Assembly: GCF_000150275.1 (NCBI RefSeq)
Contig: NW_002060957.1
Span: 1,352,445 to 1,416,444 of the forward strand
Origin: Trichoplax adhaerens
Taxonomy: Eukaryota; Animalia; Placozoa
Direction of reading: 5' to 3'
DNA: 64,000 nucleotides
Made by a program: the position numbers and the translations under genes. The notes under the pieces are model-generated. The model did not search any database. It saw nothing but the letters and a program-made list of their open reading frames with translations, and had not been told where the DNA came from. This document shows, piece after piece, positions 1 through 64,000 of this stretch. How positions within the stretch are numbered: position 1 is the stretch's first letter; every line of letters begins with the position of its first letter.

Positions 1-50
1 AACAACTAATTATTTTTACAAATTGATAATAAAAATTTTATGAAAGTCCG

Positions 51-3000
51 TTAATAGCGACGAAATTGTTGTCTTCCTAAAATTTTCCTTGCTATCCTAA
101 CATGATGAAGAAAGTTTGATAATGCTTCGTATGCATTATACAAATTTCATACCTCCCTCATCGTCTGTATTACTTAGCGTGGCTAAATAAAATTCTTGGA
201 TTGTTGTATTGTCGCTGGTGATATTAGCTTTAGCACTGTTCGCGTACCAAAAATAGACTGTATTAAATCGAAGTTGCTTGAAGCTTATTCTCATAGTAGT
301 ACTTTTAACGTGAAACTTTCGTATAGAAGTTCGAAAGAAAATAATTGTCACACATTAGTTAGTATCTTGCCCTATAAAAATATATCCATTTTAACAATGC
401 CGCAGTGTAATGAATAATAGCATTAACTCTGTATGCATACATCATTTTGAAGAAAAAATTTTAGAAAGTAGGGTTAAAAACATCTAAATTTTATTATATT
501 AGAAACTAGTAACGATCTATTCAGCAAAACATTAGCTATTTGTACTGTATACATTCTTATTTAATGCTAATTCTAATTCAAAAAATCTTGAAAGTAAGCA
601 ATGCTGTTGATCTCTGCAAGTTTGCTTTTACCTTTCTAGGTGTCGTTGTTGAATCATTTTCCAAAAGGTAGAAATTGTACCAGTAGCTGATTGTACAAGT
701 AGCCTGTTTGAAGCAAATAAAATCTACGACTTCCTGATTATATCTAATGATAGTAGTACAATTTTTAAGCGGTTGTGGTTTAACTAGAAGAGTGAATAGC
801 AAAGATATAGTATTAAAGAGTGTCATTAGTAGTTGGTAACAGCTAATTTGTTTCGGACAAAATTCATGGATATAGCAGTTGTTGGATTGGCGAAAGTGAT
901 ATTTTTAATATTTGTAGTTCACAGTTTAACCGTAATTGAAAAAAGAATTGATTTTAATAACTTTTAGTGGAATTATGATGAAATATGCGGTAATAGACTA
1001 TGTTAAATTTTTAGCTTTATGTTTTAAATTTACTAAAATATTTTAATAGATTTTAGTGGTATTACTGTAGTGTGTTTAATTTTCACTGTAGTCTTGACAT
1101 ATTATTAAAATATGGATATTTTGTATTATACCAAATATAGATAGCTTTACAGTCTATTTCAAATACAGTACACTCAAACATAGCTCGTTATGTTAAGTTA
1201 TTCGCAGCATTTATGGCCTTCGCTGTTTCCTTCAATTATTCACTATTACTGTGTCTGCTTATGGTAAATTTCATATTTAATTCTACAATCCTGCTCTCTG
1301 CGTGTGTTCTTTCTCTTAATCTATAAATACTGGTGATTTCGGTCTCAAATTTATTAGTTGCATTTGTTAGTGTCTGTATCTGCACACATTACTTCACGAC
1401 AGCTTACAGTACATGACTGATCTACCAATAACTACCACAATGCAGCGTTATTATTTTCTACAATAAATATTCCTTTTTCTAGTAAATACTTCGTGTATTT
1501 ATTGTGAAATGTCTAAAGTTTCCACATCAACAGACTCTTCGAACCCTCCATCACAATTACAGTAATCAATGAACTTATTAACATCTAGGAATCCAAAACT
1601 CTCCTACGTGCGATGAAAATATAAAGGATAATACTATTATATGGTGTAAACTGAGTATGCTTCATTGTATCTAAAAATTGTTGAATCTGTTTAGGTGTAC
1701 TTGTTTCTATATCTGATAAACTGATATTGTGATAATCAATATGGTAATAAATTCATAAAATGCTTAATCTATTTTAAGAGATTTATAGATATTTCACAAA
1801 TCTACTTACATGAAATATTCGAAGACTTGTGACTGCAGCGAATTAGCGATGGTGATTTGGCTTGTTTATGATAATGAAATGAAGTTATGATTGTATAAGT
1901 TATATTAAATCCTAACCATTTTGGCAGTAGTTGTAGCGAGCAATTGGTTTGCCTAGTGATATTGCAAATAAATTTGCTGACTAAAGTAAAGCCTGGAGTG
2001 TGAACAAGATACCGAATTTGATATGCAACGGACTTTATGTAAGTTCTATCGATTTTTGGTGGGTGCCAATTAATCGACAAGCGGCTGCATGCAATGGTAG
2101 CGGTTATATTGGTTACTGTAGATGATGTTCCTACAATAAAGAGGAATTGCAAAACAAAGTTATTAAATATTTTCGTATTGGGTGTCACAGATAGTTTTAT
2201 GAGATGAATGGATGTTTTACTTTCGATAGGGCATTGATTATTATCATTCATAGTTATGGCAGGCGTATTATTGCTAACAGATGGACCTGCATACAGAAAA
2301 TATAGAACTTTATTTCGATCGTTACTTGAGAAACTTAAATATGGAGTATACTTCAATTTTACTCTCGATTTATATGCAACGAATTTAAATCAACAGCATA
2401 CATAAAAATTATTTAAATCATCTATCTGTTTGTAATAATTTGGAATAGATAAAAAATTGACTTTCTAACGTGTAGTTTTGGTAAATTATTCTTACCTGTA
2501 GGGCTAATCGAATTAGTGGTATGGACAATATTTGAACTTGTTACAGTAGTTGTATTAACAATAGATGGCGTTATATCTTGGGATGACGTTGTGGCTGCTG
2601 TTAATGCAGTTATACCAGCATTTTTTATTTCAAAACTAAAGATGCTGCTATTACTACTTAGTTCGCCGTATATTTCACTCTGAATGTACCAAATAAACGT
2701 CCCATAGCAATCCTTGGAGCACCCAATTTCCGCAAAAGTTAACTCCTTCATTATTTCTTTCTTCACTTTATACTATTAAAATATTTTGGCATATCTTTTA
2801 AATTCGGATAAATAATGTCTTTAGGAAATTTATAGTACTACAGTGGATTGTATTTCTACAAGAGAAAGCTTAAGGTCGATTTATGTCAGTTATAACCGTT
2901 ATAAATTAACATAATTTTTATTCCCGCAGCTACTGAAAGCCACAATTCATATTCCGCTCTGCTTATTATATATTTGAAGAGATACTTTCAAAATGGATGT

Positions 3001-6000
3001 CGATATTACTGTGATTAATCTTTCTCTGCTATAAAAATATAGTTACCTGTCTATATTGATCGCTGGAAAATTTTTCGTTAATGTGAAATATATATTGATG
3101 TTCCACTCCATCAAAGCAAGTGTCATGTTCTTCGCACCACAATAACAACTTTTGTTTATTGTAGATGATGTCGGTATGGCAATTCCTTGGAGCTTTTGGT
3201 GTAACTAAGTAACAAATCATCAAAACAGATTAAATTAGATTCATTAATAGAGTAAGATAATGCAGCACATTTATTGTTCATTTTACGTTAATTACAATTA
3301 GATATGTTATTAAAAATTCTCAAGATTTATTAGCATTTCTTGCATATACGCGTATGCTTTATAGAGTTTATTAAATGTATGGAATATTCAAAAATTTAAA
3401 CTGCTACCATAAATCACGTTGTTTAAAATTTTCTATTTAGTAACTGGTTGTATGCAGATAATTGAATTTCTGTTAGAGCCTTAGAAATTCATGTAATATT
3501 AGGATTAGGGTTTTTACACTATATCATATTAATTGTATTATTAATGTAAGAAACATACTATTAGTATCGGAGAAAAAATTTAATGATCATTATGTTGTCA
3601 TTCGAGAACAAAAATAATGGCTCGGAAGATTCCATTTATAAGATTGCAATGCCACTTCTACAGCTTTAATTTCTATCCGGTAAGTAATTGAAATTTACTG
3701 CATATTTGACTATCAATTAAATCTTACATTTCATAGCTGAAAATAATATATAAACTTCGCTGATTGAATTAAGCTTGTTGTTAGCAAGAGCCTCAATCTT
3801 GAACTTGAATGTTGCATCATTCCATTTTCGATTGATTGGAATAGTGCAAGCATAAGTAGTTGACCGATTACCATAATTACAGGCAGTACTCCACTTGGGA
3901 TCGCCTTTACTGGATCTGCTTATTATTACATATTGAATCCAGTAATGAATTAAAAATGAGCAATACCGCTGATTGGAAGGTGGGTACCAAGTAACTTGAA
4001 CATGATTACAGATAGTTCTAGCTCGAAGTTGAGTAACTGGTTCTAATAAATAAATCAAAGCTTTACTTTTTTTATCAGCTGAGGTGAATTAAATTTGTTA
4101 GATGATAAACTGCTACATATATTTCATTCGATACGGTTACCTAACATTTTACATTTGCTGTTTTTGTTCAGATTTAAACTTGTTCCTACAAAAATGATGA
4201 AAATTGTAATTTATAATGCTTACTGCTATAATGAACTAGAAATTATTTCTGTGATTGCAATGCACTAATTATTTCCTTCTCTATCTTATCAGATTTTGTC
4301 AAGAAAACTAAGTACAATGTAATAGCTGTTGTTCTACTACCTATAGCAGGTGCGTAGCGCTTATGTTATGTATAATAGATTTACGAGTATAAAGCTAAAT
4401 AATACTGTAAAATTCCGATTAGAAAACTTATTAAACTCCTTGTAATAATTCAAACTAGTATCCAATTAATATGTAAGCATCCTGATATCTATAAAATCTG
4501 ACGTATTGTGTTACTTTTCTACTATTTATCCTATGGCCATTAAACTGTAGCACATGATTCCATGCCCACTGCTTCAAGGTTTAATAACGAACAATATGAA
4601 TGTTTGTAAATTTTGCAAGTTTCATCATTAATGTTCAAAGTAAGGAAATAAGTAAGTTTTACGATGAGTTACGATGCACATTGTGATTGTGCAGTAATTA
4701 GTATTAGTGATGGTATTGAGAATCATTTTTAGAATCTGAAACCTTAATAGAGTCATTTGTTGTATAAATTTATCAGCTATCTAATCTACTTTTTTAAAGT
4801 GCTAATCAACAAAAAATTCGATCTTGTAAAGAGTATAGCATGAATAGTATAAGTGCACAGTTTCATCATCAGCAATCATGAAATTGGCTTATAAGCATAG
4901 TGCACTATTCTACTTCTTAATGCTAGCGTTCTTCAATTACTACTGTAATTATCTGAAACTATGACAATCCTAATAGCCACTTTTTACTGTTGTAATAAGA
5001 GGAGGGATGCAAATTCTTCTCCGTCAAGCATACTATCTATAAGCAATGCTTTTAAAAAGCAAAAATACGCTAATGTAACCTCAGAATTGAAGAGTTTGCC
5101 ACTGTATAAAGCTGACTAAACTATCTAAGGTATTTATCGCTTACTATCAAACCCTGTTTCTTGTAATATATGCTAATGCCACTTAGAGACAAAATTGACC
5201 TGTTCAAATGCTTTATCGCCGGTTTCTATAATTTCTTTACATATTGATATACTTTACATTGTACAGTGTACAGGCTTCGGCAATAATTAAGTTTCTGTAC
5301 GATAGGAATTTCCGACTGAATTCGACTCGCAATTAAAAGAGGAAATGTCACAAAACAGCTTTGCAACAAGATAACGTAATGTACGATCAATAAGTCAATT
5401 CCTTGAACCACGTATCAAGGAACGATATCTTCACTATCACAAACACTCTTGCTCTACTAGCAGACTACATAAAGACTTAAACGCCTCGTATTTTACGTTA
5501 AACACTAAGTATAAGAATCCCGTTTATTACACGACATACTGCATTTATATACTCTTCTCAGTAGTTCATGAGTCATAGTTAATACAATTAACATTGGAAT
5601 CGTTTACTGAATTAGATATTAATTTTAGCTACTGCTCCCTTAATGCAAACAACAATGTTTACGAACATAGACATGTAATGACTAATACAGAATAGTCAGA
5701 TTACGATATGTCCGTTCACGGAAAATTTCAATGATAATTTACAATCTACCATAAGTAAATTACAATCACAATGATTCGAACTGTAAGTAGATGATTTGCA
5801 TTTCCTATTATAACTATTAATTTCAGTTCGTGTATATGTGTCACTGTGATAAAAAGTCAGTACTATATTAAAACACAGTATATCCTAATTAGAAGTTAAC
5901 TAAATAAGGATAGTCTAACAGGATTATCCTAACATAGTTATTTCTACTCTAATACAGTATATAACACTATCACAGGAAAACTTTTAGTTTAGTGCACCGA

Positions 6001-6693
6001 TAATTTCTTAAAAAGGAGTATATATGAAAATTGGCATTGATATAACGCCTATGGATAGTATCTATTTTAATTATAATAATATAGAAGTCACTTTTATAAA
6101 TACTTCGGTAATAAGCAAAAGATACAGTATTTTGGACTCTATGAAAGTAGTTTCTGACTATTATTAAGTACTTGCATTAGTCATCTTCTCATGCTTGCGT
6201 ATATTTTTTCTCCGTTTTTGACTATCAATTTGCTCATTTTAACTGTATTTATTTGTATGTTTTCATGAGCATTATAATTAAGTTTCAATAGTAGTACTGA
6301 AGTCATGGCACAAAATATATAAGATTACTAATGACTTCAACATTGCTTTATCTATTACATAAAACCTGACGTCATTTTCTCACTCATGGATATAAAGTTA
6401 GAGCTTTTATAACGACATAGTAAAGCGAATGAGTCTTTACTAGAAATAAAATAATAGATTCGAAAAGATATCGAAATAGAAATTATGACAAACGTTTAAT
6501 CAGCAAAATATTTCTCCAGAATCTAATAGGTTTCCAGCCCTTTTTTCTAGCTATGTTCAAAGATTATTACTTTAAATTATACTGATATAATATTTTAATT
6601 TATAATCAGTTTATATTAATTCACGACTTTACCTCGGGTTAAACCAAGAACTAGAAAAATGATGAGCCCGAATGGTTTACTGTCTGTCGCCAT
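51..6693 (-). CDS. Receptor-family gene 1: secreted-type protein with two tandem FN3-pair (class II cytokine receptor-like) modules, ~527 aa
   Basis: Manual splice model, all GT-AG with consistent phases. Exons: 6693-6633 (signal peptide MATDSKPFGLIIFLVLGLTR), 4185-4141 (Cys micro-exon), 4042-3728 (D1: CNHVQVTWYPP..YWIQY..WSTAC..C), 3204-3047 (D2a), 2772-2496 (D2b plus S/T linker), 2286-2221 (Cys micro-exon), 2130-1810 (second D1: CSRLSINWHPP..CNITRQTNC), 783-632 (second D2a VKPQPLKNC), 315-153 (second D2b YFWYANS), 76-51 (GRQQFRRY-stop). Total 1584 nt = 528 codons. The last exon is uncertain and the gene could continue beyond the window edge. Confidence 0.72.
1066..1555 (+). mobile_element. 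Solo-LTR-like element, family B (490 bp)
   Basis: Starts TGTAG, ends TCACA, flanked by perfect 5-bp direct repeat ATTAC (1061-1065, 1556-1560). Contains TATAAA (~1322) and AATAAA (~1461). Homologous to 9979-10480. Lies in an intron of gene 1. Confidence 0.6.
5346..5974 (+). mobile_element. TG...CA element, family A, copy 1 (629 bp)
   Basis: Begins TGTCACAAAACAGC, ends TATCACA. Perfect 5-bp TSD GGAAA. Near-identical to 28106-28735 and to the reverse complement of 21894-22523. Lies in intron 1 of gene 1. Confidence 0.9.
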
Positions 6694-8804
6694 CACGTAA
6701 TGATTAGTGAAATTTTCTGTGTCAAGGACTTAATCGATCTGCGGAACAATTTTTACTCGGAAAAAATACAAATCTTTTCTAAAATAAGTTTAAGAACTAC
6801 TAATAAGCAAGCATTATCGGCGTTTATTAATATTATTATAGGAATATAAGTAAAATAAAAATATAAAGTGGGTAATTATATTTGCATGCAGACACGCCCA
6901 GTCGAATTTAGTTAAATATAACAGCCGCTCGCGTAGTTGTCAAAGTTTCTTGATTTTCTAGTACCTTCTGAGAACGGGCATAAAACGCTTGACTATCGTA
7001 TCTTGAATATATGTTAACTACAAAACAACTTTTGTTGCAGTGAATGTTGGTAAGGGTAACTTATGTCTCATATTTCCATGAAAGTGCATCATAAAGGCGT
7101 ACAACATTAATCTACTTTAATTATACAAGGCTAAGGAAAGATTTAACAGATTGATGAGCACATCAAATTGTTGGCGATTATGCTATAATTAAACGAAATA
7201 CCGCGGTAAATTCAATGTGCAAATCTTACGTGCAGTAATTAACGGTTTAATTAAATTGTAAGACTGAGATTGAATTTAGAGTGCATTTATTAAAATGTTT
7301 AGTGACGAAGGCGGTAGTAAACGTATTTAAAAACTGTTACACCTGTGCGTATACGAAGTAACTCTTATTCAGTAAATAGTAACCGAAATTGTTTATTTTG
7401 ATCATTCCGTATAAGGCTTGGGAGAAATAAAATTAAGGGTAAGAAATTCAAAGTAAACAAAACAGCACGGTAAAATCTTGTTATTTCGCGAAGTCATATT
7501 CAAAATAGAAGATCTATTTAACAATTGGCCGTATCGTAGAGCACATTAAGTGGCATCTGGTAAATATGAAGACAGATTAATAGCAGAAATCCTTTCAGTT
7601 CTCGGATTTATACCATGTATTGGTCGGCAAATTGTTAATCTTTTCAACTACAAGTGAAGGATTTAGCATATCTTGGCGATTTTGCAGCCAAGAGAGTACA
7701 GACGTTGTAGAATAGGCTTCTAATGAATCAGATCTTCCATTAAATAATATTAAACGGTAACAGCCGTAATCAGTACGTGATTACAATCAGATTTATGCTA
7801 CGTTAGTTCTATTTCAGTTTCAGTATATAGGTTAGATGCTAAGCACTATGATTGTAATTAATCTCTTTTGATAACTTAAATTCTAGTAATAGCGAGTGTT
7901 TTAATACTATATTAATCGCAGAATAAAAGCAACCTTTTCTGCTTTAATCGGAAACTTACGAGAGCTAATCTTTGACAATAAGGCTCCTGGAAGGATATAA
8001 ATTATAATTTGATGTATACTTCATATTAAATGAGAATCAGTATCGATTTAGTGGAGAATTCTGGCAAATAACTACATCACTAGGACCATCATATCAAAAT
8101 TTATGCTAATTAGATTCTACAATTTCTTTAAGCTACATAACTATCATCTCCTACTTAATGGATAGTATGAAATACCCTGGGATAGTGTTTTATATCGTTG
8201 TGATTTATCGTGTAATATTTAGCCACTATACTGACTAACATTTTAGAGGTAGCCATTGAGCCTTTTAATTTGGAACTTAGTGTTTTGATAGACGTTAACA
8301 ATTTTGTATGACATATCCTATTTACTTGTTACGTCTATTAACAGTTGAAACTAATGATAGTAAATGATAATTTTCTAATATTTTTTTCCGTACTCTATTT
8401 AGATTTCATGTTAATTACTCTGTAACGGAAGTTTACAACATTGAAGATTGTTATCCCGTAATCTTATGCTAATCTGCTTGAAATGGTGAATCAAGTAGTA
8501 CAGTACTTTATGTATGACTGCGTTTTTATCATGAAATCTATATTTTAGTTTCATAAACTGTAAAATTTAAAACAGGAAAAAGGAAAATTAGGAATGACAT
8601 GCTTTATATTATGGGGATAGACATTACTAGCGATTTCATGTAATTAATGTTTCAAAATTAAAGAGATAAGATTTTCGTAAACAAATTTAAGCTAAATTAT
8701 ACAGTATTATCCACAGATAAATTTTCGAATGTATTGCATTACTTGCATTTATATAGTCATGAATTTGTAATTATATATCTTAAAAGTACTACATCAAGAA
8801 TATT

Positions 8805-9115
8805 GATTGCACTCTATTTGTATAAATTTGTTGGTCTATTAAATTACCGTACTAAGAGCCTTCCGTCTTCACTTTGACAAACTGTTTTGTTGTTTACATT
8901 AATCTTAGTCTACTATACGAATACGACTTGAGCTATTCCTTGCATAGTCCCATAACCTTAAAACTTCACTCTATTGTATGAATTGGCTTATCCATTAAAT
9001 TATCAAGAACTTTCTATCTTTAGTTTGATAAGCTGCCTAGTTGTGTGCAACAATCCTGGTCTTCTTTACGAACACAACTTGAATTATTTCTTGCATAGTC
9101 TCGTAACTTTAATTC
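8805..9115. repeat. Degenerate ~155-bp tandem duplication
   Basis: cactctatt..attaaatt and acgaa.ac.acttga..tatt.cttgcatagtc each recur at ~150-160 bp spacing. Confidence 0.5.
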
Positions 9116-9978
9116 TAGGCCAATTTGGTGACCACTTTATCGAATTATAACTTATTTTCGTTAATGAAATCTAGTTCTTCTCTTAAGTATCAGTTATTCG
9201 TTTAAACCTAGCATAAATTGAAGATAACCGATGTGTGATATATCGGTATGCGTGTGATTCTTCGCCTGAAGTATATTTTAGATGGTATGTATGGGCCCAG
9301 TTAGAATGGAAATTTGATATGCTTCATCTAGTTTAGATATATAAAAGTGCTATAGTGTTAAATTATTACAAAAAAATTAGTAATATTTAGTTACACAACG
9401 ACGTTAAAAGTTATGATATAGTTTATAATTTAGATGTTTTAAGCTTTGATACAGTAGTGCTTGTTTGGTACTGTAAATTAGCATGTGCTTATGATAGATT
9501 AATAGGGATGATAGATTGTATGTTATAGCATAAATTATTTACGTGAATGGGTATAATCTAATCTATTTGCCTTGTATTAATCATCGAATATGTATATTTT
9601 TAAATTTTAACGTATCAATTTTTGCTATTTAGTTATAAAACTATTCACGGATTTAAAACACTATTGATACAAATGATAACTTCTAGCGACTGCAAAAATT
9701 TCTATAAACTCGTCATATTGTCTAACAAAGTTAGTTTTTAAGTTTATTATTTAATATAAAGTTCAAGGTGTACCAATCACCGTGAATTTATAGAATCAGG
9801 ATCAAGGATTTTCAGGGTTTCTTAGACAGATTTACTTCCTAATACGTTGTTTAAGGACCAGATTTATGGATTTAGTCTTCTCATAATTTTATTATTTATC
9901 TTATTACATAAATGGTTACGTTACAGCATGAACTCTAGCATACTTTGGATTGATTCACGATTTTAGTTTGTGGTAAGT

Positions 9979-10480
9979 TGTAGCGTATGTAGATTTTACT
10001 ATAACTGTAATATGTTCATTTATATAGACATTTGCTTTGCGCTTAAACAAAGAATTCTTTACAGTTTTTTGCACCATATTCAAAATAAGCTTATAGTATT
10101 TAGTTATTAACAGTACTTACAGCCTTCCCAATTTTCGAAAATCATTTACTATTACATAGTCTGTAATGGTGTACGTTGTATCTAATTCCACAATCCTGTT
10201 CTCTGCATGTGTTCTATCACAAAAGCTATAAATACCGCCGGTTTCTATCTCAGACATCATTAGTTGTCCTAGTCATAGTATATGTACTATCACACGTTAC
10301 TCATGGCAGCTTACACAGATCTAAAGTAACTACCTCATTGAATCTCAGCTACTGTCTTCAATAAAGCATTCTCTTTTATCTAAACCTCCTGTACAGCAAT
10401 GTTTTTTTCGTATAAGATATTCTAATAAAAGTATAAATGAAACTTATTGCTATCTATGCTGTACAATCATTTCTACACAT
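9979..10480 (+). mobile_element. Solo-LTR-like element, family B, divergent copy
   Basis: Aligns by eye with 1066-1555 (tgtag start; acaatcctg.tctctgc.tgtgttct; ctataaatac; gcagcttaca; caataaa). Right end and TSD not resolved. Confidence 0.5.
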
Positions 10481-12458
10481 ACAGTCACCTCAAAGAGAGT
10501 AGGAGTTGATAATTTGTTTTATAATAAATGTAACTATGAGTTTAATTTTCTGCCCCGTGCAGATTGAGAACCGTACAAACCTTCAATAATATTTTTAGTG
10601 ATAACTCAGGATAATAATATGCAACATATAAAGCCTTTTTGTATTATAAATTTGCAATATTCTTAGGCTCTACGATTGCATATCGATTAAATTTAAATTA
10701 ATGCAACTATTTTAGCCGTTATCGCTCGCTATGATTCTTTGCAAGAACACAAACAGAGGAATTTAAGGAATTTAGTACAAGATCCATTAGTAAAATTGAC
10801 TTGTTATTTAGCCTGAATAAGCATTTACAGCTGAAAATGTCGAATTGATCGTTTATTACGACCATAACTACTAAAGAAACCCACGCATAACGCTTTATCT
10901 AACCTAGTAAGCATTACCATTGTTACGGAAATATTGTAAAAGACTAACAGAGTCAGTTTACAGGAAAATCGGTTTTACAACGACTACTTCTAGTAGTTCC
11001 AAAATTTAATATCATGAAATAGCAACAAGTAGCCGAAAAGTCAATTTTAACACATAGAAACTGCACTGGTAATACAAATACTCAATCAAAATATAGTTTC
11101 AGAAAATTTTTGTAATACGCCTCAAGAATACATTTGCATAAATTTCTGCAATTCTTGCTTGGATCGTATGTATTAAGTACTATTTTTTCGAACATTAAAA
11201 ATACTCTAAAGTGTAATGGTGACCAATAATCGTCGATCATGATATGACAAAATAAAATGCTCATCATTACAATTGCATTAATTATCAGGCATAAGCTATT
11301 TATAAAACATTAATGCAACTATAGGTGTCCAGTAAAATTTAATTTCGATAGAGTAACTGTCTAGCACTTCACTCGTATATATCTGGCACTCATTAAATCT
11401 TGAATAGAATCATTTCAATAATATTACACTTTTATAGTCCTGCTAAATAAATTCTCAGAATCAATATTCGCAAATAAGTGGTTCCTACTTATTTCTAGCT
11501 CAGCGAAGAGTATCTAACACCTAATTGTTTGTGAAACCTAACTCTAATTAGCTATGGAGTATTTATCGTGGAGTAGTACTGATATCATGCAATCGTCGCT
11601 CAACAAATTAACGAAAAGTTCCAATATCCAATGATAAACTATAGGATCCTGCTAAGATGTCATCGACAGCAAAATAATTTGCAAATCCAATTAATAACAG
11701 TTCATAGGTCAAATGAAGTACGGTTGTTTTAAATAAATATTCTAAAGTCCTAATAAGCATCTCTAAAGTTGGAAAGAAACTTTATCGTACTCGTAAATCA
11801 GAGCAAGGAGATATAAATAGTTTATGGCATTACAACACCATGATGCGGGAATTATATTTAAAAGATACACATTGAGTTAATTCGCAAAGGGAGTTGAATG
11901 CGATGATTATTGCAAAATTGTTAGACATTATTCGATACAAGATTATCTAAAAGTAGTATGACGATAGCACAAATTAGAATCAAGGCTCATACTAAAATTA
12001 TGTACGGCATTGCATGTCCCATTTATATTGATCTACTTTCTACTCGAATAACATTCATCAGTTTCATTAAAGAGTTTAATATTTATACATTCCATATCTT
12101 GAATAATAATGGAATGCAAATATTATTTGAAGTAGAAGTACAGTAATTTGTATTTACGCATATATTCGAGTAACTACGGAATAAAATTTTTTTCATATCC
12201 CTCAATACGCAGAAAATCTAAACACTGGCAGCGTAACAAATGATTATAATAAAAATAATAAATATTTTCACATTCAGTAATTAATTTACTATTACTGTAA
12301 TTTTTCGGTCTTTAGCCACACTAAAATATTAATAGCTACTTGCTTTAACTAGAAGCTACAAATTTTTCCTTCAGTCTGCTTCAAATTTGACTGTATGATC
12401 GTAACGCGTAGATGACTCATATAAAGAGGGCATCAGAAAAATTTTCAATTGATGTGTG

Positions 12459-12905
12459 TGTCAAAAACAGCTTTGCAACAAGATAACGTAATATACGATC
12501 AATAAGTCAATTCCTTGAATCACGTATCAAGGAACGATATCTGCACTATCAGAAACACCTTTTCTCTACTAGCAGACTACACAAAGACTTAAACACCTCT
12601 TATTTTACGTTAAACACTAAGTTTCAGAATCCACTTTATATGTCCTATCACGGAACATTTCCACGATAATTTACGATCTATCATAAGTAAGTTACAATCA
12701 CTATGATTCGAACTGTAAGAAGATGATTTGCATCCCCTACTATAACTATTAATTCAGTATGTGCATATGTGCCACTGTCATAAAAATTCAATGCTATATT
12801 AAAACGCAGCATATCCAAATCAGAAGTTAACTAAATAAGGATAGGCTAACAGAATTATCCTAACATAGATATTTCTACTTTAATACAGTATATAACTTTG
12901 TCACA
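12459..12905 (+). mobile_element. TG...CA element, family A, copy 2 (447 bp, internal deletion)
   Basis: Same termini as the other copies. Perfect TSD GTGTG. Lacks ~180 bp of the central region. Confidence 0.88.
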
Positions 12906-13117
12906 GTGTGCCGTTACTGAATATGTCTTACATGTTCACTGTAACTACTTACTTTCGATAAAGATGCCTTCATTCTTCTTGTAAATAATGTAAATAAATA
13001 CTAGAGTTATCTTTACAATATCAAAAATCGTACGATAGCGATAACTAAACTATTTCCTTCCGGTAAAATGTAAGATCACGTAGATTACCCTATACTTCAA
13101 GCATTGTGTTAAATTTC

Positions 13118-14390
13118 CTAAAGAATTTCATTAATCCCAATAGGAATTAAGTCCTTATTGGTAATTTCAAATTTAGGAATTTTGGTAAATTTTACACCAA
13201 ATACAGAAAAATTTACAGAATTAGCATAAATGCAATAACATGTCTTAGTTGGAACAAGCAAATCTTTAGTTTTAAAATTTAACTCCAATCCTGACTATAT
13301 TCTCAGAATAAAGCTTTCGTAATAGATATAAAGTATGCTTATTTTAATAGCTTAGAAATCGAACGAAATTATATAATCGAATCAAAGTGATTCCGATTTC
13401 AGTATTGATTATTTTGAGAAATATAGCATGATCGGTATTATTCGATTTCATCATTATTTGAATTTTCGATGTTAGAATTTATGATTATTTGTTTTATATT
13501 TAATAAAGATTTAAACTGATTACTATATATACAAGCTGAGATTTACTGCAAGATTGAAATAGTTTATGTTTACTATAAAAGACATCAAATACTATACGCG
13601 TACATAAAATTATTTTCAAATGACAATATTACGTTCTTGCCAGCATCTTTGAAACTATACCATATCCATCTACGTAATGTAAAATAAATCTTATTAATTA
13701 TTAAGGGCAATAGCGTTAGTAGAATTGATTGTTTATCATCTAAGATATTGTGCAGTTTTAATGATGTGATATATCCAATTCGATTCTGCCCGCTAAATTT
13801 ATATTGAGAATTAATCATACTTTAGAGGTGAGTGAACAAATAACTTTTATTAGTGTCGGAAATTGTTATTTGTAACGTATGCAAAGAAACATTACGACTA
13901 TGGCCAAATAAATTAAGTTAAACCCTTTGGATGACTTAGTCATATAAAGAAAATATTTATAGAATCAGAGTTTACAAATTCTGATTTTTTTAAATTTGTG
14001 TTACATAAAGATTTACAGTGAGTAAGAACAAGTATTTCTAATATTTTTGTAATCTGGTATTACTATTCTCCTGTTTATTAGTATAAAGCTTTAATGATGC
14101 TCACCCAATGTATGATATGATAATAATGGAATTCACAATTCTAAATGATAAAATAATTTTTATGATTAATGTTTACTCAATCTACCTAATATAAAATAGC
14201 CTTTCATTGACAATACTATTACTAAAACCTTACCCGATGCCCTAATTTTAACATTTACTTACCATTAGTAACACCAAAAGAATACTCTAGGCTTTATAAG
14301 CATTCATGTTGCTGTCTAGCTCAGTAATAGCTACATTCCAATGGATGGTTACATAGTGCCAAGCTAAGGCGCATTTTCCCAAGGATGCAA
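13118..14390 (-). pseudogene. Decayed D2a-like (~14233-14390) and D2b-like (13118-13294) exons of the receptor family
   Basis: 13294-13118 follows an AG acceptor in phase 0 and reads SGLELNFKTKDLLVPTKTCYCIYANSVNFSVFGVKFTKIPKFEIT.., compared with ISFKQLRFNTVYFWYANSAKANITSDNTTIQEFYL in gene 1. The region near 14300 reads QQHECL*SLEYSFGVTNGK* with stops. Confidence 0.35.
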
Positions 14391-16426
14391 AATAGCAAAG
14401 AAATCCTTCGTTCAAACCTCTCAACATGAAGTAAGTGCATGCTGAGAATTACAGTAAGCCTCAGCATGAATCGAAGTTAGGATTTGCACACATATGATTA
14501 TTTGTTTGATATGATAAATATTATAACAATATTTTCATTAAGAAGTCCAAAATATAATAAAAATATTAAAGCATGTCACGTATTACCTCGTGAATCGGAA
14601 GTAAATTATCCAAAAAGATTCCGATTTCATATATGCGCCAATCTAGAAAATTAAAGCTATCGATATCATCCATCTTTCTCAATTTCTAGCTTATATCATA
14701 TAACGCGTTTAATTAAATATCCGAAGCAATGCTCTTTCCTTATATTTGAAATTTGTTAATTTTTAACGTTATATGTTATCATCAAATAAGTGAAAGCAAA
14801 AATTTTTCTTGAGAAATAAGTTTCGACAGGCTGAAACAGATTTACAGCCTTAATTTAATTCAAGTAATCAGGTACCTCACTCATTATTTAGTATAGTGCT
14901 GATATTCTCTGATAACTAATTAAGCTAAGATGATAAGATAACATCAAAATTTATGATAAAATTCAACATTTTGGACTTTTGTATATCAAACCATCTGTAG
15001 CAATTTTGTCTAAAAGTAGCATCAAGTGGGGGAATTGAGAGATTCAAAACATACTATATGCGAATCTACTTCTATTTGATAACTTAATAGAATCGTTAGA
15101 TTAATAATCATTTTTAATAAGTATTTATATTTGATTATAATTGAATGGCGAATGAAACATAGTGTTTACTTTAAGTAAAATTTTCATTTAGCTCTTCAAT
15201 TAATTTAAAATTACGTAGGAATTTAACATGCGGGCTGCACTACATCGATATTATTTGAAACTTATATTCCAAATTAAAGTTTATTGATATGTAAATACTC
15301 GTTTTGAAAAAAAATGAGACGGAATCACTTACATTTTACATTAATTTGTAGTCCTGGGTTGTGTTAAAATCAGATCACGGAAATTCCAAAGTTGCAGAAA
15401 AAAGAACTTTATGAGACCTAATGCAAAGTCTAGCTGTCCACAGCTCTATTCTAACCGAATGCAACTAATGAAATAGTTCTAAAAAGAATAATCAATTAAT
15501 CTAACGTCTCCTGCTTTTATACTTTCCGTAGCCTTCGTAGCTACAATCAACGTAGCAGCATTCTACCTTATTTTACATATATTCAGCTTATTATTTGTCA
15601 TAATATTTTACAGCGAACCATCGTTAATCCAATACGGAAATGATCACAGCATTTTCGCAGACATTATTCCTACCACTCGAAGTGCAATGAACTAAGAATA
15701 TCGTAATATATGATTTACAATTCTATTTTTAGCTCTAACATTATTAGTAGCTCAACATTTTACTGTACATAGTCATCTGCACTCTAGCATGGAGTATATC
15801 CGTACAGTCTATAATTATGGGCTACTAAATATATATATCATACCATAAATATAGAAAAGACACTACCGTATATCATACTAAACATGGCTGATAGTATACA
15901 ATCACAATACTAATACTTTACATGGGTGTAATTAGCTTTTTCATGCTAGGGATGGTTGAATTGAGACTAATATTAGTTAATGCATTCGACATGGTGTATT
16001 GATCAAGAAAATTAGTTAAAACATTATAAAAAAAAATTCTGTAAATGCTTACAGTGTTATTAATTAATTATTATTAATCGAAGTAATAAATGAATTGTGT
16101 ATCATGTGCAGCTATATTTATATAAATATATAATTGGCAATACGAACAAAAACGCTGTGAAGTACTCGGATATTGTAAATTTGCTATAAAGCAATTTATA
16201 GTAAATAGTTGCAATCATCTATAACTAGAATATCGACGATAGGATTACATTAATATTTCAAATTAAATCTTAACATCTAAGTACTTACAGTCTCTTATCG
16301 CTTGAATTATAATTATTACAGAATATTCTATTCTAATTTCCTTTAATAATATAATATTGGTATTATATGTATTCACATATTTTAAAAGAGATTAATATTA
16401 TCGATGTTCTTAAGAAGGATTCAAAG

Positions 16427-19400
16427 TTATCCCACATTTATGATATCAATTGTTACACTTTTCACGGCATGCTTATTATCTACGGTCATTAAGCAATCAC
16501 GATTAGAATTGCTTTGGCAATCATATTTAACTTTAAACGAATTTTCCTGGTCAGTACTTATGTACTTGATCTGATACTGAATCGAAGATAGGCACTGATA
16601 GGCAAGACTGGGTGGACGCCAAAATAATTGTACATGTGTACAGTTGCTTTTAACTCGAATATTCGTCGCTGCAGGCGCGTTCTCTACGAAGTAAAGTGTA
16701 AAACCTTCTAAGACAAGTTATGCCATTAAAATGAAACTAAGCTATTTATTGTTAACATCCGATATCTACTAATCTGTAGACTTTTCCTAACTTACTTAAT
16801 TGACTGCAATCTATTTTTTGCTTTCCCGTCGTGAAGTACGTTTGACTTGGAATAGTAGTTTGAGGAGTAGGCAGTGTTGTCGGCTTTGCTTGACTTGTAT
16901 GGAGACTATCGATCTTAAATTGTTGTAGTGTACTGTTGTCGCTGACTTTATTATCATATTTCATCGCACTTGCAAGCCAATGATATGTAGTATCCAATTG
17001 CAATTCGTCAAATTTAAGGAATAAATTTCTTACGTCCCTAATGAACTATGTTAACGTCCAATTAGAATTAGATTAAAATCTACTTCTACATCTGCTAATC
17101 CGTCAGATTGGCAAGTAAATCTGCATGATCATATTTTTAGTAAATTATCAGCCAGATTATTTTTTTATATCTTTCAGAGATTATAGTATGGTGTTAAGGT
17201 AGGAATTGGAAACTTGGAATATGAAAAGATGCTATCATAATTTGTGCAATTTTATAATGGAATTAAATATATATGTATGCACAAAAATAGGTATCTCCTA
17301 ACAATTACTACATTTATAGTATTATTACTTGAAAGGTTCTTCCTGATTTATTTCCTTCAGATAAAAAGAAGTGATAATGGTAGCTTGCACCATAATAGCA
17401 TCGATCATGTTGATAGCAGGTTAATTTTACTGTTTCCTTCTTATAGTCAATAAGACTTCGACATTCTTTAGGTGGAGCTGGTTCATCTATAAAATAGAAT
17501 AAAATTTACTGCTACCTAAAATAGAATGACATCACATATGATCTAATTTATATGGCTTACACAGCATATTTGGCCAAGTTCTGTAAAATGCGCTAGTGGA
17601 GTGGTGGCGATTGTCGATTGTGCTTGCCAATACTTGATAGACTAAGGTAGAGCCTATTTTCCTTCCATCAAGAGTAATCTGGCATTGGGTATGAGAAGTT
17701 TTATTGCAGGCATATTTCCAATCAGTATTGCCACTAGCAGAATAAATTCTATAGTATATGCCATATTGAAGGAAGGGTTGGCAACTCGAATCTACAGCTG
17801 GTGGATCCCATGTAAATGTGATGCGAGTGCAATCAATTTTAACTTTCAGGTTTTTAGCAGCTTCTAAATTGTCTAAAGAAATAATGGATTATATTATTAA
17901 AGACGGAAAGTTTAATTCATTTATGGAATAAACATAATAAAATATGTGGCATTTGATAAGCCAAAACATTTGCTCTTCAACTTTTCAACATTATCTTGTG
18001 CGAAAGAGTGCTAATTGAATATTTCGAACAATATAACATAACATTTCAAAAGACACTGGAGTGGTTTATTAATATCATTTTTATTTGTGATTAACATTAA
18101 ATTTGCTAGAAGTAAGACGAAATGTTAGCATGAGCATACCTACCTTCAATGTAGTAAATTTGTTTACATAAATAAAGGGTAGCAAATCGTTCTAAATATA
18201 TTTCATAGGGTAAAATGAAATGTTATCTAAAGGATTAGAGTTACTAATGCTATCTTCATCGTAAACATTCTAGATATTATATTTACCTACGGAATATTAA
18301 TTTAAGGATTTTAATCAACTTAATATAAAACTATGTTAAAAAAAATATTGAATGAATTTCTTGTGACGTATTTGAATATGCAATCTGCTAGAATAAGCAT
18401 TCAGTGAAATACGTATTCGTAAACAGTTTTGTGAATCCTAATACCGCTTTCAGTTGCTAAACGAAATTATTTCTTAACAATTAAGTTATAAGTAAAGCTA
18501 TTTGTTATAAAAAATCAACTGATTATTCTGTAATACCACTTTAAGTCTGCAATTTGAGTACGCATACTAATGCATATTATTAGACTAAAAAATTACTTAC
18601 ATGTTTGAGCAGTATTCTTATCAGTAATAGTTATCATGTTCTAGTATACACAGTAAAAGGCGCAATCTACATTTACTGTAAACTAAAGTCATTACTAAAA
18701 AATAATTTCACATCGCAATGCAATGAATTCGCCAAATATCATGTATTTTAAATCAGTAAAATATGGGCTAAAAAATGATGTCATAGGATTGACCAACTCT
18801 CGAGTTTGACCGAAATATATGTGCAGTATGTGAATAATAGCAACAATGCCGACTTGTATTGTCTTTATATACATAAGTATGCACGCATGCATGCTACAGC
18901 TAAAGCTGGAAACCCCTTTCTTATTCCTCTATAAATAGTTTAAAGACATATACGTATATGCGTAAAATAATATTTATCCATTTTGAAATTTCGGTTTCGC
19001 TCAAACAGCTTGTTGTCAAATCGCACGTGAGTGTTAAATGCTAATTATTGACATAAATCTTCATTAAGTTAAAGCTCGAAATAAGAGAAAAATTTTTAAA
19101 GTTTTGGTTTGCTTGCCTAATTTTTTACTGCAATGCGAGCGAGGTACATCTTTTGTAGCCACTGTAGTTGGAACTTCAGTCGTTGCCATCGAAGAATGTA
19201 AAGAAAAATTGAATTGAGGAGTGAAATTGCTTTCGCGATTGCTGTAGGTCTTACTACTAGCATACCAATAATAATTTACTTTGGCATTTAATTGAGAAAA
19301 TTGAATCACTTTAGTTCTTTTGCCATTCAGCGAAAACTGTTATAGAAAAAGAAACATTTATTATTATAATTTAGAAGTCGGCATTGCTCTTACACAGTTT

Positions 19401-20183
19401 CATAGTTAATGAGCGTTAAACTTTTAAATCTGTCTTTCGTCAGATGTAAGATAGTCGCCAATTTCAATTTAAGTATCTATGTATGATATCGATAATTCAT
19501 AAGAAGCCTACTTTTTGTATTTGAGTATTGGAATCTCTTCTACCCAAGTAGAAGTAGTAGGAATAACTGGATCCATAATAACATCGATTATGCTTACTAC
19601 AAGTCAATGTAACTGATTTCTGATTCAAATCGATGATTGTTTGGCAGTTTTGAGGTGGTATGGGCATAACTAAAGTATTAGAATAGGCCAATTATGCATT
19701 TTTTTATTCTATAATTCGCACTTTTATAGATATTGTAAAGAATTTAAGGCTAAGTTGATGTAGATTTTGTATACATTTCAATTTTGTTACTGAATAATAC
19801 GCATAAATTTATAACATGATACACTCAAGTAAGATTTTTTAGCCGAATTATAAGCTAACATGTCATCGATGGCCACGATCGATAATAAGGACTTGATGAA
19901 TTTAAACGGTGATTGAAGGCTTGATTTGTCATCTTTGCCATCACTTTATAAATAATGGTAACTCCAATCAATCTGCCATCCAGTTGAATGGTGCATTCTA
20001 GCTGGGAAGTATCCTGGCAGGCAAATTTCAAGTCAGAATCACCGCTACTTGAATATACCTTGTAGTAAATTTGATAGCGAATGAACTTTAAGCAATCCGC
20101 ATCGATGGCTGGTGGATTCCAATCAATTTTAAATTTGTTACATTTGGTCGTAGATTTTACGAAAGTTACAGAAGGCAGGATTG
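16427..20183 (-). CDS. Receptor-family gene 2 (5' end not found): two FN3-pair modules plus a truncated third D1, no TM
   Basis: Exons 20183-19860 (D1: CNKFKIDWNPP..YQIYY..CQDTSQLEC), 19669-19512 (D2a), 19336-19129 or -19117 (D2b), possible micro-exon 18191-18144, 17863-17561 (second D1: CTRITFTWDPP..DWKYACNKTSHTQC), 17486-17329, 17045-16796, 16683-16427 (third D1: CTHVQLFWRPP..CQSNSNRDC.. then TAA). Phases match the paralogs. Signal exon not identified, so it may be partly pseudogenised. Confidence 0.68.
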
Positions 20184-21893
20184 CTATTATAATTTATATT
20201 TGGTAATGAAACACTTTGAGTTTAAGTTAACTATGTTAAAAATTACTTACTATGAATAATCATTCAAATTAAGAAAGCTTATAAAGCTAAAAGATTCAAC
20301 AACTTTATCAAAGATTATACTATATACCGATATTATTGCAATGAGATTCTGCCAGAGGTAAACTTTTGCCTATTTTGTTTAAATACATGGGAATAACAAA
20401 TTAGCAAAAAAGGCAAAATTCAGATGAATACTGTCGTTCAAATCAAGACAAATAAGGCATCGGTAAACAATACATTTTATCAAATTGTCAAGAAAATTAC
20501 CGACTAAACTAGCAAATGTATTCCATGGTTTTATATATTTGTGATAAAGAAATCTCTCATTAATTGAAAGACTACATTTACCAAAAGATCAAATGGAATT
20601 GTATTTAGTGAACACTAGTAAAACAAACTATATTCATGAAGAGAGGTTAATTGCTCTTACGATGATCTTACTTATAATATGCAATTTTTTTTCATCGTTT
20701 AAATTCGATTTATAAGAAATTTCGAATTTTCTCCAAAATTTCTCACTTTATCAGCACGAAGTACAAGAATTTCCATTGATATCATATTTACGCTAATAAG
20801 AAATTCTATACAGAGTATTGGCATTAACGCCTACTTTTTGAAAATAAGTATCATAGCCCTGAGCACTACATAGAACTATAAATAACTTAGAATCACCTAA
20901 TATAAGGCCGAATAGAGTACATAAAGGCAATAACCTCATTCCAACCATTGTAATATTCAATATAACACACGGAGTAAGATCACAAAAAGGATCGCAATTT
21001 GGATAAAGCCAAGGAGCTTCAGTAAGTTGTGATCGCTACGCCTGTGGCTATTTTGCTGTAAGTCTTCGATATTCAATATGGCTAACAGCTTCTGATCCAC
21101 GTATTGTATGATACTTTATTGAGATTTGTTTACTTTCTAAACATCGAACTCTTCACTCATCGCTTTTTCCTGTAAATTTCGCAATAGTTTAGGTCGTAGA
21201 GACTTAATGAATAAATTAACGAAATAATATTTATATATGGAGATTAAAATTAGTTACTGATAGTAGAATCACTAAAGTTATAATGTGTTACAGTAAATTA
21301 TATATGGTACTGTAATGCAATTCTTATATAGTAATTAAATACAGTTATGATCAATACTAGAATGTAGGTGTATTGAAATGACTCTTTGAATGGACATACT
21401 GTATAATTAAAACTGATTCAACAGAAAACATGTACTGGGGAAAGCATTATTACCGGAGAACACACTATTAACTTATTATTTCAAATTTGCTCTATTATGA
21501 CAAGTTCCAATTCAAAATTACATTATAAAATTTGGCAAATTTGGTTTGCTCGAAATGAAAATTTCTAGTAACAGATGGTTAGCTTTTCTTATAAAATTCT
21601 GAATTATGACATTGTATTTGGCTTTACACCCATTTAACGATTTTAATATTGCGGTGCTTTATAATGTAGTCACTGGTTGGTTGAGGCGGTTGGTAGGGAT
21701 CCATAGCCGAGAAATCAGTATGATTTCTTAACACTAGCTAAAAATCAAAGAAAATCGAAGTGAAATGAAGGAATTTAAATGAAATGAATTTATGGCTATC
21801 GAAATATTATCCTCAGCTTTTTTCTGACTGAATCGAAAGAGTGTAAAATCTGAAGAATTCCTAAAAATTATAGGATTATTTCTACTTACCTCA

Positions 21894-22523
21894 TGTTACA
21901 GTGTTAAATACTGCATTACAGTAGAAATAACTATGTTAGGATAATTATGTTAGACTATCCTTATTTACTTAACTTCTAATTTGGATATACTGTGTTTTAA
22001 TATAGCACTGACTTTTTATGACAGTGACACTTATACACATACTGAAATTAATAGTTATAATAGGGAATGCAAATCATCTGCTTATAGTTCGAATCATTGT
22101 GATTGTAATTTACTTATGGTAGACTGTAAATTATCATGGAAATGTTCCGTAATAGGACATATCGTAATCTGACTATTCTGTATTAGTCATTACATGTCTA
22201 TGTTCGTAAATACTGTTGTCTGCATTAAGGGAGCAGTAGCTAAAATTAATATCTAATTCAGTAAATGATTCCAATGTTAATTGTATTAACTATGACTTAT
22301 GAACTATTGAGGAATAGTATATAAATGCAGTATATCGTGAAATAAAGAAAATTCTCCAACTTAGTGTTTAACGTAAAATACGAGGCGTTTAAGCCTTCGT
22401 GTAGTCTGCTAGTAGAGCAAAAGTGTTTGTGATAGTGCAGATATCGTTCCTTGATACGTGGTTCAAGGAATTGACTTATTGATCGTATATTGCGTTATCT
22501 TATTGCAAAGCTGTTTTGTGACA
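21894..22523 (-). mobile_element. TG...CA element, family A, copy 3 (630 bp, inverted)
   Basis: Reverse complement of 28106-28735. Perfect TSD CCTCA on both sides. Explains the duplicate ORFs 21981-22172 and 28457-28648. Confidence 0.9.
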
Positions 22524-25414
22524 CCTCATAATTACTTTAGTAAGGCCTTTTTCAATTTGCGATTCTGAAAGTATTCAGTAACTGCGAGCTATGGAAAATA
22601 TACAACATTGTAATAAAAATTGTTTTGTTGATATATTTAGGCACAAGGTAATTAAGAGTTACAGCTACATCGTATATATAAATTTCAGTGAACGCAAGCT
22701 ATATCTTGCTATAAAATTTTCTTGATATCGCCTAAGTAGAATTACTCATATTGGTCAGTCAAGTTTGCAGTTTACTGAATGTATTTCATATTGCTAGAAA
22801 TCGCCTCGCTGTATTATTTAAGAAAGTACTTTGGGAAATAGAACTAATACGTGATTACTAAAGACGAGCTAAATGATACGATTTAGAATCAAATGATTCT
22901 ATGATATATTATCTTATTCTTAAATCAAGATTATTATTCATCTGTGTACATAGTTTTGTTAAGCTAGAAATAATAGAAACTAATGGCTTTCTGAATCTAC
23001 GTTTTGATTTTACTTTAATGTTTTATCTGTACTAGAAGTCTCAGCTATAAAAATGAAAAATATGACGTTCTATTCCAATAAAAGGAAGACTTCATTAACG
23101 AAATAATCTGACATTTTTTGCATATTAAGTGGCCTTTTTTCAATTAAACTGCTCTTTTAATATAAAAAAATGACATTATAGACAGGAATATAATATAAGC
23201 TACAACTGAATAGGGAAAGCCAATCGTAAAGGATCTATTCCATTGCTGTCGATATCAAGAATATTTTACCATTATTAAAAGAACGCACTCTGTTTCAGTT
23301 CAGTTGTCAAAAATAATATGTTTAAATCCGTTGTTATTGCAAGTGTTGAAAGTATTGTGGGTGAAAAGTCTATATTATATTAAAATTTCAATAAGAGATC
23401 AATAATTTAGAACACACTGATATCAATTTTAAGTCTTTCTAGTAAGAATTAGGATAGCTGCAGTATTCGAACCTTTTAGCTGAATACATTCTATGCGTAT
23501 AGATAAATGTACACAAATGCAGCATGTCTAAATGTTTGAATACTACTTTCGTATGCACCGTTGATCTTTCAGGAACTAAAATTATCTATAGATGCAACGC
23601 TAAAATGTGCCTTGAAGTTACAGGTAATGCAAGATTCTTCGGAATCATAATGATGATTTTAATACTAACTTTGACTGATGTGCCAAATGCATGAAAAAAA
23701 AAAATTAAACATACGCATATAGCCGGGATCTAAAGTCTTTAAAGACATGGCTTCCTTTATAAATATAATCTATAGTAATTGTAACATTTTTAGCCATTAC
23801 AGGTATATTTTCTATAGATTTTAGCACAACAAGCTTTGATAGATAGGGAAGAACTTCTCACAGCAGCGGATCTTGAAAGATAATAACTAAGAACAGTAAT
23901 AAAAGAAGGAAAATATGGCTGCTTTAAATACGCTAAATAACTTGTTTACCACCTAAAGATTGGAAAAAAAAAATCACTTAATACTCAAGAGTGTCGAGTA
24001 TGGTAACGAGATTCTTAGATTAGTAGTATATTCTACCGAACTGAAATCGAGCTACTGGAATTATAAAAAACATTGCTAATATATACCTATTATTGTCAAC
24101 GTTCCTAGATTTGATATTATTTTAAAGCTACATCTAATCTATTTCTGCGCCACATTTTGACAAAATAGCTTATCTAACAGTTTCACCACAAAAGTAAAAA
24201 TTTAGAAATCAGTTTTACTGGTTTTTTAGTTAATTTCTTGAGATGGCCTGGAAGTTGAAATTTTATTTATACCGTAGACGTTTATAAATAAGTTCTATTG
24301 CACAATATTTATATCAGTCAGATGCTATTTAGAAAAATTAGTTAAATTTTAAATTAATTATAGTAAAAGTATCAAAACTGTTCTATCTAATAATAAATCT
24401 AATTCTCTTAAATAATTATCTAAACTGAGATGGAATTAGAAAGCCTCCGATACAAGATTTTAGAATAGTAGTGCAGCAATTAACTAATGGCAAGAGTTTA
24501 AATTTATGCCTTTTGCGCTCAGAGTGAAGAAAAGTTCCTATTTGCAGCTCTTAAACATATGCGGGTACATTCAAGTTAAATATTCTTACAACAAAAAAGA
24601 ACCCTACCGTCAAACTTGATTTTTCAAAAATTAAAACAGTTATTCTCAAATGTTGAACCTAAATATTTTACCGTGTGATTTCATATGCTTAAGATGTACT
24701 TACTCTTCTATCAACTTCCAACATCGAACGGTATTGTGCATCTTTACTACTGCAATATATTAATTCATATAGACCTAGTCCTTAGTTAATTAACTACTAG
24801 CAGTTGAAATCTACAATATCTAATGTCAGCAATCATGATTAACGATTTCTAATATTAGCAATACAATACGATCCATTCGTTATTAGCAGCCTAACTATAT
24901 CAAATATTACGATGAACATAAATCAAATATGATGAACCACTATACAATTCGCAATTGTCATTAGTGCCAAATGCATTTATTCAAGTATGTAATGAACATG
25001 CATTGGCTATAGTAGTGAAATATTGCTGAAAAAATTCCTTTGCTTAGCTTTCTTAGGAATGATATCCTATAGCCTTTGTTAGTTTGTAAGTTCAGGAGTA
25101 TTTTAACTTATGTATAAATAATAATTATGATTAGAAATTTAGTATCGCTCCTTATGAATTAACATTGGTATCGTACCTGTTTGCTTAAAAATATTATTTA
25201 TTACAAATAATTCAGGTTGGTACAATAAAACCTAATTCTGTAACATGAAAGTATTCCTGGAATCTTATTAAATTCTGTTAAATTAGAGTATGAATAATTT
25301 AAGTTGCTCTGAAGATTCATTTCAAGAATAAATTAGATTTATACGAAACACTTATTCAATTCCTGATAGCTACCGTCATATACTTTATTTATTTTGCCCT
25401 ATTATCTACCTACT

Positions 25415-25964
25415 TGTTACAGTGTTGCCTTGTCATTAGGATAGATTTAAGTGCAGTAGTAGCTAGTATGGAGAATATCCGTATTTGTAGTGCTAGGTAA
25501 GATAAGTAATGCCTTAACGTGGATATTGTTTGTAACAGTTCATTACATATTTGATACTGATTGTTGTGTGATAGATAGCAGTGAGATGATTCAAGTTCTA
25601 CTTGATGATAGTTGAATTAGACAACCTACGAGCTTAGATTAAGATTAAGTATGAGTAAGAGATTCAAAATATTTACTGATAGAAAAGCTATGTAAGGAAC
25701 ATCTCAGTTCGAGATGTTTCTCCTAGTAAGGTATAACAATAATACTGTTGTTGTTTACAAATTAGACGGTTCCTATATAAACGGGAACATTTGAGTTCAG
25801 TGGTGGTAAAAAGTTGTAGATGTACAGTATCTTTGCTAATAAAAGTTCCATTTTTACAGTCTTTTACTGCGTGTGTTTAAAGTTAAGTAAAAGGGTGTTT
25901 AAGTCAGCATCTACAAATAGGCTTTTACTGTACGTTACCTTGTCGCAGAAGTGAAATTGTGACA
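25415..25964 (-). mobile_element. Divergent family A relative (550 bp)
   Basis: Termini TGTTACAGTGTT... and ...cgttaccttgtcgcagaagtgaaattGTGACA resemble the copy-3 termini. Flanks CTACT/GTACT (4/5 TSD). Interior is diverged. Confidence 0.5.
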
Positions 25965-28105
25965 GTACTATCATGCTATAATAACGCAATCAGTTCGCAA
26001 AAGCAAACCCTAATTGGAAAATGTTAAAAACAAGCCAATAAAATTCATCATTGTTGATGTAGTAATTACAACATTTAGGGCTAAAAGCCCAAGGTTGAAT
26101 GTAAACGTTTATATCCTGATATAATTATCTCTACTTATGGTTTATAGAAACACATAAAAGAATTAAATTGGGATATCTAAATGATAACTAAGATTTTATT
26201 TTAATGCAAAGTAATAATTCCCCTTGAAACAGACGAATTCTTGCCTGATAGTTTGCCAAAAAATTAGATAAAAGATGGCGGCATACCGGAACATTTTATT
26301 TTCTAACTACTATTTCAATTAGGCACTTTTTATGCCTTTATTGGATGCTTCCATCCCTTTCCGTTAAAACCACAGATAAAGATCAAAAATGTTCACTCAT
26401 TAACTTCAAAGTTAAGGAAAGGTTATAAAAGAAAATTATTTCTTAGGTGATCTAATGAATGATCAGCTTTATCCAACATCAAAATAGAACATCTGTTCTT
26501 GTAATTTAATTTACTGTTATGAATGCATTCCACTTTACCCTTATGACAGTATACTATAGCACCTGATTTCTGTTCCCAGCAAATTGAGCATAAAAACTTG
26601 TTAAATGATACAATTTGGATATAATAGAGAGCCATCAGCTGTCAACGTAACACCGCTTCTAATAATTAGCAAGGCTTCAATTTTACATGTAAGCATTAAC
26701 TATTAGTCAATATGAATAAATCTACTAAACTGATTATCTAAGCTTCAACTTACATTTTTAAAAGTGTAACTTCTTTGCTGAAACTTGTTATGATCGCGCA
26801 AGAATTGTTTTGCTGATATCAGTATTATTGTGGTCTGGCTTCCAGACCAATAAATTTGATTGACTGATAACTGAAATGATTGAAAGCTGTTCCTATCACG
26901 TTGAAAAGCGGCTACATCTCTATTCTTTCACATGAATTCTATTTATTTGGTATATTGCTACCGAGATCTTTCTACAAAGTAATAATGGTAATATATCGTA
27001 TGTCTGTATAGCAATTTAACTTTTTATATACTTGTATAATAACTAATTTAAAGAACTATTTATCCATCTATAGAGTAGTATACTCGTGTATAAGTTTATA
27101 GATAGAATTTAAACAGCACATTTGAACTTAGTGCTTGGCGTTAATTATATAGTAATAGTAGCTAGGCTTAGATACTGTAATGTCTAAAGCACTATACTGC
27201 GATGCGATGGTTAGGTAAGGAATTGAAAGTCATGCGCTTTCTAACTATTATAATACGTAGCTGTTTACAAAATCCGGCTTATTAAAATGTAAATGAAAAT
27301 TTCACCGCCACTCATTTAAAGATCCTGATCCTACGTATGATAAAGTTCAAGATTAAAATGACACTTTAGATTATTGTTTAAAACTAATTTAAAGCAAATA
27401 TCGAGCAGCAAATACTATACATATTAAACGATTGATTTTCATCTATAATAGAAGCTAGCTATAGATAAAGTTAAGATTAAAAGATATTCTAAAATTATAA
27501 TTTACTAAATCACCATAAAAGGTATATACACTTTCATAAAATTAATTGAATATAAAATATCGAGCAGTAAGTACTGCTCATATTTGATGATTTGTTTATA
27601 TCTATATCTTCACTTCGGATCTCATTTTGCAAGAGTAATATTTACTTTCAATCTATTGTTAGCATACAACAATTTTTATTTTTTAACCGACATTTTTCCT
27701 CTCTGTGTAGCAGCTACTGATTATGCAACGAACAGTAAGCAGTTACTTATCACAAATAATTAATTGGACTCGAAAATATAAACTCATCCAAAGGGTTAGA
27801 TTTTGAAACGTACAGCACTTCATTTCTCAAGGAGTTTCTCAATATAGATCACAGTCAAGAGTTAAAGACAATTTTGTATTAATTTCTTTGACTTGAATTG
27901 AGCTTTGTTGCCAATTTTTAACATCCAATACACTTGCAAAATATTTAAAATCTTCGTAAATTGTTAACGCTTTCCAATTACGATATTACTATTAAGTAAA
28001 TTCTATAAAATAATGCCAATATTTGTCGTCTAATCACAATTTTTAACTGATATACTAATAGCTAAAATATGACTACATTTCCTAATTTAGGTGTATTAAA
28101 GTTAT

Positions 28106-28735
28106 TGTCACAAAACAGCTTTGCAACAAGATAACGCAATATACGATCAATAAGTCAATTCCTTGAACTACGTATCAAGGAACGATATCTGCACTATCAC
28201 AAACACTTTTGCTCTACTAGCAGACTACACAAAGACTTAAACGCCTCGTATTTTACGTTAAACACTAAGTTGGACAATTCTCTTTATTTCACGATATACT
28301 GCATTTATATACTACTCCTCAATAGCTCATAAGTCATAGTTAATACAATTAACATTAGAATCATTTACTGAATTCGATATTAATTTTAGCTACTGCTCCC
28401 TTAATGCAGACAACAGTATTTACGAACATAGACATGTAATGACTAATACAGAATAGTCAGATTACGATATGTCCTATCACGGAACATTTCCATGATAATT
28501 TACAGTCTACCATAAGTAAATTACAATCACAATGATTCGAACTATAAGTAGATGATTTGCATTCCCTATTATAATTATTAATTTCAGTATGTGTATAAGT
28601 GTCACTGTCATAAAAAGTCAGTGCTATATTAAAACACAGTGTATCCAAATTAGAAGTTAACTAAATAAGAATAGTCTAACATAATTATCCTAACATAGAT
28701 ATTTCTACTCTAATACAGTATTTAACACTGTAACA
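28106..28735 (+). mobile_element. TG...CA element, family A, copy 4 (630 bp)
   Basis: TGTCACA...TGTAACA termini. TSD GTTAT/GTTAC (1 mismatch). Confidence 0.9.
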
Positions 28736-29214
28736 GTTACCAATAGCTATCGTCTTTGTTCTTTCGATGTTTGTGCTTAAAAACTCTGAATTACATCGCT
28801 TGCACAAACTTAAACATTTTGATAGGTCAAGTTAATATTTACTCGTACAGAGTAAAGTAAGATTCAAAGTTCCGTTCGAAATGTTTATTAATTAGTCAAT
28901 TCACAGAAGTTTCAACTTTTTACAGTACATTATAACAAATTCTAAGGATGTGTAGCTATTACGTTAGCATTTTACTTATGGATCGATGAAATCGAATGTG
29001 TAATTTGGCGATAATACCTTAAAAGTGTTACTGTAATAAATGCTAAATAATTTGTTGCCTATCATACTTTTACTCGAGACTTTTCACCTTGAGTTTGCTG
29101 CAGCAATTCTTAAATTATCAAGAACGCGTAGCAAATTAAAAGTCTTAATAGAATCGATTGGGTTCTTTCGTTTCTTGAGTAGCCTTTACTCTGCGTACCT
29201 CTACTATTGCCTAA

Positions 29215-32200
29215 TTAAGCACATAGAATAGGATGCGTTGTAATGGTAATTTCCTTACTGATCGGTTCCATATCTCTGCTACAAGACCAAGTCAAAGAAG
29301 GATGAAGATTAGCGTCAACAAATAAGCCATTCATTTCCATATTTTTGGCGGTGATTTCTTTTACGTTTACTTCTGATTGAGGAGATTTTTCACGTAACGT
29401 TTCTTTCAATTGATTCTTTATTATTGTATCTTCTGACTTTATTGATGAAGTGTAATTTTCAACCGATTCTTCGTCTACGCTCGAATTGCTAGATTTCAAT
29501 TCTTCATCTACGTTGTCCCATTCGTTACTCACTATTTCAGAATCAGCTCTTCCAAGCGACCAACAGAAAGATGAATAAGTTACAGTTTCCTTAATAGCGC
29601 TGATTTGTTCCTCTACGTTTTGCTCCGGTTGATCATGATCATTAGGTAATGATGCTGCTAATTGATTCCCTTTGCTCAGATCTTCTTGAGTACTAGTTTC
29701 TGGGAATGAATGGTCATTATGATCTATGCTTGATTTGTGTCCTGTAACTATTTCTTCTATATGACTGCAAACACTGGTGTTTCTATTGGACTTGATAACC
29801 ATTTTAAGAGGTGGGTTTGTAGTATTATTTTGATGGATGGTAGGTAGACTAGTTTGAATATTATTTTGCAATTCGCTCCATGTTGAAACATTTCGAGCAC
29901 TACGATTTATAGAATATCGATTCGGTGTACGAGGACTACTCCTACTGGAATTGATACCTTCGATTTGATCGCTGTTTTCTGAATTATTGTCGGGATTGTT
30001 AGAAGTACTGGAAACTTCTCTTAACAACATCCCTATCTCAGCGTATGCTGATTCTGGATCATCTACGGTGACTTGAGTTAATGTATAATTTATTTCATTA
30101 CTTGATGAGACAGTAGGTTTAGGTTTTGCCTTCTTCTTATGTAACCATTTGAAGTAGCTTATAATGACCAAGACTGCAATAATGATTGCAGTGATGGCTA
30201 CCAATATATATGGTATTAGGATTGATATAGAATGCTGCGGTTCTATTGAAATGAAAAATAATGCAACAATTACTTTAGTTATTGTAGCTTTATCTTTATT
30301 TAATCATTAAAATGATTCGATATCCTTAATGATATTTATCCTTGTCTGGAAAGCAATGTATTATAAATAGTTTACAACTAGTTCAGTGTAATATTTCGAT
30401 ACCTGTCGAGCCAGAAGAAAGCAATAGCTGAGTAACAGTTGATTCATCAGAAGTAAATAAGTTCTCTTTAGTTATAGGAGTAGTTGCTAGTCCTTCGTTA
30501 ACTTTCACCGTAGATTTTGGTGTAAGCTTCCATGTATCTACTATTTTATTATCCTTCAAATAAGTTGAGGAGGGTGAAGGAGCTGTAGGGGTTAAAGTTG
30601 CAGTATTCTGTATAGCCATACTAGTAGGATTTTGGAAATTACGGTCAATAATCGATGTAGTAGTATCTCCATGAACTTGATGAGTTATCCAAGTAGTTGT
30701 CGATAACGTTGTAGCATCATTATTGTCTGCATTGTCAATTTTTGTAGACGAAGGGCTACTTTTAGGGATTGATATTGAAGATAAACTCATCGTAGGCTTG
30801 TTTGAATTTAGACTTGCTTGAACTGGCTGAATACTAAAATTAAACTTACTCGTATTTGCACTTTTAATATTATACTCTGACTCTGCATTGGCAAACCAAA
30901 AGTACTTTTGATTCTTAGAAAAGGGGTTGAGATGACATTGAATGCTTCCACTATGAACATTCTAAGGAGCAACATAGATACAAAAGCAATATTCAGCAAG
31001 TTTAGAGCCGCTAAAGGGTAATGGAATAATTTGCAGCTGAATGCCTTTTACAAAAATGAGACATGGTACTTTCATGTATTGATAGGAAATATAAATGGTT
31101 ATCTGTTCAAGAATGCTTATTGCATCAAGCAGATCCGGATTTGATTATGTGCTACTTATAAGCCACAGTAAATGTAAATAATTATCTGCACAGAAATTTT
31201 TATTGTATCGAACTGATCTGGGTATTATTAATTAAGGTAGTTTAATATTCATGTTAATTTAAGTTACCTTCTGTAATAATTTGACCTCATTATTCACCAT
31301 CAGGTAAAAGTTATAGGTATAATCGATTAAGTAATAGCATGATTTCCTTTTCTGGCAAGTAAATTGGATAGCTTTTCTCCTATAGTCAACGAAACTTTGA
31401 CAAAGTGGAGTTTCCGGCTGAACTAAATTTTTATGTAACCAAAGTTGCAAATAAAGCTTAGTCTATTAACAAGTTGATTGGTTTTATACCGCTTACTTAA
31501 TGCACAAGTTTTTGTACAGACTTGACTACGTAAGATACTTATTTAACCGCGATATTGTTCGGATATCACTGAAATTTAAAATAGCAAGATTTAAGATCTT
31601 TTAAGTTACTTACAGCGCTTATAAGGTAATATCGTGTATTGATCGGATAAAGATATCATTTTATTTTCAGAAAGTAGCATTATCCGATAGTCAAAAACTG
31701 GGCTATTCAGATTTCTTGGTAATTCTATCGTACACTTTGTTTCATTCGTGTTATAGCAAGCCAGAGAAGAGGAGATACTTGCAGTAAATGACCAATATTT
31801 ATATTTAACAGCGTAGTGCAAGCGTCTGATAGGTAAACATTTAGAATTATTCGATGTACGTGACGTCCATGATATTGAGATTCGATTGCATATGACAGAA
31901 ATCTTGATATCATCAAGAGCAATGTTTGAAACTGGTTTAAAAAAGAATTAACGGTTATTAGAGTTTCGTCGATAAATTAAAAATTGGAAGTACTTTACGG
32001 CAACCAGAATCTACTCGCAATATAATGAAAAATTTCCAGTTAAATCAGCTTTTTAGCTCTTAATTTCTATGTTATATTAAACTAGTGGAGAAGTCATTTG
32101 AAGATTACGATCATTAATCCTAAGTTCCGAATAAATGGTATCCGGTTAAATCACCCAACTTAGCCCTTAAAAGTAATATATTAAATTAAACTAGCGTAAA

Positions 32201-34678
32201 GTCACTTAATGGTTCTCATCAAATTTTAAGTTCCTTATGATTCATAATTAAACCTAATTTACGGCTGAAGCCTATTTCTTCTGTCAGATAATCGGATAGG
32301 TTATTTCACAAATTAAATTTATTATTAACGTTGCATTACTATCAGTGCTATGTGGGATAGAACTTGACGTAATTTTTTACCGTAAACTATATCTTAGCAC
32401 TTGAAATATCTAATTTTACTTTTAGGAAATGGGCTCATAATGTAATGGATTGCATGTGTGTGCGTATAATACGCACACTCAAGAAGCGAAAAATTTTTCG
32501 AAAATGGTAAAGCGCATACACTCTATAAGACAAGGAGAAATGAACATGGCTAAATGTTTAGCCAGGTCTGATAGAATGCCTCTCATTATTAGAAATCGTA
32601 CTGATCTCAAATTACGAAGATATCTCCTTGATTACTTTTACAGGTAATTGGAATATCACTAAAACTGTAATATTATTTTAAATTAGGTTAAAATCTATAG
32701 TGTTTGCTTACAATCATTTCCTTATATTATGCGCATTGAAAGGCAGTAAATGTTGTAAAATATCTTTCACGAGTTTACTAACTTATATTAAAACTTAGTT
32801 TAGAAAAAATTCGTAATAGGTTATATGATTGTTTTACCAGTATTTAAAACGCACAATTTTCGAGTAAAATTGAATATTTTAGCTTTACTTTACTGCACTG
32901 CAAATAGAATTTTGTAATAAATGTTTGAGCTTCTAGTCCATTTATGCTACACCCTAATTTATTTATATAATTGACGTAATGTTTGGTTTAAAACTCAAAA
33001 ATAATAATAATAACCTAACAATAACAGGTTAATTATAGCATGCAAGACTCATTTCATGCTAACTACCATATCAAAGCACATTTCTTATGAAATAGATAAG
33101 TTTAAACCAATTATTTCGAAAAGCTAAACTTTGCACTCGTTCGAAAGTAGAAATGGATTTAATGTGAAACTATTTAAATTGGAATTAATTTCTATTGTTG
33201 CACTCTATACAATAATAAGTTAGGAATAAAAAAAACAATATAATATTACTGCACGTTGAGTTGGATATACTAATGAAGATTCGTAGATTTGCAGTAGCTA
33301 TCCAAATCATGCACTACGTGGTTTGGACGTTTGAACAGTACGTTATATTTACTCGCAAATTGAAGAAATAAATTAATACAGGACCGAATAAAAGCTTACC
33401 TTTAGGATTGCATGAAGAGCTGCCAGGAAGATTCTTACTCCTTCCTAAGTAGGCGGTTATTCAGATAGAAATTGTGGCAAAAGATTCAAAATTAGTTTTT
33501 GCATAGTAATATAATGACTTCCTATCAGAAAATTCAAAAGCATCGTCTCCATAATGAATATGTTAAAGGTGCTTTGATTCATTAATCTAACGTTCTAATT
33601 AGTTTCTGCGGCTATCATATATTACTTTATTATTTACTATTAAAATGTGATATAAAATTCCATAATTTGTAGAAAATTAGAACTTTACTCGATCTTTATA
33701 CAACGATTACGTATACACGACTCTACTGTAGCTGAATATGACTACTAGAAAGATTTCTAGAAAATAATTACTAAATAGTACTATAACATTAATTGAATGT
33801 AACATTAACTAATAAGAATAGTTACTAACATCAGTACAGAAGGATTTATATTAGTACAGAGACCTTATCTTAATTGTGTTAATGTCAGCAACCTTATCTA
33901 ATAAGGAAATCACTAATGTGTAATATACGATGTGTAGTGTGAATCACTAATAAATAAGATCGTTGTATATAAGCCATTTTTTATTTATTATAGTTTAGTT
34001 CCTTAATTGCTGGTCTTGACGCTGATCTCTCAACAAACGTAATAAAATAGCCTATTATTATCTAGCAACGTATAGATTACTGTGAATTTGATTACGTGTA
34101 TAGAGTTGCCTGCTTACATATTGTACTTTTTGTAGCGTTTATAGCTACAACCAGCATTGCAATATACTACTTTATTTTACAATTATCACATTACTTAAAG
34201 TAGTAATAACATTTAAGCTGAGCAGCTATAATCCGATATGATAACAGCTAGAGTATTGACGCAGACGTGATTTCTATCATCCAAAGTACGACAAACCAAG
34301 TCCTAATGCATGAGTTACCTATATATTATTACTACTAGCAACAAAATGAACTCAAAATCCTACTAAAAAGGTAATCTATACTCTATCATGGAATCTTTAA
34401 TTATAGTCCATAGTTATGAGCCTTTAATTAAAAATGCTTTATGACAAAAATAAAAAGCTACGCTACTGTACAACATGCTAAATATGATTAATAAGTAACA
34501 ATTCGATATTATATTACGCTAAGTATGATACACGAGTGCATAACAACTTCAATGATAATAAAGTACCAGCTTTTGCAATAGATCGGTATTGCAAAAGTAT
34601 AAAATAATTCTTAATTGCCTTACCTGAAACTATGAATGACCATCCAAGCATAACTGCTAAACCTAATAGCAATTTCAT
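29215..34678 (-). CDS. Receptor-family gene 3: type I membrane protein with one FN3-pair module, mucin-like stalk, TM and ~310-aa cytoplasmic tail, ~719 aa
   Basis: Exons 34678-34624 (MKLLLGLAVMLGWSFIVS), 33444-33400 (Cys micro-exon, 45 nt as in gene 1), 31931-31614 (D1 CNRISISW..YAVKY..CYNTNETKC), 31422-31268 (D2a), 30961-30403 (D2b YFWFANA plus S/T stalk), 30242-29215 (TM ILIPYILVAITAIIIAVLVIISY, KKK stop-transfer, tail). Total 2160 nt, open throughout. Confidence 0.82.
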
Positions 34679-37299
34679 GTTGTATCGTAGCTCTTGAAAT
34701 GCAAATCGGTTATCGTACAAATATTAAATCAGTAACAAATTTATGGATAGTATGAACTATTATAACTTAATCTGTAACTAATAATCTTTTATGATATATA
34801 ACCGCAAGTATTTCAAATGTTATTTAATCTAAAGATGGACATATATATATATATTTAGGTGTATTAATAGACCGATATAGGGGGTATTGTGTTGAATCCC
34901 CACATGTAAACGGCGGTACATAATTTGAATAAATGAATATTGTGTAGGCCCTATATAGTATTTACTCCAATTTCTATTACGTCATCATGTAACAATATTT
35001 CCTACCATTACCTTATTATGGTACCTTAATGCAATATTATTAAAGTCAGGACGCTCTCATGCGTTTAAATATTCGATATAGTTATTACTCATCATTTAAA
35101 GGTCTTACGGCAAAAAAACAATCATAACAGTTTAAGAATAATGATCATTCCCGGTTTAATTTTCTACCTTATTTGCATATTAGGGAAGTCATAGTTTGAT
35201 TCGAAGTCTACAATACACCGATAGAATTTTTAAATTGGACATTGCCCATATTGATAAGTATGGAAAATCAGATGCTGTCCTATTAAGTTTAGAGTAATTG
35301 ATATCAGAAATATATTACAGTACGGTTGAGGGAGTATAAAGAGAATTGATGCAAAATCGATTGATTATCTGAAAGTAAGGGGGAAATTTCCCATAGTTAT
35401 TCGGCTATTCTTCCTTGGCGATTTAACGCTGACAAGGGCGGTATGAGTCATTACATAAACTGATGATCGATTACCGGAACTAATTAACATTCAATATAGC
35501 AGTACATGGAAAAAAACTAAATAAGATATTTATAGCTATGTCATCCACGTGAGCAGAGATTCTTTTCAATTCAATGTTTTTACACTGATTACTTTTCTAT
35601 CAAACTCCACTGGAAATTGTAGTATAGATAAATTATTGTTTATATTTCTATTGCAGTATCCTTTTGATACTTTATTAACATCAAGCTTCTATTATAGATG
35701 AATAATGACTTTATAAATGATTTTGGAATTATGATAAAGGTGATTTCTTCTTATCAGACGTTAACGTGATTTTTCAGTCGATCTCTCACCATGCAAAAAA
35801 CGTAGTCGCTCCACCACACATTATATTATGAAAAAGTCGTTTAAGTATTAAAAACTTGTTCCTGCAATAGATTTATTCGTATCTATTTCTATATATTCTA
35901 ACAATTAACTGTCAGTTACAGTAATACTTTTGGTAGTGTTTATTTTTTGCACAAAAATGCTGTTGCTAAGATTAGAAGTATGTTACTACTAAACTTCATT
36001 GAATGTAAAGAAATTTCCGCTATGTTGGAAGAACGAGTAACAAAATAGTTTATACTGCATTAGAAAAAGAAATTTGATGACCCTTCACGTAATCGCCAAA
36101 TGTTGACCAGGCTAGAAATTACGATAAAATTCTTAAATTATTGAAATAATTTACTTAGGAAGCTCGATATAATAACATACAGCAAGAAACCTACGATATG
36201 ATTCAATATAAACTATTGATTATAATTATGTATCATCATAGCAATTTGAAACAATAAATATCTAGAGTCTGCTAGTAATTTTTAAAAGCACTAGGATGAA
36301 ACCAGAAGCGCTAGCGACTACAAAATTACAGCTAAATGGTAAGGATAATTTATATAGTGGTATCCAATGGTTAAGAAATATTATTATCTCCTTATCCCGG
36401 TAGCAATTAAATAAAAATTTGTTGAAATAGTAATTTTAGCCAGTTAAACTACAGTCAAATATGTTGATTAAAAGCTGCCTATAAATCAGAAAGACTTTGT
36501 AGGCCTGAAATACTCATACAGCAACTAGATTCCAATTACGAAAATAAAGTACGGTAGTAATCTGTTTCATCATTAATCCTCTTGATTGCAACATCGATCC
36601 TAACAAGAATTTACCTCTAGCTGTGACTGAGAATGTCTACTTAGTAATAATTTTTGCTTGCCATATTATTATTATGATTTATTTTTACTCCTTCTCTTCA
36701 ATAACAAACAATATTTATTTATTCGACAATTACAGAACATCAGAGATAAAGATCTCTGCACCTTAGAATTATTTTTGCGTATACTAAATCTTTTCGTAAT
36801 AAATGAAAAATCTGCTAGTATTACAACGGCTCTAATTGTTGCTTAATAAACTGTGAATATACGTATTTAAAGGCGGTAATAAGCATTCTTTACAGTCATT
36901 AAGGCTAGAAATGAGATCTTTAGCATTTTCCTTGCAACTTATTGATACGCCTTCATAATTGTATGTTGACTGCAACAGAATCATGAAATCATAGATCAAT
37001 AACAATCATAGCATTGGCATTATCGTAAACTCTCAAAGATCAATTATAAGACAATCTTAACGTTCTCTTACTCTTATTTATGTGCTTATGTAGGACAGTC
37101 CTTAAAATAGCGCAATAGGTGGTAGGTAATTGATGAAAGATATTTAATCATGTAAGATTGACAGCATATGTTAGTAGTTGTAGACGAACTAAAATTCAAG
37201 ATTGCTTTAAGCACGGATCTGCGCCAAATAATTAAAAGGTAAATTTTAGTAGGAATATTTATTAAGATGATTGGACACCAAATTATAAGTTATCGAATT

Positions 37300-38300
37300 T
37301 GAATCACTTCTGATTTTGAGACACTTTATCACACTCTTCAACATGACGTGATGACTATAATAAAAACTATACAATCATAAGCCGATAGCAATCGCATCAT
37401 TGACATCTTTTTAAATGCTCAAGAATACGATTCGACTGACCTTTTAATCATAGATCACATTAGGCAACTTAATATGCGTCAGTGAGTACAGGAATGATAA
37501 TATTCGTAGCCCTTCAATAAAGTAAAATTGAAATGTTTGTACGAGAGATCTGAAATCAAGTCAAATGCACTATCGTATCATTTATCTGATGAAAGAATTA
37601 ATCATTCCCTAGCTTTAGAAATAACTATTTTAAAGAAGTGGTAGCTCTCTACATAAAGTGTTTGTTATGATGTTACAGTATTTCGATCATTGTTATCGTT
37701 TGTCACTTTTCCAGCATGTTGTAAAATGCTACTACTATTGACAGTTTTGGTGTTATAAATCACTTTGGCACTGCTCTTTTCACAATCGATAGAATCTACA
37801 ATGATTGAATTTTCGAGAAGAAAATTGAGATAAGAACTTCCTCATATAGTGATATATCACTAATTTACTTTTTGAGTTCCTCTAATAGGACTAATCAGAA
37901 CAAATTCGGAGCAAAATGGTTTCTACGAATCCTGATTAATGAATTTCTACAACTGCGGATTTAATTTCGGGATCAGGACAGCAGTTACCGTGCTGATTTA
38001 GACACTTATGTAATGAACTCTTTCACGATCTCTGAATCATACTATAAGTAAGAATTATTAAATCGTTAAATTAACTTCTTAGATTTGTATAAGAACTAAA
38101 TTCTATGATTGTCGTAGAATTCCAGGAAAGTAAAATTAATAATATTGCATCCTTTACTAACAACATCACCATACTTGTATTTGGTATAGCTAATGAATAC
38201 TGCTAATAATGATGTAATTAGTATCATTAAAAGCATTACAATATTGGAATAATCTTTATAATATTGCTCAGAACTATGCAAGATTCGTCATATCTTACTT
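37300..38300 (-). pseudogene. Possible orphan decayed TM/tail exon
   Basis: ORF 38096-38281 has a TM-like stretch IVMLLMILITSLLAVFISY-TKYK resembling gene 3 (VLVIISY-FKW), followed by stop-interrupted polar coding-like sequence. Confidence 0.25.
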
Positions 38301-39350
38301 ATATGCTAGGTAATTTTTATTTTATTTAAGAAAAATCATAGAAAATAAATCTGTAAAACAAGAAGAATTGATGAATTGATACAGTTTAATCTAACAGTAA
38401 TTTTAAGCCCAAATTTCATTTTTTAGCTAACAACTGCTGCTTGAAAAAATATAGCTACAGCGTACTATATGTGAAACAATCTCATGCAATATATTATAAA
38501 TCTATTTTCATAATATGACATCGAAAGATTGAACTATCAAATCCAGTGAATTATATCATTTGCAAATTACTAGCCGCTTCTGTAATAAATTCGGAATAAG
38601 ATCATAATTAACGCCGAAAATTTCCAACTCAATCGAAAGTCGTATTCAAAAAACTTGTAAATTAAAGTCCAATGCTTATTAAAATTTATGCTTCATTATT
38701 TGACTATCGTAAACTAAGGAGATAAATTCTTGGTTATTCTATTCGCAGATCGATATATAATTATGGCGATATCTTATTACAATTTTCTCAGATGGTGATG
38801 AATTAATACATAGATCGTATCAACTACGCAATTAACATTTGAACTTGTCGAATTTTTAACCAAGTCGAGAATGCTAATAGAATTCTTAAGCATAGAATTC
38901 AACAGTCTATTTCGACTGCCTAGCCTTTAAAAATAATCGAATTTTTTTCATCTTAAGTAAGGTAGACAAAATTATTCAGCTGCAAATACGAAATCGAGAA
39001 AAGAATTAATTATATCTATCAGATTTAGTTGCTATACTATTCTCATCTTTTGCGACAGCAAGCATGTAGCAACAGCGATAAACTTATTATTTGACTAATT
39101 TATTTCACAGTAATTGTATCCCATTTAACTACATACTCTAAGATAAAAAATTTGCCAATAATTCGTTTTTTATAGAATGATTAATAAAATATTTTTCTAC
39201 CTGCAATTGGATATTAAGCGGCTGCTGTTTGTAATCTAAATTTAATTAAGGCGATTAGCTACTAATTTGTTTTTATTAGAGACAATATAACGTCCCTTCC
39301 AATGAAATACGTAAATCTTGTAATATCCAATTATTAATTAATAGAGGAAA

Positions 39351-42300
39351 TTATTCTACTCTATTTTCGATTGGATGAACATTAGTCAAGGATAAGATAC
39401 TTTGGGAATCATAGTTACTATCATCTGACGATTGATCAGACCATTTATCAAGTAGGCTAAATCCAGAAATATCATCGCAATTACGCCATGTATAGGAATA
39501 TTTAGCATAGTTTTCATCAAAATATTGAAATAGTGAATTCGAAGAGTCCGTTCGCCTAGCAGAATCCATACTTAAATCTCTATGATACCTGTTAGAAAAC
39601 GGGAAATTTTCATAGGCTGGAAGCCTAGTTAACGAACCAATATCTGCAACGTTGCTATTTCCAGCGGAACATATTGCAACTTCAGAATTGGAGTAAGTAA
39701 TCCTTGAAGTAAATGGATAAAATGTTAGAGTTACATTACTAGGAAATGATGCCAGTGAGCTATTAATATCTTGTTCGTTAATATCTATAGCATTGACATC
39801 GGTAACTCGATAGCCTTCCGTCAATCTTTTATCATCTTTAGTACCAGTCTCAAAATTAGAATAACTTCTCATGAGTCGATTATTGTTCATATTACTTATT
39901 CCAGGTAATCTGTTAAAATTTTCAGTTGTATCGAAATCTTGGAACTGATTTTTTGCAAAGGGTAAATCGTAGTAGGAATTTTCTTTCGCATCATTAACCC
40001 CGGTTTCGATATTGGAATAACATCTCATTAGTCCATTAATACCCACATGAATTAATGGAGGCAATCTGTTAGGCACAACAATTCCACCAGAAGTTCGAAA
40101 TTGATATCTTCTAAATGAAGAGCCATCATTGAAGATTCTCTCAGTTTTTAAATCGTTGTGGAAGTTTCTCACGGTATGATTCACTTGCTCTACTGTAGGA
40201 GCATAATTATTGATGAGCATCTGTTGAAATAAATCAGTATACCCTATGGATAGATTAGAAGATACATTTTTTTGTCTAAAAGCGGCAAACTGGGCTTGTT
40301 GGTCATCATTTTTATTAGTGAAATCAAGACTGGCAGAACTTTCTCGATTGTTGATAGGCCTGTTTTGTAGATTTTCTTCAATATTTATAGCTACTTTTCC
40401 ACCCTTTTGTCTATGTTGTAATTGATTATCAACACGAGATAAGATCGCGCTTTCGTAGTTAACTTGTATAATGTTATCAGATAGACTTGCGGTTGGATCT
40501 ACTTGCTCATTATTTTGATCTTCATTAGCGTTATTTCGATTTAAACAAGGATTTCTTAAACTATATCCGTTTTGCAATTGATCAGCCACTCGAAATGGAG
40601 CCACGCTCTTGTTCTTATCTACATTGCTATTAGGTAGATTTGTGATTCGATCCATTGGGATATCAACCTGATTTTTATCAATATCTCCACTATTTTTACA
40701 AGGATAGCATACAATTACATGGTTAGCAGATCTATCGGCAATATTCGTTTTTACCTCGTAAGAATTTTCTCCATTGCACTTGCTTATGACGTTTTTAGTC
40801 GACTGTTGTACATAGCATGCTAATATAGAGAGTACAAATAAAATACCCAATAGGACAACTATTATAATATAACATCCGATAGCTGAAGGTGCCGAAGTTC
40901 CTATAGATATTCAGAATGAAACAAGATATAGTCGTCTCTGCTAGCTTTCTATTCAATTAGAAGACACTTGATAATCAAATATTCTTTGCCTCTGAGGTCT
41001 AATAAAAGAACATCTAAAATTAATCGGTCTCTTACCAGTTGAAATTGTTGACCTTGTTGTAGTTGTCTTACTCGTGCTTGTATCTGTATTTTCATTATTC
41101 TTGCTATAAGTAGCTCGCCTAGTTTCTAGTAACATTTTAAACAATAAATGATGATCATATTACTTTTCAAATATTTGAAAGATATCACAAATTATATTGA
41201 TTTTGAAGCTCTTCTAGAAGACACCATCATCTAACAATATTTATGATATTTATGATATTGCTGTAAAATCTATACCTGCAGTATTTGACATAGTCCATGC
41301 TTTAGAACCTAAATCGTTGATGGTAGGCCTGATAGTCTTAAGTAATTTATAAGGAATCAAAGTTGAGACCTGACTTTTTCTCGGAGTAGTATAGCCACCC
41401 AAACTTGGTGTATAGCCTATATCAAAATTGAAATTAAGATACTGTTATATAAACATATTTCTCAAGATTGCGTAATCATAGAAAGAGCAATCATAATTTG
41501 ATTACTTTAAGCCCAGCCTATACTACGAAGTCCATGAATTATATTAGCTATAATTTGTCAAAATTTTTATTAATACTTTGAGATCAAGTTGATAAGTATA
41601 CGTATGATAACATCTTTAATAATGTAGTTAAACAGCTCCATGATTCCACTTAAAGTCTAGTGTATTCATTTAAATAATGACCAATTCTGGATTAAAATAG
41701 ACTGCTTAATTTGTAAAATCATCATCCACTTATAAAAACAGCTGTAAAAGTATAGAACAACTATCGGTTGAAATTACTTAATTCCATTTGACCATATTTC
41801 AATTATTAGTAGCAACATATCACTTTAAGATCACATATGAGCTACTACTGCCAGTCTGCAATACTGGCTAGTATTCATATGAAGGGTGAGAGGACTAATT
41901 TATACTAAAGATAATAATTTATTTAAGAAAGCCACTAGATATTTTATTTTAGAGAAACTTTACCATAAACCGTGAAATCTTTAACGTCTTTAACTAGAAT
42001 CAATTTTGTAGCTATACAAGAAATCGCTAGCCATATCAGCTGAATGCTTAAAGTACTATTAATGGCATAATAAAAGTTATTACTTGCTATTATTGGTTTC
42101 CCTGCAGATTCAATTGGTACTGGTGAAATATCTGGATATAGCCATGGACATATGATTGGCCGACATGGAAAATTGGTATTCTCATCAGTAGTAGCAGAGC
42201 TCCTCGTTTTGGTCGCAGTCGCATCAGGTTTTATCTCACTTCTCTCGTTAGATGGGATACTAAATGACCATTTCGTGGTATTATCACTAACTAATTGAGA

Positions 42301-45300
42301 TGGGGCTTTGGTATTAGCAAACCAAGAGTAGACTTGATTAAAGTGAAACTGATTAAATGGACGTTGAATGACGCTAATCTTACTATCCTGTAAAAGATGA
42401 ATACAAAGAAGCTAGTGAAAAATCCTCAACTAGATTTCCGCGTTGTATTGATTAATGATATATAATTTATTCTATGAACCACCAGTAATGATGCGACTAC
42501 TCTCAATCTGCTTTAAGTTATCTAATTATAGTTATCTTAGCATAGTGTATAATATCGTATTTTATACATTTTTAATATTGAATGCGATAACGTACATGCC
42601 TTTGAAAGATGTAGAAGTTAACTAATTAAAATATACTAGTATTACGGAAATATTGGATACAGAATTTTTAGAGCCTGCACTTGTATATTGCAGTCATGAA
42701 TGTGGTCACTACATCATTTTTCTCATAGTTTTAATTTAATAGTTCTACTTCAACGTAATTGATTTCCTATTCCTAGATACAGCTCTCATCATGACCATGA
42801 AATAATATTAAAAGACACACTATGGTCTCACCAATTGAAGCACTTGAGTCCTGTCGTTATTGATCAAGTAAAAATTATACATGTAATCGCGTTTGTCAAA
42901 GCAATCCTGTGATTCAATGCATTGAAACTTGACTACTTTTTCTCTAAAATCAATAAGTGTATTGCATATTTGCGGAGGATCGGGTTTAACTAGTAAAATT
43001 AGAAGAAGATTATTAGGAAAAGTCATTTACTCTAAATAAAGTAAGAGTCATCGTATACTTAATAAAAATGAAAAGCTAGTTTTTATGTAATATTATAATT
43101 GTCTGCTTGCTCATAAACTAGAAATCTGATAATTTAAAACTAGCGAAAGCAATTGATGAATGTAATCAAAATCATACTATAACCTTTAACTTATATCATG
43201 TCTAATTAATGAACAATGAATTATAATTAGCAGCAAAGTTAATAATTGCTTTTCAGTACGGTAGAAAATATTGGCTAAAACATATTGAAAATGTGCCACT
43301 ATTCAAAGAAGATATCTTTTCTATAAGCTAGTCGACTGACTATTACGTTCATGTGTTGCATTTTCTTCACTATAGCTATCAAAATCGACTGGTGGCTTTA
43401 GAATCTAATAGCAGGAAAATATTCATTAATTTTAGGATTATTTTACTACAGCGGTAACTTGTCAACGTTAAAGAGCAGGTATATCCTGCTAATGCAACGC
43501 TATGTCTGAAGGTCTAACATGCAATCAATTAGTATCAGTTTAAAGCTTTAAATGCGACTTTCCATCTACGTAATCATTTCGCTTAGTTATAATGAAAGAC
43601 TGATATTATAAATTTGAATAGCAATGATCTTACATTTTTTTGGAAGATCTATAATGGATGAGTCTGTCATATTGACTTTTTGACCGTTATACATGGTCAC
43701 AATTTGATATCGAAATGTTGGAGCATTCGATGCAACAGGCAGAGTTATTTCGCATCTATTGTTGTTCATCTTCTTGCAGGAGAGTGATTTCATACACGGA
43801 ACGAAGAATCCATGACATGGATATTCAATAGAGTATTCAACGAATTTCAAGCACTCAAAAGGCATATCAATGGGATGATTCCATGTAATTCGCAGTCGAT
43901 TGCATTGGAAAACCGTTATAATATTAGCTGCAACACCTATTTTATTCTTAGCTAAAAATATAGGACAAGTCGTTGTTACTAATAAAATTCGAGTAAATTG
44001 AATTCTATGAAACGAAATATATGACTTCAATAGTGAATAAGCCTTGCTGTGAAATAACTATGGGATTTTGGGCAGTCCTAGTTTTAAAGTGGAAAAAAAT
44101 GTCCTAATACGTTTCAATAAGTCTCATATTATAAGATATAGTTACTGTGTAATCTTTAGTATTCCTCAAATGCGTGTTTAACCAGATCATAAAAGCAACT
44201 TACAATGCATTACTTTCTGAATTTATTTTAGATTTAGAATCAATACCTAGATGTCACAAACCAGCTTTGTGACAAAAGTAACGTAAAACAAATTTCTAAA
44301 TTACTAAGTCTCCGGGATTCAGTATCCCGTAACCACCTCACAAGAATTTGGACGCTTTTGCTTTTATGTTAAAACAACTATAAAACTCTTCTTTCATTCA
44401 ACTATCTACCGAGCTTAAATACCTTTGGGCTGCAACTATCATGTATGATTCATAACAGTTCATGCAATTTTAGCTCATATAGGATAGCTAAATTAACACA
44501 GACATTAATCATAATTTTGGACATGTACTGAACGATTCTAGATAATTAGACTACAGTATGTCCACTCACAGAATTATTTATAGTGTCATCCATCATTGAA
44601 TATCTTCAGAATATTCATCACAAGCGTTACAAGACATAACACTATAATCAATTAATATTAGTTACCTTATGAGAACTCTTACTACAATACAGCATAATTT
44701 GTTGTAACCAAAATAATAACTACTGTAGTTTTTACTGTAAGTCATCATTAATTATCTCCATATATAAATGTTTAACACTAAATTTAGTCATTTACTCTTC
44801 ACTATGTCTCGTACTATGACTCTAGAACTATAATGTTGTTAGGACCAGATTAGGGGAAGGATTAAAGCCTGCTAAAAGTGCTACACAGTTTGATTACTTT
44901 GCAGCCTCTTACTACAAAATTGAGATACTGAAAAACAACAATGCAACGTCTTGCTTTATCAAAATCTAATAGAGTCCGCTTTAATTTTAATGCAGTCTCA
45001 ATTTCATTGGATAGATTTTTACTAGAGCTAGACCTTAAAATATGGGTAAACCTTCTTGGTTATTCGTACACTGTATATCTACAGTAGTTTATTTTGGTTG
45101 GTATTCATAAGACCTGATAAGTTTTGACATGGCTCAAGGGTCACTTTGAAATAAAGTATATTACACTAGGTAATCGAAGATAAGCAGATTTGAATAACTT
45201 CTAAGCCGTCGGTCTCTCTCTAGGTGGTCTTATAATTAATTCAACTAATGAACCATAGAATTACAACAATGTTTAATATTGTTTCTTGCAGCAAAATTTG

Positions 45301-46850
45301 TACAGTATTGTAGTGTACGAGTTCTTAATCTACTATACTATCACTGCATTTCCGTAACACGTAACTACTGTAAATAGCTGAAATCATTTGAAGTATGTAC
45401 TGATTGTCTTTGCGATGACATAATATTAATATCCTACATTTCGAATATTTAGATCAATAAAATACATCAATGTAAACATCTTGGTATGGATACTACAAGT
45501 CAACAAACACCAAATTGATCACTCATTATTTTGCTTAGTCCTGCGAATGCTTAAGTCTGATATAATAACTACGGCGATGATAATTTGTTTGAATTTTATA
45601 AACAGATTGAGATGTTGTTCCAAGCTCATCTATTCAAGTCATGATGACGTTATGATTAAATAATTTTGGACGTCTATTAATCTATCTTTGCGAAAGCATT
45701 AAAATACTCATTGCTATCATAATTTAATGATATGGTATGTACTGAAATCTTTTATAAGTTATGATCAAATTAAATTAAATGGTTGAAGTAGTTCACTTTA
45801 ATAGCTGAAATCTCTATATCAACTGTGCTAAACGATATAAAATAAGGAAAATTTAGGACAAAACTAATCTAGAAAAACAATAAATGACGACGCATGTTGC
45901 ACGAGAATGCCAATTTTGTGTTATATATTAATATTAATGAAATAGGCTATATTCTTATTATCTTTCTACTATTCTTGATATTTTAGTTATTGGCAAAACA
46001 ATTTGGAAAATATTTCCAGTGCTAAATCGAAATTTAAACTTACCCAGATCGCAGTTAGTCCTAGAAATTGTAGTATCGCCTTATTAAAAGAGAATAGAAA
46101 TTATACCTTGACATCATAAGACTAATGTAAACTGACAATTGCAAACTTAACATTAAACTGAATTGATAGGGCAAGCGTGAAGTAGTCACATTAAAGAACT
46201 TTCGAATTGAGTATTTGAAATTATATGTCTAGATCACAGTAGGCTTATCTTATAAGTACATTGAATAGTAATTGGTACTTTTGGTATTCAGGGAAAATGC
46301 TTAACGATGTAAGATGATTTAATTTCGTAAATTTCTTTTTAATCTATCGTAGATCTCTCTGGATTGAAGTCATTCGTACGACAATATTTTCTGCCATAAC
46401 CAGTTACCAATTCCATTGAAAGAAAAGTGATCAATTTTATTTGCTTCAAATAATAAATGCATTGCGGTCTAATCTGTACCTTTATGGTAAATATCTAATT
46501 TGATTCATTTCTAATAAAAAAATTTATTCTCTCAGTTTGATAATTTAGTTATACGCTCAATTTTATTTAGATGGTTTATTGATGAAATCTTCTATAATAG
46601 TCTCTCATTAAATATCTTTCTCTCATTCAACTAGACGTAGCTCATTGTCCTACGGCTTCTTCGTTACTGAAGTTACTGATAATTAATACAAAGGAGCTGA
46701 TCAACACTTACAATTAAATTCCTATTACTTCGACGATCATATTCAAGTTTCGCTGTTATATCATAATTAAGTTAGAATTCACACCCTACCTGAACTTTCA
46801 CCAAATGACCGAGTAATAGCAACAACAGTTAGCATCAAAATCTGCCACAT
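39351..46850 (-). CDS. Receptor-family gene 4: type I membrane protein with one FN3-pair module, multi-exon stalk, TM and ~485-aa Tyr-rich tail, ~895 aa
   Basis: Exons 46850-46790 (MWQILMLTVVAITRSFGESS), 46079-46044 (Cys micro-exon DTTISRTNCDL), 43951-43634 (D1 CNRLRITWNHP..YSIEY..CKKMNNNRC), 42989-42832 (D2a VKPDPPQIC), 42387-42084 (D2b YSWFANT..SDNTTKWSFSI), 41993-41964, 41416-41276, 41125-41036 (stalk), 40900-39351 (TM AIGCYIIIVVLLGILFVLSILACY plus tail). Total 2688 nt, open throughout. Confidence 0.8.
44252..44821 (+). mobile_element. Divergent family A relative (570 bp) in an intron of gene 4
   Basis: Starts TGTCACAAACCAGCTTTGTGACA. Internal match to family A (gacatgta..g..ta..agactac..tatgtcc..tcac.gaa). 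Flanked by CTAGA on both sides. Confidence 0.6.
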
Positions 46851-49709
46851 CTTGTATCATCAGCGGCGGTAGCTGTCAAGTTATTCTATACAATTGTTGA
46901 TTGTGCAATGAATTCAAATAGCTACAGTATTGAAATAACATCAAATGAATAAGTTGGCGATTTATCTTATGCTGTTAAAAGTCATAAAGCTATTAATTCA
47001 TAATACCTTACGCTGCTCTTTAAATAAGAATTTTTTAATCGAATTTGATTTATGTGCAAAAGAGTTTTACTATGCAAATGGCCAATGAATGCTACTTCGA
47101 TCCTTCGATCGTGTCTTTATTCAATTAAATTATACATCTAGCGTATCTTAAAATACAGTAGTTTTGCCTATCTTGTGATAAGGCGAGGCTTCATGATAAT
47201 GCAAAATACATAATTTGGGCAATCCCCGGAATTATTTATTTTAATTTAATTTATTATGTGGCATCAGTTCATCCTACACACAAGGTAGGCAAAAGTAATA
47301 GTATTTCATAACACGTGTATTTATACACTGATGGTAGTTTTATACCCAAGTCTTAAGCGAGAAAAATCATATCCTAGACTACATTAGATCACCCAGATGT
47401 GGGCGATCGATACTATTAGTATGACATCATCGACAATTAAATCATCATCGCATGTTAATTTTACAGATTATCATTCTTCGTTACTAAGCATTTGCTCTAA
47501 CTTAAACGACCAAATAGTTTGATTATATACATAATAAGAATGAAGATTTACCAGCCAAATATCAAGGCATAGATTTAGTTGAATGATTTCTTAAAGCTAG
47601 GCTTCGTCTCCATAAAGCAATTAGTGATACCTGCTTGAAATGTTAACTTACTCATCTGCTCAATACAATCTTATCTACTTAAATTGAATCTTTGTGGAAT
47701 AGAAATTGCTCACATGCCAATGTCTATTTATATAGAGAGCTAGTATGAACGATAATGATCCATGCTTTAAGATCCTAAAAGTACCGGTGAATGATAACAG
47801 GCAGCTTTAAACTTTAAGTTTGATAGTATTACACCTCTGTAGCCCTTTGTGTCGATAGATATTTGCTTTAATTATGACTCATCTGGGGACTTTTAACTTT
47901 GATTATCCACCTGTGATTGTGGGTATCCAAACAACTCTAATGTAAATAATAATTATACTAGCAAGATACTTGATAAAGATTTAAAATTCATCACATCAAC
48001 AATACTTAAAAGGATATCCTATCCACGTTTAGTCTAAGTCTATCATGATGACGATTACATCATATTGTTATCCAATGCTTGTGTTTGTGCTTAGAATTAT
48101 ATCCCTAGAATCATCAATACTAAGTAATTAATAGAAGTTGTACCTCGAAGTGATTTGATTGGGCACTTAATATTATAACTTATTCCTCTTAAAAACCTTG
48201 TTGTATAGAAAATTTAACTAGGCTATCTTTATTCTTATTAAGTACTCACTGGAGCTTTTAAAGTTCAGATGACAAAACGAATGACAATTTTCCGGCGCAT
48301 TGTTGAGTTCTACCTGATATTTATGATAAGAGTAGGAAATACAATCTCTGAAATATTATCCTTATGAATCTGAGCTTTTCCAAATTATGTTCATTACGAT
48401 AATGCGTATAGGAGTAATTGTAGTTCCTTATTAATTGTCATTTCTTTTAAAAATTTACTGTAAATTAAAATTTCTGATCAAGAGATACTAAGGTCTAAAC
48501 AAAATATCCTATCCTATTTTGGCTCGAAAATAATTTACTTCAATACAATGCCTATAAAGTATTTCCCTATGTCCACTATACCTAGAGTCAGGTATAATAC
48601 GATATGTGGTTACCTAGACGATAGCCAATAAGTTATAAATATTCATGCAGTAAATAGCCGTTTCTTAACGATGTTGAGTAACTTCTTGTTAAGAGTTTGA
48701 TATCTTTCCATACAAATTTCAGTAAGTAAATGAAGGGTAAAATTTGGGGAAAGAATTAAGTTTATTAGGAATAGGTAGCAAGGAGAGTAATCATCAGTAA
48801 ACGATAGGCACATGATGAAGGATTTTAATAGAACTGAATTCTTAATTTATTGTGCTGCATATAAAGTACTGGATCAGTACTGTAAAAGAACAAGTCAAGA
48901 TTAGTAGACCGAATAGCAGGATAACAGGAGTACATAGTAAGGCATATACCGTACTTTTACCTTAAACTGTATTATGTAGACTTCTATTGCATATACCTAA
49001 TGTAAGGAAATTAACTACGGAGTATAATGCTTATATTGGGTAAGTAATATTACGTGTCTATGCAGCTATGCATAAAACACTTGACTGTTGAAGAGTATAT
49101 TATATGACAGTCAAAGAAGATTGTGTACTATTGTTTATACCGACTATGTAGATAACCTATTTCACATTCAATATATCAATATTTTAAATTTGTCGTTAGT
49201 ATTCTAATTGGTTACTTCTTGTCGTTAAATTTGATATCTACGAGTAATTAAATGCTTAAACAGAATTGAATAGGACTTGTATCTGACGAGTCTACTCGAT
49301 CAGAATACAAGTTGATCGTTTACTATTAGCTACTGCTACGCATTACTCCTTAATCTGCTTCAAGATGTCATATGATTGTATTTCAACTACTGTAGCACTT
49401 AAGAAACCACTCTTTTAAAGGGCTCACAAAGCAATAATTGCACTAAAACCTCATTTTCTTTTGCAATCCGTACTCTATTCTACGAAATATTTTTATTAAC
49501 AAATTCATCACCTCTACATTCAGCCTTAAGTAGAATCAATTGCTTTAAATCGATCATTATACAATCAAGTGAGTAATTTTGAGTAAAAAAATACCACATA
49601 AATCACAACTATCTTAATTAGATTACGTATGAATCAATTGGTATAAGGCAGCATTACCAATTTAGTTTTGAAATCAAGTTTAATTTGAAGACTAATCAAA
49701 ATTGCGAAT

Positions 49710-52290
49710 TTAATGATGCATAGTCTTATTCAGCATCACATTAAAATAAGTAGACTTGATAGGATCGTCAGATGGACCTTGCTGGGCAATAATTTGACTT
49801 CTTTTCGAATTTTGACCAGAGCTTTCTTGATCTTATAAAGGTCTTTTTATACACTGCAGGTTAACTTTGGCATTACTTTTAATTGCTTTTCTACTGTCTA
49901 GTCTATCTTGGAACTGCCTAGTACCTTATGATAAAAACGTTGTGGCAGAATTTTGCTTAACACTTCCAGATAGATTTGTTGCTATTGGTAATTGTAAATT
50001 ACCTTCATTCACATTATCATTGGAACTATAATGATCTGAAGGTTTATTGCCAGTAGAGCTACCGGCACTTGTCAGTTCCATTACAGCATGACCATGCATA
50101 TTAATACGCTCGCTAGATTTTCGAATACAGCAGAAGCAAATTATTATAGCAAGCCCAATCAAAATACCTACAATGGCAACTAGTGTAATATAAAATAAAA
50201 CAAGATGCGGCGATGACTTATCTATAAGTTTTAAGGATAGAATAAAAAAACATAGTTACCCACATTGACTTTCTGATCAATTGGAGGAAACTTTAAAATC
50301 GACAATCATCAGGCACTTAGAACTAACAGATAAAATCTCTTACTAATACTAGGTTTTGTTGCAGAAGTGATGAAAATTCTAGATGTAGTAAATAATCATT
50401 GATTTCTTGGTCGATCAGTTTCTTGATTTGTGCTGGTGATCAGTATCGCACCTGGTAAAATTATGATTGATTAATTTTATTCATGTCATTTTAAAATTTT
50501 AATGTAATCATAATTGATACTTCGATGATGTTATAAAGGCATATAATTATCATGAAAAAAATCGAAGAGGTCATGATTCGACGGTCATTGCTCCAATCTA
50601 GGTAAGATATTTATAAAAACTTTGTTACAGTTTATGCTAAATTTATAGTAACTAATGTAAATAGTAAAAAAGAATGATTCATTCCTCGTTCACTATATCT
50701 AGTTTATTCTAATTGGTGTTGCGAAAGCCTGACCGTTTGTAACACAGCTTAAGTATCACAGAGAAAGCGAATTAGATTCGGTGCTTGTTTGGTCAATTTC
50801 TAAACCAGTCCTCTTTAAACACCGGTATCTTATTAATTTATCACAAATATTGCCGTGATTCGAAGGCAATTTTAAAATGATAATGTTTCAGTCTCAGTTA
50901 ATGGAGCTAGCCCACATTTAACAGAAATAGTGAATCAATATCAGCTGAGTACAATTTACAATATGCATCCTTTTACTGAATGATAGCCGGAATATACCAG
51001 CTATATAGGAACACCGTATCATTTCGACTTATGTAAACGCAGCAAACGTGTACCATCTAGTACCTGTCTAACGTCAATGAAAATATTTAATCACATTTAC
51101 CATGCATGTCTTGTACTAATAGGAATAATAAACTAATTCTAAGTAAAGGTGCGCCTCTTCAGTGCCTTTATTCACAATAGATTACGCATAGTAAAGTATA
51201 TTTTTCCGTCATACCAATTACAATTATTTTTTAAAGTACTTTACTAGGTAAAAACGACTATCCTACTTTAAAGGATTATTACTACATACTGTTAGAATAA
51301 CTTCAAAACAGATTACTAGCTTTATCAGGTAAAATTATTGTAAGGATTTTGAAATTGCATAGACATCAGGAAAAGAATGCAATAATTGTTTGCATTAATG
51401 TTTTAATTGAATAGAAATTTGACTCTAAATGACATTATGGCTAGAATTTTCCAAGGTAGTTATGAACCTTTAACACTTGAATTCATTTATGCATCGTCAT
51501 GATAAAACTAGATTTAGTTGTGTATTTATATTGGTCAGCAAGTTCAGTTTGGAATTTCAAACGTTACCTTTCGCCATGACTCTTACTTTATCATCGATTG
51601 ACGTCGGCATTGCCTCCGATATTGTTTATCCTACAGATAGTGTTTTAAGCTTACTTTAGAACTCCGAGAATAGACCTTTATTAAATTGCACATCCTCCCT
51701 GACCTATAATTTCTAGTAATAAATAAACCACGTATTGAAAATGCTGTAATTTTTAAAAGAATTAATCGCATTGCCATCATTATTTAAAGGGATGCTGAAT
51801 GCAAGACTAATAGAGGGTGTGTTAAATTTACTTTTGACGGTATAATTTTACTAACCCTTTGGTTGTTAGTTTCAATCATGTATTACACTATTTATAAATT
51901 GTCGCAAATGAAGAGTCCTGCCTTTCGACAAGGACTGCACAGTGAGTAAAGTAAACAAGTAATCAACAGTAGCCACTTCGGATATATACGTATAGTAATA
52001 TTTCTAAACCCTTGCGATACTACAGCGCTTACTGTATGTAGTACTGCTCTAAATTCAAACCCGTCCTTATTCTAAATATCAAAGTCTTTACTTCAGCTAT
52101 TTATTTTTTACTGAAGGCACTTAATTTTACGGATGACGTTATTTCTTGTTCGATGCTATCTGAGAAGATAGACAGAGTAGAAGAGGAATCGGTAGCTTCT
52201 GGAGAAGATGAACACAACAAATTAAATACATGGGAAGCTTTAAATTCTTCAATATGGTTGTACTAAGGAAGGGGGAGTGTCACGTTCTGT
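49710..52290 (-). pseudogene. Pseudogene of a stalk+TM+tail receptor, probably the same family
   Basis: Exon from 50221 encodes TM LVLFYITLVAIVGILIGLAIIICFCC-IRK. The frame reads on in register past TAA stops at 49926 and ~49833 to ~49710. Upstream phase-1 S/T-rich exons (50451-50344, ~51630-51568) each carry an in-frame stop. Confidence 0.5.
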
Positions 52291-52599
52291 AATAGTTACA
52301 TAATTAGTATGTTACCTTCTTTCTATATATGGTTAAATATCACGATGTTATCACGTCAGGCGTATGTAGATGTAGTTATGGTACTATATTAAGGTTATCT
52401 ATATATGTATTCTCATGTTGCCATACTTGGCATGATAGTCTATTTGTAATGACTAAACTAGGGAAACCTTTCTGTTAGTGATGATCTTGTGAGCTACGTC
52501 AGTAGATCAAAGTTCACAATAAAGAAAGTATATAAACTCTTCATTTTAACAATAAAGTTAGTTCTTCAACTTAATTACTGGGTCTCCTTGCTGAGTGCA

Positions 52600-54240
52600 G
52601 ATCTAGTACTTGTTATAAAATTTGGAAGTTGTAACAATTGGTGGCAGCGGTGGGATACATTAAGACCGTCTGCATTTACTCCAGCAGATAAATCTAGCGT
52701 AGACTCCTTACTGAAATTACATGCTAAAAAAATGATGTTCTCACTCTTAGCCCCATCATGTTTTCTATAAGTGAACATAGAATGAATTCCTCATCTCTCT
52801 AGAATCATTTGGTAGCTCAAATTGATCATCCACGTAAGCTATGTCGCTTAAAGTGAACGAACGAAAACGAGGAACTTTATCAATGTTAGATAGTCCCTAG
52901 ATTCACCATCACCGAACTCAAAATTGGAATCGTTATAGTGATGCAAATATCCAAAAAGTGATTTAGTATAGCACATTGCATCAATAGTAAAAGTGTTCCT
53001 TTCCATCGCGATCGTACTAGTCACACTTTACCTTCACTTTATTAGATTAAACCTCTTTTAGTGTTCCATGGATTAAACCTGCTATTCTAGGTCATATCTT
53101 CTCTATTACATACTCCGAAATACACTATTACCATAACATTAATTGGATGAAATCGTGACTTGTCTTTAGTAATCTACAAAAATTACTGATCTATGCATAA
53201 AATAATCCCATTTAAATTCGCATAACAAATTGAATGACAGATATTACAATTCTTTCTTGCGAAAGGAACACCGCGATAGAATACAAATTTATATTCGTTA
53301 TTTTAATGATGATTTCTAAAGTAGCAAATTATTGCTAAATTCTACAGCTTTAATGACTTTGCAAATATTACCAAAGTTGCCCGTCTTTCTAAACTACAAT
53401 ACCTCAAGATACACAGATTCGCAGTGAGCATTCAAAGGTTCTTGGCAATGGCTTCGGCTTTAGTCTATAATTTCGACATTCTATTTCGCCTGCAGGTCAA
53501 CGATACTTTCGTAGTAATGATCATTAGACTGAACACCCGGCTCATCATATCCTTCGTCAGTACCTAGATCGCTGGAGTCTATTTTCCCATCTTCGATGAA
53601 TTTGGTATCAGCGAGATTAGTTTCGTCCTTATCTATTCCAATATGACTAGCATATGGGCAGCTATCATCATGGTGAAAAGTTTCTCTTTCAGAAGCATCA
53701 AGTAGCTTTTGATGGTTAATAGATCCGTTTCGAGGATATTTATTATCATTCCTATCGCAATACCTAATACAGGTATTTTCATTTTCAATAGAAGTAGAAG
53801 TTGATCTGATTATCTCTTCTTTGTGAACTTTATCATTATTATCATATGTTTATTAAACTATCGCCCTAAAGCGTACTTGACAACTCTGGTTAGTCGAACT
53901 CATGCTCGTGATATCAGGCGTACTTCTTCATTTAGCAACGCGTCAAAGTATTGACGTATTATTTGATGTTTTGGGAAAGGAAAAGATCATAAGCATAAAT
54001 TTATCCATTTCTGTATATCAGTTAGCGTGAGACTGTATCGTATGGATTCATTTCTTCAACCAACCGCAGGCTTTACTCCCTGTTACCATTAGCAAGGTTA
54101 GATAATATTCTTATTATCGTCGCAATTGATCCTATTTTGATACGGCATCTTTCATTCCAATCATCGGCTTGCAATAATATCAGTTAACATAAAATTAGCG
54201 CTATTGCGTTAATAGTAATACACAATAGCGATACACTTAC
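52600..54240 (-). pseudogene. Decayed cytoplasmic-tail-like coding sequence
   Basis: A 122-codon stop-free, Met-less frame at 53849-53484 (..GTDEGYDEPGVQSNDHYYESIVDLQAK*) continues past stops to CESVYLEVL*. A hydrophobic remnant lies near 54190-54235. Confidence 0.4.
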
Positions 54241-55223
54241 GGCAAGTCTCGAAACGAGACATAAGACCAGTTTTTATAAATGGAGCAGAAAGCTATACAG
54301 TTTCTAATTGGCTGCAGATAATCATTAACTTTACAAACTACTTCATTAAAGTGATTTTTTAAAGAGCAACTGTTGTCATTAAAACTCAGAGCTTAGTCCG
54401 GGCTCATAAACAAGATTAGTGAAATCGATAATAGTCATTGAACTCATAAACTGCTGGATTAAAGTTAATGTAAAAGGGCTATTGCAGTGATTGAAAGGCG
54501 TGGTGTTGTTTTGGACCACTCAAAATATAAGTGGTGCATGGTCTTGCCCTGATTCAAAAGCACAGATTGATGACATCATTAAATCAATCAAACGTTGCAT
54601 AGCTCTAAATATATTTATGAAACGCTGTTACTATCTGTCTGACTATTACGCTTGTCGACATAATATTTCCACAAAAGATAGCGCCGCCATCATAAAGTTT
54701 CACGCCTAACTCAGAATGATTGAAAGACCATTTATTTATAACGAAAATCTCTGCAAAGAAAATTGCTTTCCAGCAAACACCATCTCACATGAGGTGGTAT
54801 ACGTATGCAGTAGGCTTATAGGCATACGTTAATGACACATGATAATCTGCCAAGTCTTCCACAGTGTGTGGTCATATTTTTCACATATGAAGGACCGTTA
54901 TACCATCAGTCGTTATTGATAATCCTGATAATTAATAGTTTTTTGAGGTAATCACAAATGTATACTTATTTGGTAGATAAAAGGTAATTTTCACTATAAT
55001 TGGTATTGATGTAACGCGGTGTGGGTAGCATACACGTATATGAATAAAGCGCAGTGAATTTTACAAGCAGTCAGACTACATTCGCACTCAAAAATATCTT
55101 GCTAACAACTTTAGTACAACCGCACGACGGCAATCAATACATGGTAATACCAAAGTATAAAATAAAATCCTAAAAGTTGATCTACGGGATCGATTTATTG
55201 TTTCTAATACAAAGTGGGGGATA

Positions 55224-57318
55224 TTATAGTCCATTATAAATTTGATGCGAGCTTGGTTGCTGCAGGACCTTCTTGATCGCTGTAATAGAATAATCAATAT
55301 CGCTTAACAAACAAGCGCAAAAAGCACAGATAAATTTCTAAATAGACAATATTACATTACGACATAAAATGCATCAAATCATAGCTAGTTGAAGTGAGAG
55401 TTGTTCACCTTCTTTATCCGCTGTCGTAAATTCACGATCTTTTGGGAAGTCTACATCAAATGTTATATACATTGATCCTTTGATATTGTTATTTTCGTAA
55501 TTTGGCATTCCCTCATTTTTTAAACGCATTCGCATTCCAGGCCACGTCACAGACTCTCGTTTCACTTGAACCTGGAAAGTGTTTATGCACAGTTTATATC
55601 ACCTTAGTAAGTTTATTATATCTGCAATAAGAAACAGGATATGAATCTTCATTTATAATTTAAAGTCCTACCTTATGATTGTCAAGATGATCGATATTCA
55701 TCGTGAAACCATTTAAGGCGTCCAATAGCGAAATGGTGATATTAGTGTATAAATCATCTCCGATACGTCGAAATTTCTTATGCCTTAATTCAATATTCAT
55801 TTGTTAATAATAATTTATGGCAACGAGACAGTACGCAAATTCAGGTAAAAATTTCGTCCTGTTGTACCTCATTTCACGAATACGGAACTTGAGATCTCCA
55901 GGTTCTCCATCAATATGAGGTTCACCTTTACCACGAAATTATCATTGCTTAGTTAAATACCGTGATAATTATCAACATAACTTGCAATGTAGGATTGAAA
56001 TCAAGCAGCTGTTGTATTACATAGATAATGTAAATTTTCTATAACGTTGAATTACCTTCCCCTATAAACGGATATTCATGGCCGTCTCGCATGCCTACTT
56101 CGACTTCTACTTCCAATACCTTATCTTCAGTTACAAATCTAAAAAATAGTTAAACCGACCGTTATAACAAAAGGTACAGACACATATGCACACCTAAGAT
56201 AATGATTGTAACTCACTTTACGTTAGGACATTCATCGCAAACTTCTTGATTAATCATCTGTTACCGGAAAACCAAAATTAAGTCAGTTATTTTGATTGTA
56301 TTACTTGACCAAATTACACACAATGGCATTATTCTATACCTGAAATTGACCAGGCCCTAACGGGATAGTTTTCATTTCCTGTCGGCAGTTGCATCTTCTC
56401 TTACCCGATGCTGGCTTAGCCACTGGCTTAGTACGGATAATCTATTGATGAAAATTATTTGGCTAGATGAAACTGAAGATCCACTAGTTTAATACTACAA
56501 CAGTAAAAAACGTGGTCTGATGCTATCAATAACTTTATGATAAAGATCAAACCTCGATAAAATCGCCATTATATAACTCTTCCAATGTGACATATAAATC
56601 CATAGTTAATGTACCACCTCGAGGGATTTCGCGATTTCCTTGCTGATTGTTGCCAAAATGAAAACCGCCGAATCCATCGAAACCACCAAAAAAGCTACAA
56701 AATAAAGATTGTTTAATAAATGGTGTTACCATATTCACATATAATGATTACCGGGTAATACTTGTGGTTAGGTTTATTGACAAGTGTGCTTGCTTCTAAT
56801 GTTTCGCATACCTAGAAAAAGGATCTCCGCCACCTTGGCCTAAATTCTGTAAGCCTTCTTCTCCACTTCTATCATAAGTTTTTCGTTTTTCTTCATCGGA
56901 TAAAACCTAATGAAAATTAGATATATGATAAGATACGAAGAAAACAAGAACTATCCAACTACTACATAGAAAGTGGGATAATTAATGTCATCCAAAGGTT
57001 GATGGTCCAACCTCGTACGCAGCATTGATATCTTGAAATTTATCCTGAGCTTTCGGATCATCCTTGTTCTTATCAGGATGATACTTTATTGCTAATTTTC
57101 GATATGCTTTCTTGACTTGCTTTAAAGTCGCATCGCGATCAACTCCTAAAATTTTATAGAAATCTCGCCTGCAAGTAACACAGTCATGTTAATTTTCTCT
57201 AATTTGCACATGGCTACCAAAGTGGAACCTCAAATCATAAAATGTCTTACCCAGCTAAAATTGGCAAGATGTATGACGCTATAAATATCAGTATAACCAA
57301 TTTGTGTATCTGAATCAT
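55224..57318 (-). CDS. DNAJB11: DnaJ homolog subfamily B member 11 (ERdj3), ER Hsp40 co-chaperone
   Basis: Signal peptide [23 protein letters not shown]; J domain [18 protein letters not shown]; G/F region; [13 protein letters not shown]; CNCRQEM..GPGQFQM..CDECPNV; [14 protein letters not shown]; C-terminus QIYNGL*. Multi-exon with short GT-AG introns. Confidence 0.95.
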
Positions 57319-58099
57319 GATGGATTCTCTACCAGTTCTATATCTATTTGCGGGGTAAGATTGTAAAAAATGTGAGATTTTTCGATTAAAACAAGTCATT
57401 GGTTAGGTCACGGTAGTTGTAAAATTTATTTTTTTGTGAGCTAAAGCAAAGATAGATCGAATCTGGACTACTACATTTATAAGCTATCCATTGAAGTATT
57501 TTAGTGTTTTGCTTCATTCATTAATGATTGTAATTACAGAATTATAGTACAGAGAGATATTACATGTATCATGCAGATTTTATAAAGAGCTATTGACGGT
57601 AAACTGGAAGAAGAAAATTTAAATGGATAAATGTCCGTATCAAAATAGGATTCATTCCTACGTTGATGTTTTAATCCATTCAGTCCATATTTTCAAATAT
57701 GTATAATTCGAGGCTGTATGGAGTCTTGAAGATTTCGGTTTTGCTAATACGTATTATATATAGCTTTATGGGAATGATACCGGAATTGAAAGACAATAAA
57801 ATGACTAAACACGCCAAAAATCACTTATAATTCAATCTACAACTAACGTAATATAAGACTACCGTACACAAGCCACTGAAGATTGAAGAGGTGATCTCTA
57901 GACCGTTTTATTAAGCTATTCCTCTAGTTTTATGAAGAAAATTACTTATTAACGCAATCTAAGAATGCAGCAGCGACCAAAGTGTTCATAGGCACTGAAA
58001 ATTGGAGAGCTGATTTCTATGCATTCTATCTTAAGCTATTTCTACAGGTTTTATATGAAATAAAGTCCATTGCACTATGAAGGTCAACCAAGCAGACAT

Positions 58100-59300
58100 T
58101 GCAAATTGGAAGGTTGATTCCTATACCTTCCATTTGCAGCTATCTTTAAAGGTACTAAGTAAACCATCGACTAATGGAATAGGAGGATGTAGTAGGCATT
58201 ACAGATTGGAGAGTTGCTTTTTATACCTTTCATCTCAAGCTATTGCCACAAGCTTATTTTGAAATAACAACTAAGGCAATATGGGAATACATCGGCCTAT
58301 CAAGAGTTCATTTGTGCATAGACCGTGTACATTAAGCGATAGATAAATGATTCCTTTTCAATTTCTGCCCCATGAAATATCTGGGGAATAGACGAGCAAT
58401 AGAGATAACCAATCTAAGTAACGACTACAGTATTGCTAATGTTTCATTTAGATATGACAATCAATGCTAGATGAGCCAATAATGATCGCAGACATGATGT
58501 GTCCATTTGTCAAGCGTCTATTCAAGCTATACTTTGTAGGCCAATAGAAGTTCATTTATGCTGACTGGGAGATATTGATTATCGATAAATTGCAGCAGCT
58601 GTAGTCACATCACTTTATGACATCGATAATACTTCAAAATCATCTCCAAATAGGCCTCTAGTCAGTGTAATCGGGTAGAATATTGCTCGGTTGCTATCAT
58701 GATCAGTAATACTGTAGTTCGTCTTGTAAGCTCTATCACCTCGAGAATGGGGACTTGGATTATGATCGTACACGTTACCAGGTCAACTGATACCTAGATC
58801 GTCATCAACAGACATGTCATCCACCGGATCAAAAATGTCAAGCCAATTTGGATATCATAGTACATTGCAAAAATCAACATTGGATGCTAATGTCATTGAG
58901 AATAGAGATAGACTCTCGTTTATAACTAGGCTAGGTTACCTGGTGCTGAAAATATTCAATCATTAGCACAAATTGACACCATTGTCATCCTACAATATTA
59001 TCCACTGCGATTTGAATATTGCCATTTCCCTTACCTGTAGTAATGGAGATTCCAATTTCGATTTCAGCAAAGGCAGAATATCACTCCTTGATTCTACGAC
59101 ACTCTTCAACGCTGGATCCAGTCGTTCCACACCGAATCGAACGGAGTTATATGGCAATATTCAGTCGTCGTCTCCAAGACACTGCAACTCTTCTTGCCTT
59201 TGGTTGATAATTTCCTCTCGTAGAATGTGCTGCTACGTAGAAGTTTTTACCTTTTAAGCCAATGACTGGCAAAAGTCATACGCAACGAATGACTCCATTA
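58100..59300 (-). pseudogene. Degenerate coding-like sequence of unknown identity
   Basis: Higher GC than its flanks. Stop-interrupted frames (HILREEIINQRQEELQCLGDDD*ILPYNSVRFGVERLDPALKSVVESRSDILPLLKSKLESPLLQ followed by a GTAAG donor; SNVDFCNVL*YPNWLDIFDPVDD..). Confidence 0.3.
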
Positions 59301-59907
59301 GGTCATGCAGTATGGACTTGAGGGAATGATTGAGCGAGTAGTACAGTATGTCTATTCCGATTATGAGAGGACATTACTCAAATGGCTTCATGTTACCCTA
59401 CAGTACTACGCACTGAAGAAGAGATACTCTCGTATGCTTTCTTACAGTACTGTGCTGGGTTGGACACAGTACCTTGCACTGTAGTCAGCCAACTATCCTA
59501 GGAGAAGATGTTCTAGCCAATCAGAACACTACACGTGAAATGTAAATGAGTTCACCAAGTCACCCACAGGCAAGTCAGTCACCTTCATCACCACGTATGG
59601 TATTACTGTCCTGTACACTGCATTACCTACCCGGTATGACCAATTGAACAATGGCCATGTCAGCAGAGGCTGCCTACATTAGCTTGCACTTGCATAGAGA
59701 ATGGCGAAGGACTGAGCAAAGTGAGAGTACTAAGCGAGTGGCAAATCACCAATGTAATAAGCATATACTGTACAGTATATCATGATATTGGTTGGTTAGA
59801 ATCAACTGGTATTGATAGTTTGGAAGGGGCATGGTACCGATCATCAATAGGGCTGAAATGTCAGAGCCGGACATTTTTACAGGTCATTTCACTCTAGCGT
59901 TTAGGCT

Positions 59908-60030
59908 ATTGTACTGTAAACATGAGTCTACAGTACTGTACTGTACAGTACTGTACTATACAGTATGAATACTGTAAGTGACTTACAGTACTGTACTTCT
60001 TTATAACAAGCACTGTACAGTACAGTACAC
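59908..60030. repeat. CAGTA/TACTG pentamer low-complexity tract
   Basis: Repeated cagta/tactg/tgtac units, e.g. acagtactgtactgtacagtactgtac. Confidence 0.75.
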
Positions 60031-60434
60031 TGGAGTTGTATGAGACGCCGTTTTCCGACTCCAAATCTGAACCGAAAATTGAAAAATCCAAAATTGGATT
60101 CGGATGACTCACAGTTGACAGTCTAAAAAGTTCTTACAGTACTGACAGTGCTGTGATCCTTCATGATGATTACAAGACTATAGCTGCAGCTGTTATACAG
60201 TACAAATACAAACAAATCTGATCGCAATATTTCCCCCCAAAATCGGATTCAGTTTATGGTCTAAATGGACAACATTTTCACTGCTGTCATCATTAACCCT
60301 TTCAAGTCGCGCAGCCGCTATCGCAGTTGCTCTTCGACTTCTTGTTGCCGTATGGAAACAATACAGTTTATACGATAAGCATTTAATATGTAATTAATGT
60401 TGGTCACAGCCTCACAGGAGCTGCAAGTGTTATG

Positions 60435-60719
60435 CTGTCCTGCGCAGTACTGGACAGTGGAGTGTACATTGTACACTTGGTTATGATACTGTACTGTACC
60501 ACTTCACAGATGAGGCTGAAAAGGTCTGTCCGTCCAAGAGTGATCAGTTCAGGTCTTCTTTAGATGCAACTGTGATACTGTCCTGCGCAGTCCTGGACAG
60601 CGTAGTGTAGTGTGCAATACAGGACACCTGGTCATCGTACTGTACTGTACTGTACCACTTTACAGAAATGAGGCCGAAAAGGTCTGTCCGTCCAAGAGTG
60701 ATCTGTTCAGGTCTTCTTT
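60435..60719. repeat. Two-copy direct repeat (~127 and ~142 bp) upstream of MCRS1
   Basis: ctgtcctgcgcagt.ctggacag...actgtactgtaccactt.acaga..tgaggc.gaaaaggtctgtccgtccaagagtgatc.gttcaggtcttcttt occurs at 60435-60561 and 60578-60719. Confidence 0.85.
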
Positions 60720-60727
60720 GACAAGTT

Positions 60728-60816
60728 TACAGTACGGTACAGACCGTACAGTACTCTACGGGTACTACAGTACTTTATACTGTACTGTACTGAACTGTAC
60801 TGTACTGTACTGTACA
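60728..60816. repeat. (TACTG)n pentamer microsatellite
   Basis: tactgtactgtactgaactgtactgtactgtactgtac. Confidence 0.8.
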
Positions 60817-60837
60817 ACACGAGTACGCGCACTCTGA

Positions 60838-60971
60838 CCGCGTGGCCAATGGAGATAGCGATCAAGTAGAACTGAGCATGTTCCGCATAGCTAGCGTTTC
60901 AAACAGTACCCTCTCTACTGGCAACACAAACGCGAGGCTAGTCATAAAGACTGCAAATCCCTGGATTGGAA
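60838..60971 (+). promoter_or_regulatory. Likely MCRS1 proximal promoter / 5' UTR
   Basis: CpG-richer stretch with a GGCCAATGG CCAAT box (~60844-60852), about 125 bp upstream of the ATG at 60972. Confidence 0.35.
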
Positions 60972-63840
60972 ATGGCGGACAATAAAGACCAATCACCTGG
61001 TAAGTTATTGATCGCTGTTAGGCTCTAAATACGACAAGTTATGGCATATTATCCTGATTTTGTTCTTGAAATATCAATAGTATTGATCGTGGAGATGCTC
61101 CATTTCCATTTACAGTTCATATTCTGTACAGAAGTACGTCAGTAAGGACAACACTTCATCAGCGATACTTTGCTCGCTTGTTCATCATAACTGAATGATT
61201 GACTTGACATTCATTTCGATCTTGTATCCAAATTGAACACGATTGAAGTTATAGCATGTAGCTTTCAATCAATTTAGTCATAACAAGACGTAGTATCGCC
61301 AGTATAAGGAGCATTGGATGTCCAAAAAATAAATTGTAGCATATCATCTAGCTTGGTGTTTCTTGCGCTTGAGACGGATGTTGATTGTATGACAAGATTG
61401 CTAGGGGTACAGTCAATGACGATGATGATACTTGATTAAAAATAATAATTTTCATATAGTGGTGGACAAAGATAGTGACAAGCTTGAACAAGAAGCGACT
61501 CCATCGTCTGGACAAAGCAAAGATGACGATGGTAATAAACATGCATCCCGAGCGCCGAGGAGGAGTTCTTCTCGATCGATTAAACGTAAAAAGTTTGATG
61601 ATGAATTGGTTGAAAGTAGCCTAAAAAAGACTGCTAAGAAAATCGCCTCAGCCAATGAAATAGCTGCAATACCTCAAGTTGTGATCAAAGATAAAAAGGT
61701 ACTGATCGTCTCTATTAATAATAATATTCACGATCCTATTGCACCATGCAGGTCCCATAGTAGCGATACGATAATAAACGAAATTAGCGAATGATGAAAA
61801 TATACATCATAATTAACTTGATATCTTTTATAGGTTAGCAAACCTGCTGGCAAAAAGCAACGAAAAGGAAGGGTAATCATGCTTGCGATAACAAATAAGG
61901 CTCAATCATCATCTCCATATTGATACTACTGACAACAAATCATTAATCAATGTTTATAGCAATCCAAAGCAATGAAAAACTTAGGCAGATGGAAACCAGC
62001 CGATGATTTGGCTCTGATTAGTGCTGTACAGCAGGTTAACCTTAAAAAATGTCCAGTCTTCTAGAAAATGCCTACAAGTCGTTTAAGTGCATCCTACTGT
62101 TGCATAGAAATAAATAGTTTTAACTTTGATCTTCCTATTTTATCTAGACCAATGATTTAGCAGCGGTACATTTAGCTGTCAAATTTTCTTGTCGATTTAC
62201 ATTAAGAGACATCGAGGAGCGATGGTATTCGCTATTATATGATCCAGTCATTTCAAAGTACGCCTAATGTTGAACACAATCGTCTATTTGTAATCTTACC
62301 TTGACAAATGGTCATTAATGGACATATGTACCATATCCAGTTTTTCTTACAGTCCAAATTTTTTGAACAGGTTGGCTATTTCCGCTATTAAACCTTTACA
62401 TCCAGATACTATTGCTGCTGCTCAAAATAATGCCTTATGGAGCAAAGAAGAACAACAACTACTGGGTGGCATAACATCGGTATATTAACTAGCTTTTCAC
62501 GCGTTGTGTCTTGGTCGCATAATGGATGCTTATGTAGCCACTCGTACTAACACCATGTTTGTATTATGTAGGTTAATTCACCATCATTAGATGTCTTTAA
62601 GCAAATGTTAATGGACAATGCAGATACATTTCATACTAGCCGAACACCCAAAACTTTATATAATCATTGGTTGTTGATGAGGCAGTATCGCCTTTTGCCT
62701 GATCAGTTAGGTGAATAAGCTCTTATTTACTCCTATGAAATAGTCAAAGTTAGAACGAGACTTATAAGTACTTAATGAGAAGGAGGGACAAGCAACTGAT
62801 ACTGTAATATGTTTCTTTCATAGTTGAACTCTCTGGTAAACGCGAAACAATATCATTTTCTGATGTGGAAAGGGAACTTGATGATGAGGAGCTGACGTAA
62901 GTAGAAGGTCCATTTTTATTTGGCCGCTAAACTAATTCAATGTGCATGATATTAATTTATCTCATTGTTACTCAACAGTGAAAATCGTGATGAAATTTTA
63001 GATAACGGTTTGTTTTGGATTATTTCTAATGTCTCTTGATAGTCCTGCTTCATGATAGGACATTTTAATTAAACATGTACTATTTTTACTAATGTATAGA
63101 AATAGCCATAGCCCATCGAAAAAGCAAATTACAAATTAAAAAATTAGAAACGGAATTGCCAAAATGGCAAGAAATACTAGACAAGATCTATGACGATGGT
63201 AAACGACTACTTCTTTAATGCGTATTACATTTAATTGCTAAGTGTCTTTAGTAATAGTCTTAACGTAATGCCTCCTAGATACGCCAACATTCGATTTCGA
63301 TAGCGATACACTAGCTGTTTTACGAGGACGTTTGGTTCGCTATTTTATTCGAAAGAAAGAGGTAATTTCTATTAGCATATTTACGCAATGAAATAATAAC
63401 TCAACTTTCTAACATGTGCTATATCAATAAATAGGTGACATTTGGACGTGCTGCTACCGATGGCGATATTGACATAGATTTATCCATTGAAGGACCTGCT
63501 TGGAAAGTATCTAGGCTACACGGCTACATAAAATTAAAGCCAGATGGCACTTTCCATGTCAAAAATGAAGGCAGAAGGCCGGTCTATATTGATGGCAAGC
63601 CTGTAACAACTGGTTCACGTTCAACGCTTCCAAACAATTGTACATTCGAGGTAAATATTGTTCAAACCAAACAATATTGCTGTATAAAAAATTTATTTAT
63701 CGATTCGCCGGAAATCATAGGTACCGTGATTAACTCGATAATTAATGTATCATTACTGTTATTAGGTATGCGGCTTGAAATTTATTTTCTTAATCAGTAA
63801 AACGACTGTAGCGAAGGCATGTAATGACCCTGGGCAGTAG
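60972..63840 (+). CDS. MCRS1: Microspherule protein 1 (MCRS1/MSP58; NSL and INO80 complexes), C-terminal FHA domain
   Basis: RRSSSRSIKRKKFDDELVESS; LGRWKPADDLALISAVQQTNDL..VKFSCRFTL..ERWYSLLYDP; TLAVLRGRLVRY; FHA region VTFGRAA..IDIDLSIEGPAWKVSR. Last exon 63766-63840 reads VCGLKFIFLI..GQ*. Confidence 0.95.
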
Positions 63841-64000
63841 TCGTTACTACCCAATAGCAGCTTCTTGTGGAGGCATTTGTGTCGCAAAGTCAGTGGTGTA
63901 TTTGCGGTGAATTACAAGCAGTTATTAGTCCCTTGTCAGAAAGTTAAAAAGTCCCTTCATAAAATCTAATCGATTCAATCTGGTCCTAGTGTTCTATTTG

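What the first reader, a model, noticed from the sequence alone, without database searches (positions are those of the whole stretch)
51..46850. Tandem cluster of class II cytokine-receptor-like (interferon/IL-10 receptor/tissue factor-like) genes in an apparently non-bilaterian animal
Seen in sequence: four divergent paralogs contain seven copies of a ~105-aa D1 domain. It follows the pattern C-x6-W-x-P (gene 3 lacks the Pro)...Y-x-I/V-x-Y...C-x7-C-x-I/L/M. Examples: CNITRQTNC, CQDTSQLEC, DWKYACNKTSHTQC, CQSNSNRDC, CYNTNETKC, CKKMNNNRC; one copy is C-x10-C. In the six complete modules D1 is followed by a V-K-P-x-P-P-like hinge and a second FN3-like domain. Established: a W-preceded C-x7-C pair in the first FN3 domain is the hallmark of class II cytokine receptors (tissue factor DWKSKCFYTTDTEC, IFNAR1 CQNITSTKC), and VKPDPP is the classic D1-D2 hinge of cytokine receptor homology modules. 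These receptors are mainly known from vertebrates. Inference: this is an undescribed, locally expanded cytokine-receptor-like system with membrane and soluble members. The ORF track misses it because the exons are short and often lack Met.
Basis: partly seen in the sequence, partly recalled or inferred. Interest (0 to 1): 0.92.

Follow-up and report, generated by a model that had tools for sequence, protein, structure and literature searches.

The report
Cytokine-receptor-like gene cluster in Trichoplax
Four neighbouring genes of the simple animal Trichoplax encode surface proteins whose outer parts are predicted to fold like vertebrate cytokine receptors, closest to the interferon, IL-10 and tissue-factor type, a receptor kind thought to have arisen later in animal evolution; true kinship is likely but not proven.

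Summary
On the minus strand of this Trichoplax adhaerens window lie four tandem genes. They are already catalogued as uncharacterised "FN3 proteins" TRIADDRAFT_60476 to 60479. They hold seven D1 domains and six D2 domains with the stated Cys/Trp/Tyr patterns.

Each module has the same exon plan: intron phase 1 | D1 | 1 | D2a | 0 | D2b | 1. This is the class II receptor phase array 1-2-1-0-1 without the phase-2 intron.

AlphaFold2 models the gene 3 ectodomain with confidence. In an unbiased structure search the best matches are cytokine receptors, with IFN-lambda R1, IFNGR2 and IL-10R2 first. Class I receptors are statistically tied, and ordinary tandem FN3 proteins score about 2 Z lower.

D1 profiles weakly but consistently favour class II D1 domains, with the C-x7-C pair aligned. 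Pfam Tissue_fac hits 8 of 19 D1s, mostly below its cut-off.

D2 fails the class II tests: no Interfer-bind match and no conserved Cys in its second half, where the class II D2 disulfide lies. No Box1 motif or JAK was found, and gene 4 looks class I-like or generic.

Verdict: a real, placozoan-expanded family of cytokine-receptor-homology-like receptors. The class II reading is partly supported. RNA evidence could not be obtained. The scan noted similar genes elsewhere in this genome (s1-741771, s1-805201).

The parts
46791..46850 (-). Gene 4 (TRIADDRAFT_60479) signal-peptide exon, starting at the ATG
   Evidence: Hydrophobic Met-start segment; identical to the N-terminus of public model P0045
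46048..46074 (-). Gene 4 mini-exon with an N-terminal Cys, upstream of D1
   Evidence: Mapped from P0045
43634..43951 (-). Gene 4 D1 exon (intron phases 1/1)
42832..42989 (-). Gene 4 D2a exon (K-P-D-P-P hinge, three conserved Cys; phases 1/0)
   Evidence: junction as in P0001 and P0045
42084..42387 (-). Gene 4 D2b exon (phase 0 acceptor). The FN3 part ends near 42241; the rest is stalk in the public models
41034..41414 (-). Gene 4: two Ser/Thr-rich stalk exons (about 41277-41414 and 41034-41123)
   Evidence: Mapped from P0045 and P0001
39354..40898 (-). Gene 4 transmembrane segment plus a 486-aa disordered Tyr/Asn-rich tail with no kinase domain
34625..34678 (-). Gene 3 (TRIADDRAFT_60478) signal-peptide exon
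   Evidence: tblastn of P0004 against the window
33404..33439 (-). Gene 3 mini-exon with an N-terminal Cys
31614..31931 (-). Gene 3 D1 exon (phases 1/1; lacks the Pro after Trp)
   Evidence: (100% identical to P0004)
31268..31422 (-). Gene 3 D2a exon (phases 1/0)
30403..30961 (-). Gene 3 D2b exon plus Ser/Thr-rich stalk (phases 0/1)
29218..30242 (-). Gene 3 transmembrane segment plus a 311-aa tail that holds an ITIM-like S-A-Y-A-E-I motif
   Evidence: (helix 386-414)
20895..20948 (-). Gene 2 (TRIADDRAFT_60477 is a fragment model) candidate signal-peptide exon; inferred only
19860..20183 (-). Gene 2 D1a exon
19512..19669 (-). Gene 2 first D2a exon
19196..19336 (-). Gene 2 first D2b exon (FN3 part; 3' end unresolved)
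17561..17872 (-). Gene 2 D1b exon. Best Tissue_fac match in the window: 27.6 bits with flanks, 26.9 bits trimmed
17329..17486 (-). Gene 2 second D2a exon
16796..17045 (-). Gene 2 second D2b exon plus linker
16436..16683 (-). Gene 2 D1c: a truncated third D1 (82 aa, no G strand) with a stop at 16430. No D2 or transmembrane exon was found downstream
6634..6693 (-). Gene 1 (TRIADDRAFT_60476) signal-peptide exon
4142..4183 (-). Gene 1 mini-exon with an N-terminal Cys
3728..4078 (-). Gene 1 D1a exon (the C-x10-C variant)
3047..3204 (-). Gene 1 first D2a exon
2496..2772 (-). Gene 1 first D2b exon plus stalk
2222..2287 (-). Gene 1 inter-module linker exon with a Cys
1810..2130 (-). Gene 1 D1b exon (lacks the second conserved Cys)
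632..783 (-). Gene 1 second D2a exon
153..315 (-). Gene 1 second D2b exon. The transmembrane and tail exons lie beyond the window start, as seen in P0005

Best explanation
The window holds a tandem cluster of four real Trichoplax adhaerens genes. They belong to a family expanded in placozoans: at least 14 D1 copies in two clusters in this genome. The genes encode type I surface proteins. Each has a signal peptide, a short Cys-bearing N-terminal piece, and one to three two-domain modules. D1 is an FN3 domain with a C-x7-C pair on its C' and E strands. D2 is an FN3 domain with three family-specific Cys. Then come a Ser/Thr-rich stalk, one transmembrane helix, and a disordered tail rich in Tyr and Ser with no kinase domain. 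The D1-D2 pair is predicted to adopt the bent elbow geometry of a cytokine-receptor homology module. It most likely descends from the same ancestral module as class I and class II cytokine receptors. D1 is closest to the class II (tissue factor / interferon / IL-10 receptor) type, while D2 has diverged or is of another type. Inferred mechanism, not shown: a secreted protein ligand binds at the D1-D2 elbow, receptor chains are brought together, and the tails act as docking sites for cytosolic kinases and SH2 proteins. The tails carry ITIM-like motifs and C-terminal YxxQ motifs, and STAT-like genes exist in the genome. Gene 2 may be a secreted or decoy form.
For: Anatomy: seven D1 and six D2 copies with one shared exon plan, phase 1|D1|1|D2a|0|D2b|1.
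Public full-length models map at 100% identity: P0004 to gene 3 and P0045 to gene 4.
AlphaFold2 of gene 3: residues 38-240 have pLDDT about 90 and form two beta-sandwich domains; a transmembrane helix spans 386-414.
Foldseek against the PDB: IFNLR1 TM 0.76 (rmsd 3.6 A), IFNGR1 0.71, IL-22R1 0.72, tissue factor 0.64-0.69; class I receptors 0.56-0.60; DCC and neogenin FN3 pairs 0.42-0.44.
Unbiased VIA-align search of 48,161 chains: IFNLR1 Z 13.4 (2.9 A over 185 residues), IFNGR2 13.1, IL-10R2 13.1, gp130 12.9. Apart from three single-domain matches, every one of the first 36 rows is a cytokine receptor. Fibronectin and titin tandems score 11.0-11.2.
A profile of 19 D1s against PDB sequences: 11 of 19 hits are class II D1 domains (IFNGR2 E 0.009, IL-20RA 0.012, IL-22RA1 0.019, IFNAR2 0.11), with the C-x7-C aligned to the IFNGR2 Cys pair.
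Pfam: Tissue_fac matches 8 of 19 D1s and fn3 only 1 of 19. TRIADDRAFT_59606 scores 30.2 bits against a cut-off of 27.
ESM Atlas, gene 3: nearest clusters are IFNGR1, IFNAR1 and IL-22RA2 at 0.91, and its independent ESMFold model gives TM 0.72-0.74 to IFNAR1, gp130 and IL-22RA2.
The class II phase array 1-2-1-0-1-0 is taken from PMC8863823 and bioRxiv 10.64898/2026.05.30.728932.
STAT_alpha matches two genome loci over its cut-off.
Tail motifs.
Against: No sequence statistic is significant at database scale. The D1 profile against 1.84 billion representatives gave 39 hits: family members, long multi-FN3 proteins, one repetitive false positive and a 262-aa tandem-FN3 protein. None could be recognised as a class II receptor, but the library carries no names.
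A canonical Trichoplax FN3 domain also reaches 23.6 bits on Tissue_fac, although it scores 58.9 on fn3. Sub-threshold Tissue_fac scores are therefore not specific.
Class I and class II receptors are tied in Z.
Gene 4 looks generic FN3 by language-model features and class I-like by structure.
The D1 fold alone is not diagnostic.
D2 has no Pfam or PDB sequence match, and its second half carries no conserved Cys, so the class II D2 disulfide is missing.
No Box1 motif was found, and JAK-specific domains and STAT_bind were not found in six-frame searches. Those blanks are weak evidence.
The inter-domain angle is a prediction from a shallow 19-row alignment.
No RNA evidence was obtained.
Confidence: 0.5

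Rival explanations
1. [quoted passage not shown] On this reading they share direct ancestry with the interferon, IL-10 and tissue-factor receptors, bind helical class II-type cytokines, and signal through a JAK-like kinase and STAT. That would place the CRF2 family before the placozoan-bilaterian split.
For: Class II members rank first in Foldseek TM-score and in the unbiased Z ranking, with the lowest rmsd. The C-x7-C pair lies on the predicted C' and E strands and aligns with the IFNGR2 pair. Tissue_fac is over its Pfam cut-off for TRIADDRAFT_59606 and borderline for gene 2 D1b. WSXWS is absent. Intron phases are 1-1-0-1, against 1-2-1-0-1 in class II genes (PMC8863823). The ESM Atlas places gene 3 next to IFNGR1, IFNAR1 and IL-22RA2. 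STAT-like loci are present.
Against: D2 has no Interfer-bind match and no conserved Cys where the class II D2 disulfide lies; instead it has three Cys in its A strand, B strand and B-C loop. D1 carries two extra conserved Cys. From my own knowledge, the K-P-x-P-P hinge is a class I or generic FN3 feature. Class I receptors are tied in Z, and gene 4 looks class I-like or generic. No Box1 motif and no JAK-specific domains were found. The phase-2 intron inside D1 is missing. E-values are marginal (0.009 at best, in a database of 177,635 sequences).
Confidence: 0.2
2. This is a lineage-specific FN3-pair surface protein family unrelated to cytokine receptors, used for adhesion, self/non-self or microbe recognition. 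On this reading the C-x7-C pair and the bent geometry are convergent, or are produced by structure predictors trained on many cytokine-receptor structures.
For: D1 alone has mixed FN3 neighbours: neogenin, titin, NCAM2, ROS1 and LAR score within 1 Z of the cytokine receptors. Ordinary tandem FN3 proteins are only about 2 Z lower for the pair. A generic Trichoplax FN3 reaches 23.6 bits on Tissue_fac. There are no significant hits to cytokine receptors at database scale. The paralogs have diverged fast (20-43% identity) and are tandemly expanded, as is typical of recognition families. For gene 4 the nearest language-model clusters are generic fn3.
Against: Two independent predictors (AlphaFold2 with an alignment, ESMFold without one) and two paralogs all give the cytokine-receptor elbow, with TM 0.7 or higher. 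Tissue_fac outscores fn3 in this family, the reverse of a generic FN3. Class II D1 domains are enriched among the weak PDB hits, with the Cys pair in register. The intron phases match the cytokine-receptor array.
Confidence: 0.27
3. The exons are decaying or unexpressed relics (pseudogenes), or artefacts of gene prediction.
For: No RNA evidence was obtained here. One family copy in the second cluster carries a frameshift. Gene 2 ends in a truncated D1. Several public models are mis-spliced.
Against: All 19 domain exons in the window are open, with AG/GT sites in the expected phases. The conserved Cys, Trp and Tyr are kept across paralogs that are only 20-43% identical. Orthologues are intact in Trichoplax sp. 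H2. The AlphaFold2 models are confident. An earlier scan note reports that a family relative is expressed (s1-741771; I did not check this).
Confidence: 0.03

Closest known systems
Vertebrate class II cytokine receptors (IFNLR1, IFNGR1/2, IL-10R2, IL-22R1, IL-20RA, IFNAR1/2, tissue factor)
   Same: Type I membrane proteins built from D200 units of two FN3 domains. They are the best structural superposition: IFNLR1 Z 13.4 at 2.9 A over 185 residues, and TM up to 0.76. D1 has a C-x7-C pair on the C' and E strands, in register with IFNGR2. There is no WSXWS motif. Tandem modules as in genes 1 and 2 recall the four-domain IFNAR1. Intron phases are 1|D1|1|D2a|0|D2b|1 here, against 1-2-1-0-1 in class II genes. 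The genes sit in genomic clusters.
   Different: D2 has no Interfer-bind signature and no conserved Cys in its second half; it has three other Cys. D1 has two extra conserved Cys plus one in an N-terminal mini-exon. D1 is one exon, without the phase-2 intron. The transmembrane segment and tail share one exon. No Box1 motif or JAK was found. Sequence identity in structural alignments is only 11-15% for the pair, and up to 26% for D1 against tissue factor.
Class I cytokine receptor homology modules (IL-4R alpha, gp130, IL-13R alpha, prolactin/growth hormone receptors; Drosophila Domeless)
   Same: The same bent two-FN3 module, with Z 12.4-14.1, tied with class II. The K-P-x-P-P inter-domain hinge is shared. 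ESMFold-based neighbours of gene 4 are all class I receptors.
   Different: There is no C-x9-10-C-x-W four-Cys pattern in D1 and no WSXWS in D2. The rmsd is higher (3.3-5 A) and the Foldseek TM lower (0.56-0.60).
Amphioxus BjCRFB1/BjCRFB2 (bioRxiv 10.64898/2026.08.17.745176) and lamprey CRFBs (bioRxiv 10.64898/2026.05.30.728932)
   Same: Proposed early class II receptors, identified by FN3 architecture and structural superposition rather than by sequence identity.
   Different: Those are chordate proteins with functional data, and the lamprey CRFBs have the Tissue_fac plus Interfer-bind domain pair. The Trichoplax family lies outside Bilateria, has no functional data, and lacks Interfer-bind. 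The TM-scores reported for amphioxus (0.40-0.57) are lower than those found here (0.64-0.76).
Ordinary tandem FN3 proteins (fibronectin, titin, neogenin/DCC, receptor tyrosine phosphatases)
   Same: The FN3 fold of each single domain, including the W-x-P-P and Y-x-V-x-Y core motifs. D1 alone is within 1 Z of many such domains.
   Different: As a pair they superpose worse (TM 0.42-0.44 at rmsd about 10 A; Z 11.0-11.2). The Pfam fn3 model scores 17 bits or less on the family, against 53-59 bits on canonical Trichoplax FN3 domains.

Membership tests
Class II cytokine receptors (CRF2) | Ectodomain made of D200 units: two FN3 domains in a bent elbow arrangement | tested here: met
   The AlphaFold2 model of gene 3 has pLDDT about 90 over residues 38-240. 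The best matches are class II receptors: Z 13.1-13.4 at rmsd 2.9-3.7 A, TM up to 0.76. The ESMFold model agrees. This is a prediction, not a solved structure.
Class II cytokine receptors (CRF2) | D1 disulfide between strands C' and E (C-x7-C, as in tissue factor and IFNGR2) | tested here: met
   Both Cys are invariant in 19 of 19 D1s, and the spacing is x7 in 18 of them (x10 in gene 1 D1a). They lie on the predicted strands 87-95 and 99-103. They align with the IFNGR2 C-x7-C. Bond geometry could not be measured because no coordinates were available.
Class II cytokine receptors (CRF2) | Conserved D2 disulfide in the second half of the domain (I recall tissue factor Cys186-Cys209 from memory) | tested here: not met
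   The D2b exons have no conserved Cys. Instead D2a has three invariant Cys, in the A strand, the B strand and the B-C loop.
Class II cytokine receptors (CRF2) | Pfam Tissue_fac (PF01108) match on D1 over the curated cut-off of 27 bits | tested here: inconclusive
   Gene 2 D1b scores 27.6-27.9 bits with flanks and 26.9 bits trimmed. TRIADDRAFT_59606 scores 30.2. Other D1s score 16-24 or nothing. In all, 8 of 19 match at E 0.1 or better. As a control, a generic Trichoplax FN3 scores 23.6.
Class II cytokine receptors (CRF2) | Pfam Interfer-bind (PF09294) match on D2 | tested here: not met
   No match on the D2 exons or on the full-length models. A genome-wide six-frame search gives nothing in this family.
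Class II cytokine receptors (CRF2) | Gene structure with intron phases 1-2-1-0-1-0 | tested here: inconclusive
   All six modules show 1|D1|1|D2a|0|D2b|1, so the phase-2 intron is absent and the transmembrane segment and tail form one exon. The reference array comes from PMC8863823 and bioRxiv 2026.05.30.728932. Intron positions were not compared residue by residue.
Class II cytokine receptors (CRF2) | Membrane-proximal JAK-binding region (Box1) and a JAK kinase in the genome | tested here: not met
   The tails have no P-x-x-P-x-P motif next to the membrane. Jak1_Phl and the JAK FERM_F2 domain were not found in the six-frame genome search. Those blanks are weak because exons are short.
Class II cytokine receptors (CRF2) | Binds a helical class II cytokine (or factor VIIa) | not tested
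   No ligand is known. Earlier scan notes list secreted helical candidates elsewhere in the genome (s1-733977, s1-766204, s1-752961); I did not check them.
Class I cytokine receptors | D1 four-Cys pattern (C-x9-10-C-x-W ...) and WSXWS in D2 | tested here: not met
   D1 has C-x6-W followed by a Cys after the Trp. D2b has Y-x-W-x-A and S-x-N-T but no WSXWS.
Class I cytokine receptors | Cytokine-receptor homology module geometry | tested here: met
   IL-4R alpha Z 14.1, gp130 Z 12.9. The gene 4 ESMFold neighbours are all class I receptors.
Generic FN3 domain (Pfam fn3, PF00041) | Match over the fn3 cut-off of 25 bits | tested here: not met
   The best score is 17 bits, in 1 of 19 D1s. D2 has none. 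The fold is nevertheless FN3.

The most novel reading that the evidence does not exclude
Placozoans have a working cytokine system that predates Bilateria. On this reading the clustered receptors are true relatives of interferon/IL-10/tissue-factor-type receptors. They would bind the secreted helical proteins noted elsewhere in this genome and signal through their phosphotyrosine tails to the STAT-like factors, using a kinase other than a canonical JAK.
Probability: 0.22. Interest if true: 0.85.

Novelty: new variant of a known kind. Interest (0 to 1): 0.62.

Why it matters
Current reviews hold that the cytokine receptor/JAK/STAT pathway was assembled in Bilateria (PMC3670263, PMC12026705). 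Class II receptors have so far been traced only to basal chordates (2026 preprints on amphioxus and lamprey). A placozoan family with the two-domain cytokine-receptor module would push the origin of this receptor architecture back before the split of placozoans and bilaterians. It has a class II-like D1 disulfide and a matching intron-phase array. It would also provide concrete receptors to test: TRIADDRAFT_60476 to 60479, and 59604 and 59606. I found no paper that describes these genes.

Tried and rejected
- Joined spliced models: I did not hand any self-joined exon sequence to a search tool. Exons were searched one by one by reference. For whole proteins I used public gene-model proteins by id (P0004, P0045, P0001, P0002).
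- D2a and D2b profiles against PDB sequences gave no usable hit, and Pfam gave none on the D2 exons.
- A word-indexed protein search with an alignment of five family members found only its own first sequence.
- D1-only model and fold searches were confident but not diagnostic, with mixed FN3 neighbours.
- An apparent intron inside a D1 of the second cluster (L013) turned out to be a frameshift, not the class II phase-2 intron.
- Two other genomic Tissue_fac matches were fetched. One is an ordinary Ig-FN3 adhesion-type gene, and its top scores served as a negative control. The other is broken by stops.
- JAK-specific and STAT_bind searches were blank but uninformative; STAT_alpha was positive.
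- No transmembrane exon or further D2 was found for gene 2. This is negative evidence only.

Full report
**Where the window is.** The window is scaffold C1400:1352445-1416444 of a 105.6-Mb, 1414-contig assembly. Its proteins are identical to Trichoplax adhaerens gene models TRIADDRAFT_60476 to 60479, and 99-100% identical to Trichoplax sp. H2 models. GC content is about 30%.

**The observation.** Six-frame scans find the seven D1 copies exactly where stated, all on the minus strand.
- The seven align over about 103 residues with invariant C14, W21, Y36, Y40, C55 and C63.
- With twelve more copies from elsewhere, C55, C63 and Y36 remain invariant, and C14, W21 and C30 nearly so.
- A D2a signature (K-P-x-P-P, then three Cys, then Y-x-Y-N-F-Y) occurs six times, each just downstream of a D1, and nowhere else on either strand.
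- Each D2a is followed by a D2b exon with Y-x-W-x-A and S-x-N-T ... F-x-I.

**Gene structure.** Every module has AG/GT sites that fit one plan: phase 1 | D1 (one exon) | phase 1 | D2a | phase 0 | D2b | phase 1. The junctions of gene 3 and gene 4 are those used in the public models, which map at 100% identity.
- Genes 4, 3 and 1 start with a signal-peptide exon and a mini-exon that carries one Cys.
- Genes 3 and 4 continue with a Ser/Thr-rich stalk, one transmembrane helix, and tails of 311 and 486 residues without any domain.
- Gene 1 has two modules. Its transmembrane segment lies beyond the window start.
- Gene 2 has two modules plus a truncated third D1. No downstream transmembrane exon was found, so "soluble" is possible but unproven.
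Whole-protein analyses used public models by id.

**Family size and spread.** The D1 profile finds at least 14 copies in the genome, including a second cluster on C1404 with TRIADDRAFT_59604 and 59606. One copy there is frameshifted. Several public models skip exons. Against 1.84 billion representative proteins only 39 pass E 0.001. They are family members, short unnamed fragments from ENA and Logan assemblies that keep the same single-exon D1, long multi-FN3 proteins, one repetitive false positive and a 262-aa tandem-FN3 protein. None could be recognised as a vertebrate cytokine receptor, but the library carries no names. By sequence alone, kinship to known receptors is therefore not established.

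**Sequence evidence for the class II reading.**
- Pfam Tissue_fac is the leading family for D1: 8 of 19 copies at E 0.1 or better, against 1 of 19 for fn3.
- Gene 2 D1b scores 27.6-27.9 bits with flanks and 26.9 bits trimmed. TRIADDRAFT_59606 scores 30.2. The cut-off is 27.
- The control matters. A canonical Trichoplax FN3 also reaches 23.6 bits on Tissue_fac, while scoring 58.9 on fn3. The absolute sub-threshold scores are thus unspecific. Only the reversed ranking (Tissue_fac above fn3) and the two scores over the cut-off count.
- The 19-sequence profile against PDB sequences lists mostly class II D1 domains: IFNGR2 0.009, IL-20RA 0.012, IL-22RA1 0.019, IFNAR2 0.11. The family's C-x7-C falls on the IFNGR2 C-x7-C. 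These E-values are marginal.
- D2 matches nothing.

**Structure evidence.** AlphaFold2 on gene 3, with a 19-row family alignment, gives two beta-sandwich domains at pLDDT about 90. C92 and C100 lie on adjacent strands, which by order are C' and E.
- Foldseek: the best TM-scores are to class II receptors (IFNLR1 0.76, IL-22R1 0.72, IFNGR1 0.71, tissue factor 0.64-0.69). Class I receptors score 0.56-0.60. DCC and neogenin FN3 pairs score 0.42-0.44 at rmsd about 10 A.
- The unbiased VIA-align search puts IFNLR1 (Z 13.4, 2.9 A over 185 residues), IFNGR2 and IL-10R2 first, with gp130 at 12.9. Apart from three single-domain matches, every one of the first 36 rows is a cytokine receptor. Fibronectin and titin tandems score 11.0-11.2.
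- In the re-ranking of Foldseek's own list, IL-4R alpha (14.1) ties with class II.
- The ESM Atlas, with an independent ESMFold model, agrees for gene 3: IFNGR1, IFNAR1 and IL-22RA2 by features, and TM 0.72-0.74 by structure.
- For gene 4 the ESM Atlas gives generic fn3 by features and only class I receptors by structure.
- A D1-only model (pLDDT 91.5) has mixed FN3 neighbours.

The robust conclusion is "cytokine-receptor homology module". "Class II" is the best but not a secure sub-assignment.

**What does not fit class II.**
- D2 lacks Interfer-bind and has no conserved Cys in its second half. It has three other invariant Cys.
- D1 has two extra conserved Cys.
- The K-P-x-P-P hinge is class I-like or generic (my own knowledge).
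- The phase-2 intron of D1 is absent.
- The tails have no Box1 motif.
- JAK-specific domains were not found, though this is a weak blank. STAT_alpha matches two loci.
- The literature places canonical JAK and the assembled pathway in Bilateria (PMC3670263, PMC12026705), and the earliest class II receptors in amphioxus and lamprey (bioRxiv 10.64898/2026.08.17.745176 and 10.64898/2026.05.30.728932).

**Likely mechanism (inferred).** A ligand binds at the D1-D2 elbow. This brings together chains whose disordered tails carry Tyr motifs: S-A-Y-A-E-I in gene 3, V-T-Y-E-P-I in gene 1, and Y-D-S-Q near the C-terminus of gene 4. These would serve as docking sites for cytosolic kinases and SH2 proteins. 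Short motifs like these often arise by chance.

**Prior knowledge.** No paper in the held library names these genes or a placozoan class II-like receptor. Public databases already tag TRIADDRAFT_59606 with PF01108. This scan has noted similar genes on other DNA of the same genome (s1-741771, s1-805201) and candidate helical ligands (s1-733977, s1-766204, s1-752961). I treated these as leads only.

**Limits.** No model coordinates or predicted aligned error were available. No profile-profile search against Pfam or PDB was possible.

Noticed in passing
G000:C1404:2017512-2050845 (loci L007, L009-L011, L013, L014): A second cluster of the same family on another scaffold, with at least six D1 copies. 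It includes TRIADDRAFT_59604 and TRIADDRAFT_59606. The public model of 59606 skips a D2b exon and half of a D1 exon, although both are intact in the DNA.
   Followed up: partly
L013:1459-1841 (G000:C1404:about 2030636-2031018), and the same sequence on the small contig C729 (L012): One D1 copy changes reading frame after Y-Q-V-H-Y-D without GT/AG sites. This is a frameshifted pseudogene or an assembly error. The same stretch is duplicated on an unplaced 1.8-kb contig.
   Followed up: partly
window 28301-28736, 21894-22328 (inverted), 5541-5975, 12638-12907: A dispersed repeat of about 435 bp, with copies 89-97% identical, sits in the spacers and introns of the cluster. It may have helped the tandem duplications.
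   Followed up: partly
   Followed up: partly
window 49929-50255 (-): An open frame of 109 aa with a strong transmembrane segment and a Ser/Asn-rich tail. It has no family match and may be a small membrane protein gene between the cluster and the DnaJ gene.
   Followed up: no
window about 59900-60900: A stretch that reads as repeated T-V-L-Y-C-T-V-Q-like peptides in several frames on both strands. This is probably a short tandem DNA repeat between the DnaJ and FHA genes.
   Followed up: no
window 39354-40898 (gene 4 tail): An internal duplication, L-M-R-C-Y-S-N-I-E-T-G and L-M-R-S-Y-S-N-F-E-T-G, about 50 residues apart, and a Y-D-S-Q motif 20 residues from the C-terminus. TRIADDRAFT_59604 also ends with a Y-S-G-Q motif.
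   Followed up: partly
L015 (G000:C1414:1397000-1403000): An Ig plus multi-FN3 membrane gene (adhesion-molecule type). One of its canonical FN3 domains scores 23.6 bits on Pfam Tissue_fac, a useful warning about sub-threshold hits to that model.
   Followed up: yes
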